Position numbers and translations under genes: made by a program | Part shown: piece by piece, positions 1 through 64,000 of the stretch | Layout of the letters: the number at the start of each line of letters is the position of its first letter | Position numbering within the stretch: position 1 is the stretch's first letter | Assembly (NCBI GenBank): GCA_965223545.1 | Contig: OZ245006.1 | Location: 6,624,001-6,688,000, forward strand | Direction: 5' to 3' | Length of the DNA stretch: 64,000 nt | Source of the DNA: Planctomycetota bacterium | Lineage (GTDB): Bacteria; Planctomycetota; UBA1135; UBA2386 | Notes under the pieces: generated by a model | What the model saw: only the letters and a program-made list of their open reading frames with translations | Told to the model about the DNA's origin: nothing | Database searches by the model: none

Positions 1-463
1 CCTCGCGGAGGTAGTCGTCCACGGTGAGGCCGTCGCCGCCGCCGCGCAGCAGGGCGGGGGCCTCGCGGTGAAACCGGTGGATGTCGCCCAGCATGCCGTA
101 GAACCACGGCCGCACGAGATTGCGACGTTGCGCGAACAGCCCGCGCAGCCCGCTGCCGCAGTACTCCACACCGGTGCGCTCGCAGCGCACGCTGAAGCTC
201 ATCTCGCTCGGTTGGCTGAGCACTGCCAGCTCGTCGAGCAGGCCGCGGAAGCGCGGATAGGTGCGGTCGTTGAAGACGATGAAGCCAGTGTCGATCGCGT
301 AGCGCTCACCGGCCCAACGCACCGCCACGGTGTTGGTGTGGCCACCCAGCCTGGGTGCTGCCTCGATCAGGGTGACGCGATACCGGCGCTGCAGATAGTG
401 CGCGCACACGAGGCCACTGACGCCGGCGCCGACGACGGCGATCGCAGCGCCGGCGGGCGGCAC
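1..463 (-). CDS. FAD-dependent oxidoreductase / amine oxidase family (Rv0449c-like), 5' part only; runs off the window
   Basis: Not in the ORF track. Manual translation of the minus strand gives AIAVVGAGVSGLVCAHYLQRRYRVTLIEAAPRLGGHTNTV...IDTGFIVFNDRTYPRF (GxGxxG Rossmann motif plus GGH and DTGFIVFN). GTG start at 463 (alternative 499). Confidence 0.85.
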   Translation of the reverse strand, partial: MPPAGAAIAVVGAGVSGLVCAHYLQRRYRVTLIEAAPRLGGHTNTVAVRWAGERYAIDTGFIVFNDRTYPRFRGLLDELAVLSQPSEMSFSVRCERTGVEYCGSGLRGLFAQRRNLVRPWFYGMLGDIHRFHREAPALLRGGGDGLTVDDYLRE

Positions 464-529
464 AGTGGTGGCATGCGGGTGTTGGCCGGGGAGGTGCACG
501 GTTCCAAAGCTGGGCTCGTGCCCGGAGCG

Positions 530-557
530 TTCGCCCTGGACGTGGCGGCGGTTGCAG
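530..557 (-). promoter_or_regulatory. Putative ECF (SigK-type) promoter for the FAD oxidoreductase
   Basis: Minus strand reads CTGCAACC-N16-CGAA, matching the copies at 579-605 and 3633-3660. Confidence 0.65.
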
Positions 558-578
558 CAAAAAAACAGCGGGCGCCCG

Positions 579-605
579 CTGCATCCGCGCGCCCGCTCCG
601 ACGAA
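579..605 (+). promoter_or_regulatory. Putative ECF (SigK-type) promoter for DUF1295 and the methyltransferase
   Basis: CTGCATCC-N15-CGAA just upstream of the GTG at 615. Confidence 0.65.
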
Positions 606-614
606 AGGCAGGTC

Positions 615-1439
615 GTGGCAGACGGAATCACGCTGCAACCACCTCCCTGGATCCTCCTTCTCCACGTCTGGCTGGCGGGTGTGGTGGTCATGGCGTTGCT
701 GTGGTGGCGGCAGCTGCGCACCGGCGACGCCACCGTCGTCGACGTGGCTTGGAGCGCGCTACTCGGTGGTGCTGCGCTCTACTACTGCTGGCGTAGCGAT
801 GGCGCGCCGGCCCAGCGGTGGCTCGTCGTAGGTGTCGGCGGCCTCTGGTCGGCGCGTCTGACGTGGCACCTTGCCGCTGACCGGCTCGGCGGCGAGGAGG
901 ACGGCCGCTACCGCGCCCTGCGCCGCCACTGGGGGGCCGGCGCGCCCCTCCACTTCGCCTGGTTCTTTCAGCTGCAGGCCGCGGCGGCGGCCGTGCTCTC
1001 GGTTCCGTTCTTGCTGGCGGCGGCCAACCCGCACCCGCTGAGTGCGGTGCAGGGCGCGGGGGTTGGGCTCGTCGTTCTGGGCGTTGCCGGTGAATCGGTC
1101 GCCGACGCTCAGCTGGCGCGCTTCCGGCGCGATCCGGCGTCGCGTGGCCGGGCGTGCCGGAGTGGGCTGTGGCGCTACAGTCGGCATCCGAACTACTTCT
1201 TCGAGTGGGTCGTGTGGTGCGGTTTCGCCGTGCTCGCGCTGCCGGCTCCGTACGGGGTGGTCGCGCTGCTCGCGCCGGTCGTCATGTACGTCTTGGTGCG
1301 TTGGGTGAGCGGCATCCCGCACACCGAGGCCCAGGCGCTGCGGTCGCGCGGCGACGACTATCGCGCGTATCAGGCCGAGACCAACGCGTTCTTCCCCGGG
1401 CCGGCGCGCGGCGGCCCGACTGCCGAGGCAGCTTCGTGA
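615..1439 (+). CDS. DUF1295 / steroid 5-alpha reductase-like membrane protein
   Basis: Hydrophobic helices; [24 protein letters not shown] and [15 protein letters not shown] motifs. Start taken at GTG 615 after a purine-rich AAAGGCAGG. Confidence 0.9.
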
Positions 1440-2464
1440 GCGTCGCCATGGGCTTGCTGGAGCGCGGCCTTCTGCCGGATTGGGTGGTGCGTGCCGGCAT
1501 TCGCCAGCGATTGCGACGGCGGCTCCGTCGCGAGCAGAGTGGAGGCATCGAGGCCCAGCAGCAGGGGATTTCGGCGTGGATCCACGAACTCGACCACAGT
1601 CCGATTGCCGTGGGAGTCGAGGCCGCGAACCGCCAGCACTACGAGGTGACGCCCGCGTTCTTCGCTTCCGTGCTCGGCCCGCGCATGAAGTACAGCTGCG
1701 GGCTGTGGTCGGACGACCATGCCGACCTCGGCCGTGCCGAGGAGGCGATGCTCGACCTCACCGCGAAGCGCGGTCTGCTGGTCGATGGCATGGACGTCCT
1801 CGACCTGGGCTGCGGCTGGGGCTCGCTGTCGCTGTGGATCGCGGAGCACTACCCGCGGTGCCGCGTGCTGGCGGTCTCCAACTCGGCCGCCCAGCGGCAG
1901 TGGATCGAGCAGCGGCGGGCGGAGGTCGGGGCCACGAACCTCGAGGTCGTCACCTGCGACGTCAGTACGTTCGAGGTCGACCGGCGTTTCGACCGGGTGT
2001 TCTCGGTCGAGATGTTCGAGCACCTGCGCAACTATCGCGAGCTGCTGCGCCGCGTTGCCGGCATGCTCGCCGACGACGGCCGGCTGTTCGTGCACGTCTT
2101 CGCCCATCGCGAGCTGGCCTATCCGTTCGAGGCGGCGCGCGACGACGACTGGATGGCGCGCGAGTTCTTCACCGGGGGACAGATGCCCGCGGATCGGCTG
2201 TTGCTCTACTTTCAGGATCACCTGCAGATCGAGCAGCACTGGCGCGTCGACGGTCGGCACTACCAGCGAACGGCGGAGGCGTGGTTGCAGAACCTCGATC
2301 GCAACCGCGCCGCGCTGCGGCCGATCCTGGCCGAGGTCTACGGCGAGCGCGGCGCGCGGATGGAGCACGCCTGGCGGACCTTCTTCATGGCGTGCGCCGA
2401 GCTCTGGGGTTATCGCTCGGGGCAGGAGTGGCACGTGTCCCACTACCGTTTCCGCCGCCGGTGA
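1436..2464 (+). CDS. SAM-dependent methyltransferase, cyclopropane-fatty-acyl-phospholipid synthase (Cfa/UfaA)-like
   Basis: [38 protein letters not shown] motifs; GTGA overlap with the upstream stop. Confidence 0.9.
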
Positions 2465-2499
2465 GCACGCGGTCGTGAGCCCGCGGTGGGCGTGGCCGA

Positions 2500-3558
2500 T
2501 CACCTCTGCACCAGCGTCGTCCCGGCGGCGACCGCGTCGGCGGGGTCGGTGGCCATCGCGTCGGCGCCGACGCGGCGCCAGAGGTCGGCCACCGCCAGGT
2601 AGGGCGGGCCGCCGACGAGGATCGGAAGGGCCTTCGTGTCGGTCGCCGAGCGCACCGCCGCGATGAGATCGGCAGTGGCCGACAGGTGCAGGGTCATCGT
2701 GGTGGAGACTGCCAGTAGGTCCGCTTCGAAGTGCTGCACGGCCGCGGCGACGTCGAGGCCGGGGATGCCGGTGCCGACGTGCACGGCCGTCCAGCCGTCC
2801 AGCTCGAATGCGTCCTTGATCATGCGGATTCCGAGCTCGTGCAGGTTGCCGGTCGCCGCCACGGTGAGTACGCGGCGGCCGCAACCGGGCTGGCACGGCG
2901 CCGCGTTGCGAATCGCGGCCATCGCGCGCTCGACCACGTGCGAGGCGTAGTGCTCTTCGGCGGTGTGGACCTCCGCCATCTGCCACATCCGTCCGATCTC
3001 GCTCTGTACCAACGTCAGGACTTCGTGGGCCCTTGCCACTGGCAAACCGTCCGCGACCGCGTCGCGCAGGATCGCGACGGCGTCGTCGGCCCGGGTCTCG
3101 AGCGCGGCGAGCAAGAAGGGGCGCGCGAGTGCGGTGATCTGGGTGTCCGGCGCCAGCAGGCTCGGCAGCTGCGCGGGTGCTGCGGCCAGAGATGCTGCCG
3201 CAGCGCGGGCTGCTTCCGCGGCCCGCTGCGCGACCTCGGCGGGCAGCGTCCGGGCCAAGCGCACCGCGATGCCCTCGAGGGTCATCGCCAAGTACTCGGC
3301 AGGCACGTCGCGCGCGGCCTGTGCCACCTTGTCCCACGCGGCTTGTCGCGACAGCAGAACGGGGCAGTCGGCGGCCACCGCTTCGGCGGTGAACAGCAGG
3401 CGCGTGGCGACGTCGTCGTGCGGATCGGCGAAGGCGCGCGGCACATCGCGATCGATCAGCTCCGGACGCCGTGTGCGCATCCAGTCGACGACGGCGGCTG
3501 CGTGCGCGCGCTGGCCCGCGCGAATCAGCTGCGCCGCGAACCTGCCATTCGGATCCAT
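2500..3558 (-). CDS. Cobalamin (B12)-binding domain protein with CarH-type W-x9-EH cap and an unassigned helical N-terminal domain
   Basis: IGRMWQMAEVHTAEEHYAS (W-x9-EH), GNLHELG (D/ExHxxG variant), LLAVSTT, ILVGG. No HTH seen. Start ATG 3558. Confidence 0.85.
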   Translation of the reverse strand: MDPNGRFAAQLIRAGQRAHAAAVVDWMRTRRPELIDRDVPRAFADPHDDVATRLLFTAEAVAADCPVLLSRQAAWDKVAQAARDVPAEYLAMTLEGIAVRLARTLPAEVAQRAAEAARAAAASLAAAPAQLPSLLAPDTQITALARPFLLAALETRADDAVAILRDAVADGLPVARAHEVLTLVQSEIGRMWQMAEVHTAEEHYASHVVERAMAAIRNAAPCQPGCGRRVLTVAATGNLHELGIRMIKDAFELDGWTAVHVGTGIPGLDVAAAVQHFEADLLAVSTTMTLHLSATADLIAAVRSATDTKALPILVGGPPYLAVADLWRRVGADAMATDPADAVAAGTTLVQR

Positions 3559-3632
3559 CGACCCGGTGTAGCACGCGGCGCGTCGAGCCCGCAACCGATT
3601 TGGGGGGGTGTCAGGATCGATGCCGGCGAAAC

Positions 3633-3660
3633 CTGCATCCGCGCCGCCGTCGCTGGCGAA
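3633..3660 (+). promoter_or_regulatory. Putative ECF (SigK-type) promoter for fasciclin-sigma-antisigma
   Basis: CTGCATCC-N16-CGAA, 13 nt before ATG 3674; first 12 nt (CTGCATCCGCGC) identical to the 579 copy. Confidence 0.7.
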
Positions 3661-3673
3661 CCCCTTGTCGACC

Positions 3674-4591
3674 ATGAAACACTCACCTCTCTTGCTCGCT
3701 GGAGCGACGTTCTTGTTCTCGATCACCGGCAACGCGCAGAGCTCCTGCACGGATGGCACAGGACACAAGTCCGGAGACCTGGTGGAGGTGGCGACCAAGG
3801 CCGGCTCCTTCGGTACTCTGGTCGCCGCGCTCGAGGCCGCAGACCTGGTCGAGACGCTGCGCGGCGACGCGCACTTCACAGTCTTCGCGCCGACCGATGC
3901 CGCGTTCGAGCGTCTCGGCCGCGATACCGTGCACCAGCTGCTGCAGCCCCAGAACCGCGATCGCTTGCGCGCGATCCTCACCTATCACGTCGTCCCCGGA
4001 TCGGTGGATTCGAAGCACGTCGTGGCGGCCAAGGAGCTGCACACGGTCAACGGCGCGGCGCTCGCCGTGCACGCCGGCGACGAGGTGCGCGTTGGCGGGG
4101 CCAAGGTCCTCAAGGTCGACATCGCCGCCAGCAATGGGACCATCCACGTCATCGACCACGTGCTGACACCGCCGGAGGCCCCTGCCGACCTCATCGACGT
4201 CGCTCAGCGGGCCGGCAACTTCGGCACGCTGATCACGGCGGCGCGTGCCGCCGGTCTCGATGCCGCGTTGCGCGGCGACGGACCGTTCACCGTCCTCGCC
4301 CCGACCGATGCCGCATTTGCCCAACTCGGTGAAGAGCAGATCGGTGCGCTCTTGAAGCCGGAGAACATCGAGCGGTTGCAGGCAATCCTCAAGCTTCACG
4401 TCGTTGCCGGTGGGTTGAGCGCGCGCGACGCCGTGCGCGCCGGCAAGGCAGAGACGCTGCAGGGTGGCAAGGTCGCCTTCGAGATCGTCGATGGGCAGCT
4501 GCGCGCCGGCGGTGCGGCGGTGATCCGCAACGACCTGCAAGCCAGCAACGGCGTCATCCACGTCATCGACACGGTCTTGCTGCCCGAGTGA
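3674..4591 (+). CDS. Secreted protein with two fasciclin (FAS1) domains
   Basis: Signal peptide; two copies each of FTV(F/L)APTDAAF and ASNG(T/V)IHVID. Confidence 0.95.
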   Translation: MKHSPLLLAGATFLFSITGNAQSSCTDGTGHKSGDLVEVATKAGSFGTLVAALEAADLVETLRGDAHFTVFAPTDAAFERLGRDTVHQLLQPQNRDRLRAILTYHVVPGSVDSKHVVAAKELHTVNGAALAVHAGDEVRVGGAKVLKVDIAASNGTIHVIDHVLTPPEAPADLIDVAQRAGNFGTLITAARAAGLDAALRGDGPFTVLAPTDAAFAQLGEEQIGALLKPENIERLQAILKLHVVAGGLSARDAVRAGKAETLQGGKVAFEIVDGQLRAGGAAVIRNDLQASNGVIHVIDTVLLPE

Positions 4592-4690
4592 CCGCGCGGC
4601 GGAACCGTGCCCATCGCCGCCCGAAGCACGGCGTGCTTGAGACCGGGTTGGCCTCGTCATCTAATGCCCGCACCGTGCCTCGGGCCCAGT

Positions 4691-5254
4691 ATGAGTGACG
4701 ATCTGCTGCCGAAGGTTGCCGCCGGTGATGCCGCCGCCGTCGAGCAGTGCCTGCGCCGCTACAGCGGTCGCGTGTGGGCACTGGCGCTGCGCGCCTGTGC
4801 GGATGCGCAAGATGCCGAGGATGTCGTGCAGGAGATCTTTGTCGAGCTCTGGCGGTCGGCGGCGCGCTTCGACGCGGGCGTGGCTTCCGAGCTGACCTTC
4901 GTGCTCACCATCGCACGCCGGCGGTTGGTCGACCGCGTCCGCCGCCGCGGCCGCCGCCCGGTGGTCGAGAGCTTGGAGTCGGGCGGACCGGCGGCCGAGG
5001 CCGATGACCACGGCGGAATGGCCAACCTCGAGCAGTCGGACGAGCTGACTCGCGCCCGTGGCGCGCTGCAGCAGCTGCGGCCCGAGCAGCGCCGGGTATT
5101 GGAGATGGCCCTGGTCGATGGGCACACCCATCAGGAGATCGCGGCGCACATCGGCATCCCGCTGGGCACGGTCAAGAGTCACGCACGGCGGGGACTGATG
5201 CGAGTGCGTGAAATGCTCGGCGTGGACCGCTCCGAGCCGGGAGGTGCGCGATGA
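4691..5254 (+). CDS. ECF sigma-70 factor (SigK-like)
   Basis: DAEDVVQEIFVELWRSAARFD (region 2) and THQEIAAHIGIPLGTVKSHARRGL (region 4). Confidence 0.93.
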   Translation: MSDDLLPKVAAGDAAAVEQCLRRYSGRVWALALRACADAQDAEDVVQEIFVELWRSAARFDAGVASELTFVLTIARRRLVDRVRRRGRRPVVESLESGGPAAEADDHGGMANLEQSDELTRARGALQQLRPEQRRVLEMALVDGHTHQEIAAHIGIPLGTVKSHARRGLMRVREMLGVDRSEPGGAR

Positions 5255-6048
5255 GTGGGCACCGGGACGACGATCTCCAGGCTCAGCTGCTCGATGCGGC
5301 AGTGTTCGCTCACGATGCAGCCGTGGGTGAAGCAGCCGAGCGCGCCGCCCTCGCCGCGGGCGACGCGGCGCGCCAGCACATGGCGGAGTGGGAGGGCTGC
5401 GCCGCCTTGGTCGCGGGCGCGATGGTCGAGTCCGCGGTGGAGCCGGTGCCGAGCCACTTGTGGCAGCGCCTGCGCGGTGACGCGATGGCCGCGGTGGCCG
5501 AGCTGCAGCAAGTCCAGCCTCGACAGCGGGACATCGCCGATGCGGCGCCAGCGTCGCCGCGCACTGCGCTGCGCTGGTTCTCGTGGGCGGCGATCGTCAC
5601 CGCCACTGCGGTGCTCGCTTGGTCGATGGGGGCGCGCCGGGCCGCGCCGCAGTCGCCGCAGGTCGAGCGTGCCGCGATGCTGGCGGCGGAGCCCGACCTG
5701 ACCCCCCTCGACTGGGGTGCCGGACCCAACCCGGCCGGTGCCGGGATCAGCGGGGACGTGGTCTGGTCCGTGCGCGAGCAGCGCGGATTCCTGCGGCTGA
5801 GAGGCCTGCGCAGCAACGATCCCGCGCGCGCCCAGTACCAGCTTTGGATCGTCGACGCCGCGCGCGGCATGCCGCCGGTGGACGGCGGCGTGTTCGACGT
5901 TCCCGCCGGCGGCGGGGAGCTGGTCGTGCCGATCGACGCAAAGTTGTCGATCGCCGAGGCCCAGCTGTTCGTCATCACCGAAGAACCGCCGGGTGGAGTG
6001 GTCGTCTCCGAGCGCGGCGATCGCGTCGTCGCCGTCGCCGGCGGCTGA
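5251..6048 (+). CDS. Anti-sigma factor, RskA family
   Basis: ATGA overlap with the sigma gene; one TM helix; YQLWIVD, PVDGGVFDV, FVITEEPPGGV motifs. Confidence 0.9.
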   Translation: MSGHRDDDLQAQLLDAAVFAHDAAVGEAAERAALAAGDAARQHMAEWEGCAALVAGAMVESAVEPVPSHLWQRLRGDAMAAVAELQQVQPRQRDIADAAPASPRTALRWFSWAAIVTATAVLAWSMGARRAAPQSPQVERAAMLAAEPDLTPLDWGAGPNPAGAGISGDVVWSVREQRGFLRLRGLRSNDPARAQYQLWIVDAARGMPPVDGGVFDVPAGGGELVVPIDAKLSIAEAQLFVITEEPPGGVVVSERGDRVVAVAGG

Positions 6049-6118
6049 GGGGCGTGCGCGACGCCGTGGCGAAATCGGCTGTTCGAATAACCCGCTGGCT
6101 CTAGAGTTAGCGGCGATC

Positions 6119-7114
6119 ATGAGTATTCGCAACAAACTGCGCCCGCTGCGCCGCGGCTCGGGCCCCAGCCCGCGGATCATCGGGGCCGTGGCGCTGGGGT
6201 TGTTCGTGGTGGCCGGTTTCCTGTCGGCCTACTACACCATCCCGGCGGAGTCCGAGGGCGTCGTGCTCCGGTTCGGCCGTTACACCAAGACGGTTCCGTC
6301 GGGCCTGCACTTCAAGATTCCGTTCGGGGTCGACGTCGTCGAAGTCGTGCCGGTCAAGCGGCAGCTCAAGCAGGAGTTCGGCTTCGCCACCCCCGGTGCC
6401 ACCAACCCGTGGCAGCACAGCGGTCGCAACGAGTGGAACGACGAGAAGGCGATGGTGACCGGCGACCTCAACGCCGCGCTGGTCGAGTGGGTCGTCCAGT
6501 ACCGCATCGAGCGGCCCGAGCACTACTTGTTCAAGGTGCGCAACGCCGACGCGACGCTGCGCGATGCCTCGGAGAGCGTGATGCGGGAGGTGGTTGGCGA
6601 TCGCACCGTGGACGAGGTGATCACCATCGGTCGCCAGGGCATCGAGGACGAGGCCCTGCAGCGGCTGCAGACGCTGGTCGCCAGCTACGAGATGGGGATC
6701 CGCATCGACCAGGTGCAGCTCAAGAACGTCAACCCGCCGGAGCGAGTGCAGGCGTCGTTCAACTTGGTCAACCAGGCGCAGCAGGAGCGCGAGCGGTCGA
6801 TCAACATCGCGAACGGTGAGTACAACAAGTCGATCCCGCGTGCCCGGGGCGAGGCGGACCAGCAGATCCGCGCCGCCGAGGGCTATGCCAAGAAGCGCAT
6901 CAACGAGGCCGAGGGTGACGTCGCGGCGTTTCTCGCGCTGTTGACGGAGTTCAACAAGGCGCCCGAGGTGACGCGGCGGCGCATCTACTTGGAGACGATG
7001 GGCGAGGTTCTGGCCAACGTGCGCCACAAGGTCATCGTCGATGAGAACACCAAGGGCCTGCTGCCGCTGCTCAATCTCGGCGGGGTCGGGTCGCAGCCAG
7101 GAGGGCAACAGTGA
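6119..7114 (+). CDS. hflK: FtsH protease modulator HflK (SPFH domain)
   Basis: GVVLRFGRY, MVTGDLNAALVEWVVQYRI, VNPPERVQASFN, APEVTRRRIYLETM. Confidence 0.93.
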   Translation: MSIRNKLRPLRRGSGPSPRIIGAVALGLFVVAGFLSAYYTIPAESEGVVLRFGRYTKTVPSGLHFKIPFGVDVVEVVPVKRQLKQEFGFATPGATNPWQHSGRNEWNDEKAMVTGDLNAALVEWVVQYRIERPEHYLFKVRNADATLRDASESVMREVVGDRTVDEVITIGRQGIEDEALQRLQTLVASYEMGIRIDQVQLKNVNPPERVQASFNLVNQAQQERERSINIANGEYNKSIPRARGEADQQIRAAEGYAKKRINEAEGDVAAFLALLTEFNKAPEVTRRRIYLETMGEVLANVRHKVIVDENTKGLLPLLNLGGVGSQPGGQQ

Positions 7115-8103
7115 TGCGTGCTCGAACTCCTCTGATCATCGCGGCGATCGTCGCGTTCGCGTTGCTGTTCATCGTCTCCGGCGGCGTCTACACGGTGCAC
7201 GAGACCCAGCAGGTGATCGTCACCCAGTTCGGCAAGCCGGTCGGCGAACCGGTGACCGAGGCCGGCATGCACTTCAAGATCCCGTTCGTGCAGGAGGTGA
7301 ACCGCATCGACAAGCGGATCCTGGAGTGGGACGGGCAGCGCACCGAGATGCCGACCAAGGACAAGCTCTACATCTCGGTCGACACCTACGGTCGCTGGCG
7401 GATCACGGATCCGCTCGAGTACTTCTTGCTCCTGCGTGACGAGCGCAGCGCGCAATCGCGGCTCGAAGACATTCTCGGCAGCGAGACCCGCAACGCGATT
7501 GCCAAGCACGACCTTGTCGAGGTCGTGCGCACCGACAAGGACCGCCAGCCGGAGCGCGACGAGACGCTGGCGGCGGCGACCACGGGCGGTTCCTCGGGCA
7601 GCCAGGTCGGGAACCTGCAATCGATCAGCAAGGGCCGGAAGATGATCGAGCGGGAGATCCAGGCCGCGGCCCGCGCCAAGCTGGCCCAGTTCGGCATCGA
7701 GCTGCTCGACGTGCGCTTCAAGCGCATCAACTACAACCAGAGCGTGGTCGAGAAGATCTACGACCGCATGGAGACCGAGCGCCAGCAGATCGCCTCGCGC
7801 TTCCGCTCCGAGGGCGAGGGCGAGGCTGCGAAGATCCTCGGCAACAAGGAGCGCGATCTCAGCGAGATCGAATCGGAGGCCTACCGCTCGGTGCAGACGA
7901 TCCGCGGCGAGGCCGATGCGCGCGCCACCGAGATCTACGCCAACGCCTACGACCAGAGCCCGGAGGCCCGTGCGCTGTACGAGTTCGTCAAGACGATGGA
8001 CACGCTCAAGCGCGTCGTCGGCGAAGACAGCACGATCGTCTTCTCCACCGACGGCGACCTGTTCAAGTTCTTGAACCGAGCCGCCGGCGGCGACGGCGAG
8101 TAG
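7111..8103 (+). CDS. hflC: FtsH protease modulator HflC
   Basis: VIVTQFGKPV, GMHFKIPFVQ, WRITDPL, IYDRMETERQQIASRFRSEGEGEA; follows hflK. Confidence 0.93.
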   Translation: MMRARTPLIIAAIVAFALLFIVSGGVYTVHETQQVIVTQFGKPVGEPVTEAGMHFKIPFVQEVNRIDKRILEWDGQRTEMPTKDKLYISVDTYGRWRITDPLEYFLLLRDERSAQSRLEDILGSETRNAIAKHDLVEVVRTDKDRQPERDETLAAATTGGSSGSQVGNLQSISKGRKMIEREIQAAARAKLAQFGIELLDVRFKRINYNQSVVEKIYDRMETERQQIASRFRSEGEGEAAKILGNKERDLSEIESEAYRSVQTIRGEADARATEIYANAYDQSPEARALYEFVKTMDTLKRVVGEDSTIVFSTDGDLFKFLNRAAGGDGE

Positions 8104-8122
8104 TGCGGCGCGGCCGCCGCGC

Positions 8123-9256
8123 TCAGTTGAGGCAGCGGCGGCTGTTGCGGAACGCGATGATCGTGTTGCGCGAGCCCGCACTGAACGTGTTCGCGCAGGT
8201 GATGAACGCGTTCATCGTGAAGCGTCGGCAGCTGCAGTGGCCGGCGTTCCAGGTGTGGCCGAGCTCATGCGCCGACAGGTCGGTGGCGCAGGAGAAGTTG
8301 TTGTTGAAGTCGGACTGCACCACGCTGAAGCCGTAGTTGAGGTTGCACACGGTGCCGAGATAGGCGATGCCGATGGTGCCACCGGAGATGTCCTTGCCGG
8401 TGAACATCTGCACCACGTCGCGCGGCCCGCTGACGTTGCGCCACGCGCGGCGCACCTCGGCGAGCATGCGGGTGGCCCGCCTGCTCTTGTATGGATCGCT
8501 CGAGTTCGAGCGGATGATGACCCTGCCCAACACGTGCGTGATTCCGACCTCGTTCTGGTACTGCCGGTTCATCGTGTTGATGACGCTTTCGATGCGGGCC
8601 CGCGTGTTGCTTCCCCATCGCCGGTAGTACTCGTAGTCCGTGTCGATGCCGAGCTCGGCAGTTCCGGCGGTACGCGCCGTGGACGAGGAGGGACCGCCCA
8701 CTCCGGCATCCTGCGGCGCGATGCGCAGGCTGTTGTCCGTGCCGCAAGAATGCGCGCCCATGATCACGTCGCGGGTCTGGTACAGTGCGTGCCATTCGCT
8801 GCCCGCGCGGACGCCCAGTGGCGCCACGGGCTGGATCCAGTAGTCATCACCCTGTCCGCCGATGACGCGTGCCCAAAGGCCGCCCATCATCCAGGAACCG
8901 GCGACCTCGCTGTTCGGGTCGCCGACCACGGTGCCCCGGTAGGTGCGGACCGGCTCGGGCGGCAATGGCACCAGGCTGCCGTCGTCGCGCTGCTCGAAGG
9001 CGGCGTAGTTCGGACCGCGCACCGAATACGGCTGCAGCGACAGCACGATCGGGTCGGCGCCGGTGTCGATGGCGACCACGAGGGGGGTGCCGACCGTTCC
9101 GAGCTTGCGCACCATCGCGAGGTGCGCATCGCGGACCGAGAGGGCCTGCTCCACCTGGTCGCGGACCTCAGGTCCGGGGACGGACTGCGTGGCGGTGGGC
9201 GCGCACAGCGCACCGGCGAGGGCGAGGGAGAGAAGAGACGAGGTTCGCGTCAGCAT
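8123..9256 (-). CDS. Secreted reprolysin-like (M12B) zinc metalloprotease
   Basis: Signal peptide, pro-domain HSCGT cysteine switch, GIAYLGTVC, HELGHTWNAGH zinc motif and a downstream Met-turn (FTMN). Confidence 0.9.
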   Translation of the reverse strand: MLTRTSSLLSLALAGALCAPTATQSVPGPEVRDQVEQALSVRDAHLAMVRKLGTVGTPLVVAIDTGADPIVLSLQPYSVRGPNYAAFEQRDDGSLVPLPPEPVRTYRGTVVGDPNSEVAGSWMMGGLWARVIGGQGDDYWIQPVAPLGVRAGSEWHALYQTRDVIMGAHSCGTDNSLRIAPQDAGVGGPSSSTARTAGTAELGIDTDYEYYRRWGSNTRARIESVINTMNRQYQNEVGITHVLGRVIIRSNSSDPYKSRRATRMLAEVRRAWRNVSGPRDVVQMFTGKDISGGTIGIAYLGTVCNLNYGFSVVQSDFNNNFSCATDLSAHELGHTWNAGHCSCRRFTMNAFITCANTFSAGSRNTIIAFRNSRRCLN

Positions 9257-9578
9257 GGGGACGTCCTTTTCGGGATCGTGAGTGCGACTGTCTTGGCAGG
9301 AGCCGCAATGCGGCCCTGAGCATAGAGTGTCGAACTCTGCCCGTCGCGGAATTGGCAGCACGGCGGTGGAACTCCGGCCGGTGCCGCCCCGCCTCTAGAA
9401 CTTTCCCGAGTTGCCCGTGTCGTTCGGCACGGCCTCCGCGTTCGTCCATCGTTCGACAATCCGCTCGTCCTCGAGCCTGAAGATGTCGAAGACCGCGTGG
9501 GCCTGCGCGCCGATGTCTACCTTGCTGTATGTCACGACGAAGTTGCCCTGGCCAACGAGTCGAAAGACCTCGCAGTAC

Positions 9579-9777
9579 CTCAGCGCGGCCGGGGCCGCAA
9601 CCAAACACGGATGCCGCTCTTGCCGGAGCGGGTTGGAAGGCCGGACACATCCGCCGCCGCGCTGAGCCAGGAGGCACTGTCTCTCCGAGCCTCCGGCGCG
9701 GCGGCGTTGTCGCCATGGCAGCGACGTCGCCTCGAAAATGTTGTCGAAGCTCGAAGATTCGAGGCGCCGGAGGCTCA
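9579..9777 (-). repeat. TGAG-bounded two-hairpin repeat, copy 1 (A1+B1), 195-bp period, in frame inside the SnoaL gene
   Basis: CTCA at 9579-9582 and 9774-9777; near-identical to the reverse complement of 50346-50544; removal restores GDAV|RYCE. Confidence 0.92.
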
Positions 9778-10297
9778 CCGCGTCACCGGGTGTGCCGCAG
9801 CCACTCAGTCGTGCGGTCCAGGCGCTCGCGTTGTGTCCCACCCCAGGCTCGTGCTGGATCAGGTCCTCGGCGACGAAGTCTGCGATGCGGTCCAGAGCCC
9901 GGCCCACGAGTACCTCGGCGGCGAACTCGGCGACGACGGCCTTGTTTCGGTCCGTGCTCTCCAGATCGAGGGTCTGGGTTGGCCCGTCCGCCTGCGATGC
10001 GTCCTCCCACGGAGCGATGACGTCCCAGTGTTCGACGATGAGGTCGTTCTCGTCGGTGTCGAACAAGTCGGTGGTCAGCCACCGCGCTTGACCCTGATTC
10101 AGGATTTGGCCGACGTGGCAGAACACGTACCGGCCATCCTCGATGGCGCGGATGACTCGAATGTCCCGGTGGGGGGTGCGCTGCACGAACGGCTCGAAGA
10201 ACGCGACGAAGCCTTCGACGCCATCGGCGACTCCGGTCGAGTGCTGCGTGTAGCGGGCACCGGTGTACTTCGTGACGGCCTCGCGAACGTTGCCGTC

Positions 10298-11543
10298 AAA
10301 ACTGCAGCCCTTCCGTGGGCCTGGCTAGCTGAGAGACGCTGACCGAGACGTAACCGGAGCCCTCTTCCGAGTCACTGGAAGTGACGCAGGGCCAACTGCG
10401 CAACGGTGCCCTTTTGGTCCCCCCCGCGTTGTGTCTCGGAGGTCGCCGATGTTCGTTCCCCCGCGTTGCCCCAACTCAGCTTGCCCGCACAACCGCAGCC
10501 CGCGGCCCGGCTTCTTCGTACGCCGTGGCTACTACTACCCCAAGTGCCGCGCCCAAGGCGTGCCGCGCTTTCGCTGCCGCCATTGCCGGCAGGGCTTCTC
10601 GCGGCAGACGTTCCGCATGGATTACCGCGACCACAAGCCCGACCGCAACGCCTGGATCGTCATGTTGCTCTGCTCTGGCCTGGGCCTGCGACAGACCGCA
10701 CGCCTCACCGGGCTCACGGCGCGCAACACCGAGATGAAGTTCCGCAAGATCGGTCGCCACGTCCGCCGCCTGAACAACAACTTACGGGGTGACCTGCCGG
10801 TCGGCTCGAGCTTGCAGTTCGACGAACTCGAGAGCTACGAGGGCCGCCGCAACACGCGGCCCCTGACGCTGCCTGTCTTGATCGAGCGCGGGAGCCGCTT
10901 CATCCTCGCAGCGCGGTCGGCCCCGATCCGCCCCGGTGGCCCCAAACCGGCTGCGCGCCGGCGAGCGATAGAGGCCGACGCGCGGCGGTTTGGCCGGCGG
11001 CCGTCGCGGTCGCGCGCGGCAACGCGCAATGCGCTGTGCCGGGGCGCGCGCGCTTGCACTCGGTTGACCACCGTGTTGCTCGAAACGGACGAGAAAACGA
11101 CCTACTCAGGACTCGCGAGGGGCATTTTCGGCGCGCGGCTCGAGCACCGGCGAACACCAAGCACGCTGCCGCGCGAGACCTGGAATCCGCTGTTCGCGAT
11201 CAACCATACCGAGGCAATGGCGCGCGACCTCAACGGTCGTCTGCGGCGCGAGTCCTGGCTGGTCAGCAAGAAGCGCTGTTTCCTCAACCTGCAGCTGCAC
11301 ATCTACACCGCGTACCGCAACTTCACGCGACCGCGCTTCAACTTCGACCGAGACACGCCGGCGATGCTGGTTGGCTGGCTGCCCCAGAAGTTGCGGCTGA
11401 ACCAGGTGCTATCCTGGCGCCAGGACTGGGGCACGCGCAGCGGCCATCCGCTGGATCGAAACGCAAAACCGATCGAGAACTTCCTGAAGAGCTCTGCCTG
11501 ACTTTCTTGCGGCCGTGCCGGACCACGGAAGGGCTGCAGTTCG
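10298..11543 (+). mobile_element. Insertion sequence, IS1-family-like, 1246 bp
   Basis: Terminal IRs AAAACTGCAGCCCTTCCGTGG / CGAACTGCAGCCCTTCCGTGG (19/21); direct repeat GTTGCCGTC at 10289-10297 and 11544-11552; internal transposase. Confidence 0.93.
10449..11501 (+). CDS. Transposase (zinc ribbon + HTH + DDE-like core in one ORF)
   Basis: CPNSAC...RFRCRHC zinc ribbon, GLGLRQTARLTGL HTH, QFDELE and TDEK acidic motifs, RDLNGRLRRESWLVSKK resembling the IS1 InsB C-terminal signature. Confidence 0.88.
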   Translation: MFVPPRCPNSACPHNRSPRPGFFVRRGYYYPKCRAQGVPRFRCRHCRQGFSRQTFRMDYRDHKPDRNAWIVMLLCSGLGLRQTARLTGLTARNTEMKFRKIGRHVRRLNNNLRGDLPVGSSLQFDELESYEGRRNTRPLTLPVLIERGSRFILAARSAPIRPGGPKPAARRRAIEADARRFGRRPSRSRAATRNALCRGARACTRLTTVLLETDEKTTYSGLARGIFGARLEHRRTPSTLPRETWNPLFAINHTEAMARDLNGRLRRESWLVSKKRCFLNLQLHIYTAYRNFTRPRFNFDRDTPAMLVGWLPQKLRLNQVLSWRQDWGTRSGHPLDRNAKPIENFLKSSA

Positions 11544-11686
11544 GTTGCCGTCGCGGATTCCCGACATGTAGAGAGCAATCGCGTGATCGAGCTTGCGGGT
11601 CACAGCGTTCTCCAACGGGCTTCGGGTGAGGGGAGGCGGTGGGCGAGATCCGCGCTGGATTCGCAATAGACAGGGAGCCCGAAGTG

Positions 11687-11701
11687 CGTGCATAATACAC
11701 G
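11687..11701. promoter_or_regulatory. Putative MarR operator overlapping a -10-like CATAAT
   Basis: Imperfect palindrome CGTGCAT-A-ATACACG between the divergent SnoaL and MarR genes. Confidence 0.55.
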
Positions 11702-11729
11702 GAGTTGGCTCCCGTGACCCAGGCGGCGT

Positions 11730-12179
11730 ATGACGGTGCGGATCGACCCGAGAGCATCACCGGGATTTCTTGTGGGGCGCGTCGCCCACGAGCTGAAGCT
11801 CAAGGTTCAGGCATTCCTCGATGCCGATGGCATTGCGCAGTCGGCCGAAGAGATCAGTATCCTGACCGTGCTGGCGCACTTGCAGCGACCGCATCGGATG
11901 AGGCCGCTTGGGCGTCTGCTCGGCAGAGATCCGACCACCGTCAGTCGTCAAGTGGCGAGCCTCGAGCGAGCGGGTCTGGTCCGGCGCTCGTCGTCCCCTG
12001 GCGATCGTCGAGCCGTCCAGGTTGACTTGACGCGCCGTGGTGCACTGTTGGTCGAGCGCACGATGCCCCGGACTCTGGCGCTCCGACGCCAGGCCTTACA
12101 GGGCCTCGCGAACGAGGACCGCGAGACACTCGTCAGATCCCTGCAACGCATGTTGCACAACCTTCGCGCGCAGGAGTGA
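11730..12179 (+). CDS. MarR family transcriptional regulator
   Basis: DPTTVSRQVASLERAGLVRR...DRRAVQVDLTRRG winged-helix signature. Confidence 0.92.
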   Translation: MTVRIDPRASPGFLVGRVAHELKLKVQAFLDADGIAQSAEEISILTVLAHLQRPHRMRPLGRLLGRDPTTVSRQVASLERAGLVRRSSSPGDRRAVQVDLTRRGALLVERTMPRTLALRRQALQGLANEDRETLVRSLQRMLHNLRAQE

Positions 12180-12508
12180 CTCGAGTGTCAACGCTGAAGA
12201 TCTTCGTCGCGGTAGCCTTCTTCGCAGCGGGTGGAGCCAAGCTGGCGACCGCGAAGCCGCTCCTCGACCAATTCCGCGAGTTCGGCCTTCCGCGTGTGGC
12301 GATGTATGTGGTCGGTGCGCTGGAGATCGCCGGCGCCATCGGCTTGTTCGTCGAGGGGGTCGCTCCGTGGGCAGCGCTTGGGCTGACGGCTTTGATGGTG
12401 GGAGCCGTTGCCAACCATCTCAAGGCGAAGCACGCGTTCGGCAAGTGCGCGCCTTCGGCCGTGCTCGCGGTGCTGACGGCTGTCCTGGTTCTGATGCTCT
12501 GGGAGTGA
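12176..12508 (+). CDS. DoxX-like membrane protein
   Basis: AGGAKL, VGALEIAGAIGL, MVGAVANH; four hydrophobic segments. Confidence 0.85.
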   Translation: MTRVSTLKIFVAVAFFAAGGAKLATAKPLLDQFREFGLPRVAMYVVGALEIAGAIGLFVEGVAPWAALGLTALMVGAVANHLKAKHAFGKCAPSAVLAVLTAVLVLMLWE

Positions 12509-12566
12509 CCGCCGAGCGTACCCGTCGGGGAGCGCGAGAGCGGCAGGCTGCGTCGGCGCACATGGC

Positions 12567-13055
12567 CTATCCACGAGCCAGCAAGCGCAGGCGGCGCAAG
12601 TGCTCGGCCCAGGTCTCGCCGAGGCTCCGCAGGAAGGGCGTGACGTCGGCGCCGTGGCGCACCGGATGGTCGGGGCGCAAGCTGGCCCAGCCGCGGTGCT
12701 CGACGGTGACCTTGGTCGCCTCGGCAGCTGCATCGGTCGGGTGGAAGGTGACGTCGACCACCGTTTCCTCGTCTTCGGCGAAGTTCGGTCCCCGCCAGCT
12801 GAAGGTCAGTCGCTCACCCGGCACCCACACGCGGATCGTGCCGACCACGTAGAGCTCGGGCGTCTGGCCGTCGGCGTAGGCCTCGACGAGTCGGCCGCCC
12901 ACGCCTGGCTCGAACCGCAGCCGTCCATCGCGGCCGGGGCTGAACTGGTAGGCAGGGCCGCGCTTCCACCACAGTCCGATCTCTTGGGTGAACAGATCGA
13001 ACGCGGCCGGCGGCGCGAGGGGTACGGTGGTCGAAACGCGCGCGAAGTCGCTCAC
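12567..13055 (-). CDS. SRPBCC/AHA1-like domain protein
   Basis: AFDLFTQEIGLWW, FEPGVGGRL, WVPGERLTFSW, TKVTVEHRGW; GTGA overlap with the ArsR stop. Confidence 0.88.
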   Translation of the reverse strand: MSDFARVSTTVPLAPPAAFDLFTQEIGLWWKRGPAYQFSPGRDGRLRFEPGVGGRLVEAYADGQTPELYVVGTIRVWVPGERLTFSWRGPNFAEDEETVVDVTFHPTDAAAEATKVTVEHRGWASLRPDHPVRHGADVTPFLRSLGETWAEHLRRLRLLARG

Positions 13056-13402
13056 TTTCGTTGCCGGCGTGCATGCGCCGCGAATGCGTTCAGCTGGTCG
13101 CTCCAGAACGCTTCGACTTGGTCGAGCCAGGCGCGCAGGGCGACGAATGGTTCGCGTCGTAACCGGAACACGCGCACGCGGGCGTCGTCCGCGATGCGGT
13201 CGGCGGAGGCGACTCCAGCTGCGCACAGCACCTTGAGGTGGCGGCTGATCGCGGCCGGCGGCTTGCCGAGCAGGTCTGCCAGCTCGCCGGCGCGGAGGGG
13301 GCGCCGGCGAAGGTGTTGGATCAGTGCCCGGCGCGTCGGATCGCCCAACACGGTGAACAGGTCGTGGACTTGGTCCCGGTCTCGCGAGCGCAGTCGCGTC
13401 AT
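13052..13402 (-). CDS. ArsR/SmtB family regulator
   Basis: FTVLGDPTRRALI, AGELA, ISRHLKVL, WLDQVEAFW. Confidence 0.9.
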   Translation of the reverse strand: MTRLRSRDRDQVHDLFTVLGDPTRRALIQHLRRRPLRAGELADLLGKPPAAISRHLKVLCAAGVASADRIADDARVRVFRLRREPFVALRAWLDQVEAFWSDQLNAFAAHARRQRK

Positions 13403-13836
13403 GTGCTGCGGTGCTCGGCGGCGCGGCGGCGCATCTCTTCGGGGTCTACGTCTTCGATGTGGGTGGCGACCCACCAGAAGTTGCCTTGTCGATCGCTTAC
13501 CCCAGCGCTGCGGTCGCCGTAGAACTGGTCGGTAGGCGGGTAGATGGTCTGTGCGCCCTGCGCCAGCGCGCGTTCGTAGACCGCGTCGACGTCTTCGACG
13601 TACACGTACAGCGAGCTGGGGATCGGCTTCCACTGATCGCGGGCCTGGCCCAGCATCACCACCGAGTCGCCGATGCGGATCTCGGCGTGCGCGATCTCGC
13701 CACCCGGGAGCTCGATCAGCTCGTGCTCCACCGCGCCGAAGACGTCGCGGGTGAAGGCGATGGTGGCCCGGATGTCGGGGACGATCACGTACGGCGTGAC
13801 GGTGTTGTAGCCGTCGGGGATGGGGGAGACGGTCAT
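13399..13836 (-). CDS. VOC/glyoxalase (PhnB-like) protein
   Basis: IPDGYNTVTPY, HAEIRIGDSVVML, DQFYGDRSAGVSDRQGNFWWVATH. Confidence 0.92.
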   Translation of the reverse strand: MTVSPIPDGYNTVTPYVIVPDIRATIAFTRDVFGAVEHELIELPGGEIAHAEIRIGDSVVMLGQARDQWKPIPSSLYVYVEDVDAVYERALAQGAQTIYPPTDQFYGDRSAGVSDRQGNFWWVATHIEDVDPEEMRRRAAEHRST

Positions 13837-13856
13837 GGGAGCGGAGGGTAAACTAA

Positions 13857-13872
13857 TTGACAATATTGTCAA
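13857..13872. promoter_or_regulatory. Perfect 16-bp palindrome TTGACAATATTGTCAA, probable ArsR operator
   Basis: AT-rich palindrome 20 nt upstream of the VOC-ArsR-SRPBCC operon. Confidence 0.7.
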
Positions 13873-13945
13873 ATATTGATGCGGAAAGAAAATTGAGCGG
13901 ATCAGTCCGTGGTTGGCGTCGCCGGCGCCGTTTAGGCTGCGCGGC

Positions 13946-15325
13946 ATGCATGCGTCGGCGCTGGCACCCCTGCTGTGGGTGGTGGTCTCGGTCTCGTTGT
14001 GCGGCGCCGCGCCGTGCGCCCAGCATCCGCGGGTGTTGTTCCTGACGCACTCGGCGGGATTCGAGCACGCCGTGGTCAAGCGCGTGCAGAAGGGCCGCGC
14101 CGCGGTGGCCGAGAAGGCGTTGAGCGACGCAGCCCGCGGCCAATTCGAGGTGGTCGCGAGCCAGGACTGCGGTGTGATCAACGCCCGGGATCTCGCGACC
14201 TTCGACGCGGTGGTGTTCTACACCACCGGCGAGCTGCCGATCGACGAGGTGGGTCGGGCGGCCCTGCTCGACTACGTGCGTGGCGGGGGCGCGTTCGTCG
14301 GTGTGCACTCCGCGACCGACACGTTCTACCAGTGGCCGGAGTACGGTGCGCTGCTGGGTGCCTACTTCGACGGCCACCCGTGGAACCAGGCGGTCGCCGT
14401 GCAGGTCGAGCACCCGCGCCATCCCGCCACCGCGCACTTGGGCGCGACCTGGCGGGTCGCCGACGAGATCTACCAGTTCAAGCAGTGGACCCGCGCCGAC
14501 CACACGGTCTTGCTCAGCCTCGCGCCGGAGGGGGCGGACTTGTCGCGGGGCAAGCGCGCCGACCGCGACTACCCGCTGGCGTGGTGTCACGACGTCGGCG
14601 AGGGGCGTGTGTTCTACACCGCGCTCGGCCACCGTCTCGCGCTGTGGGGGGACCGCGTGTTCTTGCATCACTTGCTCGGCGGCATTCGCTGGGCGATTGG
14701 CGACGAACGCGTGTTGGGCCGGGCTCCAGAGGGAGCCACCGTGCTGCTCGGTGCCGCGCTCCAGCCGAACGCCTGGCAACATCCCGACGGCGAGCCAGTG
14801 CGCTGGCGAGCCGTCGGAGACGGTGACGACCGCGGCCTCGAGGTCGTGCCGAAGGCCGGCAGCATCGTCACCAGGCAGGCCTTTGGCGACTTCCGGCTGC
14901 ACGTCGAGTTCCGCGTGCCGCGAGAATCCGCGGCGGACCGCGGCCAGGCCCGCGGCAACAGCGGCGTCTACCTGCAGCGCCGCTACGAGGTGCAGATCCT
15001 CGACTCGCACGGCCAAGAGCCGCGGGCCGATGGCTGCGGCGCGCTCTACCGCCAACGCGCGCCGGCGCGCAATGCGAGCCGCCCGCCCGAGGAGTGGCAG
15101 AGCTACGACATTTGGTTTTCGGCCGCGCGCTTCGACGAGGCCGGCGAGAAGCTGGAGGACGCGCGCATCACCGTGCTGCACAACGGTTGGCTGATCCACG
15201 ACGACGTTGCGCTACCCGACAAAACCGGCGCTGGCCGGTCGGAGGGCCCTGAGCCCGGCCCGATCCTCCTGCAGGACCACGGCGACCCGGTGCGGTTCCG
15301 CAACGTGTGGATCGAGCCGATGTAG
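13946..15325 (+). CDS. Secreted ThuA-like + DUF1080 (3-keto-disaccharide hydrolase-like) fusion
   Basis: THSAGFEH, GVHSATDT, GRVFYTALGH (ThuA); FGDFRLHVEF, GNSGVY, YEVQILD, LQDHGDPVRFRNVWI (DUF1080). Confidence 0.9.
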   Translation: MHASALAPLLWVVVSVSLCGAAPCAQHPRVLFLTHSAGFEHAVVKRVQKGRAAVAEKALSDAARGQFEVVASQDCGVINARDLATFDAVVFYTTGELPIDEVGRAALLDYVRGGGAFVGVHSATDTFYQWPEYGALLGAYFDGHPWNQAVAVQVEHPRHPATAHLGATWRVADEIYQFKQWTRADHTVLLSLAPEGADLSRGKRADRDYPLAWCHDVGEGRVFYTALGHRLALWGDRVFLHHLLGGIRWAIGDERVLGRAPEGATVLLGAALQPNAWQHPDGEPVRWRAVGDGDDRGLEVVPKAGSIVTRQAFGDFRLHVEFRVPRESAADRGQARGNSGVYLQRRYEVQILDSHGQEPRADGCGALYRQRAPARNASRPPEEWQSYDIWFSAARFDEAGEKLEDARITVLHNGWLIHDDVALPDKTGAGRSEGPEPGPILLQDHGDPVRFRNVWIEPM

Positions 15326-15343
15326 GCGAGCGGCGCCGTCGTT

Positions 15344-16846
15344 TCAGCGCCCGGCCTGGGCGGGCGCGCGCAGCTCGAGGCAATGCAGCTCCTCCTGCGA
15401 GCGCATCAGCAAGAGGCCGCCGGCCAACGCCATCGGCGCCCACATCCGGTAGTCACGGCGCAGGTTCTCGGTGCCGAACACGTTGGCCTCCGCCAGCTGG
15501 TGGTAGCGCTCGGGGTCGGGCGCGACCGAGCGGAGCACCCCGCTGTGGCCGTCCTGGATGTAGAGCACACCGCCGGCCGCCAGCGCATTGCCGCGGCCGA
15601 AGAACGGTTCCGCCCCCGTGCGCCACCGCTCGTTGCCGGCGAGGTCCAGGCACAACAGCCCGCCCTCGCCGTGTCGCGAGCGGTGGGTGTTGAAGTTCTC
15701 GTTGACCAGCACGTAGAGGTGGTCGTCGAGCAGGATCGGCGGGTGGATGTGCGAGCCGCGCGAGTTGCGGAACAGCTCGCGCACCGCGAACGCGTCGTCC
15801 TCGCCGCGCGTCACCTCGATCATCAGTGAGCCCGAGCGGTAGCCGCCGGTGAGGAACACGCGGGTCTCGTCGATCTGCAGCGGCGGGCAGACCGGCTGCC
15901 AGCAGAAGTACAGATCCGTGCTCCACAGCGGCGCGCCGCTGCGCACGTCGAAGCTCGCGACCGAGCCGACGCCGTCCTTGAAGCGGCTGCTGGTGAGGCC
16001 TCCGCCCGACGAGCGGCCGCTGCGTGCGCCCTCCTCGCGCGCGCGCTCCCAGCGGCGCCGGCGCTCGGCGAGCTCTTCCGCGGTCGGTGCGCTCCGGTTC
16101 TCGCCACCGCGGGAGAACATGTTCGGCCCGCCCACCGGAACACCCTTGGCCGACAAGAACACGATCTGCGCCGTGCCACCGAGGTCCATGAGCGTCGGCG
16201 TCGAGTGCGAGGTGCCGAGGTCGCCGGTGCGCCACACCTCCTCGCCGGTGTGCCGGTTCAGGGCGACCAAGCCCGCATCCTTCGCCATCGGTGTGACGAT
16301 CAGCAGGTCCTCGAACAGCACGGGTGACGCGACGAAGCCGTAGCCCGGGGTGACGCCGTCGAAGTCGTCGACCAAGTGCACGCTCCACACCGCTTCGCGG
16401 CTCTCGCGGTCGATGCAGTGCACGTGCCCGAACGCCCCGGTGACGTAGACGTGCCCTTCCGTGACCGCGGGCACGGAGCGCGAGCCCATGTAATCGAAGC
16501 GGCCGGGTGCCTCGTGCCGCCATCGCCAGAGCTCTGCTCCGCTCTCCAGGTCGAGCACGCGCAGCAGGTCGGCCTCCGCCTGGATGCGGTCGAACACGAA
16601 CACCTCGCCGTCGCGCACCGCGGCGCCGCCGTAGCCGGGCCCGAGCTCCGCCGTCCACAGGGTGGCGGGGCCGGCGTCGGGCCATCGCGCGGCGAGGCCG
16701 GTCTCGGTCGAAGTGCTGTTTCCGGCGGGACCGAGGTAGCACGGCCAGTCCGCCGCCGCGTCCTGGGCCAGGCCGGATGCGGCGCCGAGACCGCCGAAGA
16801 GGAACGCCGCGGCCAGCGGCCGCAGGGGGGCGGTCGGAGCGTGCAT
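15344..16846 (-). CDS. Secreted PQQ-binding-like beta-propeller protein
   Basis: DWPCYLGPAGNS, WPDAGPATLW, repeated G..W propeller blades, WAPMALAGGLLLMRSQEELHCLEL. Confidence 0.88.
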   Translation of the reverse strand: MHAPTAPLRPLAAAFLFGGLGAASGLAQDAAADWPCYLGPAGNSTSTETGLAARWPDAGPATLWTAELGPGYGGAAVRDGEVFVFDRIQAEADLLRVLDLESGAELWRWRHEAPGRFDYMGSRSVPAVTEGHVYVTGAFGHVHCIDRESREAVWSVHLVDDFDGVTPGYGFVASPVLFEDLLIVTPMAKDAGLVALNRHTGEEVWRTGDLGTSHSTPTLMDLGGTAQIVFLSAKGVPVGGPNMFSRGGENRSAPTAEELAERRRRWERAREEGARSGRSSGGGLTSSRFKDGVGSVASFDVRSGAPLWSTDLYFCWQPVCPPLQIDETRVFLTGGYRSGSLMIEVTRGEDDAFAVRELFRNSRGSHIHPPILLDDHLYVLVNENFNTHRSRHGEGGLLCLDLAGNERWRTGAEPFFGRGNALAAGGVLYIQDGHSGVLRSVAPDPERYHQLAEANVFGTENLRRDYRMWAPMALAGGLLLMRSQEELHCLELRAPAQAGR

Positions 16847-16887
16847 GGGCTTGGAGCTTACGCCCGAAGCGTCTCCCGTGCCGCGCC

Positions 16888-17463
16888 TCAGATCCCTTTG
16901 AACTCCTCGAAGCTCTGTCCGCTGGCCATGAACACCAGCGATGCAGCCAGCAGCCCCAACCCCACGACTGCGGCCAGCCCGACCAAGCCCCAGCCGAGCC
17001 ACGCTCGACGGTGGCTTTGGTATGCGATGTTGATCAGTCCCTGGATCGCCAGCGGCCAGTTGTAGGGGCCGAGTGCGAGCACCGTGAGAACGGTCCACCC
17101 GTTGAGGGCTGCCGCCGTGCGTCGGGACTGCGGCGAGCACGACGACGCGCGCAGGGTGTGGGAGACGAGCCACCACGAGGGAGCTGCCAGCGCGATTCCG
17201 ATGCCGTAGAGCGCGAGTAGAGAGCCATCTCGCAGAGTGCCCAGAGCCAGCTTCGTGGTGACCGCAAGCAAGTGACCGAAGGCCATGGTGCCGATGGTGA
17301 CGCCGTAGAACAGGTTCATGGCGGCGAGCAATCGCTGCCGGAGCGGGACCCCGGAGCGCTGGCGGTACCACAGAGAAAGCGCCGCCGCGACCAGGGCGGC
17401 GCCGAGGGATACCGGCATCCACCGGCTCTCGTCGACAATCCACTGCAGCACTCGATCGATCAC
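16888..17463 (-). CDS. Hypothetical multi-pass membrane protein
   Basis: Several hydrophobic helices; GTGA overlap with the TetR stop. Confidence 0.7.
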   Translation of the reverse strand: MIDRVLQWIVDESRWMPVSLGAALVAAALSLWYRQRSGVPLRQRLLAAMNLFYGVTIGTMAFGHLLAVTTKLALGTLRDGSLLALYGIGIALAAPSWWLVSHTLRASSCSPQSRRTAAALNGWTVLTVLALGPYNWPLAIQGLINIAYQSHRRAWLGWGLVGLAAVVGLGLLAASLVFMASGQSFEEFKGI

Positions 17464-18128
17464 GTTGGCCTCCGGGAATCAGGGTCCATGGTTGGCAAGG
17501 CTGCGTCCGCGCCGCCGGAGTGCGAGACTTCGAGCAGCGAGCGCTTCGTCAAGCGGATCAGGTGCGCCGTCGCTCCGGCTGCGCTGTGGTCCAGCAACAG
17601 CTGATCGAAGGTCACGAAGCCGGTCACGAGGTGCAGAGTCGTGGCGGCCTCGCGAGCGCTGACCGCCGGCGGCACCACGCCGGCGCGTTTGGCGCGGCGC
17701 GCCAAGCGCGTCAGCCGACCGCGCCGGTCCGCTTCGTAGCCGGCGACGAGCTCGCCGACCTCCTGGTCCAGCTGTGCCAAGGCCAGGGTCCGACGGATCG
17801 CGCCCGGCATCACTGCCCAAGCGCGGCAGCTCTCGCGGACGACCGCGAGGACCGCTGCCGCCGGGTCGGGCAAGTCCAGCGCCCGCAGCACCGAGTCGAA
17901 GCCGATGCGGCGTCCCTGGTCGACGAACACGCTCGACAACAGCTCCCGGCGCGAGCCCAGGGCGTTGTAGATCGTGGCGCGGCTGACGCCGGCTTCGGCC
18001 GCGACCTCCTGCACGGTCAGGCGGCCGCCGTCCGGGCGGTCGAGCAGGTCGTGGGCGGCCTGCACGATCCGCGTGCGCGTCGCCGCGGCGGACTGCTGCC
18101 GCGCCCGCATGACGTAGCTGCGAGCCAT
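17460..18128 (-). CDS. TetR/AcrR family regulator
   Basis: ATRTRIVQAAHDLL...LTVQEVAAEAGVSRATIYNALGSRRELL HTH. Confidence 0.92.
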   Translation of the reverse strand: MARSYVMRARQQSAAATRTRIVQAAHDLLDRPDGGRLTVQEVAAEAGVSRATIYNALGSRRELLSSVFVDQGRRIGFDSVLRALDLPDPAAAVLAVVRESCRAWAVMPGAIRRTLALAQLDQEVGELVAGYEADRRGRLTRLARRAKRAGVVPPAVSAREAATTLHLVTGFVTFDQLLLDHSAAGATAHLIRLTKRSLLEVSHSGGADAALPTMDPDSRRPT

Positions 18129-18135
18129 CGGCGTC

Positions 18136-18164
18136 AGTATCATATTGGATGGACATGGTGTCAA
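18136..18164 (-). promoter_or_regulatory. Sigma70-type promoter of the TetR gene, probably leaderless
   Basis: TTGACA-N17-GATACT ending 7 nt before the ATG; GACA-TGG-TGTC dyad overlapping the spacer and -35. Confidence 0.6.
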
Positions 18165-18290
18165 GTCAATGGCGAGGGAACCCAGCTCGCTGCCCGAGCG
18201 CCAAGAAACGTGCTCCGCGCCGCGGGAATCCGTACGCGGATCCGCGAGCGAGCTGCGTTCCGGTCGGTAGGCCCAGCAGGAGTCGATGCC

Positions 18291-19388
18291 ATGAATCGGA
18301 CCAGAACCCATCTCTTTGCTTCCGTCGCCGCTCTCGCCGCCTCCCTGAGTGGGCAGACGACGACGACTTTGCCGGCCGCGATCACCTCTTATGGCGTGCC
18401 GTGTCCGGCGACGCTGAGCGCGACCGACGCGGTCGTCGGAGCCAAGCACAGACTCGACTTCAGCATCCGGAACGCGATCCCGGGGATGCCGGTGGCGCTC
18501 CTCATCGGCACGACACGAGTCGCGCTGTCCTTGCCGGGCGGCTGCCAGCTGCTGACGAGCCCGACGGCGCGGGTCGATCTGGTGGCGGACGGCGCCGGCG
18601 CTGCGGGGGTATCGCTCGGCTTGCCCGGGACTCTGATGGGGCGGTTCCTCGCCCAGGCGATTCCGTACGAGCCGCTGACCGGGATCATCCGCGCAAGCAA
18701 TGGCCTGGCGCTCGGGTTTCCGGGGCAGCTGCGCATCGATGGCGTGACGCCGCTCGATGGCAAGGAGGGCGACCTCATCACCATCCGCGGGTCGGGCTTC
18801 GACCCCAACCCCGCCAACAACTGCGTGTTCGTTGCCGATCAGGGGGCGATGGCAACGGTGGTGAGCGCGTCTCCGACCAAGCTGGTGGCGCGCGTCGGGT
18901 TGGTGGCGGCTACCCGTAGCGGCGATGTCGGCGTCATGGTCGGAACCGGCCGTGCGCTGTCGTCACAAAGGCTCACGTTTGCCGGGATCACGGCGACCAC
19001 GAGCGGCTGCATCTTCACGGGCACCGCTGCCGCCACCGCCGGTGTCCAGTTCAAGCTGGCTGCCAGCTTGCGCAACACTGTGGCGGCGCGCACGAGCACC
19101 GGGGGCGCCGCGGGCGTGGCCTTGCATCTGCCCATTCCAGTGCTGGGGGCGGCGAGTACGTTGCAGGTCGAGCCCTACACTCGGAACGTGCCGGGCCAAC
19201 ACTCGGATCTGGCGGGCACCACCGTCTTTCCCGCCGGCACCGACAGCGCTCGAGCGGCGCAGTGGCTGGTGGGTTACTACAACCGCTTCCTGCCGCAGCA
19301 CGCGGCCACGGCTGTCGGCAACGTCGTGACCCTGCGCTCGACCGGAGCGCCGCTCGCGGCAGCCGGTGGCGCGCTCCGCGCCCAATAG
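18291..19388 (+). CDS. Secreted protein with an IPT/TIG-like domain
   Basis: AGGAG RBS, signal peptide, IDGVTPLDGKEGDLITIRGSGFDPNPANNCV (IPT/TIG-like). Confidence 0.78.
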   Translation: MNRTRTHLFASVAALAASLSGQTTTTLPAAITSYGVPCPATLSATDAVVGAKHRLDFSIRNAIPGMPVALLIGTTRVALSLPGGCQLLTSPTARVDLVADGAGAAGVSLGLPGTLMGRFLAQAIPYEPLTGIIRASNGLALGFPGQLRIDGVTPLDGKEGDLITIRGSGFDPNPANNCVFVADQGAMATVVSASPTKLVARVGLVAATRSGDVGVMVGTGRALSSQRLTFAGITATTSGCIFTGTAAATAGVQFKLAASLRNTVAARTSTGGAAGVALHLPIPVLGAASTLQVEPYTRNVPGQHSDLAGTTVFPAGTDSARAAQWLVGYYNRFLPQHAATAVGNVVTLRSTGAPLAAAGGALRAQ

Positions 19389-19529
19389 GCCGCTGCGGAA
19401 CAGAGAGGCACCGCGGCCGGCATGTGCTCGATCGGTGCGAAATGTCCGGAACACGCAGCGGCGCTGACGAGTATTTGGCGCGCCGCGTTCCCCCCGCTGG
19501 CGCTCTCGTGCTTGGATAGCACTCGACCA

Positions 19530-20579
19530 ATGCCAGTGACTCCCGCTCTCGCGGCGCCGCGCGCCGCCGTTGTTCTGTTCCTCTCCGCCGCGCTGTCCGC
19601 CCAGGCACCGTGCCCCGATCCGACGACCGTCGACGACTTCGAGGGCGGGCTCAACCGCGCCGGCTGGAGCTTCGGCGTGACCGTGCCCGACCGCATCGAA
19701 GAAGTCGGCGGCAATCCCGGCGCCTGGCTGCGCAACTCCGGCATCGTCTCCTTTGCGCCGATCCTGACCAGCGACCCCAGTCGTCCGGGACCGTGGTCGG
19801 GCGATTTCCGCGCCAACGGCGTGCAGCGCATCGCGTTCGATGCCCGCACCGACGCCCGCGGCTTTGGCCAACCGCGCGGCTTCACCATGACTCTGCTGTT
19901 GCGCGACACCAAGGGGACGCCGGATGCGTCGGATGACGACTACGCGTATGCGGCCGCTGGCGAAGTGCCACAGATCGGTGCCGGGTGGCAGCGCTACGAC
20001 ATCGCCGTACCGAGCGATTCGACCGCGGCCGTGCCGCCCGGTTGGCAGGGTGGCTGGGCCGGCGGCCTGGGCTTCCGGCCCGGTGTCGACTGGAACGACC
20101 TGATCCGCAACGTGGACCGCGTCGAGATGTGGTGGATCGACCCGACGTTCTTCGCGATCATCACCAACTGGGACGTCGGCGTCGACAACATCACCTTCGA
20201 GCAGACCGGCGGGGCGCGCACGACCGTGCGCAACGGCAGCGGCGTCAACCCGCAGATCCTGACGGTGCGCACGCCGCCGTCGCTGGGTGGCCGCTGGACG
20301 CTGGACCTCGACTGCAGCGTGGCGGGCTCCGGCGTGGGTGTGCTGATGGGCTCCGGCCCGAGTGCGCCGCTGGCGACACCGTTCGGCGAGTTCCTCATCG
20401 ATCCGGTGGCCGCGGTGTTGCTCGACTCCGGCGGCACGGTGGCGGGATTGGTGCGGTTCCACGTCAGCGTGCCGGCGTTGCCGGCGCTCTGCGGCGCCCG
20501 CTTGTCGGTGCAGGCGGGGTGTGGCACAGCGACGACCGTGGTCTTGACCAACGCCATCGACGCGGTGGCCGGCAGCTGA
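19530..20579 (+). CDS. Secreted hypothetical protein (beta-sandwich-like N-terminus plus recurrent C-terminal domain)
   Basis: Signal peptide ALSAQ, Trp/Gly-rich core, C-terminal FLIDP...VPALPALCGARLSVQA...LTNAID. Confidence 0.75.
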   Translation: MPVTPALAAPRAAVVLFLSAALSAQAPCPDPTTVDDFEGGLNRAGWSFGVTVPDRIEEVGGNPGAWLRNSGIVSFAPILTSDPSRPGPWSGDFRANGVQRIAFDARTDARGFGQPRGFTMTLLLRDTKGTPDASDDDYAYAAAGEVPQIGAGWQRYDIAVPSDSTAAVPPGWQGGWAGGLGFRPGVDWNDLIRNVDRVEMWWIDPTFFAIITNWDVGVDNITFEQTGGARTTVRNGSGVNPQILTVRTPPSLGGRWTLDLDCSVAGSGVGVLMGSGPSAPLATPFGEFLIDPVAAVLLDSGGTVAGLVRFHVSVPALPALCGARLSVQAGCGTATTVVLTNAIDAVAGS

Positions 20580-20637
20580 CGCCGCCCGGCGTGTGCTTGC
20601 CCCGGCGGCAGTTCCGGCCCACACTCTGCCGCTGCCG

Positions 20638-21348
20638 ATGGCTGCCAAGCACTTTGCCGTTCTGCCGCGGACGATGGGTCGTTGCGGCTCGACGTGGCTC
20701 TGCGATCTGATCGACTCGCATCCCGCCGTCACCTGCCTCGGTGAGGTGTTCAACCCCGGCGAGGCCGCATACTACGGCGCGTTCGCCGATGCCGCCGGCC
20801 CACAGCGCGATGCCGCGGCGCTGTTCGCGGCGATCGAGGCGGCGCGGCCCGGCGCGGCCGCCTACGGCTTCAAGGCGTTCCGCGAGGACCTCGAGACCGA
20901 CGCGCTGCGGCGGATCCTGGCGCATCTGGACGCGGTGGTGTTCATCGAGCGCAAGAACCTCACCCGGGCACTGGTCTCCGAGTTGCACGCCCGCGCGACC
21001 AAGCGCTGGCACTTGCGCGCCGGCGCCGAGCTGCCCGAGGGCTTCTTCGAGCAGCGCATCGAGGTCGACGTCGAGCAGGCCCGCAACCGCCTGCGCAACG
21101 CCGTCGAGACCGGCAGGATCCTCGCCGAGATGGTGGACTCCGCCGGGGTCGCGGCCGTGCGCATCGAATACGAGCAGCTGGTCGCGGCGACCCAAGGCAC
21201 GATGGACGGCGTGTTCGGCGTGCTCGGCGTCGCGCCGCACGCGGTGACGTCGCGGTTTCGCAAGATGCACCAGGGCGTCGACTTCGTCGCCAACCTGGAT
21301 GCCGTCAACGCTGCTTTGGGCGACGAGTTTGGCCAGCTCGAACCCTGA
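20638..21348 (+). CDS. Sulfotransferase (Stf0-like)
   Basis: GRCGSTWLCDLIDSHP (PAPS-binding loop), GEVFNP, RKNLTRALVSE, IEYEQL. Confidence 0.82.
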   Translation: MAAKHFAVLPRTMGRCGSTWLCDLIDSHPAVTCLGEVFNPGEAAYYGAFADAAGPQRDAAALFAAIEAARPGAAAYGFKAFREDLETDALRRILAHLDAVVFIERKNLTRALVSELHARATKRWHLRAGAELPEGFFEQRIEVDVEQARNRLRNAVETGRILAEMVDSAGVAAVRIEYEQLVAATQGTMDGVFGVLGVAPHAVTSRFRKMHQGVDFVANLDAVNAALGDEFGQLEP

Positions 21349-21547
21349 GCCTCCGGCGCCTCGAATCTTCGAGCGGCGACAACATTTTCGAGGCAACGCC
21401 GCTGCCATGGCAAAGTCGCCGCCGCGCCGGAGGCTCGGAGAGACAGTGCCTCCTGGCTCAGCGCGGCTGCCGGCGACCGCGGGACCCGCGACCGACGCTC
21501 GGGTCGCGGAATGCTCCGTGTTTGGTTGCGGCCGTGGCCGCGCTGAG
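21346..21547 (+). repeat. TGAG-bounded two-hairpin repeat, copy 2 (A1+B2), 198-bp period
   Basis: TGAG at 21346 (its TGA is the sulfotransferase stop) and at 21544; stems GAGCCTCCGGCGC/GCGCCGGAGGCTC and GCTCAGCGCGGC/GCCGCGCTGAGC. Confidence 0.92.
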
Positions 21548-21558
21548 CGCCCCGCGGC

Positions 21559-23013
21559 TCAGGCGAGGATCGGCCGGATCAACGAGCCGTGGACGTCCGT
21601 GAGCCGGTAGTGCCGGCCCTGGTAGCGAAACGTCAGCCGCTCGTGGTCGATGCCGAGCAGGTGCAACACCGTGGCGTGCAGATCGTGCACGTGGACCGGG
21701 TCCTCGGCGACGTTGTAGCCCAGGGTGTCGGTCTTGCCGTAGGTGATGCCCGGCTGGATGCCGCCGCCTGCCATCCACATGGTGAAGCAGCGCGGGTGGT
21801 GGTCGCGGCCGTAGGAGCGGGGATCGTACTTGCCCTGGCAGTACGCGGTGCGGCCGAACTCACCACCCCAGATCACCAGGGTGTCGTCGAGCAAACCGCG
21901 CCGCTCGAGGTCGGCGATCAGCGCCGCCTGCGGCTGGTCGGTCATCCGGCACTGCTCGCGGATCTCGCGCGGCAGGTTGCCGTGCGCGTCCCAGCCGCGG
22001 TGGTAGAGCTGGATGAAGCGCACGTCGCGCTCGGCCAGGCGGCGCGCCAGCAGGCAATTGGCGGCGAAGCTGCCCGGCTTGTGGACATCGGGACCGTACA
22101 GCGCCAGCGTCTCGTCGCTCTCGTCGCGCAGGTCGGTCAGCTCGGGCACCGACATCTGCATGCGGAAGGCCATCTCCGCCTGGCTGATCCGCGCCAAGAC
22201 CTCGGTGTCGCCGGTGCGCTCGAAGGTGCGTTGGTCGAGCGTGGCGATGGCGTCGAGTAGGCGCCGGCGGTCCGCCCGTCGGACGCCTCTCGGGTTGTCG
22301 AGGAACAGCACCGCGTTGTCGCCCGAACGGAAGCGGACGCCTTGGTGCTCGCTCGGCAGAAAGCCGCTCCCCCAAAGGCGTGCCGACAGCGCCTGCATGT
22401 TGCCGAACCCCTGGCTGATGAGGACGACGAACGCGGGCAGGTCGCGGTTGGCGGCGCCGAGCCCGTAGCTGAGCCAGGCGCCCATCGACGGCCGTCCCGG
22501 GATCTGGCTGCCGGTCTGCATGAACGTCACGCCGGGCTCGTGGTTGATGGCCTCGGTGTGTACCGAGTGCAGAAAGCACAGCTTGTCGGCGATCCGGCCG
22601 GTGTAGGGGTAGAGCTCGCTGACCCAGGCGCCGTCTTGCTGGTTGGGGTGACGGGTGAACTCGAACATCGAGGGCACCAGCGGCAGGCTGTCTTGACCGC
22701 TGGTCATGCCGGTGATGCGCTGGTTGTTGTAGACCTCCGGCATCTTGCGCAGGTCTTCGCCGGCGCGGTCGCGCAGCGCGGGTTTGTAGTCGAACAAGTC
22801 GAGCTGGGAGGGGCCGCCCATCATGTGCAGATAGATGACCCGGCGCGCGCGGGGGGCGTGGTGGGGTGGCGCCTCAGTGCCGCGCGCATGCGCGGGGGCG
22901 CCGCCCAGCTGGGACAGCGCGCCGCAGCCCAGTGCGGTCGACAGGCTGCCGCCGGCGCGGCGGAAGAACTGGCGGCGGTTGAGATTGCTCAGGTAGCGTT
23001 CGAGGGGGTCCAT
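21559..23013 (-). CDS. DUF1501 domain protein (Tat signal)
   Basis: NRRQFF, VIYLHMMGGPSQLDLFDYKP, NCLLARRLAERDVRFIQLYHRGWD, WGGEFGRT, GRDHHP. Confidence 0.93.
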   Translation of the reverse strand: MDPLERYLSNLNRRQFFRRAGGSLSTALGCGALSQLGGAPAHARGTEAPPHHAPRARRVIYLHMMGGPSQLDLFDYKPALRDRAGEDLRKMPEVYNNQRITGMTSGQDSLPLVPSMFEFTRHPNQQDGAWVSELYPYTGRIADKLCFLHSVHTEAINHEPGVTFMQTGSQIPGRPSMGAWLSYGLGAANRDLPAFVVLISQGFGNMQALSARLWGSGFLPSEHQGVRFRSGDNAVLFLDNPRGVRRADRRRLLDAIATLDQRTFERTGDTEVLARISQAEMAFRMQMSVPELTDLRDESDETLALYGPDVHKPGSFAANCLLARRLAERDVRFIQLYHRGWDAHGNLPREIREQCRMTDQPQAALIADLERRGLLDDTLVIWGGEFGRTAYCQGKYDPRSYGRDHHPRCFTMWMAGGGIQPGITYGKTDTLGYNVAEDPVHVHDLHATVLHLLGIDHERLTFRYQGRHYRLTDVHGSLIRPILA

Positions 23014-23030
23014 GGGCGTCCGGTGTGCGG

Positions 23031-26000
23031 TCAGCTGCGCACGAGAGTGTCGTCGAGGCTGAGAATGGCGCTGGCGATCAGCATCCACGGCGCCAGCTCG
23101 GTGGCGGGAACAGCGTCGGTACGCGGTGCCTCGCCGGTGGCCAGCACCGCCTCCGCATCCTCGGGCGCCGCCGCGTAGCGCGTGCGCAGCGCGGCCAGCG
23201 CGCTGGTCAGCGCCTGCAGGTCGGCCACCGCCGGGGTTCGCCCCGTGCAGCGCCGGTACATCGCCCGAAGGCGGTCGCCGTCGCCGCGGTGCTCGGCCAG
23301 CGTGCGTTGTGCCAGCACGCGCGCCGCCTCGGTGAACTGCTCGTCGTTCCACAGCACGAGGGACTGCAGCGGCGTGTTCGTCGTCGCGCGCTGCACGACG
23401 CAGAACTCGCGCGTCGGCGCGTCGAAGATCGCCATCTGCGGGTTGGGCGAGGTCCGCTTCCAGAAGGTGTAGAGGCTGCGGCGGTGCAGGGCCGTGCCGT
23501 GGTCGCGCTCGAACACGCGGGTGTTCGAGCTGGCGCCGATCGACACCTCCTTCCACAGCCCCTCGGGCTGGTACGGCTTGACGCTGGGGCCGCCGATCAG
23601 AGGTTGCAGGAGACCTGCGGCAAACAGAGCCTGATCGCGGATCAGCTCGCCCGCGAGCCGCCGGCGCGGAAAGTAGGCCAGCCAGCGGTTGTCCGGGTCG
23701 ATGGCGCGCGCTTCGGTGCGCACGCGGGAGGACTGCTTGTAGGTCGCCGAGTTCACCATGCGCCGCAGCATCGCCTTTTGGTCCCAGCCGGATTCGACGA
23801 AGCGGTGCGCGAGCCAGTCGAGCAGGGCGAGATGGCTGGGCCAGTCGCTCTGCATGCCGAAGTTCTCGCTGGTCTTGACGATGCCCGTGCCGAACAGCAG
23901 CTGCCACAACCGGTTGACACGGACCCGGGCGGTGAGTGGGTGATCGGCGCGCGTCAGCCAACGGGCAAAGCCGAGGCGGTTCTTCGGTGCCGCCGCCGGC
24001 AGAGCGGCGCCCAGCACCGAGGGCGGCCGGCGCTCGACGGGGCGGTTCTCGTCGGCGAGGTCGTAGCGTCCGCGGGTCAGCACGTGCGCCGGTCGCGGCG
24101 TGTCGAGCTCGGCCATCACCAGCACCGGCACCGCCTCCGCCTCGATGGCGGCCAGCGCTTGCTCGGCCTCTCGGCGCCGATCGTCGAGGGCGGCGTAGGT
24201 CGGCGACCGGTGTCGCGCCCAGGCGCGCGCGCAGCGTTCGCCCAGCGCGGCGTCGCGCCGGTCCGGCGCCAGCAGGGTGGCCGGTGCCAGCGCCAGCGGC
24301 GCCGCATCGGCCTGCTCGATCCGGCTGGTGAAGCCGCCCGGTCCGCCGTTGTTGACCACCTTGCAGACCAGCGTGCTCTCGCCGGCCGGCAGCGCGAGCT
24401 CGACTCGATCTTGGTCCGGGGCCGCGCCGCGCATGACCTTGTTTTCGAAGACGCGCGCACCGTTGAGGTAGACCGCCACGGCGTCGTCACTGCCGAGCGA
24501 CAGGGTGACTGTCCGCGGCGTCGGCGCGCGCAGCGTGCGACCGATGTAGAACGCCGCCCGCTCGCCGCGGAGGCGGTGCACGGGACCGTCTTCGAAGTCG
24601 GGCTTGTGCGTCCAGCGGCGCTCGCCGAAGCGGGCCTCGCGGTCGATGTGCGTCACCTCTTGTGGACCGTGCTCGGTGCGCCACACGGTCTCGAAGTCCT
24701 CGCCGGAGAATGGACCGGCGAGCCACCAGTCACTGGCCACCAGGGGGAACTCCGCCGACGGGTCGCGCACGGCGCGGCCCAAGGTGACCCGCGGCCGCCC
24801 GATGATGTGCTGTCCGTACTGGCTGTGATAGACGAGCTCGACGATGACGCGCGTGCCCCCTTCGAAGCCGAACGGCGTGCGCGCGCGGAGGATGGCGGTG
24901 CGGGTCTCGATGTGCTCGTGGCCGGCCAGCGCCCAGCCGTGCGCGTCGGGATCGAGCGCATTGTGCACGTCGAAGTCACCGTTGGCCTGTTCGTGGTCGG
25001 CCCACGCCCAGGCGAACTCGATCTCCTGCCGGCGGTCGGGATCGTCGCGGCCCACCGCGGTGGCGCGGACGTGCGACAGCACGGCGTTGCCGTGGCTGGC
25101 GAGGCTGAGGCTGCCCTTGGGCAGGGCGGGGTCGGTCAGCGCTTCCAGGCACAGCAAGTCGAGGCCGACCGCGTCGGTGTCGAGCACCAACGTGTGGGTG
25201 TCCTTGGCCGGCGGATCGTCCGCCGCGGCGCGCACCGAGCCGTCGTCGAGCACCGTCATGCGGCGACCGGCCGCCGACTTGGCCTCGATCACCGGAGCGT
25301 GCACCCAGGAGACGCCGAGCCGCTCGCGCAGCGCGCGCCCGGCGGCGACGTGCTCGGCCTCGACGGTGGGCGCCGCGGCCGCCAGCTCCGCCAGCCGAGC
25401 CTCGAGTGCCTCGCTTGCCGCAGCTGCACGCTCCTCGAGCCCCGGCGGCCGGTAGTCGAGCCGGGCCGGGTAGGCACGGGCCTGCTCGAACTCGGCGGGG
25501 TAGACGCCGCGCTCATCCACCGAGTTGAAGAACGCGTACAGCGAGTAGTAGTCCTCTTGGCTGAACGGGTCGTACTTGTGGTCGTGGCAGCGCGCGCAGG
25601 CGACGGTCAACGCCATGAACACCGTGCTCACCGTTTCGATGCGATCGCACACCGCCTCGACGCGGTACTCGGCGTCGAGCGCGCCCCCCTCGTCGTTGAT
25701 GTTGTGCATCCGGCAAAAGCCCGACGCGATGCGCTGCGCGGTGGTCGCGTCCTCGAGTAGATCGCCGGCCAGCTGCTCGGTGGCGAACTGATCGAACGGC
25801 AGATTTTGGTTGAACGCGTCGATGACCCAATCGCGGTACGGCCAGGCGGTGCGCACGTTGTCGTGGTGGAAGCCGTTGGTGTCGGCGTAGCGCGCGCCGT
25901 CGAGCCACTCGTAGGCCATCCGCTCGCCGTAGTGCGGCGACGCCAACAGTCGCTCGACCAGCTGCTCGTAGGCGTCGGCCGCCGGGTCGTCGACGAAGGC

Positions 26001-26579
26001 CTCGATCTCCTCCGGCGTCGGTGGCAGGCCGGTCAGGTCGAGGCTGACGCGCCGGATCAGCGTCTCGCGGTCGGCCTGTGGCGACAGGCCGAGACCGCGG
26101 CGCTCGAGCGCGTCGAGCACGAACCGATCGAGCGCGCTCGGCGCGGCGTCGGGATCAGCGACGCGAGGGGGTGCCGTGTCCACCGGTGGGGTGAACGCCC
26201 AGTGCTCGGCGAACGGCGCACCCTCGTCGATCCAGCGGGCCAACAGGGCGCGCTCTTCGGCCGACAGCGACAGCCCCGAGCTCGGCGGCGGCATGCGCTG
26301 GCGAGGATCATCGCTGCGGATGCGCCGCACCAGCGCGGAGCGATGCGCGGCGCCCGGCACGACGGCGGCGCCACCTTCGCGGGCGGCGAGCATCCCCTCG
26401 CGGGTGTCCAGGCGGAGATCGGCTTTGCGCGCGCGCGCGTCGAAGCCGTGGCAGGTGAAGCAACGGTCGGCGAGCAGTGGCCGGATGTCGCGGTTGAAGT
26501 CGACCGGCGCTTGGGCGGCGGTGGGCGCGGCGGCGAGGCCGGCGGTGATGGCGGTGACGGCGAGGACGAGGCGGCGCAT
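23031..26579 (-). CDS. PSD1/planctomycete cytochrome c protein (PSCyt1 + DUF1549 + DUF1553)
   Basis: VDFNRDIRPLLADRCFTCHG, LIRRVSLDLTGLPPT, CARCHDHKYDP, HPLTARVRVNRLWQ, TNTPLQSL. Confidence 0.93.
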   Translation of the reverse strand: MRRLVLAVTAITAGLAAAPTAAQAPVDFNRDIRPLLADRCFTCHGFDARARKADLRLDTREGMLAAREGGAAVVPGAAHRSALVRRIRSDDPRQRMPPPSSGLSLSAEERALLARWIDEGAPFAEHWAFTPPVDTAPPRVADPDAAPSALDRFVLDALERRGLGLSPQADRETLIRRVSLDLTGLPPTPEEIEAFVDDPAADAYEQLVERLLASPHYGERMAYEWLDGARYADTNGFHHDNVRTAWPYRDWVIDAFNQNLPFDQFATEQLAGDLLEDATTAQRIASGFCRMHNINDEGGALDAEYRVEAVCDRIETVSTVFMALTVACARCHDHKYDPFSQEDYYSLYAFFNSVDERGVYPAEFEQARAYPARLDYRPPGLEERAAAASEALEARLAELAAAAPTVEAEHVAAGRALRERLGVSWVHAPVIEAKSAAGRRMTVLDDGSVRAAADDPPAKDTHTLVLDTDAVGLDLLCLEALTDPALPKGSLSLASHGNAVLSHVRATAVGRDDPDRRQEIEFAWAWADHEQANGDFDVHNALDPDAHGWALAGHEHIETRTAILRARTPFGFEGGTRVIVELVYHSQYGQHIIGRPRVTLGRAVRDPSAEFPLVASDWWLAGPFSGEDFETVWRTEHGPQEVTHIDREARFGERRWTHKPDFEDGPVHRLRGERAAFYIGRTLRAPTPRTVTLSLGSDDAVAVYLNGARVFENKVMRGAAPDQDRVELALPAGESTLVCKVVNNGGPGGFTSRIEQADAAPLALAPATLLAPDRRDAALGERCARAWARHRSPTYAALDDRRREAEQALAAIEAEAVPVLVMAELDTPRPAHVLTRGRYDLADENRPVERRPPSVLGAALPAAAPKNRLGFARWLTRADHPLTARVRVNRLWQLLFGTGIVKTSENFGMQSDWPSHLALLDWLAHRFVESGWDQKAMLRRMVNSATYKQSSRVRTEARAIDPDNRWLAYFPRRRLAGELIRDQALFAAGLLQPLIGGPSVKPYQPEGLWKEVSIGASSNTRVFERDHGTALHRRSLYTFWKRTSPNPQMAIFDAPTREFCVVQRATTNTPLQSLVLWNDEQFTEAARVLAQRTLAEHRGDGDRLRAMYRRCTGRTPAVADLQALTSALAALRTRYAAAPEDAEAVLATGEAPRTDAVPATELAPWMLIASAILSLDDTLVRS

Positions 26580-26630
26580 GGACGTCGCGCATCATAGCGG
26601 GTCGCCCCGCGCGCGCCGTGACCGGTTCGG

Positions 26631-28400
26631 TCAGCCGTGGGCCAGCATGCGCGCGTAGCACCCATCCGCCCGCGCCAGCTGCTCGTGCGTGCCGCGCTCG
26701 ACGATGCGGCCGTCCTGCATGACGAGAATGCGATCGGCGCGGCGCACCGTCGACAGGCGGTGGGCGACCACCAGCGCGGTGCGGTGCTGCAGGACGCGGC
26801 GCAGTCCTGATTGGATCGTGGCCTCGCTGTCGCTGTCGATGCTGGCGGTGGCCTCGTCGAGGATCAGCAGGTCGGGGTCGTGCACCAGCGCGCGGGCGAA
26901 CGACAGCAGCTGCCGCTGCCCGACGCTGAGAGTGGCGCCGCGCTCCTGCACCGGCGCTCGCAGGCCGCCGGGGATCGCCGCGACGATGTCGTCGGCGCCG
27001 ACCGCCGCCAGCGCCTGCCACGCGCGGTCTTCGTCGATGCTGTCGTCGAACAAGCGCAGATTGTCGAGGATCGTGCCGCTGAAGAGTACGACCTCCTGCG
27101 GCACTACGGCGACGCGCCGCCGCAGGCCGTTGAGATCGAGAGTCGGCAGCGGCGCTCCGTCGAGCAGGACGCGGCCGGCGGTGGGGTCGTCGAGCCGGGA
27201 GGCCAGCGCCAGCACGGTGCTCTTGCCCGCACCGGTCGGGCCGACCAGGGCGACGTTCTCGCCGGGGCGGACCTCGAACGAGACGTCGTGCAGGACGCGG
27301 CGGTCGCTGCCGTAGGCGAACGAGACCGCGTCGAACGTCAGGTGTGCGGCCGCGCGCGGCTGCGCCTTGGGCTCCGCCGGTGGCGCCGGGTGGCGGGGTT
27401 CGTCGAGGATCGCGAACAGGCGCTCGCAACTCGACATCGCGCTCTGCAGCACGTTGTACTTCTCGCCGAGCTCGCGGATCGGCTCGGTGAGCCGGTTGTA
27501 GTACAGCCAGAACTGGACGAATGCGCCGGTGCTGAGCGCGCCGTGCAGGATGTCGTGGGTGCCGATGGCGAGGATCGCCACCTGACCGAGGCGCAGGCTG
27601 CCGTCGACCAGCGCGACGAATAGGGCGAACTGCGCCACCGTGCGCAGCCACGCGTCGCGGGTGGTGTGGTTGTGGGCGGTATAGCGGTCGGCGACGCGCT
27701 GCTCCGCGGTAAACAGCTTGGCCACCCGCACGCCACCGATCGCCTCGGCGGCGTAGCCGTTCTGCGCGCCGAGTGCGTGCCGCACCGCGCGGTAGGTCAG
27801 CCGCACGCCAGCGCGGAAACGCAGGCTGATACCGATCAACAGCGGCGTCAGCAGGACGGTGACCAGCGCCAGCCAAGCGTCGATCCAGAACAGCACGGCG
27901 AGGGTGCCGAAGATCTTCAGCAGGTCGAACAGCGCCTGCAGGACGCCGGTCGAGATCAGCTCGTTGAGGTTCTCGACGTCGGCGGTGACGCGGGTCACCA
28001 GGCGGCCGGCGGCGTGCCGGTCGTGGAAGCGCGGGCTCACCGACAACAGGTGTTCGAACAGCGCGCAGCGCATATCGCGGATGACGCGTTGGCCGGCCTT
28101 GGCGGTGAGCATGGCGTAGCCGAAGCCGAGGGCGACTGCCGCGAGCGTGACGGCTGCGTAGGCCAGCGCCAGAGTGGTCAGGCCCTGCAGCGCGTCGGGC
28201 GCGCCGCCGACCGCGGCGGCGATGGGGCCGTCGATGGCGCGGCGCACCAGGTAGGGGCCGACGACCTCCAGGCCGAACGACACCAGCAGGATCAGCAGGC
28301 TGACGGCGAACGCGCGCCGGTAGGGGCGGACGAACGGCCACAACCGTCGCAGATGACGCAGCTCGAAGGTGCCCTCGTCACTGTCGGGCCGGGTGCTCAT
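26631..28400 (-). CDS. ABC exporter, fused TMD-NBD (heterodimer half 2)
   Basis: GPTGAGKS, LSVGQRQ, LLILDEATASID, VVAHRLST; start ATG 28400. Confidence 0.92.
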   Translation of the reverse strand: MSTRPDSDEGTFELRHLRRLWPFVRPYRRAFAVSLLILLVSFGLEVVGPYLVRRAIDGPIAAAVGGAPDALQGLTTLALAYAAVTLAAVALGFGYAMLTAKAGQRVIRDMRCALFEHLLSVSPRFHDRHAAGRLVTRVTADVENLNELISTGVLQALFDLLKIFGTLAVLFWIDAWLALVTVLLTPLLIGISLRFRAGVRLTYRAVRHALGAQNGYAAEAIGGVRVAKLFTAEQRVADRYTAHNHTTRDAWLRTVAQFALFVALVDGSLRLGQVAILAIGTHDILHGALSTGAFVQFWLYYNRLTEPIRELGEKYNVLQSAMSSCERLFAILDEPRHPAPPAEPKAQPRAAAHLTFDAVSFAYGSDRRVLHDVSFEVRPGENVALVGPTGAGKSTVLALASRLDDPTAGRVLLDGAPLPTLDLNGLRRRVAVVPQEVVLFSGTILDNLRLFDDSIDEDRAWQALAAVGADDIVAAIPGGLRAPVQERGATLSVGQRQLLSFARALVHDPDLLILDEATASIDSDSEATIQSGLRRVLQHRTALVVAHRLSTVRRADRILVMQDGRIVERGTHEQLARADGCYARMLAHG

Positions 28401-28596
28401 CGCGGCCACCGCCGCAAACACGGAGCGATCCGCGACTCGAGCGTTGGTCGCAGATCCCGCGGTCGCCGGCGGCCGCGCTGAGCGCAGACGCCAGTGTTGC
28501 TTTCGAGCCTCCGGGAGTTGCGTTGTCGAATTTCCAGCGGCATCGAGCCTTCGGAAAGGCTGTCGCCGCGCGAAGATCCTCGGCCCCGGATGCTCA
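28396..28596 (-). repeat. TGAG-bounded two-hairpin repeat, copy 3 (diverged A2+B2), 197-bp period, between the ABC genes
   Basis: CTCA at 28396 and 28593; aligns by eye to the reverse complement of 50541-50745 with a 4-nt deletion. Confidence 0.88.
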
Positions 28597-30339
28597 TTCG
28601 AGTTGGTCCCGCGCCCGGTCGCGCTGCAGGGCGGCGATCGCCGCGTACTGGCCGCCGCGGCGCAGCAGCTCTTCGTGCGTGCCGCGCTCGACGATGCGGC
28701 CACCGTCCAGCACCAGGATCTCGTCGGCGGCGGCGACCGCCGACAGTCGGTGGCTGGCGATGATGCGCGTCTGGGCCGGCCGGTGGATACGCAATCGGTC
28801 GAGGATCCTGGCCTCGGTGCGGTGGTCGACCGCCGACAGCGTGTCGTCGAGCACCAGCACCGGACGGTCGGCCGCGAGCGCGCGCGCCAGCGAGACGCGC
28901 TGCTTCTGTCCGCCCGACAGCGTCACTCCGCGTTCGCCGACGATGCTGTCGAGGCCCTGAGGGTAGGCGTCGAGGTCCTGGTCGACCGCGCTGGTGTGCA
29001 CCGCGGCGGCGACGGCCGCGGGGTCGCCGCCGCCGAACGCGATGTTGTCGCGCACGGCGTCGCCGAACAGGAACGGATCCTGCGGGGCGCAGGCGAATGC
29101 GCTGCGCACCGTGTCGCGCCGCAAGCGCAGCACGTCCTCGCCGTCGAGGAAGACAGTCCCCGGCGGCGGACGGTAGAGCAAGGTCAGCAGCGCCAACAGA
29201 GTCGACTTGCCGGAGCCGATGCTGCCGACCAAGCCCAGGGTCTGCCCCGGTTGCAGCCGAAGGTCGATTCCAGCCAATGCCGGCCGCGGGCTGTCGGGGT
29301 ACGTATACGACAGGTCGCGCACCTCGAGTGCGCCGCGAACGCGGAGCTCGAGCTCGCCGTCCTGTTCGGGTGTGGCTTGCAGCAGCTCGTCGATCCGCGC
29401 CGCGGCGGCGAACGCGCGCTGCACTACCGCCGCGATCCAGCTCGCTGCCAGCAGCGGCCAGACGACGATGCTGGTGAGGCCCAAGAACTGCACCAGCTCG
29501 CCGACGGTCAGCCGCCCCGCCATCGCTTCCCGGGCGCCGAAGACCAACACGGCAAGCACGACGAGCTCGCGGCTGGTGTGGATCAGCAGGTTGATCCACG
29601 CCCGCACGCGGGCGAGGCCGACGTTGTGGCCGAGATACGCATCGGCCAGCTGTCGCATCGCCTCGGCCTCGATCGGTGCGCGGCCGAAGGTCAGCAGCAC
29701 GCGCACTCCGCCGAAGTCCTCGGCGGCGCGCTGCGAGATCGCACCGATGGCTTCCTGGGCTGCGGTGCTGTGCCGGTGCAGGCGCGGCAACAAGATCGCG
29801 AGACCGCCGAGCAAGATGCCGAACGACAGCGTCGCGGCCAGGCAGACCGACGCCGACAGCGAGGCCATCAGGTAGATCGCGCCCGGCACGACGACCAGCG
29901 ACGCGCCGCCGTGCAGCAGCGCGGGGCCGACGACGAAGCGCACCAGCTCGACGTCTTGGGTGAAGCGGCTGATCACGTCGCCGGTGCGGGCGCGGTCGAA
30001 CCAGGTCGCCGGCAGCCGCAACAACCGGTGCATCAGCCGGTCCTTGAGCGTCGCCTCGGCGCCGCGCGATGCGTCGATCAACAGCCGCCGCGCAGTGTAG
30101 CGCAGTCCCGCCTCGGCGATCCCGCAGAGCCCCACGGCGGCCGCCAGCTCCAGCAGCGTGCGCCAGCGCGGCCCGATCGCCCCGTCCGACGCGGCCAGGT
30201 CGACGGCGTGTCCGACCAGCATCGGGATCGCCAGCAGCGCCGCCGCGGCGGCGGGCACGCAGACGAGGCCGAGCGCGACCCGCGCGCGGTGTGGTCGCAG
30301 TAAGGCCTGCGCCAGGCGGAACAGTGGGGGCACGGTCAC
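28594..30339 (-). CDS. ABC exporter, fused TMD-NBD (heterodimer half 1, degenerate Walker B)
   Basis: GSIGSGKS, LSGGQKQR, VLVLDDTLSAVD. Confidence 0.92.
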   Translation of the reverse strand: MTVPPLFRLAQALLRPHRARVALGLVCVPAAAAALLAIPMLVGHAVDLAASDGAIGPRWRTLLELAAAVGLCGIAEAGLRYTARRLLIDASRGAEATLKDRLMHRLLRLPATWFDRARTGDVISRFTQDVELVRFVVGPALLHGGASLVVVPGAIYLMASLSASVCLAATLSFGILLGGLAILLPRLHRHSTAAQEAIGAISQRAAEDFGGVRVLLTFGRAPIEAEAMRQLADAYLGHNVGLARVRAWINLLIHTSRELVVLAVLVFGAREAMAGRLTVGELVQFLGLTSIVVWPLLAASWIAAVVQRAFAAAARIDELLQATPEQDGELELRVRGALEVRDLSYTYPDSPRPALAGIDLRLQPGQTLGLVGSIGSGKSTLLALLTLLYRPPPGTVFLDGEDVLRLRRDTVRSAFACAPQDPFLFGDAVRDNIAFGGGDPAAVAAAVHTSAVDQDLDAYPQGLDSIVGERGVTLSGGQKQRVSLARALAADRPVLVLDDTLSAVDHRTEARILDRLRIHRPAQTRIIASHRLSAVAAADEILVLDGGRIVERGTHEELLRRGGQYAAIAALQRDRARDQLE

Positions 30340-30414
30340 CGTCTTGTTGTCGCGGTTCGGGCCGCCAAAGTCGACAGCGGCGGGGGGGCGCCGGCGCCGG
30401 CGCCACGGTGCGCG

Positions 30415-33156
30415 TCAGCCGCCGTTCACCTCGAGCCAGCGGCGCTTGGCGGCGGCCAGCGACGCATCGTCCAGCGTCGCCTCGATGGTCATTTCGTCGA
30501 TCTCGACCAGGTGGGGCGCGTGCAGCCAGAAGAACAGCATGCCCTGCTGTGGCAGCGTGGTCCCGCGCAGATTGCCTCGATCCTTGCGGCCGATGCGCGT
30601 GGTGAAGGTCTCCCCGGCGTGGTGGTACTCCACGGTGTAGGTGTCGCCGGCGACGAGCACGGGCCGGTCATCGGCATTGCGCACCGTTGCACCGCGCCGC
30701 GGCAAGACATTGCCGAAGAGGTCGATGCCGATGAAGTTGCCCTTGCCGTCATCGCACACGCCGGCGATGAAGGTGGTCTCACCGCCGAGCCGCAGCTGGA
30801 AGCGAACCTGGAAGGGTGCGGCGAACGGCAGCCGCAGACGCACGCACGTCGTGCCCAGGATCGACAGCGTGCCGGACTCCGCGGTGATGCTCGTGCTGAG
30901 CGGGTCCTCCCCGGCGAGGATCACGGTCCTGGGGTAGCCCTCGACCGCCTCGAAGTCTTCGCTTCCTCCGCCGGCGAAATCCCAGCGCAGCCGCACGCGG
31001 TCGCCATCGAGCCGTTCGACGTCCGCCGCCACGCCGAGGCAGCGCGGGTCGACGGGGTCGAAGGCGCGCGCCACCAGCGCGCGCTGCAGCTGCTTCAGTG
31101 GCTGCTCGCGCTCGGCCACCAGCGCGAGGTCGGCATGGCGCCTGCGCAAGCCGCTGACCTCGTCCACCAGCGCCATCGCCGCCGCGGCCTCCTCGGGCAG
31201 CGGCCCCGTGCTGAACTGCGCCAGGCTCTCCGCAACCGTGGCCAGCGTCCGATAGTGCCCGGCGGCCGCCAGGTCGTCCTTCAGCGCGCGGCTGTCGGCG
31301 TCGCCATCGCATCGGGCGGCGGCGGCCGCCGCGTCGCCATCCTGCAGGTACAGCAGGTAGGGCGGCAGCCAGTCGGGAGTCGGCTTCTTGGCGCGCTTGG
31401 CTTCGCGGACGAGGTCGTCGGCGTCGAAGTCGCGCAGCGACACCTGGTAGTCCCGTCCGCCGCGCTCGAGGTGGATCACGCCGTCTTCGATGCGCACCAC
31501 GTTGCCGCGCACCGGGCGCGCTTCGGTCTCCACCCGGATGAACTGGCCTTTGCTCAGGATCTCGCTGCGCAGCTGATACACCGTCTGTAAGCGGCGCAGG
31601 GCGCGCTGCACGCGGGCCTTGGCTTCGCCGTCGGGCGGCGCCAGCCTGCGCAGCCGCGTCGCCGCGGGTTGGAAGGCGCCGCGCCCCGCCTCGGCCAGAG
31701 CCAGCGCCAGCTCGGCTTCCCACTCGTGGTCCTTCAGCTGGAACGCGTCGAGGTCGGGCGGGACCACGTCCAGCGTGTCGTCGGCCGCATCGCCGGCGGT
31801 GGCCTCGGTGACCTCGCCGCCGTCCGCCGCTGGATCGTCCGGATCGCGCAGCGGACCGACGCTGCGCAGGGTCGGTGCCGATGGCAGCTCCTGATCCGGC
31901 CGCGCGGCGGTGTACTGCGCGCGCACGTAGGCGACGAACTCCCGGTCGAGGTCGGCCAGTGCGACGCCGCCGAGGGCCTCGGTGAACGCTGCGACGCCGT
32001 GCGCCCCGCGCTGCACGGCGCGCACGTACTCGCCGAAGCCGGCGCGGTACTTGCCCTGCAGGCCGTGGCGGAGGAAGTGCACGGCGACGCTTGCCTGGGC
32101 GTAGAACACCGCCAGCGCGGACTCGATGAACACCTTCGTGTCCGCCGGTCGGCCGCCCAACCGCGCCTGCGCGTAGCGAAACACGTTGGTGTAGCCCGGG
32201 CCCTCGATCGCGACGAGGTCGGCCATGCCGGCGACGTAGCCCACCGCCTTCGAGTGCATGACTTCGGCGAGCAGCGCGACTTGCTCGGCGTCGATCTTGT
32301 GCTCACCGAGCACCGCCGGCGTCGAGCCGTCCTGCACGGCCAGATAGTCGGCGAGTCCTTCGTTGAACCACACCGGCCGCGGCATCACGCCAGGACCGGA
32401 ATAGTGGCCCTTCTGCAGGGCGTGCACGGCCTCGTGCAGGATCGCGCGCAGGGCCTCGGCGTGCTCCTCGCGCACGAACGGGTCCTCGTAGGTGACCGAC
32501 AGCTCCTGCCGTGCGTCGAAGTGTGCCCGCGCCCAGCGCAGCGACTGGCTCGGCACCGCGCGCGAGAAGTTCTGGTAGCTGCCCTTGTCCGACAGGATGG
32601 CGATCGGGTAGCAGCGCACCGTGCCCTCGTGCGCCAGCTGCAACGGGCTGGCGAACTCGCGGACGAAGACCTGCTCCAGCGCGTTCAACCAGGGGTGGAA
32701 CTTCCGTTTCAGCCGGTCGTGGTAGCGCGGGTTGGTCTTGCGCGGCCGCTCGACGAAGAACGGAAACACCTCGTCCTCGCCGATGAGCTCGTAGTCGATC
32801 TCCTTGAAGAAGGGGTGCACCATGACCCGGTGCTCGATCCGGTAGAGCTGACGGGCCGCCGGATCGCTCTCGATGCGATCGACGCGCTTTGCGACGCGGT
32901 CGCGCTCGGCCTGCCATTGCGCCCGGAGTTGCGCCAGCTCCTCCGCGGTGACGCGCTCGCCGGCCCGCGCCTCGAATGGATCGAAGTCGTAGAGCCTGCT
33001 GTAGTCCCCGAAGTAGCACTGCTCGTAGTCCGCCAGCAGGGCGTGCGGGCTGAAGGGAACGCGGTCCTGCGCCGCGCACGGGCGGGCGAGCAGGGTGGCG
33101 GTGCAAACGGCCATTGCCGTCGAGACAAGGACGCCGGATCGATGGGGGTGCCGCAT
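30415..33156 (-). CDS. Large secreted protein with a gluzincin-like (peptidase MA/DUF1570-like) domain
   Basis: Signal peptide; ILHEAVHALQ...PVWFNEGLADY; remainder unassigned. Start uncertain. Confidence 0.72.
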   Translation of the reverse strand: MRHPHRSGVLVSTAMAVCTATLLARPCAAQDRVPFSPHALLADYEQCYFGDYSRLYDFDPFEARAGERVTAEELAQLRAQWQAERDRVAKRVDRIESDPAARQLYRIEHRVMVHPFFKEIDYELIGEDEVFPFFVERPRKTNPRYHDRLKRKFHPWLNALEQVFVREFASPLQLAHEGTVRCYPIAILSDKGSYQNFSRAVPSQSLRWARAHFDARQELSVTYEDPFVREEHAEALRAILHEAVHALQKGHYSGPGVMPRPVWFNEGLADYLAVQDGSTPAVLGEHKIDAEQVALLAEVMHSKAVGYVAGMADLVAIEGPGYTNVFRYAQARLGGRPADTKVFIESALAVFYAQASVAVHFLRHGLQGKYRAGFGEYVRAVQRGAHGVAAFTEALGGVALADLDREFVAYVRAQYTAARPDQELPSAPTLRSVGPLRDPDDPAADGGEVTEATAGDAADDTLDVVPPDLDAFQLKDHEWEAELALALAEAGRGAFQPAATRLRRLAPPDGEAKARVQRALRRLQTVYQLRSEILSKGQFIRVETEARPVRGNVVRIEDGVIHLERGGRDYQVSLRDFDADDLVREAKRAKKPTPDWLPPYLLYLQDGDAAAAAARCDGDADSRALKDDLAAAGHYRTLATVAESLAQFSTGPLPEEAAAAMALVDEVSGLRRRHADLALVAEREQPLKQLQRALVARAFDPVDPRCLGVAADVERLDGDRVRLRWDFAGGGSEDFEAVEGYPRTVILAGEDPLSTSITAESGTLSILGTTCVRLRLPFAAPFQVRFQLRLGGETTFIAGVCDDGKGNFIGIDLFGNVLPRRGATVRNADDRPVLVAGDTYTVEYHHAGETFTTRIGRKDRGNLRGTTLPQQGMLFFWLHAPHLVEIDEMTIEATLDDASLAAAKRRWLEVNGG

Positions 33157-33343
33157 GCCGGGGCTCGGGAATCTCCTGATCAGGAGGTTTAGCACAGCCG
33201 GTCCCGGGCGACAATCACGGCGACCGCGCGGTGGTTTCTGCGCGGCGTGCCGGCGCGCCGGTGCGGTTTGGCGCGTAGGCTTCTGCGCGCGGATCGTCCT
33301 TTGGGCACCGAAGCCCCCAGGCCCAGAACCCCCGTCCTCCTCG

Positions 33344-34537
33344 ATGCCCGATCGCAGCGCGATCATCACCTATCCCTTTCCCATCGGCCGGGCGACCGGT
33401 GGTGCGCGGATGACGCGCGAGATCGCCGCCGGCCTCGGCCGTGCGGGGGTGCGCGTGCGCATCGTCACGGTGTCGTCGGATCTGTCGGCGGGGCGGCCGC
33501 GCCGGGCCGCCGCCGCCGAGCACCTGGGCCACGAGTTCGACGAAGAGCTCGCCGCGGTCGGGGTCACGGTGCACCGCGTCGATCCCCACCGCTGGCACTG
33601 GCTGTTGGACGGGCTGCCGGTCAAGCGCGCGGTCGTGCGGCTGTTGCGCGAAGAGCCCGCTGACATCGTGCTGAGCTACCACCACGAGGGCGCGTTCTTG
33701 GTCAAGGTGTGCGCGGAGGCCGGGGCCCGGCGCGGCATCATCGCGACCTGGCAATCGTATGCCGCCTTTCTCGACGCCAAGCTGGCGCCGGGACCGCTCG
33801 ACGGAATGGCCAACGAGCGCCTGATCCGGCGGCCGTTTCGCTCGGCGGACGTCCTGTTCGCGACCTCGCGCTACACCCGGGGGGAGCTGGTCGACGCGGT
33901 CGGAGTTGCGCCAGAACGCGTGCGGCTGATGCCGCTCGGCGTGCGGGAGGACTTCTTCTCCATCCCGCGCGAGCGCGAGGATCGCATCGAGCGCCTGCTG
34001 TTCTTCGGTCGGGTGATCGAGTCCAAAGGCGTGTTCGACCTGCTCGAGGCGCTGGCGCGCGTGCAGCGAGACGGCGTGGACCACTGGACCCTTCGGGTCG
34101 TCGGCTTGGGTCGGCACGAGGCGGTCCGCGACGCCGCCCGCCGCCTCGGCATCGCCGACCGGGTCGAGGTGCGCGACGCGGTCGACGACCAGGGCCTGCG
34201 CCACGAGCTCGAGCGTGCCCAGCTGGTGGCGTTGCCCAGCCACTTCGAGGCGTTCGGGCTGGCGTTCGCCGAGGCGCAGGCGGCGGCGTTGCCAGTGGTC
34301 GCCTACCGCGCCGGGTCGGTGCCGGAGGTCGTGCAGGACGGGACCACGGGCTGGCTGGCGCCGTTGCGAGACATCGATGGCTTGACGGCGTGCCTGCAGC
34401 AAGCGCTGACCGATGCCGCGGCGACGCAGGCGGCCGGGCGGGCGGCGCGGGAGCGAATGCAGCGCGAGTTCACTTGGCAGCGCACGGCGACGGTCGTCCT
34501 CGACGGCATCGAGGCGGTGTGCGGAGTGTCGGTATGA
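33344..34537 (+). CDS. Glycosyltransferase family 4
   Basis: LLFFGRVIESKGV, LPSHFEAFGLAFAEAQAAALPVV, GSVPEVVQDG. Confidence 0.92.
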   Translation: MPDRSAIITYPFPIGRATGGARMTREIAAGLGRAGVRVRIVTVSSDLSAGRPRRAAAAEHLGHEFDEELAAVGVTVHRVDPHRWHWLLDGLPVKRAVVRLLREEPADIVLSYHHEGAFLVKVCAEAGARRGIIATWQSYAAFLDAKLAPGPLDGMANERLIRRPFRSADVLFATSRYTRGELVDAVGVAPERVRLMPLGVREDFFSIPREREDRIERLLFFGRVIESKGVFDLLEALARVQRDGVDHWTLRVVGLGRHEAVRDAARRLGIADRVEVRDAVDDQGLRHELERAQLVALPSHFEAFGLAFAEAQAAALPVVAYRAGSVPEVVQDGTTGWLAPLRDIDGLTACLQQALTDAAATQAAGRAARERMQREFTWQRTATVVLDGIEAVCGVSV

Positions 34538-35115
34538 AGGTCTTCGGCACCGGCTTCCAGCGCACCGGCACGACTTCGCTGGCGCGCGCCCTGCGCGCCC
34601 TCGGCATCGCCACGCGCGACTGTCCGGCCGAGCTCTGGCGCGATCTCGACGACGACTGCATCCGGCGGCACGATGGCTTCACCGACAACCCGATCCCGCT
34701 GGTCTACCGCGAGCTCGACGCGCGCCACCCGGGCGCCAAGTTCGTCCACACCGAGCGCGATGAAGAGGCCTGGCTGAAGAGCGTGGAGTGGCTGTTCACG
34801 GTGGGGGCGGTCAAGTTCCGCTGGGACAGCAATCCCCACTTCCACGAGTTCCACCAAGCGCTCTACGGCACCACGCGGTTCGAACCCGAGGTGTTCCGGC
34901 AGCGGTATCGCCGGCACAACCTCGAGGTGCGGGAGTACTTCGCGGCGCGGCCCGATGACTTGTTGGTGATGGACATCTCCCGCGGCCAGGGCTTCGAACT
35001 GCTGTGTCCGTTCTTGGGCGTGCCGATCCCGGCGGAGCCCTTTCCCCACGGCAACCAGCGCGAACCGGCGTGGCGCGTCCGGCTGCGGCGCCTGCGGTCG
35101 CGGATCGGTCTGTGA
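34534..35115 (+). CDS. Sulfotransferase-family / P-loop protein
   Basis: KVFGTGFQRTGTTSLARAL, HPGAKFVHTERDEEAWLKS, LCPFLGVPIPAEPFPHGN; ATGA overlap with GT4. Confidence 0.85.
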   Translation: MKVFGTGFQRTGTTSLARALRALGIATRDCPAELWRDLDDDCIRRHDGFTDNPIPLVYRELDARHPGAKFVHTERDEEAWLKSVEWLFTVGAVKFRWDSNPHFHEFHQALYGTTRFEPEVFRQRYRRHNLEVREYFAARPDDLLVMDISRGQGFELLCPFLGVPIPAEPFPHGNQREPAWRVRLRRLRSRIGL

Positions 35116-35274
35116 AAGGTCGTTGCACCGAACCTCGTGGCGTACCCGTGCTTTTCTGGTCGAGGGGCGCGCCTGGCGCAGCGACTATCGGCCCGCTCAA
35201 GTGACCTTGACACCGCGCCCGAGCCAGGTCACGGTGAAGTGTGTCCGCAGACCGTGAGAATGGAGCCGAGGTAG

Positions 35275-36750
35275 ATGGAGGGTTTTCGACTGCCCAAGCT
35301 CACCGCGATCGCCGGGGCGGCCGTTGTTCTAGGTCTCACCTCATGCGCAGGAGTGAAGACGATGCTCGACGCAAGCACCGTTGCCGAAGTCGTCAACGCG
35401 ATGAACCGGGTCGGTTTGATGGTCGACCAACGTCAATGGGAATCTCTCGAGACCGAGGCTTTCGCGGATCGCGTCCACGTCGACTACACGTCGCTTGTCG
35501 GTGGGGACCCCCAGGACAACATCTCTCCGGCCGACCTGATCGCCGGCTGGCGAGCCGCTCTCGGGCCGCTCAAGTCCACCCAGCATCTCGTCGGGAGCCA
35601 TCGCGTCACCTTCGATGACGCCGGCGAGGCGATGGTCTTCAGCACGTTTATCGCCACTCACGTCGCGCACCAAGCTCCTGGCGGCACCATGTGGACTCTG
35701 GGCGGCGACTACGAGCACCGCTTGCGCAGAATCGAGGGTCAGTGGCGGGTCACCTCCATCAAGATGATGGCGAAGTGGTCCACCGGGAACGATGCGCTGT
35801 TGCAGGAGGTCGGAGGGCTGGCGGCAGCGACGGCTCCGAGCCGTCTAAACCTGCAGAATACGCCGGCTCGCGAAGGGGTCGAACGCCTCGACGTCACGTT
35901 CAAGAGCGGTGCGGCCACACTCGTCGGTCACCTCTACCGGCCGAGGGGTTCCAGCGGGCCTCTCCAGGCGGTCATCGTCACCGGCGCGTGGACGTCCGTG
36001 AAGGAGCAGATGTCCGGCACCTACGCCCGCGAGCTCGCAGCGCGAGGCTTTGCAGCGCTGGCCTTCGACTTCGCTGGCTGGGGCCAATCCGAGGGCGATC
36101 ACCGTTTCGAAGAAGACCCCGCTCGCAAGACCGCCGACATCCTCGCCGCGGCGGACTTCATGACCGGCCGTGATGACATCGATCCGAAGAACATCTCTGG
36201 CCTCGGCATTTGCGCCTCCTCGGGGTACATGGCCGAAGCCGTCTCCAAGAGCGATAAGCTGAGGAAGCTGGCCCTCGTCGCGGCCTGGCTCCACGACGAG
36301 GAGCTCGTCGAGCAGGTCTACGGCGGAGCCGAGACGGTCAAGAGCCTCGTCGAGGCCAGCCGCGCCGCAGAGAAGGAGGCCCAGCCGCTTGTTCTCGTCG
36401 CCGCGAGTACGACTGACAACACCTCGCCGATGTTTCAGGCGCCGTACTACACCGAGTCCGATCGCGGTCTCATCCCCGAGTACGACAACAAGTTCAGTAT
36501 CACTACCTGGGAGCCCTGGCTTAGCTACGACGGCTTGGCCTCCGCCGCCTCGCTCACCAAGCCCGTGCTCATGGTGTGCTCTGATGCTGCGGCTTTGCCT
36601 GCGGGCGCCCGCCGCTACACCGAACGCACGAAGGCACCCGTGACCGAGCTCTGGCTCGATGACGTCTACCAGTTTGACTTCTATGATCGCGAGGACGTCG
36701 TCCTGAAGGTCTCCGACGCGATCGCGGCTCACCTGTCGAAGCCCGAGTGA
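35275..36750 (+). CDS. SnoaL-like domain + alpha/beta hydrolase fusion, possible lipoprotein
   Basis: LTSC lipobox-like; VHVDYTSL, TQHLVG, WRVTSI (SnoaL_4-like); GAWTSVKEQM, FDFAGWGQSEG, GICASSGY (hydrolase). Confidence 0.82.
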   Translation: MEGFRLPKLTAIAGAAVVLGLTSCAGVKTMLDASTVAEVVNAMNRVGLMVDQRQWESLETEAFADRVHVDYTSLVGGDPQDNISPADLIAGWRAALGPLKSTQHLVGSHRVTFDDAGEAMVFSTFIATHVAHQAPGGTMWTLGGDYEHRLRRIEGQWRVTSIKMMAKWSTGNDALLQEVGGLAAATAPSRLNLQNTPAREGVERLDVTFKSGAATLVGHLYRPRGSSGPLQAVIVTGAWTSVKEQMSGTYARELAARGFAALAFDFAGWGQSEGDHRFEEDPARKTADILAAADFMTGRDDIDPKNISGLGICASSGYMAEAVSKSDKLRKLALVAAWLHDEELVEQVYGGAETVKSLVEASRAAEKEAQPLVLVAASTTDNTSPMFQAPYYTESDRGLIPEYDNKFSITTWEPWLSYDGLASAASLTKPVLMVCSDAAALPAGARRYTERTKAPVTELWLDDVYQFDFYDREDVVLKVSDAIAAHLSKPE

Positions 36751-37112
36751 TTCCGCGAGCACTCAAGAGGTGCATCAGCACCGGCTACCGGCACCCTCGG
36801 CCGGATGCTCCGGTCGCTCGACGACCGAACCTAGCGGCGTGACTCAGACAGATGGGGATCATCCGAGAGGCGGCCGCGGATGGCCTCGGAGAATGGCGCA
36901 GATTTCTGATTCACACCACTAGACTAAGACTAGAGGGGGAGCTTTGCGGGTCTCAGTCCTGTGGAGCCACGCTGCAGAAGCTCGCCGCTCCCGTCGCGCG
37001 CACATCGTCAAGAGAGCCAAGAAGAGGGCCGCCGATAATATTTGTCCGGTCCACCCTCGACGCCGGTCGATGCGGTCGCTAACCTCTCGGCCCCTCATTT
37101 TCGACTCGCCGT

Positions 37113-37343
37113 ATGGAATCGACCCTCCCTCAGCAGCTGGTCCGCCAGGTCGGTGGCTCCTTCCGGCTCACCGCTCTGTTGCAAAAGCGCGTGCGTGAGC
37201 TGGTGCGTGGCCAGCGCCCGCTGTTCGAGACGCGCGAACGCAACTACATCCGGATCGCGGCCGAGGAGCTGCAGCGCGGCCTGATCGAGCTGGCGCCCGA
37301 GGAAGAGGGCGACGCCGAGGCGGCGGAGACGCCGTCCGCCTGA
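37113..37343 (+). CDS. rpoZ: RNA polymerase omega subunit
   Basis: LVRQVGGSFRLTALLQKRVREL...IAAEELQRGLI fits the omega pattern; acidic tail. Confidence 0.8.
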   Translation: MESTLPQQLVRQVGGSFRLTALLQKRVRELVRGQRPLFETRERNYIRIAAEELQRGLIELAPEEEGDAEAAETPSA

Positions 37344-37501
37344 GCCCGTCCGGCTGAGTCCGTCCGCCTGGGGCCCGTCCGCCGGAGCCCCGGCGGCGCG
37401 GCCCGGCCGCGTCGCGATTTGAGACAGCCCGCCACCGGGTTGCCGGCGCACTCGAGGTCTGCCGCGGCGATGCCGATAGGGACGTCGGAGGACTGCCGTT
37501 C

Positions 37502-38281
37502 ATGAACCGACCCCTCGCCGCCGCCATCGTCGCGGCCTCGATCAGCGTCTGCGCTCCCGCGCAGAACGAGGTGCTGCGCGAAGAGATCCGCTCGCGCATC
37601 CACGAGATGCGCAACGCCATCAAGGAGGGCGTGCCGGTGGTCACCAACGTGCGCGTCAAAGTGCGGCTGCGCAACCGGCACAAGATCCAGGGCGTGGTCA
37701 AGCAGGGCCGCTTCATCGAGAAGCTCAGCCGCCTCGACTTCGCCCCGGCCGACACGCAGACCGCCGGCGCCGGCATCCGCATCTGGTACTACAACAAGAC
37801 CAACAGCTACGTCTTCCTGCCCTTCGAGGCGATCGAGTCGTACCGCATCGGCGAACGGCTGACCGACGAAGAGGTGCAGCGCATCGAGGCGGAGATCGAG
37901 GCCGAGCGCGAGCGGTCGGCGAGCGCGCGGGCGCAGCTGCTGGCGGAGCGCGCGGCGCAGGTTAACGCGGAGCAAGCGCCTGAGAGCAGCGAGAAGCCGC
38001 CGACCGGGGAGCACCCCGCCGAGGGCGAGGAGGCCGCGGAGGCCGCGGGCGATGCCGCGCTGCTGGCCCTGCTCGACGAGTACCCACCCACGGCGGGCTG
38101 GGGCCAGGACCGCATGCACGAGATCCAGATGCGCAAGATCACCGTCGGTGTCTACCCCGACGAGAAGAGCCGCCGCTTCGTCGAGGTGTTCTCCGACTGG
38201 CAGAAGGCGATGCAGCTGAAGAAGCAGCGCGAAGCCGAAGAGGCGCCGCCGCCCGCGCCGCAGCCGCCGGCCGGCAAGTAG
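37502..38281 (+). CDS. Secreted hypothetical protein
   Basis: GGAGG RBS, signal peptide, strong GC3 codon bias, no family motif recognised. Confidence 0.75.
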   Translation: MNRPLAAAIVAASISVCAPAQNEVLREEIRSRIHEMRNAIKEGVPVVTNVRVKVRLRNRHKIQGVVKQGRFIEKLSRLDFAPADTQTAGAGIRIWYYNKTNSYVFLPFEAIESYRIGERLTDEEVQRIEAEIEAERERSASARAQLLAERAAQVNAEQAPESSEKPPTGEHPAEGEEAAEAAGDAALLALLDEYPPTAGWGQDRMHEIQMRKITVGVYPDEKSRRFVEVFSDWQKAMQLKKQREAEEAPPPAPQPPAGK

Positions 38282-38399
38282 CGCCTAGGTTCGCATGGAG
38301 AGTCGGCGCCCCTGGACGCCGCTCGCTGCGCTGCGCCTCCTCGTGTTGCCGATCACTCGGCCCCGGAGGCCTTCCGTCTCACGGTTGCCGTGGCGTACC

Positions 38400-38885
38400 A
38401 TGAGCTCGAGCATTGCCCTGCCGGTGCAAGAGGAGGCGCCGTTGAGTAGCGAGGTCACGATTCGACAGGCTCTGGGGCCCGACTTCGACGCCATCGCGTC
38501 TCTCGAGCCGATCGCCCGGGACGATCCTCGATGGGCGGCCTTCGTGCGGACCGCGATCGCCCGGGAAGAGTGCTTCGTGGCCACGAGAGGCGACTCGGTG
38601 CTGGGCTGCGCGATCCTGGACTACTCCTTCTTCACGAACGGCTTCATTCCTCTCGTGAGCGTCGATGCGGAATCGCGGCGCCAGGGCATCGCGACCGCCT
38701 TGATCCGGTACCTCGAGACGCACTGCCGGACCCCGAAGCTGTTCACATCCACCAACGTGTCCAACTCCGGAATGCAGGAACTGCTGCGCAAGCTCGGGTT
38801 CGTGGCCACGGGATTCGTGGACAACCTCGATCCCGGTGACCCGGAGCTGGTGTTCTTCAAGGTCGCGAAGTCCGCTCGCGGGTGA
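38400..38885 (+). CDS. GNAT family N-acetyltransferase
   Basis: VSVDAESRRQGIATALI, STNVSNSGMQELLRKLGF; start may be TTG near 38442. Confidence 0.88.
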   Translation: MSSSIALPVQEEAPLSSEVTIRQALGPDFDAIASLEPIARDDPRWAAFVRTAIAREECFVATRGDSVLGCAILDYSFFTNGFIPLVSVDAESRRQGIATALIRYLETHCRTPKLFTSTNVSNSGMQELLRKLGFVATGFVDNLDPGDPELVFFKVAKSARG

Positions 38886-38967
38886 TCGAGGAAGGCGCTG
38901 CTCTTCGCCACGACTCGAAGCATGCGCGGACGAGGCGCCGTCGCCGGTAGACCTGCGAAACACGAGA

Positions 38968-41268
38968 CTAGCCGCGCGGCCGCCGCTGCAGCCAACGCGG
39001 CAACAGATAGAAGTCGAACCAGAGCGCGGCGCCGATCGCCAGCGGCGCGGTCCACGCCAGCTGGCGGTAGTCGGCCAGGCCGCTGAGGGCAAAGGTGGCA
39101 AAGCCTGCGGCCAGCGCCACCGAGCTCAGCAGGATCGAGCCGCCGACCGCGGCGACTCCGGCGCTGACCGGATCGGGGTGGCGGTTGCGCTGCGCGCGCC
39201 GCACCGCGAGCAGCAGGTGCACGGTGTCATCGACCAGGACGCCCAGCAGTGCGGCGGTCAACACGGCGGAGTAGACGCTGACCGACGCCCCCGTCAGCAC
39301 CAGTAGATTGGCGATGGCGACCACCGTGAGGCCGTTGGCGAGCAGGGCGGCCCACCATGCCCGCAGGCTGGGGGCGGCGGCGGCCAGCAGCAGCGCCAGC
39401 AGGCCGCCGATCGCGACCACCGACCGCAGCTGCGTGTTGCGTGCCGCCACCGAGGCCTCGGCGACCAGCACTGCGTAGCCGGTCGTGTAGATGCGGCGGG
39501 CGCCGAGTGTTGCGCGAAACGGGGTCAGGACTTCGCGCTCGAGCTTCGCCGTCAGCGCCAGCAGCGCGCCGGGAGCCAGCGCCGGCACGCGGCAGCCGAA
39601 GCGCAGGCGATCGCCGTCCGCCGACACCAGCTCGGCCATCGCATCGGCGAACTGCGCGACCACCGGCGACGCCGACGCCGCGCCGGAGGCGGAGATGCGC
39701 AAGTACGGCTCCAGCAGATGGCGGGCGGCGTACTCCGCCGTCGCCGGCTGCAGCGGCAGCGCGGCTTCCGCCGCCGGCAGCAGCCGGTGCTGCAGTCCGC
39801 GCAGCAGGGTCGCCGGGCCGAGGACGAACGGCAGGCTGGCTCCGCCACTGGCGCGCAGCGCCTGCTCGAACGCCTCGAGCTCGAGCAGGGTCGACGGTTG
39901 TAGAAGTCGGTCGCGGTCGAGATCGACCACGACCTCGAGCGTGGTCGGCGCGCCGAACAACGCCTGCGCGTGCCGGGCGTCGGCGACCCGCGGATGGGCG
40001 GCGGGCAGCTGCTGCAAGGGGTCGTCGAGGGGCAGCAGCGCGCGGTCGACGAGTAAGAACCAGGGCGCGCCGAGGAGGACCGCCACGGCGATGGCGCCGC
40101 GGCCGGTAGCGCGCAGCGGCGCTCCGGACCGCGACCCGGCCGGTATCGCGGCGGCCGCTGGTGGCCCGCAGCAGAACCGCATCGCGGCGCTGGCGATCGC
40201 GAAGGCGAGCGCACTGCCGGCGGCCACTTCGACGCCGAGCGCGCGCAGTGGACGGAGGTCGCTCAGTGTGAGCGCGGCGAAGCCGGCAGCGGTGGTCGCG
40301 GTGGCCAGAGCGCACGCCAGCCAGACCGAGCGGCGGGTTGCCGCACCGCGGCGCAGGGCGCGGCCGAAGTGGACATACGTGGCGCCGGCGGTGACCAACA
40401 GCAGGGGAGCCAGCGCGTGGCTGAAGCCGTGCAGCGGTCGGCCGGCCGCCACCGCTCCCCACGCCAGGGCCGCGGTCACGATCGGCCACGCGGCGGTGAA
40501 GCCGACCGCGGCGCGCGCCGGGACGCCGCCGGCCGCGCCGAAGGCGATGACCACGAGCAGCGCTGCGAGCGCGCCCCAGAGAGCGTCGCGCTGCAGCTGC
40601 TCGATCGCCGTCGCGCGCAGCAGCGCCGCGCCCGTGGCCCACGCGCGGATCGTGGGGTCGGCCGGCGCCGGCAGCCCGTCGGCGATGGCGAGCGCGCGCG
40701 CCGCGTAGTCCGCCGTGTCGCGCATCGCCGGCTCCAGCAGCACCCAGATCGCGATCGCCCGCCCGTCGGCGCTGATCAGGTGGCGCAGCAGCGGATCGCC
40801 CGTGATCCGCGCGCGCAGGTCCTCGGCTTCGTCACCGATCGCCTCGCGGTCGGCCGGCAGCAGCGCGCGCGGCAGTGGGGGCAGGCCCGGGTCGAGCACG
40901 GCATAGTCGGCCGTGTTGGCCAGGCTGACGACCTTGGCGACCTCGGCGCGCGGCTCGAGCCAGGCGACGATGCGGTCGACGGCGGCGAAGAACCCGGGCC
41001 GGAACACCGGATCGGCAGCCGCGTCGCGGACCGTCACCAGCAGCGTGTCGTCGGTGCCGAAGGTGGCGTCGAAGTCGGCGAACGTGGCCGCCGTCGGGCT
41101 GTCGTCGGCGAACAGCTGGCCGAGCGAGGTGTCGAACGAGAGCCGCGGCATGGCCGCCATCAGCGCCGCCACGCCGGCCGCGGCCGCTGTTGCGGCCACG
41201 CCGAGCCGCCCGCGCCCGGCCCGCGGGCGGCCCGATCGGCGCGCCGGCTGCGCGGAAACCACGTCCAT
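38968..41268 (-). CDS. MMPL/RND-family membrane protein (divergent, Ala-rich)
   Basis: Two TM bundles with periplasmic loops; LSFDTS, FGTDD, TTAAGFAAL, GVLVDDTVHLL. Confidence 0.75.
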   Translation of the reverse strand: MDVVSAQPARRSGRPRAGRGRLGVAATAAAAGVAALMAAMPRLSFDTSLGQLFADDSPTAATFADFDATFGTDDTLLVTVRDAAADPVFRPGFFAAVDRIVAWLEPRAEVAKVVSLANTADYAVLDPGLPPLPRALLPADREAIGDEAEDLRARITGDPLLRHLISADGRAIAIWVLLEPAMRDTADYAARALAIADGLPAPADPTIRAWATGAALLRATAIEQLQRDALWGALAALLVVIAFGAAGGVPARAAVGFTAAWPIVTAALAWGAVAAGRPLHGFSHALAPLLLVTAGATYVHFGRALRRGAATRRSVWLACALATATTAAGFAALTLSDLRPLRALGVEVAAGSALAFAIASAAMRFCCGPPAAAAIPAGSRSGAPLRATGRGAIAVAVLLGAPWFLLVDRALLPLDDPLQQLPAAHPRVADARHAQALFGAPTTLEVVVDLDRDRLLQPSTLLELEAFEQALRASGGASLPFVLGPATLLRGLQHRLLPAAEAALPLQPATAEYAARHLLEPYLRISASGAASASPVVAQFADAMAELVSADGDRLRFGCRVPALAPGALLALTAKLEREVLTPFRATLGARRIYTTGYAVLVAEASVAARNTQLRSVVAIGGLLALLLAAAAPSLRAWWAALLANGLTVVAIANLLVLTGASVSVYSAVLTAALLGVLVDDTVHLLLAVRRAQRNRHPDPVSAGVAAVGGSILLSSVALAAGFATFALSGLADYRQLAWTAPLAIGAALWFDFYLLPRWLQRRPRG

Positions 41269-41306
41269 CGTGCGCCGCGGATGATACCGCGCTACGCTCT
41301 CGGCCC

Positions 41307-42224
41307 ATGAAGCTGGCGATGTTGTTCACCGGGCAGGGCTCGCAGTTCGCGGGCATGGGCGCGGACTTGGCCGACCGCTTCGCCGCGGCGCGCGAGGTGT
41401 TCGACCTCGCCGACGAGGTGCTGGACGCACCGCTCTCCAAGCTCTGCTTCGAGGGGCCGGACGAGGAGCTCGCCCTCACCGAGAACACGCAGCCGGCGAC
41501 GTTGGCGGTGTCGCTGGCGGCGTACCGTGCCCTCGGCCGCGTGCCGGATCTCGCCGCGGGCCACTCGCTCGGCGAGTACAGCGCGTTGACCGCCGCCGGC
41601 GCGCTCGATCTCGGCGACGCCCTGCGGCTGGTGCGCGAGCGCGCCCGCCGCATGCAGCGCGCGGTGCCGCGCGGCGTCGGCGGCATGGTCGTGCTGCGCA
41701 AGATGGCGCGCTCGGAGGTCGAGGACCTGGTGCAGCGCGTCGACCGTGGCGTCTGCGAGATCGCCAACTACAACTCGCCGGCGCAGTACGTGGTCTCGGG
41801 CGAGACCGCCGCGCTCGAGCAGGTGATCGAGCTGGCCGGCGCGCGCAAGGCGATGCAGCTGCCGGTCTCCGTGCCGTTCCACTGCTCGCTCCTCGCCGCC
41901 GCGGCCCGCGAGTTCGCCGAGGTCCTCGACGCGGTCGAGATGCGCGACCCGGCGTTCCCGATCTACACCAACGTCGATGCCGCGCCGGTGACCACCGCCG
42001 CCGCGGCGCGCGATGCGCTGGCGCGCCAGTTCGCCGGCGCCGTCCGCTGGGAGGGGAGTGTGCGCCGCATCTTACTCGACGAGAGCACGCGGCGGTTCGT
42101 CGAGTGCGGGCCGAAAGCCCCGCTGCTGCGGATGGTGACGCAGATCGCCGCGGCGATCGACGCCGAGGGCGTCGAGACCTACTCGGCGACCACCGCCGAC
42201 GAGGTGGAGTCGCTGCGTTCGTGA
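41307..42224 (+). CDS. fabD: Malonyl-CoA-ACP transacylase
   Basis: FTGQGSQ, TENTQPA, GHSLGEYSAL, ANYNSP, VSVPFHC. Confidence 0.95.
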   Translation: MKLAMLFTGQGSQFAGMGADLADRFAAAREVFDLADEVLDAPLSKLCFEGPDEELALTENTQPATLAVSLAAYRALGRVPDLAAGHSLGEYSALTAAGALDLGDALRLVRERARRMQRAVPRGVGGMVVLRKMARSEVEDLVQRVDRGVCEIANYNSPAQYVVSGETAALEQVIELAGARKAMQLPVSVPFHCSLLAAAAREFAEVLDAVEMRDPAFPIYTNVDAAPVTTAAAARDALARQFAGAVRWEGSVRRILLDESTRRFVECGPKAPLLRMVTQIAAAIDAEGVETYSATTADEVESLRS

Positions 42225-43225
42225 CCGGCGCGCGCCTGCGGACCGCGCGGCGCGGGCTTTGGCCGCTGTCGTGCATCTACGGGGGCGCGATTCGCCTGCG
42301 CAACGCGCTGTTCGACGCTGGCTGGCGTCGCATCGGTCGGCTGCCGGTGCCGGTGATCTCGGTCGGCAACCTGAGCGTCGGCGGCACCGGCAAGACGCCG
42401 CTGGTGCTGTGGCTGGTCGAGGCCTTGGCCGGTGCCGGTCATCGGCCCGGGGTGCTGGCGCGGGGCTACGGCCGCGCGCCGGGTGCGGCCCTCAACGACG
42501 AGGGCATGCTGCTGGCGGGTCGCCACCCCGAGCTGCTGCAGGTGCAGAACCCCGACCGGGTCGCCGGCGGCCAGCGACTGGTCGAGCTCGGCGCCGATGT
42601 GGTGGTCCTCGACGACGGTTTCCAGCACCGCCGCCTGCACCGCGATTGCGATCTGGTCTGCGCCGACGCCGCCGCGCCGTTCGCCGACCGCCGGCTGCTG
42701 CCGGCGGGGGACTTGCGCGAGCCGGCGCGGGCGTTGACCCGCGCCGACGCCGTCGTGCTAACCCGCGCCGCCGGCCTCGACGAGGGCCGCCGGGCGGCGG
42801 CGCGCATCGCGGTGCAGCGCGCGGCGGGACGCGAGCTGCAGGTGTTCTACACCGAGCACCGGGCGCGCGATGTGCTGGCGCGGCCGAGCGACGAGGTGTT
42901 GCCGCTGTCGGCATTGCGCGGCCGGCGCGTGGCGCTGCTGTCGGCAATCGCGCGGCCGCAGTCGTTCGAGGCATCGGTCGCGGCACTCGGCGCCGAGATC
43001 GTGCTGCGCGAGCGCTGTCGTGACCACCACCGCTTCACCGCGGCGGAGCTCAGCGCGGTGCGCGCCCGGGTCGAGGAGCGCGACTGCGTGCTCGTGGTCA
43101 CCGAGAAGGACGACCCCAAGCTGCCGATCGACCTGCCGCGCTGGGTGCTGCGCATCGACTTGGCGTTCGACGGCGAATCGCCCCATCGGCTGTTGGCGCG
43201 AGTCTTACCTGAGAGGCCACGGTGA
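42221..43225 (+). CDS. lpxK: Tetraacyldisaccharide 4'-kinase
   Basis: PVISVGNLSVGGTGKTP, LARGYG, DDGFQH, LLPAGDLRE, DHH, TEKD. Confidence 0.95.
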   Translation: MTGARLRTARRGLWPLSCIYGGAIRLRNALFDAGWRRIGRLPVPVISVGNLSVGGTGKTPLVLWLVEALAGAGHRPGVLARGYGRAPGAALNDEGMLLAGRHPELLQVQNPDRVAGGQRLVELGADVVVLDDGFQHRRLHRDCDLVCADAAAPFADRRLLPAGDLREPARALTRADAVVLTRAAGLDEGRRAAARIAVQRAAGRELQVFYTEHRARDVLARPSDEVLPLSALRGRRVALLSAIARPQSFEASVAALGAEIVLRERCRDHHRFTAAELSAVRARVEERDCVLVVTEKDDPKLPIDLPRWVLRIDLAFDGESPHRLLARVLPERPR

Positions 43226-44121
43226 GCCGGCCGCGGTCGCGAGTGCGCATTCTGCTCGAGTACGGCCTGGCGCGCGCCGGCCTGTGGTTCGTCGGCATCC
43301 TGCCCGAGCGCCCCGCGTACGCGGTCGTCGGCGGCATCGGCCGGCTGTTCTTTCGCCTCTCGAAGCGACGGCAGGAGTACGCCCTGCGCTTCTTGCGCGC
43401 GGCCTATCCGGAGGGCAAGTCGGACGCCGAGCTGTTGGCGCTGGCCAGGGTGGCGACCGGCAACATCTTCAAGGTGTCGCTGGACATGGTGCGTTCGACC
43501 AAGCTGATCCGTCAGGGCAAGATGCGCGAGCGCGTCGACATCGCCGAGTTCCGCCACGCCATCGAGCGCGGGCCGGTGTTGATCGTCGCCGCGCACTTGG
43601 GCTCGTGGGAGGTCGGTGCGATGACCGTCGGCCTGCACACCGGCGAGGCCCACGCCATCGCGCGCGAGTTCAAGAACCCCCTGCTGCAACGCTTTCTGCT
43701 CGACAGTCGGCGGGCGGCGGGACTGCACGTGCACCCCAAGCGCGGCGGCATCCGCCCGCTGACGCGGGCTCTCGAGGCCGGCGGCAAGTGCATGACGGTG
43801 GTCGACCAGCACCAGCGCCTGCGCGGAGTGCAGGTGCCGTTCTTCGGCCGCACCGCCAGCACCGAACGCTCGGCGGCCAAGCTCGCGCTGCGCCTCGGCT
43901 GCCCGGTCATCGTCGCCAGCTGCGTCCGCGTCGGGCCGGGCTTCGAGTTTGCCATGACCGCCAGCGAGCCGCTGCCGATCCGGGCGACCGGCGACCGGGA
44001 CGCGGACGTGGCGGCGGCCGCCGCGGTGGTGAACCGCGGCCTCGAGGAGCATATCCTGCGGCATCCCGACCAGTATCTCTGGATCCATAACCGCTACCGC
44101 GACGCCGAGCAGAGCGCATGA
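43222..44121 (+). CDS. Lipid A late acyltransferase (LpxL/HtrB family)
   Basis: HLGSWE, DQH, VPFFG, ILRHPDQYLWIHNRYR. Confidence 0.9.
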   Translation: MSRPRSRVRILLEYGLARAGLWFVGILPERPAYAVVGGIGRLFFRLSKRRQEYALRFLRAAYPEGKSDAELLALARVATGNIFKVSLDMVRSTKLIRQGKMRERVDIAEFRHAIERGPVLIVAAHLGSWEVGAMTVGLHTGEAHAIAREFKNPLLQRFLLDSRRAAGLHVHPKRGGIRPLTRALEAGGKCMTVVDQHQRLRGVQVPFFGRTASTERSAAKLALRLGCPVIVASCVRVGPGFEFAMTASEPLPIRATGDRDADVAAAAAVVNRGLEEHILRHPDQYLWIHNRYRDAEQSA

Positions 44122-45074
44122 CCGACAGACCCGACGACCTGCGCATCCCGTCGGTGCGCACGCGCCGCAATTTGGTGCGCCGCGCCGACTTCGCGGTGCC
44201 GATGGCGCCGGTCGCCGGGTTCGCCGACTGGTTCGGCAAGCTGCCCGACATCTACGGCGGGGTCGCCCTCAAGCGCGTCGTCGAGCTGATCGTCGACGCC
44301 AAGCGCGACGGCAAGGTGGTCGGCTTGGCGCTCGGCGCCCACGTGCTCAAGGTCGGTTTGTCGCCGCTGCTCATCGACCTGATGCGGCGCGGATTCATCG
44401 GCCACGTCGCCACCAACGGCGCCGGCGCGATCCACGACTGGGAAGTCGCCTTCATGGGCGAGACCTCGGAGGACGTCGCCGAGAATTTGACCGACGGCCG
44501 CTTCGGCTTTTGGCGCGAGACCTTCGACGCGCTCAACGGCGCCGCGGTGCGCGCCGCGAAGACCACCGACGAGGGCTATGGATTGGCGCTGGGACGCGCG
44601 ATCCGCGAGGACGGCCTGCCGCACGCCGAGCTGTCGGTGTTCGCCGAGGCGGCGCGCTTGGGCATTCCGGCCACCGTCCACGTCGCCTTCGGCTGCGACA
44701 TCACCCACATGGACCCGGCGCTCGACGCCGGCGCGCTCGGCGTCGCAACCCAGCGCGATTTCTGGTCGCTGGTCGATACCGTCGAGCGGCTCGACGGCGG
44801 AGTGTGGCTCAACGTGGGCTCGGCGGTGATCATGCCGGAGATCTTCTTGAAGGCGGTCTCGATCGGTCGCAACCGCGGCCGGCTGGGCGCCGACTTCGCC
44901 ACCTGCAACTTCGACATGCTGCAGCAGTACCGAGCCCTCACCAACGTCGTGCGACGGCCGCCGCGCGAGGGGCTGTCGGTGCTGGCGCAGCACGAGATCG
45001 CGCTGCCGCTGCTGCACCAGGCGGTGCTCGCGGTGGCCCAGCAGCGCGGGGTCGCGTTCGAGGAGGAGTCGTGA
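44118..45074 (+). CDS. Conserved hypothetical protein, deoxyhypusine-synthase-like fold
   Basis: GAHVLKVGLSPLLIDLM, ATNGAGAIHDWE, DITHMDP, NVGSAVIMPEIFLKA; overlaps both neighbours. Confidence 0.72.
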   Translation: MTDRPDDLRIPSVRTRRNLVRRADFAVPMAPVAGFADWFGKLPDIYGGVALKRVVELIVDAKRDGKVVGLALGAHVLKVGLSPLLIDLMRRGFIGHVATNGAGAIHDWEVAFMGETSEDVAENLTDGRFGFWRETFDALNGAAVRAAKTTDEGYGLALGRAIREDGLPHAELSVFAEAARLGIPATVHVAFGCDITHMDPALDAGALGVATQRDFWSLVDTVERLDGGVWLNVGSAVIMPEIFLKAVSIGRNRGRLGADFATCNFDMLQQYRALTNVVRRPPREGLSVLAQHEIALPLLHQAVLAVAQQRGVAFEEES

Positions 45075-46552
45075 GCCGACAGGAGCCGCGGCTGGCGTCG
45101 CCCGACGAGCTGGGCCAGCTGGTGCACCAGCTGGGCAACGGTCCGGTGCTGGTGATCGGCGACTTGATCCTCGATGGCTACATCGAGGGCTCGGCGCGGC
45201 GCGTCTCGCCGGAGGCGCCGGTGCTGGTCTTCGAGACCGAGGCGCAGCGCCACCTGCTGGGGGGTGCGTGCAACGTCGCGGCCAACCTGGTGTCGCTCGG
45301 CGCGCAGGCGTCGGTGCTGGGGGTGATCGGCGAGGACGTGCCCGGCCAGCAGCTGGTCGATCTGCTCGTCGCCGAGGGCATCGACGTCGACCCGGTGGTC
45401 CGCGATCCGTCGCGGCCGACCACCCGCAAGACGCGCTACGTGAGCAAGACCGCGCAGGTGTTGCGCGTCGATCAGGAGCGCCGCCATCCGCTGGAAGGTG
45501 CCGCCGAGGAGCACGCCTTGGCGGTGCTGGCGCAGCGGCCGTTCCCCTTTCCCGCGGTGTTGTTGAGCGACTACGGCAAGGGCATGCTGACCCGTCGAGT
45601 CATCCAGGCGGCGATCGAGGCGGCGCACTCGGCGGGCGGCATCGTCGTCGTCGATCCCAAGGGGACCGACTACACGATCTACCGCGGCGTCGATCTGCTG
45701 ACGCCCAACCGCGAGGAGGCCGAGGCGGCGACCGGCGTGCGCATCGATGGCGTGCACGATCTGCCGCGGGTGGCGGAGGTCTTGCGGCAGCACACCGGGG
45801 TGCGCACCGCGACCATCACGCTCGGCAAGGACGGGATCTACTTCGAGACCGAGGCGGGCGCCGGGCGGACCATTCCGACGGTGGCCAAGGCGGTGTTCGA
45901 CGTCACCGGCGCCGGCGACACGGTGGTCGCCGTGCTCACGCTGGCGCGCGCCAGCGGTCTGTCGCTGCCGCACGCGCTGCAGCTCGCCAACCTCGCCGCC
46001 GGCGTCGTCGTCGGCCGCTTCGGCACCTGGGCGGTGTCGCGCAGCGAGCTGCTGTCGGTGCTGGGCCAGGCCGACCCCGGCAAGATCTTGACGCGGCCGG
46101 AGGCGGTGTCGATCGCCGCACGGCTCAACGCCGAGGGGCGGCGGCTGGCGTTCACCAACGGGTGCTTCGACCTCCTGCACCCCGGCCACACCGAGTACTT
46201 GGCGCGGGCGCGGAGCTACGGCGACGCGCTGATGGTCGGCGTCAACACCGACGCCAGCGTGCGGCGGCAGAACAAGGGCGATGACCGGCCGATCGTCGGT
46301 CTGCCGGACCGCATGGCGGTGTTGGCCGCCCTGGCGGCGGTCGACTACGTGGTGCCGTTCGACGAGGACACGCCGCTGGACTTGATCCGCGAGGTGACCC
46401 CGCGGGTCCTGATCAAGGGCGAGGACTGGCGCGACAAGGGGGTCGTCGGCGGCGATTGGGTCGAGGCGCACGGCGGCCAGGTGGTGCTCGTTCCGCTGCG
46501 GGAGGGCTGCTCGACCACCGCGATCATCGAGCGCATCCGCCGCGGCGGCTGA
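45071..46552 (+). CDS. hldE: Bifunctional ADP-heptose synthase (kinase + adenylyltransferase)
   Basis: RVSPEAPV, LGGACNVA, SDYGKG, VVDPKG, DVTGAGDTV; FTNGCFDLLHPGH, LIKGEDW. Confidence 0.95.
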   Translation: MSRQEPRLASPDELGQLVHQLGNGPVLVIGDLILDGYIEGSARRVSPEAPVLVFETEAQRHLLGGACNVAANLVSLGAQASVLGVIGEDVPGQQLVDLLVAEGIDVDPVVRDPSRPTTRKTRYVSKTAQVLRVDQERRHPLEGAAEEHALAVLAQRPFPFPAVLLSDYGKGMLTRRVIQAAIEAAHSAGGIVVVDPKGTDYTIYRGVDLLTPNREEAEAATGVRIDGVHDLPRVAEVLRQHTGVRTATITLGKDGIYFETEAGAGRTIPTVAKAVFDVTGAGDTVVAVLTLARASGLSLPHALQLANLAAGVVVGRFGTWAVSRSELLSVLGQADPGKILTRPEAVSIAARLNAEGRRLAFTNGCFDLLHPGHTEYLARARSYGDALMVGVNTDASVRRQNKGDDRPIVGLPDRMAVLAALAAVDYVVPFDEDTPLDLIREVTPRVLIKGEDWRDKGVVGGDWVEAHGGQVVLVPLREGCSTTAIIERIRRGG

Positions 46553-46674
46553 CGCGCGGCGGGCGGCGCGGTTCGACCAAATGTGTGCGGCGCCACCGTA
46601 ACGGTGGGGCCGTTTTGGTTCCTCTGCAGGAAAGGGGCTGCTCGTTGCCCCGAACCTCCAAGGGAGAACACTCG

Positions 46675-49600
46675 ATGCAAGCCTCGCTCCGTACGCGTTG
46701 CGGCGCGCTGTGTGTCTCGGCCGCCTTCGTCGCGGTCGTTGATGTCGCGGCGATGCAGCCGAACAACCTCGTGCCCTATCCCGCGGTGACCACCACGCCC
46801 GCGGATGTTCCCAATCTGTTCGCCGAGCCGTTCACCGGCATGGCGCTCGACAGTCAGAACCGGCTGTTCGCGGTCAACACGCACGGCAGCACGCTGGTGC
46901 GGGTCGACTCCAGCGGCACGGTGTCCTTCGGCACCGGCCTCAACCCTGTCTCGGTCGCGGTCGTCGAGCGCCTGGGCGAGATCAAGGTGGCGGTGGTCTG
47001 CGCCGGCACGCACGCGATGTTGTTGCACGACGCGGCGAGTGGACGGATCGAGAACGTTCGCAGGCTCGACTCCGAGCCAGCGGACATCGTCTACGACGAC
47101 GAGCGCGAGCTGGCGTTCGTCACCTGCCGCGGCGAGAACACCGTGCTGCAGTTCGATCCGCTGAGCTTCGGCGCCGCGCCCGTGTCCTACAGCATCGAGT
47201 GTGGCCAGCGGCCGGGGTTTCTGTACTTGGACCGCGGCGATCCCGGGGTCGCCGACAACCGCGTGCTGTTCGCCGCGTCGGTAACCGGCAACAACACCAC
47301 CAACATGGTGCCCGCCGGAGAGGACCCGAACGACGGCATCGTCTTCGATCTGACCGGCAACCCCGGCGGTGAGCTCGACGATTTCGATATCTACCGGATC
47401 GATCCGGGGTCCGGGACGGTGGAGCCGGCGGTGACGGGCGTCGGCAGCCTGATCTTCGATTTCGCGCGCGCGCCGCAGCCGCCACACGGTCTCTGGGTGT
47501 TGAGTACGGACAGTCTGAACGCCGACCCCGCGCGGCAGAGCGAACCGGCGTTGCGCGGCAACTTCGTCATCAACCAGCTCGTCGTGGTGCCGGGAATCCT
47601 GCCGGTCGGGCCGGTGGCCGCCCCGCCGGGCGTCGACCTCGACGACACCCAGCCCGGCGTGTCGGGTCCGCAGTACGACGCGTGCCAGGCGATCAATCAG
47701 GCGCGGGCGCTGGAGTTCTTCGAGGGCGGCGCGTTGGTCGCCAGTCCGTTCCAAGATCGCATCTACCGGATCGCCGCCGACGGCAGCCGCAGCTTCACCT
47801 ACTACCTGCAGCCGGGATCGCAGTGCTACGACGTGCTGGATGTCGGCAACGGCTTCTTCGCCGCGCTGTGCCTCGGCACGCAGAACATCGAGATCTTCAA
47901 GTGGGATCAAGTGTGGCGCGTGCTCAGCTACCCGCTGGGCTACGACCCGACGCCGGAGCAGATCCGGCGGGGCCGCGACGTGTTTCTAGATGGCCGGATC
48001 TCGCAGGACGGTCGCTCCAGCTGCGCGTCGTGCCACGCCGGCGGTGGCTCGGACCAGCTCGGCTGGCAGCTGTCGAGCCCGCCCAACGACACCAAGGACG
48101 TGATGGTGACGCAGAGCCTGTTCGGCATCGCCGACACGTTTCCACACCACTGGCGCGGGGAGCGCGACCTGGCCGACTTCCAGGGCGCGTTCCAAGGGCT
48201 GTTGGGAGCTCCGGCGACGGCACAGCCCGGGTCGTGCGAGCAGCCCCTCTCCGACCAGAACATGATCGACGTGATCGCGTTCATGCAGTCTCTGACCGCG
48301 CCGGCCAGTCCGTACCAACACCCGACGCGCCAGGTCGACGGCGATGTCGTGACGCCGCCGATCGACGGCAACGACCCCTTGCCGGCCGGTGACCCGGTGC
48401 AGGGTGTGATCGACTTCCTCACGGTGCCGATCCCGGGTGAGGACAACATCACTTGCGCCGATTGCCATCACATCAAGACCGGGAGTGACGGCAACGCGTT
48501 CGATGTCAATGGTGGCGCGATCCCGCGTTCGACGACCACGGAGGTCGCGCACTTGCGGCAGATGCAGAACAAGGGCCGCCGCATGAAGGTGATCGGGTTG
48601 CCGTTGGCAGGCGGGGCGATGGTTCCGACCGACGTCAATGACAACGGCTTCGGCTTCGGCCACGGCGGTGAGTTCGGCACTCTGCGGACCTTCGTCGAGG
48701 CGTTCAGCCTGTCGCCGTCCGCGACGGCGAACATCATCGCCTTCCTCGAGCAGTTCGACCAAGGCCTGTCGGCCGCCGCGCACTGGGTCGAGTGGTTCGA
48801 CGCGCCGGCGGCGGCGGCGGGTCCCGCGGTGCGCGATCGCATCGAGGACTTTCTCATCGACGGAGCCGATCTCGACTGGAGCGACTTGGCGGTCGTCGGC
48901 CGCACGATGATCAGTGGCTCGATGCAGTCGATGCGCTGGTGGTTCGATCCGAACGCGGGAGCCAACGGGGAGTTCGTGCCGGAAACCACCGCGCAGCCGT
49001 CGATCACTTGGGGACAGATGGAGGCGGACGTGGCCGCGGGGACGACCGAGGCCGCGTTCATCGGGCTGCCACCGGGAGCCGGTCCGCGATTCGCGATCGA
49101 CTACGACGGCGACGGCGTGCGCAACGGCGATGACAGCCTGCCGTACGAGCCGACCTACGGGGGGCCGAGTGCTCTCCCCGCGCTCTTGTCCTGGAAGGTC
49201 GATCTGGAGACTGCGCGGCTCGGCAAGCTGCACCTCGAGTTCAGTGAGGAGGTGACCTACTCGATCGACTACCGGGCGCGGGCCAAGGGGGCTGGCAGCC
49301 CCGGACCGCTGCGCACGGCTACGCGCGAGGACTACGTAGTGCGCGATGCCGCGCATCTGCAGCACGCCGAGCCCGGCTTCCCCGACATTGGCGGCCAGCA
49401 GAGCATCGTCGAGTTCGACGCGTGGATCACCTTCACCGACCGCGATGGCAATCAGGTCAGCGGGTTCAAGCTGGAGACCGCGCCGGGTCTACCGACGTTC
49501 GTGTCGCTGCCGTTCTTTCCGGTCGGCGACACCCAGCGCGAGCCCAAGCTGTACCACATCCAGGACATTTCCCTAGTCTCCGCGAATCGGCTTGGCAGTG

Positions 49601-50082
49601 GCGTCCGGGTCAAACTGGACGTCGAGGTGCGTATGCACCGTGGCGCGCCGGACTTCGACGTCCCCGCCGTGCCGCAGATGGTGTTCTTCACGCTGGCCCA
49701 CAATCAGACGCCCAGCGGCGACTTCGAGCAGTCGCAGGTCGGGATGGCCGGTGTCGGTAGCTACACGACACCGCACGCGACGCGCTTTCGGGTGAACTCC
49801 TCTGGACCGCCCTATCCGTACTACGACGAGACGCCCGGCGAGCCGTGGATCGTCTCCGAGTTCACCGGGGTCTTCGATCCCTTGCGGCCCGGGCTAACCC
49901 GTGTGGAGTTCAACATCTACAACCTCAACGCAGGCTCCGTAGCACGGTTGTCGGCGATGGGCATCTACCCGAACAGCGGCGTGCCCACGCTGCCGCCGAT
50001 CTACGACGCGACCCACCTGCAGGAGCCGTTTCAGATGCTGTTGACCGAGGAGCACTCGCAGATCGACGTGATCATGCCCTGA
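46675..50082 (+). CDS. Large secreted beta-propeller + di-haem cytochrome c protein
   Basis: Signal peptide, YVTN-like blades (GLNPVSVAV, SEPADIV), SCASCH and TCADCH haem motifs, DYDGDGVRNGDD Ca-binding-like loop. Confidence 0.82.
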   Translation: MQASLRTRCGALCVSAAFVAVVDVAAMQPNNLVPYPAVTTTPADVPNLFAEPFTGMALDSQNRLFAVNTHGSTLVRVDSSGTVSFGTGLNPVSVAVVERLGEIKVAVVCAGTHAMLLHDAASGRIENVRRLDSEPADIVYDDERELAFVTCRGENTVLQFDPLSFGAAPVSYSIECGQRPGFLYLDRGDPGVADNRVLFAASVTGNNTTNMVPAGEDPNDGIVFDLTGNPGGELDDFDIYRIDPGSGTVEPAVTGVGSLIFDFARAPQPPHGLWVLSTDSLNADPARQSEPALRGNFVINQLVVVPGILPVGPVAAPPGVDLDDTQPGVSGPQYDACQAINQARALEFFEGGALVASPFQDRIYRIAADGSRSFTYYLQPGSQCYDVLDVGNGFFAALCLGTQNIEIFKWDQVWRVLSYPLGYDPTPEQIRRGRDVFLDGRISQDGRSSCASCHAGGGSDQLGWQLSSPPNDTKDVMVTQSLFGIADTFPHHWRGERDLADFQGAFQGLLGAPATAQPGSCEQPLSDQNMIDVIAFMQSLTAPASPYQHPTRQVDGDVVTPPIDGNDPLPAGDPVQGVIDFLTVPIPGEDNITCADCHHIKTGSDGNAFDVNGGAIPRSTTTEVAHLRQMQNKGRRMKVIGLPLAGGAMVPTDVNDNGFGFGHGGEFGTLRTFVEAFSLSPSATANIIAFLEQFDQGLSAAAHWVEWFDAPAAAAGPAVRDRIEDFLIDGADLDWSDLAVVGRTMISGSMQSMRWWFDPNAGANGEFVPETTAQPSITWGQMEADVAAGTTEAAFIGLPPGAGPRFAIDYDGDGVRNGDDSLPYEPTYGGPSALPALLSWKVDLETARLGKLHLEFSEEVTYSIDYRARAKGAGSPGPLRTATREDYVVRDAAHLQHAEPGFPDIGGQQSIVEFDAWITFTDRDGNQVSGFKLETAPGLPTFVSLPFFPVGDTQREPKLYHIQDISLVSANRLGSGVRVKLDVEVRMHRGAPDFDVPAVPQMVFFTLAHNQTPSGDFEQSQVGMAGVGSYTTPHATRFRVNSSGPPYPYYDETPGEPWIVSEFTGVFDPLRPGLTRVEFNIYNLNAGSVARLSAMGIYPNSGVPTLPPIYDATHLQEPFQMLLTEEHSQIDVIMP

Positions 50083-50150
50083 AGGTGGTGTGACTCGGCG
50101 CCCGGGGCATTCTGCGAGGCGATCTGCGGCATCGCGGCGTTCCGGGGCGG

Positions 50151-50745
50151 CGAGCCTCCGGCGCCTCGAATCTTCGAGCTTCGACAACATTCTCGAGGCG
50201 ACGCCGCTGCCATGGCAACGGCGCCGCGGCGCCGGAGGCTCGGAGAGACAGTGCCTCCTGGCTCAGCGCGGCGGCGGATGGGGCAGGCCTTCCAAGCCGC
50301 CCCGGGAAAAGCGGCATCCGAGTTTGGTTGCGGCCGCGGCCGCGCTGAGCCTCCGGCGCCTCGAATCGTCGAGCTTCGACAACATTTTCGAGGCGACGTC
50401 GCTGCCATGGCGACAACGCCGCCGCGCCGGAGGCTCGGAGAGACAGTGCCTCCGGGCTCAGCGCGGCGGCGGATGTGTCGGACCTTCCAATCCGCTCCGG
50501 CGAGAGCGGCATCCGAGTTTGGTTGCGGCCGTGGCCGCGCTGAGCCTCGGGGTCCGAGAATGTTCGAGCGGCAACAACCTTTCGGAAGGCCCGTCGTCGC
50601 CGGGACTTCGATACCGCAACTCCCGGAGGCTCGAAGACAACACTGGCCTCCGGGCTCAGCGCGGCCGCCGGCGACCGCGGGACCCGCGACCGACGCTCGG
50701 GTCGCGGAATGCTCCGTGTTTGGTTGCGGCCTCGGCCGCGCTGAG
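50151..50745 (+). repeat. Tandem array of three two-hairpin repeats (A1B1, A1B1, A2B2; periods 195, 195, 201 bp)
   Basis: Unit boundaries CGAG 50151, TGAG 50346, 50541, 50742. Confidence 0.93.
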
Positions 50746-50907
50746 CCATCCACCGATATGTCTGCCCGCACAGTGCCTTGCGCCGACCATCCCACCTGGC
50801 AGGCTGCCCCCGAACCTCGCTTGTCTGTCGCGGGGGGCGCACGCTATCCTAGCTCGCTCTCCGGTGTAACTCAGGTCGGTCGGCGCCACGCGCCGAGGAG
50901 GGCCCAA

Positions 50908-51420
50908 TTGGTCGTCGTTCCGCGGAAAGTCCGCTCCAAGGACAAGGTCATTCCCAACATGCGCAACCTGGCAGCGGTGCTGCACGGGCTGCAGTCGCAG
51001 GGCAAGGTCATCGTGCTGACCAACGGCGTGTTTGACTTGCTGCACGTCGGCCACGTTCGCTGTCTCGAGGACGCGCGCGCCCGCGGCGACTACCTCGTCG
51101 TCGCGGTCAACGACGACAAGTCCACCGAGCGCCTGAAGGGCAAGGGCCATCCGATCCTGCCGGTGGACCAGCGCATGGAGATGCTGTCGACGCTCTGGTT
51201 CGTCGACTACGTCACCTCGTTCAGCGAGGACACCGCCGAGGAGCTGCTGCGCACGGTGCAGCCCGACCTCTACGCCAAAGGCACCGACTACAACGCGCGC
51301 ACCCTGCCCGAGCGCGGCATCGTCAAAGAGCTCGGCATCAAGGCCGCCTTCGTCGGCGACAAGAAGGCGAACTCGACTTCCAAGATCATCCAGCGGATCC
51401 GGAAGAAGAAGTTCGCGTAG
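50908..51420 (+). CDS. Stand-alone RfaE domain II-type adenylyl/cytidylyltransferase
   Basis: LTNGVFDLLHVGHVRCL, VAVNDDKS, KGKGHPI, YAKGTDY, STSKII; GAGGAGG RBS before TTG 50908. Confidence 0.9.
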   Translation: MVVVPRKVRSKDKVIPNMRNLAAVLHGLQSQGKVIVLTNGVFDLLHVGHVRCLEDARARGDYLVVAVNDDKSTERLKGKGHPILPVDQRMEMLSTLWFVDYVTSFSEDTAEELLRTVQPDLYAKGTDYNARTLPERGIVKELGIKAAFVGDKKANSTSKIIQRIRKKKFA

Positions 51421-51504
51421 GGTGAAGGTACGGAGCCAGGCTCCGATTCATCGCCGGCCGCCGGCGATGAATCGGAGCCTGGCTCCGTACCTTCACCCTA
51501 CGCG
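51414..51504. repeat. Perfect 45+45-bp inverted repeat (GTAG-REP-like doublet / bidirectional terminator)
   Basis: Arms 51414-51458 and 51460-51504 are exact reverse complements and include both convergent TAG stops. Confidence 0.9.
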
Positions 51505-52763
51505 TACAAACCGCGCATCTTGGTGATCTCGGCGACGCGGTCGACGCCGAGCATGTAGGCCGCGATGCGGCTTGGCACCTCGAACCGGTCGGCCATGTTC
51601 ATGACGTCGTGGAACGACTGCACCATGATCGTCTCCATGCGCTGGTCGACTTCTTCTTGCGACCAGAACATGCCCATGCGGTCCTGCACCCACTCGAAGT
51701 AGGACACCGTGACTCCGCCGGCGTTGGCCAGGATGTCGGGGATCACCATCACGCCTTTTTGCTCGAGGATCTTGTCGGCGCCGGCGGTCACCGGGCCGTT
51801 GGCGCCCTCGACGATCATCCGCGCGCGCACGCGGTCGGCGTTCTTGCTGGTGACGACGTTTTCGGTCGCGGCCGGCACCAGGATGTCCACCGGCAGCTCG
51901 AGCAGCTCGGCGTTGGTGACGCGGTCGCCGTTGTCGAAACCATCCAGGCTCTTGTGGCGGTCGAGGTGGGCGACCAACGCCGGCACGTCGAAGCCCTCCA
52001 TGTTGACCACCGCGCCGTGGATGTCCGAGATCGCGACGACGCGCACGCCCATGCCGGCGAGCCGTTTGGCGCTGACCTTACCGACGTTGCCCGCGCCCTG
52101 CACGGCGGCGGTGCAGTCCGTGGGCGCGATCCCCATGCGCTGCAACGCTTCGCGCGTGCAGATCTGCAAGCCGTAGCCGGTGGCCTCGATGCGACCCTGC
52201 GAGCCGCCCAAACCGATCGGTTTGCCGGTGACGATCGCGGTGCAGTTCTGCCGCGCGTGCATGGAATAAGTGTCCATGATCCACGCCATGACCTGACCGT
52301 CGGTGCCCATGTCCGGTGCGGGGATGTCGCGGTCCGGGCCGAGGATGTCGATCAGGCCCGCGACGTAGCGCCGGGTGACGCGCTCGAGCTCGCCGAACGA
52401 CAGCCGGCTGCGATCGACGACCACGCCGCCCTTGCCGCCGCCGAACGGGACGTTGACGACGGCGCACTTCCAAGTCATCCACGCCGCCAGCGCGCGCACC
52501 TCGTCGAGCGTCACGTTCTTGTCGAAGCGCACGCCGCCCTTGGCCGGGCCGCGTGCCAGCGAGTGCTGCACGCGGTAGCCGGTGAACACCTGCAGGGTGC
52601 CGTCGTCCATGTTGACGGGCACGGCGACGGTGAGCTCGCGGTCGGGCGTGCGCAAGATCTCGTACAGCCCCGGGTCGAGCCCGAGCTTGGTCGCCGCCAG
52701 ATCGAAGCGAGCGTGCATCGCCTCGAATGGGTTTTCCTCTCCGAGGACTTGGTTGGGGTTCAT
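51498..52763 (-). CDS. gdhA: Glu/Leu/Phe/Val dehydrogenase (glutamate dehydrogenase)
   Basis: [56 protein letters not shown]. Confidence 0.92.
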
Positions 52764-52872
52764 GCGGCGGGGGGCGAGTCGTTAGTGCGCAGCAGCGAAA
52801 TCTACCTCGCCCGATTCCGGGCAACAAGCGAGGGGGGGCGACATTGCCGCTATCCTCGCCGCCCCGACCGCC

Positions 52873-53589
52873 ATGCAACTCGAGTTCGATCCCGGCGCCG
52901 GGGCGCCGCTGCGACGGGCGCTGGGCTACGCCGAAGCGCGCGACGTGATCTGCGACCGGCGCGGCCGGACCGTGCGGTGCACGCCGACGCGACGCACGGT
53001 GCGGCACGCCCTAGCGGCCGGCGCCGTGGTCTACCGCAAGCACTACGGCGACCGCGGCGCGCGCACCGAGTGGGCCAACCTGCTGGCGTTGCGCGCGGCC
53101 GGTTTCGCCGTCGCCGCTCCGGTGTGCGTCGCCGCGACCGGGGGGCGGTCGGCGGTCGTCTTCGAGCGCGTTCCCGGCCGCGCCGCCGACGCGGTGCTCG
53201 CCGCCGGTCCCGGCCAGCGCGGGCGCGTGCGCCGCGCGATCGCCGCCCTCGCTCCGGTGGTCCGGCGCCTACACCGCGAGGGCTGGTGCCACCGCGACCT
53301 CTACCTGGGCCACTGCTTTCTCGACGAGGCCGGTGACAACGTGGTGCTGATCGACGTGCAGCGCATCTTCCAGCCGCGGTGGCGGCGCCGGCGATGGCGG
53401 GTCAAGGACCTCGCCGCGCTGTGGTCGTCGGTGCCCGCCGGGGTGAGCCGCGCCGATGGGCTGCGCTTCTTGAAGCTCTACCTGAATGCGGAGCGCGGCC
53501 GCACGGGGCGGGTGCTCCGCCGCGGCTGGGCGCGCGCGATCACCGCCAAGGCGCGGCGCATCCGCCGCCACCGGCCCAAGTACGGCTGA
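52873..53589 (+). CDS. Lipopolysaccharide kinase (WaaP/KdkA family)
   Basis: EWANL, LHREGWCHRDLYLGHCF, LIDVQR, KDLAAL. Confidence 0.85.
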   Translation: MQLEFDPGAGAPLRRALGYAEARDVICDRRGRTVRCTPTRRTVRHALAAGAVVYRKHYGDRGARTEWANLLALRAAGFAVAAPVCVAATGGRSAVVFERVPGRAADAVLAAGPGQRGRVRRAIAALAPVVRRLHREGWCHRDLYLGHCFLDEAGDNVVLIDVQRIFQPRWRRRRWRVKDLAALWSSVPAGVSRADGLRFLKLYLNAERGRTGRVLRRGWARAITAKARRIRRHRPKYG

Positions 53590-53616
53590 CCGGCAGCAGC
53601 CCACCGGGCAAAAAAG

Positions 53617-53985
53617 CGTCCGGTCCCCGTAAGCCGGGTTCTGATCCCGCCGCGAGGGCGGTGGCGATCATTTCTCGAGGCGCGCCCTCACGGGTGCGCT
53701 CCAACGACCAACCCGAAGGCCTGGGCGCGGGCCACGCGACCTTCCTACACGGTCTTTCTCCGGGTGGGGTTTGCCATGCCGGGGCGGTCGCCCGCCCCGC
53801 GGTGAGCTCTTACCTCGCCATTTCACCCTTACCGTCGCCCCTTGCGGGGCCGGCCGGCGGTGTCGTTTCTGTGGCACTTTCCCTGATCTCGCGATCGGTG
53901 GGCGTTACCCACCACCCTGCCCTGAGGAGCCCGGACTTTCCTCCCGCGGGGCCAGGCCCGCCGGCGATCGCCCGGGGACCGGACG
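53617..53985 (-). ncRNA. rnpB: RNase P RNA (bacterial type A)
   Basis: GAGGAAAGTCCGGGCTC, GGAAAGTGCCACAGAAA, GGCAAACCCCACCCGGAG, AGAACCCGGCTTA; P1 helix 53617-53628 with 53974-53985; followed by T6. Confidence 0.97.
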
Positions 53986-54167
53986 GGGGCGGAGCATAGT
54001 GGTCCGCCGGGGTCGGGCGACAAGTCGTCTCGGGAATCGCCCCCCTTGTTGGTGCGCGAGGGTCTGCTACTGTCCGTTGTGGTGGTCGTTCCGCCTGCCC
54101 ATCTCCGAATCGGAACGAGCGCCGCCCTCGAAGCTCGACCCCTGGGACTCGCACCCCTCGCTCGCCC

Positions 54168-54389
54168 GTGCTCAACATCCTTTCCGCGCCGCTGCTCTCG
54201 GTTCTCCTGATCAGCGCCAATCCCGATTTCTTGGAACGAGCCGGCGCCCAGGCGCGCGGCCCGTCCCCATCCGCCTCGCAGGCCGCCGGCGGTGATGGGG
54301 GGGTGCCCAGTCCGGGCCCTCTGCTGGCGGTGGGCGCCGGCTTGGTGCTGCTCGGCATGCACCTGGCGCGCCGCCGCCGCGCGGTCTGA
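54168..54389 (+). CDS. Very short protein with a PEP-CTERM-like sorting signal
   Basis: Hydrophobic N-terminus, Gly/Ser/Pro linker, VPSPGPLLAVGAGLVLLGMHLARRRRAV. Confidence 0.65.
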   Translation: MLNILSAPLLSVLLISANPDFLERAGAQARGPSPSASQAAGGDGGVPSPGPLLAVGAGLVLLGMHLARRRRAV

Positions 54390-54398
54390 TCGCCCTCC

Positions 54399-54827
54399 TC
54401 AGCCGTTCTGCTCGGCGAGCCAGCGCTCGAGGATGATCTGCGCCGCGACGCTGTCGACCAGCGCGCCGCGCCGCGCTGCCCGCACGCCGCCCGCCGCCAG
54501 CCGCGCGTGCGCCTCGTCGGTGCTCCACCTCTCGTCGAACGCGCACACCGCGCAGGGAGCCACCGCCCGCAGTCGGCCGGCAAACGCCAGTGTGCGCTGG
54601 GCGCGCTCGCCGCGGCGGCCCTGACCGTCCAGCGGCAGGCCGACGACGATCTGTTGGCAGTCGCGCTCGGCGGCCAGCGCGGCGATCGCGGCGACGCATT
54701 CGGGTTGGCGCAAGCCGACCAACGCGGGCAGCGGCGTGATCACGCGGCCGCCGGTGTCGGTCGCCGCCAGGCCGGTGCGGCGGTCGCCGTAGTCGACGGC
54801 CAGCACCCGCGCCGGGGCGTCGTTCAC
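54399..54827 (-). CDS. ruvX: YqgF/RuvX pre-16S rRNA nuclease
   Basis: VLAVDYGDRRTGLAATD, IVVGLP, DERWST, VDSVAAQIILE. Confidence 0.93.
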   Translation of the reverse strand: MNDAPARVLAVDYGDRRTGLAATDTGGRVITPLPALVGLRQPECVAAIAALAAERDCQQIVVGLPLDGQGRRGERAQRTLAFAGRLRAVAPCAVCAFDERWSTDEAHARLAAGGVRAARRGALVDSVAAQIILERWLAEQNG

Positions 54828-55903
54828 AGCAGGTCCTCGTGCCCCTCGTCGCGCAGTCGCCGCACCAGCTGCTTGAGGTCGTCGGTGCGATCCTTGGGGC
54901 AGACCAGGACGGCGTCGCCGACCGACACGACGACCAGGTCGCGCACCCCGAACAGCGCGACCATGCGGGGGCCTTCGCCGTAGATCACGCAATCGGCCGA
55001 GGCTTCGGTCACCGACCGCGTCCCGTCCGCCGTCAGCCGGACGTTGCCGTCGTCGTCGGGCGGGGCCACCGTCCCCAGCGCGTCGAATGAGCCGAGATCG
55101 CTCCATCGGAGGTCGGCCTCGACGACGATCACGCGCGGTGCGCGTTCCATCACCGCGTAGTCGATGCTGTTCTTCGGCGCGGCGCGGAACGCGCGTTCGA
55201 CCGCGGCGGTGTCCCCCGCCGCCGCCGCGCTGCGCATCTGCACCGCGCAGTCGGCGAGCGCGGCGTCGCCGGTGCGCATCGCCTCGAGCAGCACGTCCCA
55301 GGTCCAGACGAAGATGCCGCTGTTCCACGAGAAGCGGCCGCTTTGGACGAACTCCTCGGCGGTCTCGCGGTCGGGCTTCTCGCGAAACCGGTCACAGCGA
55401 AACGCCGGCGGCGTCATGTCGTCGATCGCTGCGCCGCGCTCGACGTAGCCGTAGCCGGTGGCGGCGTGCGTCGGCCGAATGCCGAACGTCACCAGCGCCT
55501 TCTGCGCCTCCGCCAGCGCCGCGCCGCGCCACAGCAGCGCCTTGAACGCGTCGTGGTCGTCGATGACGTGGTCGGCCGGCATGAAGGCGAGCGGGGCGGC
55601 CGGCTCGCGGGCCGCGATGTGCGCGCTCGCCAAGGCGACGCACGCGGCGGTGTCGCGCGCCTCCGGCTCGATCAAGATGCGGTCCTCGCGCAGTGCCGGC
55701 GCGGCGCGGGCGATGGCGGCCGCCTGGGCTGCGTTGGTGATCACCCACGTGCGCTCGATGCCGCACGCGTGCGCGGCGCGCTCGACCGCGGCCTCCACCA
55801 GGGCGCGGCCGTGGGCGAGCGGCAACAGCTGCTTGGGGCGCGCCGCACGGCTCGCCGGCCAGAAGCGCGTGCCGGATCCGCCGGCCATGATGATCGCGTG
55901 CAT
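54824..55903 (-). CDS. manC: Mannose-1-phosphate guanylyltransferase
   Basis: IMAGGSGTRFWPASR, EPEARDTA, PADH, GYGYV, FREKP, WNSGIF, SIDYAVME, WSDLGS. Confidence 0.92.
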   Translation of the reverse strand: MHAIIMAGGSGTRFWPASRAARPKQLLPLAHGRALVEAAVERAAHACGIERTWVITNAAQAAAIARAAPALREDRILIEPEARDTAACVALASAHIAAREPAAPLAFMPADHVIDDHDAFKALLWRGAALAEAQKALVTFGIRPTHAATGYGYVERGAAIDDMTPPAFRCDRFREKPDRETAEEFVQSGRFSWNSGIFVWTWDVLLEAMRTGDAALADCAVQMRSAAAAGDTAAVERAFRAAPKNSIDYAVMERAPRVIVVEADLRWSDLGSFDALGTVAPPDDDGNVRLTADGTRSVTEASADCVIYGEGPRMVALFGVRDLVVVSVGDAVLVCPKDRTDDLKQLVRRLRDEGHEDLL

Positions 55904-55914
55904 GGGCGTCGGTC

Positions 55915-58900
55915 TCAGAAGTCCTTGGTCTTCGCCGGCGCGGTGTACGCCGGGATCGGGTCGATGCGGCGCCGATCGGGCCGGCCCTGGAACAGCCACC
56001 GCGGCCGCGCCTCCGGCGAGCGCAGATAGCCGAACACCTGGAAGCCGACGACTTGCGAGGTCAGCAGGTTGACCACGCGCGGCAGGATCAACCAGTCCGC
56101 GGTGCCGGCGAACAGGTCGGGAAACTCCAGGTCGATGTCGAGGTAGCCGTCGAACGTCAAGTTGCCGGCGCCGACCACCTTGACCTGGGGCGAGGTCACC
56201 TGCAGATCGTCGATCTGGATGCGTTGGTCGCCGATCGCGTAGCGCAGGCTCGCGCCGTCGAACTGGGGGCGATTGTTCGGGGCCAAGAACGCGTAGATCG
56301 CCGAGAAGATCGGCACCTCGCCGAGGCGGCCGTGGCTGATCTGCAGGTCACCCGTGGCGCGCATGTCGATCAGCTCGGTGCCGACCAGTCGCTCGAGCTG
56401 CAGCCTGCCGGCGAGGGTGCCGCGCGCGACCGGCGCGGCGGCGCCGAGGTCGCCCATCAGGTCGCGCAGCTGCACGCTGTCCCACTCGAGGCTCGCCGAC
56501 AGCGCCTCTTCGTCGAGCTGGTAGACGAGGCTGGGGGTGTCGTCGGTCGGTCCGCGCACCGCTCCGCCGTGCAGGTTGCCGATCAGTCGATGCAGCGCGA
56601 ACTGCGTCGGGGTCGCGCGCAGGCTGGCGCGGAAGCCGCGCAGTGGGTGGCCGAGGAGGTCGAACGACACGTCCTGCAGGTCGGCGTCGACCTGCCCGCC
56701 GGTCGGCATGATCTTGGCGTCGCGCAGCCGGACTGCTCCCGACAGCTGCCGGATCGGCACCACCAGCCGCATCTCGAGGCCGCGCGCCATCACCTCGCCG
56801 TCGAACTCGAGCGTGAAGTCCTCGCCGCCTTCCTCGAATGCGTAGTGCATCGCCAGACCGTCGATGCGCACCGGCCCGCGGATGCGACGGTCGAGGAACG
56901 TCTGCCGCAGCGGCCCGGTGATCAGGTTGGCAAACCGGTCGTCGACGACGAGGTGGTCCGCCGACAGAGTCGTGCGGATGTAGGACTTGCCGTCGGCACT
57001 GCCGAACGCGCCGCCGGTGAACAGCAGCGCCGCGTCGTCGAGCCGGCCGCGGACGTCCTCGAAGGAGCCGCGGCCGTCGGCGAAGTGGACCTCGCCGCGC
57101 AGTGCCGTGATCGGGCCCGGCAGGAACGCGGCGGCGGTTTGCACGTCGCGCAGGGCGATCCGCACCGTGTTCTGGGTCGCCTCGCTGCCGGCCTGCTTGA
57201 CGAAGTGGCTGACCAAGTCGATCGCGCCCGACGGCTGCAGCATGTCCCAGGTCTCGCGGTCGAGCAGGCCGGTCTTGACCAGGGTGTCGGCCAGGGCGGC
57301 GTTGAGCGGCAGATCGCGCAAGACGGTGGTGAGGTCGAGGGCCCGGTCGTCGGGGTCGGAGTCGATGCTGCCCTCGAGCAGAACTCCGGCGGTGGTTCCC
57401 TCGCCGGTGTCGAGCACGCCGCGCAGCATGCGGATGTCGACGTGGTTGTCGTTGCCCGAACCGCGGACGACGGCGGTCCCGTGCAGACTGTCGACGCGGC
57501 GCTCGAAGGTCGGCGCCAGCACCGAGCTGTCGGTGAAGTCGAGCTGCAGCTTGTGCTCGTATGCATCGCTGCCCACCGGCTGCCAGACGGTCACGGCGCA
57601 GCGCACCGTGCCGCGCGGATCGAAGTCTCGCCACAGCGCGCCGAGATCCGGGCTCAACGCGGTCACCGCGTCGTGCAGCGCGTCGTCGAGCGGGATGCGG
57701 TCGCCGGTGACCCAGAGTCGCGAGCGCAGGCCGTCCTCGGCGGAGTGCAGCTGGTAGCTGCCGCCGATATCGACGACGGCGCCGGCGCGCTGGCCGCTGA
57801 GCTCGAACGCGAGGTCGTCGGGGCCGATCTCGATCGAGCCGGTGATGCCCTCGAGGCGGTAGGGAAAGGCGTCGTAGCTGACGCTGCAGCCCAGCGGTTG
57901 CAGGGTGACGTGCACCTCGGTGGGGGCCGTGCCAGAATGGACGTCGATCGCCACCCTCGCGTCGCTGCGCCCTTGCGGCGAAAACCGGTCGTAGATCGCG
58001 GCCCCCTCGCCGCGCAGCACGGTGTCGACGGCGGTGCGCAGTTCGTCCGAGAACGCCAGGCCCGTGCCGTCGATCTCGAGCCGCATCGAGCGTTGGTCGG
58101 GGGCGTCGTCGACTCCTTCGATGGCGCCGTTGATGTGGACCGTGCCGCCATCGGCCCGCTTGCCCTCGAGGTCGGCGATGACGACGCGACTCGGGCGCAG
58201 ATGGATCGAGCCGCGGACGTCGTCGATGGCGAACGGGAAGCCGAGCGGCGCGCTGCCGTCACTCTGCTCGAAGCCGGTGAACGAGCCGCTGACGCCGTGC
58301 AGCACCAGATCCATCGACGGGGCGGGTGGCGCGCCGCCGCTGGCGGCCAGCGACAACACCGCGTCGATCCTTCCGTTGCGCGGCGAGAACGCGTTCCACA
58401 TCCGGCGCACTGGCGCCAGCTCGCCCAGGCTGCGCTGCAGGGTGTCGTCCACCGGGATCTGCTCGGCCTCGACCGACACGTCGAACGCCGGCACGTCGCC
58501 GAGCACGTCGGTGACCGCGCCGCGCACGCGGAGCTTCCCCTGGCCTTGGCGCGCGTGCGCGTCGAAGGTGATCGCGCCGCCACCGGCGGTGGTCGCCCCC
58601 AGCTTCGCCGTGGCACCGTCGATCGGATAGGGAACCTCGGGCGCGGTGATTGCGACGGCGGTGAGGTCGGCGTTCAGCCGTGCCGTCACCGCCGCATCGT
58701 CGCCGGCCTCGGCGGGGTACTGGATCCAGAGCGAGATGCGGTCGGCGTTGGCGGTGAAGCCCGCGCGCCGCAGATACTGCTCGAGGGCGCGGTGGTAGGG
58801 GCGCGCGGTGTCGGCCGAGAGCGGCACGTCGGCGGTTTCCAGCAGTGCGCGGAACTCGGAGCGCGCGAGATCGGCCGTTCCCCGCACGGTGATCTCGAAG

Positions 58901-59469
58901 CCCGCCGCGCTGCTCATCGAGCCGCTGAGCGCCATGCGCTGATCGTCCGCCGCATCGGGCAGCAGCTGCAGCGAGACGGCGTCGAACACGAGCTCGGGGG
59001 AGCCGGGGCGCAGCTGCAGCGATACTCGCGAATTCGTCACCGAGACCGCGGGATAGCCGCCGTCGCCGCCGGTCTCTTCGGGCAGCTGCAGGATGTCGCT
59101 CCAGTCGAGCTCACCGCTCTCGGTCAAGCTCAGCCGCAGGTCGAGGCCCTCGATGTGCACCTGCCGCAGCGTGCCGACCCCGGTGGCGTCGAGTGGGTTG
59201 GTGTTGACGTCGAGCTCGATGTTGCCGGCGCTCAACACCGGGGCCTCGCCGGGGTCGGGGTGGGCGATGCGCACGCCGGTGAGCCGGACGCGGCCGGTGG
59301 TCGGGTCGAGGTCGGCGTCGGCGAGGTCGAATTGGCCGCGGATGAACTTGGCCATGACCTGCTGGACGAACGCGCGGGTCGCGCCCGAGTGCCGCAAGAT
59401 GGCGTAGGTCGTCGTCAGCAGGACGGCGAAGAAGCCGACGAACAGCAGGATGATGGTCTTTCGGGACAC
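55915..59469 (-). CDS. AsmA-like (repeating beta-groove) envelope protein
   Basis: N-terminal TM anchor, long beta-rich repeats (YPIDGATA, FPFAIDDVRG, FPYRLEGITG), AsmA-like C-terminus (GAGNLTFDGYLDIDL). Confidence 0.78.
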   Translation of the reverse strand: MSRKTIILLFVGFFAVLLTTTYAILRHSGATRAFVQQVMAKFIRGQFDLADADLDPTTGRVRLTGVRIAHPDPGEAPVLSAGNIELDVNTNPLDATGVGTLRQVHIEGLDLRLSLTESGELDWSDILQLPEETGGDGGYPAVSVTNSRVSLQLRPGSPELVFDAVSLQLLPDAADDQRMALSGSMSSAAGFEITVRGTADLARSEFRALLETADVPLSADTARPYHRALEQYLRRAGFTANADRISLWIQYPAEAGDDAAVTARLNADLTAVAITAPEVPYPIDGATAKLGATTAGGGAITFDAHARQGQGKLRVRGAVTDVLGDVPAFDVSVEAEQIPVDDTLQRSLGELAPVRRMWNAFSPRNGRIDAVLSLAASGGAPPAPSMDLVLHGVSGSFTGFEQSDGSAPLGFPFAIDDVRGSIHLRPSRVVIADLEGKRADGGTVHINGAIEGVDDAPDQRSMRLEIDGTGLAFSDELRTAVDTVLRGEGAAIYDRFSPQGRSDARVAIDVHSGTAPTEVHVTLQPLGCSVSYDAFPYRLEGITGSIEIGPDDLAFELSGQRAGAVVDIGGSYQLHSAEDGLRSRLWVTGDRIPLDDALHDAVTALSPDLGALWRDFDPRGTVRCAVTVWQPVGSDAYEHKLQLDFTDSSVLAPTFERRVDSLHGTAVVRGSGNDNHVDIRMLRGVLDTGEGTTAGVLLEGSIDSDPDDRALDLTTVLRDLPLNAALADTLVKTGLLDRETWDMLQPSGAIDLVSHFVKQAGSEATQNTVRIALRDVQTAAAFLPGPITALRGEVHFADGRGSFEDVRGRLDDAALLFTGGAFGSADGKSYIRTTLSADHLVVDDRFANLITGPLRQTFLDRRIRGPVRIDGLAMHYAFEEGGEDFTLEFDGEVMARGLEMRLVVPIRQLSGAVRLRDAKIMPTGGQVDADLQDVSFDLLGHPLRGFRASLRATPTQFALHRLIGNLHGGAVRGPTDDTPSLVYQLDEEALSASLEWDSVQLRDLMGDLGAAAPVARGTLAGRLQLERLVGTELIDMRATGDLQISHGRLGEVPIFSAIYAFLAPNNRPQFDGASLRYAIGDQRIQIDDLQVTSPQVKVVGAGNLTFDGYLDIDLEFPDLFAGTADWLILPRVVNLLTSQVVGFQVFGYLRSPEARPRWLFQGRPDRRRIDPIPAYTAPAKTKDF

Positions 59470-59620
59470 GGCTCGCTGGGGCGCTGAGTCAGTGGGGGCG
59501 TGGCGCGAGGCGGCGATCAGCGGCCGGTGCGGCCCGCCGGATTTGTCTCTCCAAGCGCGTCGAGATCAGGCTGATTTCGCTCCAGAATGGCGTTTTCGGC
59601 ACGGAAACGGGGGTTTTGCG

Positions 59621-59648
59621 TTGACACAAATGCGCCGCGAGCCAAACT
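59621..59648 (+). promoter_or_regulatory. Sigma70-type promoter of the histone-fold gene
   Basis: Perfect TTGACA at 59621, then CAAACT after a 16-nt spacer. Confidence 0.55.
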
Positions 59649-59727
59649 CGCCAGCGCTAACGCGAGTGACACGCCGAGGGGGTGTGTCGCCGGCCCTACG
59701 ATCATCCACACAGAAGGATCGAAACCG

Positions 59728-59925
59728 ATGGCAGCCAGAAGAAAAAAGGCGGCGCCGCCAGAGCTCATCATCTCCAAGTCGCGCACCAAAAACGCGGTGA
59801 GGAAGTGCAACGTCTCCGGCGATTTCTACGGAGCTCTGGACGCGGCTGTGCGCAGCCTGATCAAGACGGCCGAGGGCCGCGCGCTCGAGAACAAGCGCAA
59901 GACCCTCAAGCCCTGCGATCTGTAG
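59728..59925 (+). CDS. Bacterial histone-fold protein (singlet, Bd0055/DUF1931-like), 65 aa
   Basis: ELIISKSRTK...NVSGDFYGALDAAVRSLIKTAEGRALENKRKTLKPCDL shows the alpha2 helix and RKTxxxxD L2 signature; GAAGGA RBS. Confidence 0.85.
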   Translation: MAARRKKAAPPELIISKSRTKNAVRKCNVSGDFYGALDAAVRSLIKTAEGRALENKRKTLKPCDL

Positions 59926-60017
59926 AGCGTCCGCTGCCGGCGGGTCGCCTCGGTGGCACGCCAGCCCGCCCTCTTAGGGGGCGGCCCTCTGCCGCGGCGC
60001 GTTCTGCGCGCCGCGTG

Positions 60018-60056
60018 AACACGCGAAGGACTCCCGCCTTCGCGTGTTTTTGTTTG
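60018..60056 (+). terminator. Intrinsic terminator after the histone gene
   Basis: AACACGCGAAGG-ACTCCCG-CCTTCGCGTGTT stem followed by TTTGTTTG. Confidence 0.8.
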
Positions 60057-60081
60057 TTTGGGAGCGTGGCGGCGTCGAGCG

Positions 60082-62187
60082 CTACAGACCGATCGTCAGA
60101 TCCACCGCGATCGTCGTAAGAAACCCTTGCACTGCGGTCGGGTCCAAGACCACGGCCTGCGTGTGGAGTTGGATTCCGCCGAGGGCCGCGGGCTCCGGAA
60201 TCGGCAGGGGCATGGTCGCAAAGCCACTCGTCCCGGTCACGGCGGGCAACGAGGTCGCCAGCGCCCCGGGATCGATCAAGAGCTGGCAGCCACCGGCAAG
60301 CGTGAGTTGCAGGGGCGCGGTCGAGATCAAGATCGCGGCAGCGCTCTGGCTGCTGCCGCGGAAGACATCGAATCCGAACGAGCGGTTACCCAAGTGGGGC
60401 TTGCCGAAGGACTCGAGCAAGGGCTGCGCCGAGGTGCTCATACAGCCGGCGCCGCGCCGCGCCACGGTAGCGATCGGCAACCTGGTCATCACTTGCGTGG
60501 TCGGATAGCGCTCGATGATCAAGCGCTTGCGAAACGAGTCGTATGCCGCGATGCCCGGTCCAACCGGTGGCGTCGAGACGGGCTGCCAGCCCGAAGTGCT
60601 CCAGCGCCAAACCGCGCTCCCGACCAGGAGCATCTCGTCGCGGTCCGCGTCCCAATGCAACTCGGTCCTCTCTTGGGTCGGTCCATTGTTCTGCAGTAGC
60701 GTCCAGCCGTCGCCGTCCCACTCCCAGGTATCGTCGAACCACTGCAGCGGAACCGATGGTTGGACAACGCCAGGGGAGCCATAGGTCGCCCCTCCGTGCA
60801 GCATGATCGTGCCGCGCTGCGGATGAAAGGCCATCGCTGCGGCAGATCGCGGCGACGGGCCCTGGCTCGCGGCGAGGCCCCACTGGCCGTCATCCCACCT
60901 CCACGTCTCGCCGTAGTTGGTCGTGACGTTGTATGAGCTGACTGCCCGCACTCGATAGCCACCGAACAGGATGGCGGCGCCGCTCGGCTCGTGGGCGAGG
61001 CCTGGCTCCACGTAGCCCGGCGCGCCTCCGAGACGCCGCCAGGCCGCTCCGTCGTAGGAGTACGTGTCACCGGTCCAAGGGGCGAACTCGCGCGCCGTCA
61101 CCACCCAGAGCTGCCGCAGCCGGTCGTTCCACATCGGAGAAAGCCGCGTGAAGACTCCGAAAGGGCTCGGCGCCGAGTCCTGTACCCACTCGATACCATT
61201 CCAGCTCCAAGCGCTTCCGATGCCGACGGCGATCGACTGGCGGCGCCGGGCATCGTAAGTGAGGTTGGAGACGAAAGGCCGCCGCAGAACGAGCTGCCAG
61301 CGCGTGCCGTCCCAGGAGGCGACATGGCCCTCGGTAGCGTGGGCGAGCAAGCCGCTGCGCGTCGACACCAGCCACCTTGACCCAGGTGCCGGCGGCAACG
61401 CGGCCCACTGGCTGCCATCCCAGCTCCACGCCTGGGTGGGCGTCGAGGACTTGGTTTCGAACAGAACGATGGTGGCCGTCGTCGGATCCCAAGCCATTGC
61501 CAGACCTGGGTTGATTTGCGTTGGGCCGCCGCTGGTCGTGCGTGCGCTCCATACCACGCCGTCCCACTCCCAAGTCGTCGCGTCAACGCCGTTGTGGAGC
61601 ACGATCACCTGGCGCAGTGGGTCGTACGCGAGTGCCACCGAGCCAGCGCGTCGCGTCGGCGCCATCGGTGCAGGCGCCTGCCGCCAACTGCTCCCGTCCC
61701 ATAGCCAGGTCTCGGCGTTGTAGCCCGAGGTGGATGGCGCCGATCCTCCGAACACCATGAGCTCGCCGCGGGCCGCGTCGTACGCCATGCGGTGTACGAG
61801 GCGCGGGCTGGGGCCGCCACCGTCGTCGAGCAGAGTCCAATCGACGCCGTCGAAGCTCCACAGCTCGGCATTGGGAGTACCTGAGCCATCGCTGCCCCCG
61901 AACAGCAACACGTTGCCAACCGCGTCGGCAGCGAGCGCGGAGCCGACGCGGTCGATCGGCATCGTCGATGGTTGGCGACTCACCCATCCACCGTTCCACT
62001 CCCACACGGCTTCCTGTCCGGGAGCGCCGACGTACGCCACGATCCGATCCCGAACCGGGTCGTAGGTCACTTCGGTGGAGGATACGGTCCTGGGTGCGAG
62101 TGTCCGTGATGACCAAGACGGCGGTTGGGCTACCAGGAGCCACGGCGCCCAGACTGCGACGACCACGGACGAAAGGGCTCGGGGCAT
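60082..62187 (-). CDS. Secreted kelch-like/Trp-repeat beta-propeller protein with recurrent C-terminal domain
   Basis: Repeats such as MAYDAARGELMVFGG...ETWLWDGSSW; GAGGAGG RBS; signal peptide. Confidence 0.85.
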   Translation of the reverse strand: MPRALSSVVVAVWAPWLLVAQPPSWSSRTLAPRTVSSTEVTYDPVRDRIVAYVGAPGQEAVWEWNGGWVSRQPSTMPIDRVGSALAADAVGNVLLFGGSDGSGTPNAELWSFDGVDWTLLDDGGGPSPRLVHRMAYDAARGELMVFGGSAPSTSGYNAETWLWDGSSWRQAPAPMAPTRRAGSVALAYDPLRQVIVLHNGVDATTWEWDGVVWSARTTSGGPTQINPGLAMAWDPTTATIVLFETKSSTPTQAWSWDGSQWAALPPAPGSRWLVSTRSGLLAHATEGHVASWDGTRWQLVLRRPFVSNLTYDARRRQSIAVGIGSAWSWNGIEWVQDSAPSPFGVFTRLSPMWNDRLRQLWVVTAREFAPWTGDTYSYDGAAWRRLGGAPGYVEPGLAHEPSGAAILFGGYRVRAVSSYNVTTNYGETWRWDDGQWGLAASQGPSPRSAAAMAFHPQRGTIMLHGGATYGSPGVVQPSVPLQWFDDTWEWDGDGWTLLQNNGPTQERTELHWDADRDEMLLVGSAVWRWSTSGWQPVSTPPVGPGIAAYDSFRKRLIIERYPTTQVMTRLPIATVARRGAGCMSTSAQPLLESFGKPHLGNRSFGFDVFRGSSQSAAAILISTAPLQLTLAGGCQLLIDPGALATSLPAVTGTSGFATMPLPIPEPAALGGIQLHTQAVVLDPTAVQGFLTTIAVDLTIGL

Positions 62188-62503
62188 GTGTCCTCCTCGG
62201 GTTCGAATCCGGCGCTAGTATACGGCAGTGGTTTGGATCCCGGGGGGGAGGCCGGGTATCGAGCGTATCGGCCTCGAACACTCCGATGCGCCGGTATGAC
62301 GCGGCGACGATCGAGTATCGAGTGAGGATGCCCTCGGTGCTGCCGACCACTACCGAACCGCGGCCGAGCCGTCGCACTCGGTGACGACCAGAGAGTCGTC
62401 ATGGCCGAGCCAGGCTTCTTGACCGAGCGCTTGAACTCCGAGCTCACCGTCGAGGTCCCCAGCGTGCACGTCGCCTTGCTGGGGGTGCCGGTGGCTAATC
62501 GAG

Positions 62504-63637
62504 TCACTGGTTCGGCATGTTGAGGACGACGGTCGCGGCAGTCGACAGCTGGAGCGGCCCCGAGGGCGGCGCGACGACGGCCTGCAGTACCACGGGCAAC
62601 CGCTGGACCGACGGCGGCATGAACGCGGACACGGGCGTGGAGTGGAACAGGTAGCCCCGGTTGTCGAGTGTGCCGGTGAACGTGATGGCGAAGGCTGCCG
62701 GATCGATCCACAGCTCGGGCCATCCAAGTGACGGGAGGAAGGGGGGCGGTGGCTGCATGCGGGCGAAGCTGCCGAGCACGACGAAGAAGGCGTTGGCGGA
62801 GCCCCAGAGGCGGTACTCGAGGATGTCGAGGTACGCAAATACCGAGACCGCGGGGATCGGATTGGGGATGAGCTGGATGTTGCCGACGATGGTCTTGGGC
62901 GCTCGTTCGTACGTGAGCGTGCCGCCATTGGCGAGCACGTCGGGTGCGGTGCCGCACGGACCCGAGGCCCCGACGGGAAAGCTACTTGGACCGGCCAGCA
63001 GGATGTCGGAGTTTGTGGTGACCAGGCCGGGGTACGGGGTGGGGCAGAGGTGTGTGAACCAGCCCGAATCGATGATGGTGACGCGGGAGTTGATGCAGGT
63101 GAATGGCAGAGTGCTGGTCGGGAAGAAGGAAGAAGGAGCCGAAGGCCGTGTAGTTGATGACGACGTTGCTGTTCTCGATGTGCCAGCGCTCGGCTCCACT
63201 GCTGGTCACGGTGACGTTCTTGCAGTTCTTGATCTCGAGCAGCGAGTCGGTGTTGGCCGAGGTGGATACATCTTGCAGGTGCACGTGGCCATCGCAGTCG
63301 AGGACGTGTAGGTTTCCGACTCCCGTGATCAACCCGATCGCAGTCGAGTTAAGTACAGCGCGCTGGCCGACGGGCACGCCTTGGATGGTGGTTGTGCCCA
63401 ACGCGAGGCCCCTTACCACGGGGTAGATCTCGACCCCCTTGCGATCATCGGCGCGGTGTACGTGCCTCCGGGTGCACTGGTGCGGACGACGACGTGGTCA
63501 CCGGGTGCGGCGGCCTGGACCGCCGGTGGCAGGTCGGTGAAGTGTGTTCCCGGGCCGTTGAAGGCATCGACGATCCAGGTTTTTTGGGCCGGGGCGAAGC
63601 CGGCAATGACGCCGAGTGCGAGGAATGACAAGCGCAT
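62504..63637 (-). pseudogene. Secreted beta-helix-like protein broken by two frameshifts (or assembly errors)
   Basis: Signal peptide + WIVDAFNGPGTHFTDLPPAVQAAAPGD in frame 1; middle in frame 2; C-terminus back in frame 1. Shifts near the G5 run (~63434-63438) and at a 7-bp tandem duplication (~63121-63137). Confidence 0.72.
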
Positions 63638-63646
63638 GAGAGCTCC

Positions 63647-64000
63647 CTACGGTGAAGAGGCGCTGCACAGTTCGAAGCGGCGGATCCCGGTCGCTGTAGC
63701 GATGTAGAGCTCGGGCACCCCGTCAGGGCCGATGAGATCCTTGGCGTAGATCGAGTGGAATGCACCCGCCGAGCCTTCGACGAGGCCGCGGTAGATCGGC
63801 TGACCACTCTGAGTGAGTCCGCCGCCGGCGCCCACTGTTGGGTCCCAGCGGAATACGACGATCTCCCCGGCTGCGGTTGTGATCAGGATTTCGGTGTCGT
63901 TTGGGTTGCAGTCCAGGTCGGCGACCAAGGCTCCGGTAGCACCCCAGCCCGGGAAGTGCGGGTCGTAGGGGGTGCCGCCCAACGGCACCTGCTGTAACGT
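63647..64000 (-). CDS. 3' end of an FG-GAP/VCBS-like repeat protein (partial)
   Basis: LVADLDCNPNDTEILI and YAKDLIGPDGVPELYI; frame is open to the window edge. Confidence 0.6.
   Translation of the reverse strand, partial: TLQQVPLGGTPYDPHFPGWGATGALVADLDCNPNDTEILITTAAGEIVVFRWDPTVGAGGGLTQSGQPIYRGLVEGSAGAFHSIYAKDLIGPDGVPELYIATATGIRRFELCSASSP

Follow-up and report, generated by a model that had tools for sequence, protein, structure and literature searches.

The hairpin repeat that occurs six times in the window (the whole 64,000-nucleotide stretch analysed here, from a Planctomycetota bacterium) is probably a gene-less miniature having both ends in common with an unnamed insertion sequence of 1.7 kb that encodes a 515-aa protein, designated YDK, and is likely moved in trans by the predicted Rep_trans-type nickase of that insertion sequence. 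Both unit ends are shared with YDK-carrying elements in other genomes (relics in G501 and copies in G023 and G042), and related units are spread across Planctomycetota.

Copies within the window

All six copies lie at the coordinates given by an earlier note made from the sequence of this window, and their periods of 195, 198, 197, 195, 195 and 201 nt are also as it reported. The copies and the features associated with them are as follows.

9579..9777, minus strand: unit with a 195-nt period, modules A1 and B1, in frame in a SnoaL-like gene to which about 65 codons are added
9395..10186, minus strand: SnoaL-like ORF carrying the unit at 9579..9777, with its first approximately 56 codons cut off by an IS1-like element
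about 10300-11510: local insertion sequence with a weak IS1-type match and its own ends, truncating the SnoaL-like ORF
21346..21547, plus strand: unit of 198 nt, hybrid of A1 and B2, with a left TGA that terminates ORF 20593-21348
28396..28596, minus strand: unit of 197 nt, modules A2 and B2, separating two ABC-transporter genes
50151..50349, plus strand: first unit of the tandem array, 195 nt, modules A1 and B1, left core CGAG, intergenic
50346..50544, plus strand: second unit of the array, 195 nt, modules A1 and B1, 9.5% different from the first
50541..50745, plus strand: third unit of the array, 201 nt, modules A2 and B2, 34% different from the second
50346..50436, plus strand: left-end stem, the TGAG core and CCTCCGG paired with CCGGAGGCTC
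50516..50544, plus strand: right end, TTTGGTT followed by the hairpin GCGGC-loop-GCCGC, GC and TGAG

Re-tabulation of the flanks gives a left core of TGAG in five of the six copies, with CGAG at 50151, and a right core of TGAG in all six. GTTTGGTTGCGGCC is present in five copies, in agreement with the earlier note, and the hairpin A stem that it described (GAGCCTCCGGCGC...GCGCCGGAGGCTC) is found in four; the copies at 28396 and 50541 instead contain an A module of a second type, which forms a paired stem of its own.

Eight homologous proteins lack the unit-derived stretch at exactly the insertion point of the unit at 9579..9777. Run X2 has no coverage over 9797-9967. The ORF that ends at the unit at 21346..21547 exhibits a weak sulfotransferase match. 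For the unit at 28396..28596, the left TGA is the stop codon of 28594-30339 and the right end reads ATGAG, whose ATG (28400-28398) is in frame with the ABC gene that follows; we infer that this insertion site was originally a stop/start overlap. The third unit of the array was inserted independently into the second unit, at its right end. This right end (50516..50544) is the conserved part of the superfamily and serves as an insertion site for an IS110 present in 11 copies. As the earlier note stated, no mobiliser is encoded within the window, and the ends of the repeat are unlike those of the local insertion sequence.

The repeat family and its relatives

A blastn search (E<=1e-4) identified 167 merged loci on contig C1, which places the recurrence of the six copies far beyond chance. 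The genome contains 121 near-full units and 231 nhmmer matches. Folded as single-stranded DNA, one unit gave a z-score of -4.8, with none of 200 shuffles equally stable. In an alignment of 26 units, the two outer stems are 96% paired and five of 20 pairs exhibit two-sided changes; this alignment contains related sequences, and its pairing counts carry no probability. Each end of the unit (TGAG-CCTCCGG on the left, GCCGCGC-TGAG on the right) pairs with an inner arm, and the two are not inverted copies of one another. The length is a multiple of three in 96 of the 121 units, which reflects two subtypes and their hybrids.

The plus strand of four representatives is not significantly stop-free when compared with shuffles (P = 0.06-0.12), and units in this genome show no leading or lagging replication-strand bias. 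Mini-loops likewise have no strand bias here (65 versus 53 of 121 units); among the G018 units, GNA/GNNA mini-loops occur on the plus strand in 21 of 27 and on the minus strand in 2 of 27. Within the unit, two IS110 families use fixed inner sites for insertion (10/11 and 4/4 copies).

End motifs number 30 in G018, 45 in G071, 10 in G573 and 32 in G624. A sequence-only model identified relatives among 90 genomes only in G009 (5) and G018 (1), and it undercounts because 27 candidates were scored per genome. In other genomes, 20 single-copy matches to the strict end motif were rejected as chance matches inside genes. The plasmid search gave no match, and the viral scans gave zero and one chance match and no YDK relative.

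Target site and tandem arrays

The unit is inserted directly behind TGAG, such that the left core is host DNA and the right core is the element's own. The core is not duplicated: of the 12 units flanked on one side by a core other than TGAG, none has that core on both. Outer cores of relatives match between left and right in 6 of 23 cases, with 4.2 expected under independence. In G018, eight of nine outer-left TGAG close a frame of 244-444 codons, and seven of the same nine units end in CGGG or TGGG. Target specificity is approximately four bases, and individual copies can have unlike cores at their two sides.

The proposal of the earlier note, a non-autonomous element moved in trans at TGAG that rebuilds its target and thereby forms arrays, is supported by 60 of 162 TGAG left ends that follow the right end of another copy. 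Array members are separate insertions, because 20 of the 39 neighbour pairs across 26 arrays differ by at least 20%. In contigs of runs X1, X2, X4, X5, X6 and X7 at three copies, no unit-removing joint was present among the joints listed.

Placement relative to genes

Gene calls here are hexamer-model predictions. The 102 outer left ends comprise 62 at predicted stop codons, 36 in intergenic DNA and four within genes (one sense and three antisense), compared with 1593, 3902 and 23499 genomic TGAG sites in the same respective classes, which gives an odds ratio of 4.3 for stop-codon over intergenic placement. TGA terminates most of the predicted genes here (4534 of 5960), and insertion behind TGA-G therefore leaves the gene intact. 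It had been suggested that genes tolerate the repeat through a length divisible by three. This is unsupported: few outer left ends lie inside predicted genes (4/102), the sole sense in-frame case sits in a gene also cut by an insertion sequence, and the lengths of relatives are not multiples of three (6/27 units in G018; period 188 in G009). The repeat is tolerated through its position and not its length, and intragenic copies are probably purged.

Ends shared with the YDK insertion sequence

Locus L291 of G501 carries AGTTTGGTTGCGGC-TAC-GCCGCGCTGAG immediately upstream of an internally deleted YDK gene. The right end of the unit, AGTTTGGTTGCGGC-CGTG-GCCGCGCTGAG, is the same as this 25-base end except for the loop. 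The G501 relics L386, L388 and L390 end in TGAG-CCTCTCC-GCA-GGAGAGGCTCA, which is the design of the unit's left end; the first eight bases and the design of the unit's left-end stem are the same as those of the downstream end of the G501 YDK insertion sequence. L386, shortened by deletion to 769 nt, retains both ends, and the two closest-matching G501 ends sit on different relics. Near-full YDK copies are found in G023 (five measured, 1718-1723 nt) and G042 (1715 nt), without inverted repeats and flanked by TGGG on the left and TGGG or TGAG on the right; at the left end they carry TGGG-TCCCTGAGGCC, which is similar to the mini units of G069 and G071. Across the natural series (TGAG, ATGAG, TGGG) the core changes together with its pairing arm.

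A single dead YDK copy is present in this genome (C1:1927722-1929200), with the same end design and the core TAGG. Its core and hairpin are unlike those of the unit and its far end is missing; it is a relative, and not a shown parent, of the unit. YDK genes were found in only 6 of 91 family genomes, and none in G018, G071, G573 or G624, all of which contain end motifs. No multi-copy insertion sequence with the unit's ends was found in this genome, and no tyrosine or serine recombinase gene of this genome was found beside copies. Pairs of left-only and right-only ends were rejected as autonomous copies, every pair being split by IS110, an IS1-like element or ordinary genes.

The YDK protein

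The YDK protein has 2849 relatives at E<=0.001, and none of the four YDK proteins tested belongs to a Pfam or NCBIfam family. The invariant motifs are K-x-Y, LRxE and RxEG, with no HUH motif among the invariant residues. The structure model (pLDDT 90.5) has its best Foldseek match among Rep_trans initiators and MOB_T relaxases (PF02486; RepSTK1 4cij, RepDE 4cwe). The top rows are headed by RepSTK1 4cij (E 0.002, probability 0.99), with no match at E<=0.001, and the structural match is weak (TM 0.36, rmsd 11.9 Å). A wide fold search was filled by the C-terminal winged helix of YDK, and Rep_trans is absent among the best 50 matches listed. The Rep_trans motifs as given in PMC5714925 are RxD, T/SxY/ExG, YxKxxE and W/LxRxE; YxK and LRxE are present in YDK, and RxD and the E of YxKxxE are absent. 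As in Rep_trans and MOB_T proteins, the YDK tyrosine lies in a beta strand and is followed by LRxE. The YDK protein differs in its 515-aa length with a C-terminal winged helix, in the lack of a PF02486 sequence match (4/4 proteins) and in being encoded alone between IS-like ends rather than on a plasmid or ICE. YDK is predicted to be a Rep_trans-type tyrosine nickase. Canonical PF02486 genes were rejected as the mover; they occur in 11 of 91 genomes, without the repeat's ends, and none was found in this genome.

Proposed mechanism and alternative explanations

Under the proposed mechanism, the plus strand would leave as single-stranded DNA, beginning immediately after the left TGAG and running to the end of the unit's own right TGAG, and would then be either closed to a circle or passed on directly. 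Its new site would lie 3' of another TGAG (YGRG in relatives), a pattern shared with IS91 and IS608 although the enzyme class differs, and the inner arm of the left stem, which is complementary to the core, may guide target choice. Each copy ends in a fresh TGAG in the right context, on which later copies, including those of another subtype, land to give mixed arrays.

The RAYT/IS200 and IS110 enzymes suggested by the earlier note fit worse than this unnamed Rep_trans-like family. A REP/BIME-like element mobilised from another genomic locus by an HUH Y1 transposase (RAYT/TIRYT or IS200-like) is unlikely, though it is the best-surviving rival. Insertion 3' of a fixed tetranucleotide that is kept on the left, with the element's own tetranucleotide at its right end, is the IS608 pattern as described in PMC5934647, and movement is likely single-stranded in both. 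Of 14 PF01797 matches here, 12 belong to one family, with a hairpin module starting after TGAG in 8 of the 12; in G018, the only PF01797 gene has a full TGAG-bounded relative located 3 nt upstream of its ATG. However, PF01797 was not found in G069, G070 or G071 (85-89% complete), and the 12-copy family, not found in G018, G069 or G071, failed as the mover on distribution. Among 26 other G018-type gene loci listed, none adjoins a unit, and most have short terminal inverted repeats of other sequence. The unit shares end sequence with YDK elements and none with Y1 genes: no unit end was found at the 14 Y1 genes here, except for one central-hairpin fragment near C1:5691132, or at 30 Y1 loci examined, and the two TIR-type Y1 genes here have no unit within 30 kb. 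In contrast to IS200/IS605, the left core of the unit is paired into the stem foot instead of standing apart from the hairpin, and no Y1 TnpA has the unit's ends. Under IS608-like cross-pairing a CAxC guide would be expected; CAAC is common in linkers, but its placement is inconsistent, and this guide was set aside.

The family resembles the REP, BIME and REPIN elements of RAYTs, as described in PMC8266576, PMC3733652 and PMC3116915, in its more than 100 extragenic hairpin copies, tandem clusters, location downstream of genes and use as an IS110 landing pad. It differs in having no GTAG or CGTC tag and no inverted doublets of short REPs (alignment of 26 units), in its strand orientation and precise four-base target, and in the absence of RAYT from several carrier genomes. 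A minus-strand REP model with a TGAG tag and central hairpin was rejected, the linker covariation being a small local hairpin.

An RNA structure at 3' ends (terminator or stabiliser), selected by the host and spread through recombination or gene conversion rather than transposition, is improbable. It would account for the sense orientation at stop codons (62/102) and the strong structure of the unit, and the module hybrids show recombination between copies; exact four-base boundaries, gene-interrupting copies, mixed arrays and ends common to an insertion sequence argue against it, as does the absence of any Rfam family at gathering score around the array. A secondary effect of the repeat on transcripts is not excluded.

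Less probable still is descent of the unit from IS91/ISCR as a miniature mobilised by a Y2 HUH transposase. Both IS91/ISCR elements and Helitrons, as described in PMC5714925, resemble the unit in having no terminal inverted repeats, no target duplication and unequal ends with a hairpin at one, and they use a tyrosine nickase related to plasmid initiators, which is predicted here; their enzymes are HUH (Y2), whereas the YDK candidate resembles Rep_trans. PF04986 matches occur in 52 of 91 family genomes, and one PF04986 remnant here adjoins a 21-nt left-end stub, but this remnant has ends of its own that bear no relation to the unit, the unit has no sequence link to local IS91-like ends, a second remnant starts without the stub, and none of 20 Y2 loci examined has the right-end motif.

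Just as improbable is a miniature element of the IS110 family, with a TGAG (or AG) core and mobilised via a circle by a bridge recombinase: the lack of terminal inverted repeats, the short direct repeat, the tandem arrays and the 38 PF02371 matches (three IS110 families) in this genome are countered by the absence of TGAG ends from all three families, two of which insert into the unit and the third into another palindrome, and by the approximately four-base target with differing cores within single copies.

Relative to MITEs, including the Rickettsia RPE and Caulobacter CIR as described in PMC2229807, the unit is alike in being non-coding and under about 200 bp, with IS-derived or shared ends, open reading frames and an occasional in-frame fusion, and CIR, which likewise lacks a TIR, is also built of two independent stem-loops. 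It differs in having no TIR, TA ends or duplication and in a candidate partner enzyme that is not a DDE transposase, and, unlike in the Rickettsia-type palindromic element, in-frame insertion is rare (one sense case in 102).

Implications

For many bacterial repeat families we know of no mover. Here a large repeat family is tied to an insertion sequence by both ends and by deletion intermediates, and the protein of that insertion sequence is unnamed in family libraries. In the literature searched, no Rep_trans nickase is described as a transposase, nor is such a transposition system. In this assembly the parent enzyme is either inactivated or lost, so the repeats may have fallen silent or may rely on an insertion sequence arriving from elsewhere. 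A direct test of movement by the YDK nickase is feasible with one protein, two short DNA ends and the natural core series; if pairing sets the target, IS608 would be joined by a second natural example of DNA-guided integration of single strands. Landing behind a stop codon is a way to spread without breaking genes, and the repeat in turn serves as a safe site for two RNA-guided IS110 families. On balance, the evidence slightly favours the broader view that these repeats are miniature passengers of transposition by a Rep_trans-type nickase acting on single-stranded elements, with a four-base target chosen by pairing with the element's stem arm, which would have seeded stop-codon repeat families across Planctomycetota much as RAYTs did with REPs in Proteobacteria.

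The repeat family and its boundaries

Within the window, the unit, a gene-less two-hairpin repeat of ~200 nt, lies near two further elements:

9579, minus strand: unit
about 10300–11510: element resembling IS1 (NF033558 matched weakly; 11 genomic copies), which interrupts a SnoaL-like gene
21346, plus strand: unit
28396, minus strand: unit
50151–50745, plus strand: tandem array of three units
51411–51507: member of a second repeat family (GTACGGAGCCAGGCTCC type), a 48-bp inverted repeat without mismatches

Re-reading of the sequence agreed with the earlier note on the places, periods and cores of the six copies. The hairpin A stem quoted there is present in four of the six; the other two bear a second A module. 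Another IS1-like copy sits inside a unit (C1:66051–67296 of the source genome, G000), and an IS110 present in 23 copies inserts into the second inverted-repeat family, which also borders a Y1 gene at C1:3914532.

The family comprises 167 loci identified by blastn in G000 (8.1 Mb, 70% G+C), with 121 near-full units whose period is 195 nt in 43, 201 in 42, 198 in 9 and other values in 27. Modules A1 and A2 combine with B1, B2 and B3, of which A1B1 and A2B2 predominate, and two-sided changes preserve the pairing of the outer stems. The median divergence of a unit from its nearest neighbour is 2.9% and eight units have an identical twin, which indicates a fairly recent spread. Two IS110 families also target the unit, each at fixed inner positions: one in 10 of its 11 copies, the other in all 4. 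No unit was found on the second contig (C2, 39.6 kb), which appears phage-like by eye (protease/capsid, tape-measure and terminase-like ORFs).

The four-base core TGAG is present at 67 of 74 left and 65 of 70 right outer ends; the bases beyond it show little conservation. A variant core occurs on one side only in 12 of the 121 units and on both sides in none, so the TGAG is not a duplication. In the comparison genome G018, eight of nine outer-left TGAG cores close long host reading frames and seven of the same nine units end in CGGG or TGGG on the right, which shows that the left core comes from the host and the right core from the element itself. PMC5934647 describes this pattern for IS608. 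In G009, ATGAG takes the place of TGAG and the arm reads CTCAT to match it; at three of four sites this core runs on into an apparent start codon.

The TGAG of 60 of 162 left ends directly follows the right end of another copy. Among the 26 arrays, 20 of 39 neighbour pairs differ by at least 20%, including units 2 and 3 of the window array, which rules out slippage as their source; such mixed arrays can arise by fresh insertion or by recombination within the conserved junction.

Placement relative to genes

Using our own uncurated gene model of G000 (5960 genes), 102 outer-left TGAG ends were assigned to stop codons (62), intergenic (36), antisense intragenic (3) and sense intragenic (1) positions, compared with 1593, 3902, 14486 and 9013 respectively for the 28994 other TGAG sites. 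Relative to intergenic TGAG sites, this is a 4.3-fold enrichment at stop codons, part of which could come from selection against promoter insertions. Copies 21346 and 28396 are placed on stop codons. Copy 9579 is the sole sense in-frame case, in the SnoaL-like gene that is also cut by an IS; the stretch is missing from eight SnoaL-like homologues, which amounts to an empty site at the protein level. The earlier proposal that a length divisible by three confers gene tolerance found no support: plus-strand frames are open in 86–94 of 96 in-frame units for all three frames, without significance against shuffles, and the lengths of relatives in other genomes, including G009 and G018, are not multiples of three.

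Relatives in other Planctomycetota

The right-end hairpin marks a superfamily with units of 138–189 nt arranged as in G000, from a core through left stem, linker and right stem to the core YGRG, and with the inner arm of the left stem complementary to the core. The exact right-end motif was found in 30 of 251 genomes, mostly as single, chance matches, with 112 in G000, 45 each in G069 and G071, 30 in G018, 7 in G073 and 4–6 each in G045, G046, G048 and G070; the reversed-motif control gave 0–1 matches. A looser pattern matched 75 of 391 genomes of the phylum, again mostly singly, with clusters in G624 (32), G573 (10) and G501, G660 and G671 (5 each) where the same right end is joined to varied left parts. 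At loci of distant Planctomycetota (L319–L322, L331–L336, L339–L368), the right-end hairpin is solitary or follows very different AT-rich or heptamer-repeat hairpins. Solitary and differently joined right ends suggest one-ended movement or many separate miniatures.

Candidate movers

A motif scan of G000, together with locus L291, identified an unnamed insertion sequence encoding the ~515-aa protein YDK. At L291 (G501), the right end of the unit, 25 bases identical around a different loop, directly precedes an internally deleted YDK gene. Three further YDK relics in G501 have the end TGAG-CCTC-stem-GAGGCTCA, like the left end of the unit; one occupies a stop codon, and a deletion form of 769 nt is among them. 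YDK copies in G023 and G042 span 1715–1723 nt between TGGG and either TGGG or TGAG. In G023, at least six near-identical elements lie between TGGG cores (L372, L377, L378, L383–L385), most of them frameshifted, and one splits an integrase-like gene. The single G000 copy is disrupted by a stop codon and a frameshift and has lost its 3' part, and its surviving end is of the same design with the core TAGG. The distribution of the gene speaks against a simple link, with detection in just 6 of 91 family genomes and, by profile search, in one of five repeat-rich genomes. The YDK insertion sequence is nonetheless quite probably the mover of the unit.

Y1, Y2, IS110 and recombinase genes were all tested as movers and fit poorly. 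Movement by a Y1 HUH transposase is improbable, its one positive case being in G018, where a TGAG-bounded full relative of the unit (L174:1270–1462) stands 3 nt before the ATG of a TIR-flanked Y1 gene and follows the inverted repeat upstream of that gene; with ~50 gene-border loci and several candidate genes examined, a single adjacency can be chance. The L174 variant also forms an array at L104. A multi-copy Y1 HUH gene at C1:2260076 and 11 similar places in G000 has its own hairpin modules that begin after TGAG; several of these genes adjoin a group II intron end, and a fragment of the central hairpin of the unit lies just upstream of the Y1 HUH copy at C1:5691132. At C1:4549579 (minus strand), a 21-nt left-end stub of the unit abuts a broken IS91/ISCR-like element with unrelated ends.

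The YDK protein

YDK has 2849 relatives annotated solely as hypothetical, and searches against Pfam, NCBIfam and PDB sequences matched nothing apart from a weak winged helix. A confident structure model was built from 50 of the relatives' sequences. Foldseek placed RepSTK1 at the top (E 0.002, TM 0.36) and RepDE lower in the list. In a wide fold search, winged helices filled the rows, and a TATA-binding-protein fold was matched over residues 6–389 (Z 8.2). The cores of Rep_trans proteins, a plasmid-type initiator class, resemble this fold. Among the invariant residues of YDK are a K-x-Y within a strand, LRxE and RxEG, a partial match to the Rep_trans motifs given in PMC5714925. As modelled, YDK is likely a Rep_trans-type protein.

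Proposed mechanism and novelty

The ends of the unit, its target, its self-targeting, the lack of a duplication and the ends it has in common with the YDK element are established. In the proposed mechanism, the plus strand of the unit would be transferred as a single strand, starting at the left end and stopping at the right hairpin, and the target would be picked by pairing with the inner arm of the stem. GNA and GNNA loops are stable in DNA. In G018, they occur in 21 of 27 units on the plus strand versus 2 of 27 on the minus, which favours the plus strand as the transferred DNA; the opposite polarity could also apply. Contigs from six sequencing runs showed no circle, excision or empty DNA site at three copies.

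The comparison systems (REP, MITE, IS608 and IS91 types) were taken from PMC8266576, PMC3733652, PMC2229807, PMC5934647, PMC6006769, PMC5714925 and PMC3116915. The unit works like a miniature of IS91 or IS608 and its way of living is REP-like, but it differs in defining features from TIR-MITEs, REPs, IS110, IS91 and Rickettsia palindromic elements. TGAG is absent from the text of PMC3733652, and no description of the repeat or of a Rep_trans-type transposase was found in the literature searched (main texts, chiefly open-access; supplementary lists of REPs or TnpA proteins could include it). The unit family is a real mobile repeat family, and it is quite probably tied to a transposase class that is itself probably undescribed.

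Follow-up and report, generated by a model that had tools for sequence, protein, structure and literature searches.

The window analysed here is a stretch of DNA of 64,000 nucleotides. A short open reading frame on its forward strand encodes a histone of 65 residues, termed the query histone below. The translated sequence is identical to that given in the initial annotation, which had described a stand-alone bacterial histone with a short basic N-terminal tail; this description is supported, the protein being a singlet histone whose tail is translated. The features of the locus, in window coordinates, are as follows.

55915–59469, minus strand: divergent neighbouring gene (1184 residues) with a weak DUF748 match (Pfam E = 1.8e-9, below the cut-off).
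59621–59648, plus strand: candidate promoter with −35 TTGACA (59621–59626), a 16-nt spacer and −10 CAAACT (59643–59648).
59666–59690, plus strand: 5′ leader hairpin with a 10-pair stem closing GCC-GAGGG-GGT, between the promoter and the ribosome-binding site, about 40 nt from the ATG (folding and covariation).
59714–59718, plus strand: putative Shine–Dalgarno-like AAGGA, 9 nt upstream of the ATG (from sequence).
59728–59925 (ATG to TAG), plus strand: query histone gene, 65 residues, pI 10.4, 16 Lys/Arg versus 6 Asp/Glu (ORF, homology and model).
59731–59760, plus strand: basic N-terminal tail, residues 2–11 (AARRKKAAPP; pLDDT 53 over residues 1–10).
59878–59922, plus strand: face-to-face (FtF) tetramer and RD-clamp motif, R51-xxx-N55-x-R57-K58-T59-xxxx-D64-L65-end (alignment and mapping to HLp and HTkC).
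59927–60015, plus strand: three hairpins rich in G+C within the 3′ untranslated region (RNA folding).
60017–60059, plus strand: intrinsic terminator with a 13-pair stem (60017–60049) and a T-run.
60082: end of a kelch-repeat gene convergent to the histone gene (ORF list and Pfam).

The histone reading frame is contained, in the same frame, within a 112-residue ORF that starts at ATG 59587. An in-frame stop codon is found no more than 47 codons upstream in 118 of 167 homologous loci; the 112-residue extension is therefore not conserved, and the reading from ATG 59587 was rejected. The coding sequence has an AT-richer start (GC3 of 0.65 in codons 2–7 versus 0.85 in the core) and contains no internal methionine. 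Translation is placed at Met1, ahead of the basic tail, and the concern that the true start might lie 3′ of the tail was not borne out. A methionine at the L13 position is present in 16 of the 167 homologues (L012, L018, L024, L032 and others) and could be an internal start for a tail-less form; the query gene itself does not have this methionine at position 13.

The −35 hexamer of the promoter proposed earlier is exact, but the −10 element agrees with TATAAT at three of six positions and is too weak for a consensus scan, which for this reason returned no promoters. A loose TTG[AC][CA]-N17-19-[TC]ANNNT pattern recurs ahead of the gene at 53 of the 104 homologous loci (a raw count with no shuffled control), and in loci of the same family it often reads TTGAC...CAAACT. 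The ribosome-binding site, also noted initially, is present as a modest site, and the intrinsic terminator is found as described, with its full stem and T-run. Terminator-like sites follow 111 of 161 homologous genes versus 20 of 167 control windows. The 3′ region of the query gene has a fold z of −4.4, with the three extra hairpins ahead of the terminator. These are stable and might act as a 3′ stabilizer or belong to a small repeat element; they have no Rfam match at the gathering level, and no comparable cluster stood out among the downstream sequences listed for the homologues.

The divergent 1184-residue gene and the convergent kelch-repeat gene flank the histone gene, which is thus monocistronic by layout. 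The divergent gene, whose product we take to be AsmA/TamB-like, has a conserved position: it recurs ahead of the histone gene at 26 of 49 same-family loci and six of 75 loci from titled records (32 in total, many flanks being short), with no sign of a functional link between the two. High expression of the query histone is plausible, judging from these signals and from the family. Elsewhere in the window, an ORF-poor, structured-looking stretch at approximately 53668–53990 (minus strand) has the look of a gene for RNase P RNA. Outside the window, a ribosomal protein L3 gene (L299; C1:1637825–1638535, minus strand) has no further S10-operon genes nearby after ORF filtering.

Homology at E ≤ 0.001 was found for 882 of 883 candidates, and the best 119 after the query itself are 68–89% identical to it, which argues that the ORF is not a chance reading. 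Conservation among near homologues was assessed on an alignment of 118 of the best 120 homologues that was not selected by motif (P0080 and P0104, which have annotated upstream extensions, were left out). Locus features were taken from 179 of 191 loci (167 distinct) read by a parser that itself required the Arg, Thr and Asp of the motif. The AF2 monomer model (pLDDT 83.4) contains helices at residues 17–21 and 33–54 (22 residues) and a one-turn α3 with helical residues 62–64. This predicted monomer is a truncated (α3) histone fold, in agreement with the initial annotation; an α3 cut to 3–4 residues and a short α2, the marks of α3 histones (Schwab 2024), are both seen in the model.

Structural comparison of the model matched HLp (Z = 7.0, r.m.s.d. 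1.3 over 54 aligned residues), HTkC (Z = 6.8, r.m.s.d. 1.4, 54 residues) and HBb (Z = 6.6, r.m.s.d. 1.4, 53 residues), with all other chains at Z ≤ 5.0 (HPhA, 4.6). Since the three leading scores are within 1 Z of each other, the monomer model cannot separate the FtF from the dimer type. Foldseek also ranked HTkC and HLp first, with no row reaching E = 0.001. A single-protein search of solved structures gave HTkC at E = 0.002 and HLp at E = 0.15, and a profile search gave HTkC at E = 3e-8 and HLp at E = 3e-4, with no HBb chain at E ≤ 1. In the HMM check suggested with the initial annotation (DUF1931/CBFD_NFYB_HMF), no Pfam histone model matched the query at E ≤ 1, and the two models matched 23 and 8, respectively, of the 118 aligned members at E ≤ 0.1, all weakly. 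NCBIfam gave two matches to the query, both far below the cut-off.

Two known histone classes were rejected. A DUF1931 pseudodimeric histone would have two folds in ∼140 residues, whereas the query is a single 65-residue fold, and its genome has no PF09123 match at E ≤ 1; some homologues do carry the NCBI name DUF1931. An archaeal nucleosomal histone of the HMf type was set aside owing to the truncated α3, the absence of a PF00808 match at E ≤ 1 and the Z of 4.6 for HPhA. Some homologues of ∼120 residues (such as P0156, P0161, P0172, P0175 and P0176), with two profile matches each, may be natural tandem doublets of FtF-like folds.

FtF histones are defined by a toroidal tetramer with a conserved Arg, a conserved Asn and an RxTxxxxD motif, and bacterial dimer histones are described as lacking the Arg and Asn of the dimer–dimer contact (Schwab 2024, PMC11390915, in its accessible part). 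In the query histone the Arg and Asn (HMM positions 48 and 52) are present as R51 and N55, which align to R49 and N53 of HLp, and RxTxxxxD is formed by R57, T59 and D64. Residues R51, N55, R57, K58, T59 and D64 are invariant in all 118 near homologues (the best 120 of 883 minus two). The C-terminal carboxylate is placed to face the tetramer Arg, with L65 located 14 residues after R51, as F63 is after R49 in HLp; the chain ends one residue past D64 in all 167 parsed loci. The complete motif is likewise counted in 167 of 167 loci, a number with some circularity, since Arg, Thr and Asp were required for a locus to be parsed; among the 12 loci missed by the parser, the R-N-R-T-D-end spacing is kept in 11, and the remaining one encodes a histone of another type. 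Overall, R51/N55/R57/D64/L65 map onto R49/N53/R55/D62/F63 of HLp, with R45 as the equivalent Arg in HTkC. The basic α1 residues of the FtF type are present as K17, R19 and K21, also invariant (118/118), which correspond to K7/K9/K11 of HTkC and A13/K15/K17 of HLp.

Both of these relatives have been characterized. The HLp tetramer is made by R49, N53 and R55, and HLp wraps ∼60 bp of DNA non-specifically (PMC12701072); HTkC also wraps DNA and falls to dimers when R45 is replaced by Ala (10.64898/2025.12.06.692711). We conclude, with a probability of roughly 0.85, that the query gene is a monocistronic housekeeping gene for a bacterial FtF histone whose product would form a ring tetramer that wraps DNA. 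The tetramer is the most likely state to judge from the residues. A dimer of the Bd0055/HBb kind that bends or coats DNA without forming a tetramer is very improbable: HBb is within 1 Z of the top match, the RKTxxxxD motif is common to both and the L1 loop of the query is shortened, but the contact Arg and Asn, which bacterial dimers are reported to lack in the part of PMC11390915 available, are both present and invariant in the query subfamily, and the profile that matches HTkC and HLp finds no HBb chain at E ≤ 1. The comparison with Bd0055 made in the initial annotation accordingly gives way to one with HLp and HTkC, given the invariant R51 and N55 and a profile search free of HBb.

By analogy with HLp and HTkC, two handshake dimers would close into the ring tetramer through R51, N55, R57 and the L65 carboxylate. 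Sequence-independent DNA contacts would be made by K17, S18, R19, K21 and R25 together with the L1–L2 loops (K58 and T59), and ∼60 bp of DNA may be wrapped around the ring, as for HLp. The L1 loop is two residues shorter than that of HLp and four shorter than that of HTkC, and neither HLp T27 nor HTkC R22 is kept, so that the DNA contacts may differ. The genome (91% complete) encodes three HU/IHF-family proteins, alongside which the FtF histone would act.

The basic tail varies far more than the core. Across the 167 loci the tails are 40–50% Lys/Arg, with 12 acidic residues summed over all tails, and their lengths are 6–21 residues in the family of the query (f1; n = 49), 15–58 in f9 (n = 23), 15–47 in f10 (n = 18) and 6–50 in loci from titled records (n = 75). 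In f9, Lys makes up 42% and Ala 28% of the tails, which contain KKAAPKK-like repeats and resemble the tails of linker histone H1. At the f9 loci L153–L175 (e.g. L156 and L175) the same histone core is thus preceded by Lys/Ala/Pro repeats reaching 58 residues, the genomes being mostly of 2–4 Mb, and two f9-like long-tailed proteins (95 and 99 residues) occur in Table S1 of Hocher 2023 (PMC10627809). Short or tail-less members also exist (L025 and one row of Hocher 2023). Tails are described as common and mostly positive in bacterial FtF histones (PMC11390915, accessible part). Thus, of the tail conservation that was to be checked, the basic composition is kept, while sequence and length (6–58) are not, a pattern more in keeping with electrostatic DNA binding than with a read code. 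The disordered Lys/Arg/Ala tail would add non-specific electrostatic grip and compaction, with its length acting as a lineage-specific dial and not as a read code.

The initial annotation had regarded the tail as a possible modification site. As an addition to the FtF histone reading, a eukaryote-like modification platform with dedicated writers and readers could draw on the lysine-rich, almost acid-free composition, on the AA[RK]K or AARR at the start of the tail in 46 of 49 same-family loci and on the presence of one SET-domain and one deacetylase-family gene in the genome itself. It is nevertheless quite unlikely, as the tails are unalignable past their first residues over a length range of 6–58, members with short tails or none exist, and the candidate enzymes do not behave as partners. 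Across the class, 94 of the 251 genomes carry SET genes; in f9, which has the longest tails, these occur in six of 40 genomes versus 39 of 40 for the histone, and several f10 genomes have SET but no histone. The deacetylase family also matches in nine of 14 control genomes. Co-occurrence with SET was therefore rejected as backing for tail methylation, and with variable tails and SET genes that do not track the histone, the proposed modification found no support. The near-constant 53-residue core with tails of 6–58 residues within one class, in which some genomes apparently have no such gene, constitutes a natural series. With this series one can address the effect of a basic tail on a histone particle that is not nucleosomal, a question that HLp and HTkC, with a short tail and none, cannot answer.

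A redox- or metal-sensitive histone, suggested initially from the two cysteines (C27 and C63), would also be an addition to the FtF reading, and we give it hardly any weight. C27 is a cysteine in all 118 near homologues (best 120 of 883 minus two) and in 73 of 75 loci from titled records, as well as in 21 of 23 f9 and both f3 loci. In the family of the query, however, it is Cys in 26 of 49 loci and Ser in the other 23, and it is Cys in none of the 18 f10 loci, where it is deleted. C63 is a cysteine in seven of 167 loci, C27 aligns to F25 of HLp, a hydrophobic packing position, and the query has no CxxC or His cluster. The idea is weak because C63 is rarely Cys, because C27 is replaced across families and because of the alignment to F25. 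The f10 loci (L176–L195) have an L1 loop one residue shorter, with no Cys, and a weak or absent leader hairpin.

The 5′ leader hairpin (59666–59690) has a fold z of −2.4 and an MFE frequency of 0.85. Its core, GCC-GAGGG-GGY, is found 40–53 nt upstream of the ATG in 17 of 167 loci and in none of 192 control windows; all 17 carriers are same-family or titled Planctomycetota, and their loops are GAGGG in 16 and GGAGG in one. In the alignment of these carriers, 89% of cells pair, and five outer pairs change on both sides (22 cells). The covariation score of 0.513, compared with 0.220 for shuffled (0/500) and ≤ 0.18 for slid alignments, is to be read with the inner three pairs fixed by selection and the structure derived from the same sequences. 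Sixteen of the 17 carriers fall in one tree branch (support 0.88) that also holds two non-carriers, so the loop may be inherited. One of these non-carriers, the held-out relative L140, has a variant match in the same place (E = 0.015), although two off-targets among the 45 held-out loci score alike. Elsewhere in f1, among the loci listed, a leader hairpin is retained but its loops are unrelated, and the GAGGG hairpin was found in none of 53 metagenome loci, which by sequence are mostly of other lineages.

Leader structure differs by family: the mean fold z of the first 50 nt is −2.5 in f1 (22 of 35 below −2), −1.6 in f9 (5 of 15) and −0.4 in f10 (1 of 11). Runs of five G are present in 22 of 49 f1 leaders versus 3.7 expected and in 28 of 75 leaders from titled records versus 10.8 expected, with no enrichment in f9 or f10. 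Some Myxococcota-type leaders (L044, L050, L053, L069 and L106) have runs of five to eight G. Rfam gave seven matches on 59400–60200 at E ≤ 10, all far below gathering thresholds. A search with model R1 has its best match in the genome at 59666–59690, by construction, and its other matches are at chance level. The loop was rejected as a regulon element: the genome contains 74 exact copies of the motif, of which this one alone has a stem of at least six pairs and an upstream TTGAC, leaving no second promoter-linked copy. When pairing of the loop was assessed, the trailer did not exceed shuffles, and the leader did so slightly, in a subset of loci.

The simplest and most likely reading is that the hairpin is a stabilizing stem-loop that may shield the 5′ end of an abundant mRNA. 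Alternatively, and again in addition to the FtF histone reading, the GAGGG loop could be bound by a protein, possibly the histone itself, or by the 30S subunit, setting histone dosage post-transcriptionally. This is unlikely, if slightly less so than the additions discussed above. A near-invariant loop on a stem whose five outer pairs covary (22 cells), its fixed position 40–53 nt from the ATG, the L140 variant and the enrichment of G5 runs in titled loci, mostly of other phyla, are what such binding might leave behind. The restriction of 16 carriers to one branch, the unrelated loops on retained hairpins elsewhere in the family (loci listed), the 0/53 in metagenome loci, the fixed inner pairs, the off-targets that score like L140, the single promoter-linked copy and the inconsistent pairing with leader or trailer all weigh against it. 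Were the loop a binding site, a bacterial histone would have a control element that acts after transcription, of which the literature searched gave no example. A broader proposal, in which within one branch a factor (the histone, another RNA-binding protein or 30S) reads the loop to set dosage, superimposed on a cross-phylum subfamily that tunes compaction by H1-like tails of up to 58 residues, is a long shot; if true, bacteria would possess a functional equivalent of the stem-loop control of histone mRNAs. The stabilizing stem-loop remains our preferred reading of the leader. Structured leaders are known for another nucleoid-protein mRNA, that of B. subtilis hbs (HU), in which a structured 5′ UTR governs stability (Braun et al. 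2017, PMC5737220, accessible part); the likeness is one of analogy only, and no loop-to-trailer pairing was found for the query.

The genome of the query contains one match to the histone at E ≤ 0.001 and four weak matches (E = 0.14–1.8), and PF09123 and PF00808, the models for other histones, have none at E ≤ 1 in this 91% complete assembly. Histone matches were found in 33 of 41 relatives and in 184 of the 251 class genomes, as a single copy in almost every case. Among titled records the nearest are Planctomycetota MAGs, and with published members known from UBA1135/UBA2386-type genomes this suggests that the query genome belongs to that class. By family, they are present in 48 of 55 f1, 39 of 40 f9 and 84 of 135 f10 genomes, and in none of the f2 (0/4), f8 (0/3) and f4 (0/1) genomes. 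The 67 of 251 genomes with no match include 30 of the 100 near-complete ones and 51 of the 135 from f10, which indicates that the histone is not needed throughout the class. In genome G013, of the same family, a histone of another planctomycete type (L152) replaces the subfamily member. None of 22 pattern matches in viral contigs was confirmed.

In a sample of the phylum, 115 of 301 genomes match; beyond the class, no match is stronger than E = 1.5e-11. The 53-residue core is 70–83% identical to records titled Myxococcota/Deltaproteobacteria, Eisenbacteria, Krumholzibacteria, Latescibacteria, Methylomirabilota, Acidobacteriota and Spirochaetales (L035–L114), a set formed by the best 80 of 436 matches with titles that follow the submitters, and 28–47% identical to 20 hand-picked histones from other planctomycete classes. 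In a tree of 103 cores, a long branch (97/93) sets the 89 rows of the subfamily apart from the 14 rows of other classes, with little resolved inside. This distribution is suggestive of possible transfer of the subfamily between phyla. The seven Spirochaetota-titled rows scatter among Myxococcota rows and may be mislabelled.

The query protein is of an FtF type already described, in a subfamily already catalogued, and its basic tail is ordinary; as one more uncharacterized FtF histone in a catalogued group, it changes little. Planctomycetota and Myxococcota are the main bacterial hosts of FtF histones, and the source data list bacterial FtF lengths of up to 127 residues (Schwab 2024, PMC11390915, accessible part). 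Table S1 of Hocher 2023 (PMC10627809) contains eight proteins of the same subfamily (56–99 residues, seven with basic tails), from UBA1135/UBA2386/UBA7888-type Planctomycetes and delta/proteobacterial MAGs, which share the core LIISK-x-R...NV...FY-x-ALD...N-x-RKTL. These rows are homology hits, and the subfamily, its cross-phylum closeness and the leader are not discussed in the part of that source available. Peptides of the query had no match in the examined supplements of PMC11390915 and PMC12701072. No paper on the histone of this class was found, and the leader hairpin is the sole feature for which we could not find a published description, in a search largely confined to journals outside subscription.

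Among characterized proteins, HLp of Leptospira perolatii (PDB 9QT0–9QT2; Hu et al. 2025, PMC12701072) shares the truncated fold (r.m.s.d. 1.3 over 54 residues), the tetramer residues (R49/N53/R55), the RD clamp, the chain end 14 residues past the tetramer Arg, a short disordered N-terminus and the α1 S-K patch. It differs in sequence (∼30% identity), in an L1 loop two residues longer and in T27, which is Val in the query. The host of the query has three HU/IHF genes, whereas these Leptospira are reported to have no HU (PMC12701072, accessible part), and the query gene has no adjacent SMC or MAP. HTkC of Thermococcus kodakarensis (PDB 9F2C; PMC11390915; 10.64898/2025.12.06.692711) is the top sequence match among solved structures (33–37% identity) and has in common the V-S-x-x-F-Y-x-A-L stretch, the K-S-K/R α1 patch and the tetramer Arg. 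Unlike the query, HTkC is tail-less, its R22, which enters the minor groove, is Asn in the query, and it has His at the position of the RD-clamp Asp, which the query keeps. Bd0055/HBb of Bdellovibrio bacteriovorus (PDB 8CMP and 8FVX) has the same α3-truncated fold and RKT motif, but it is 23% identical to the query and belongs to the dimer class without the Arg and Asn of the dimer–dimer contact, both of which are kept in the query histone.
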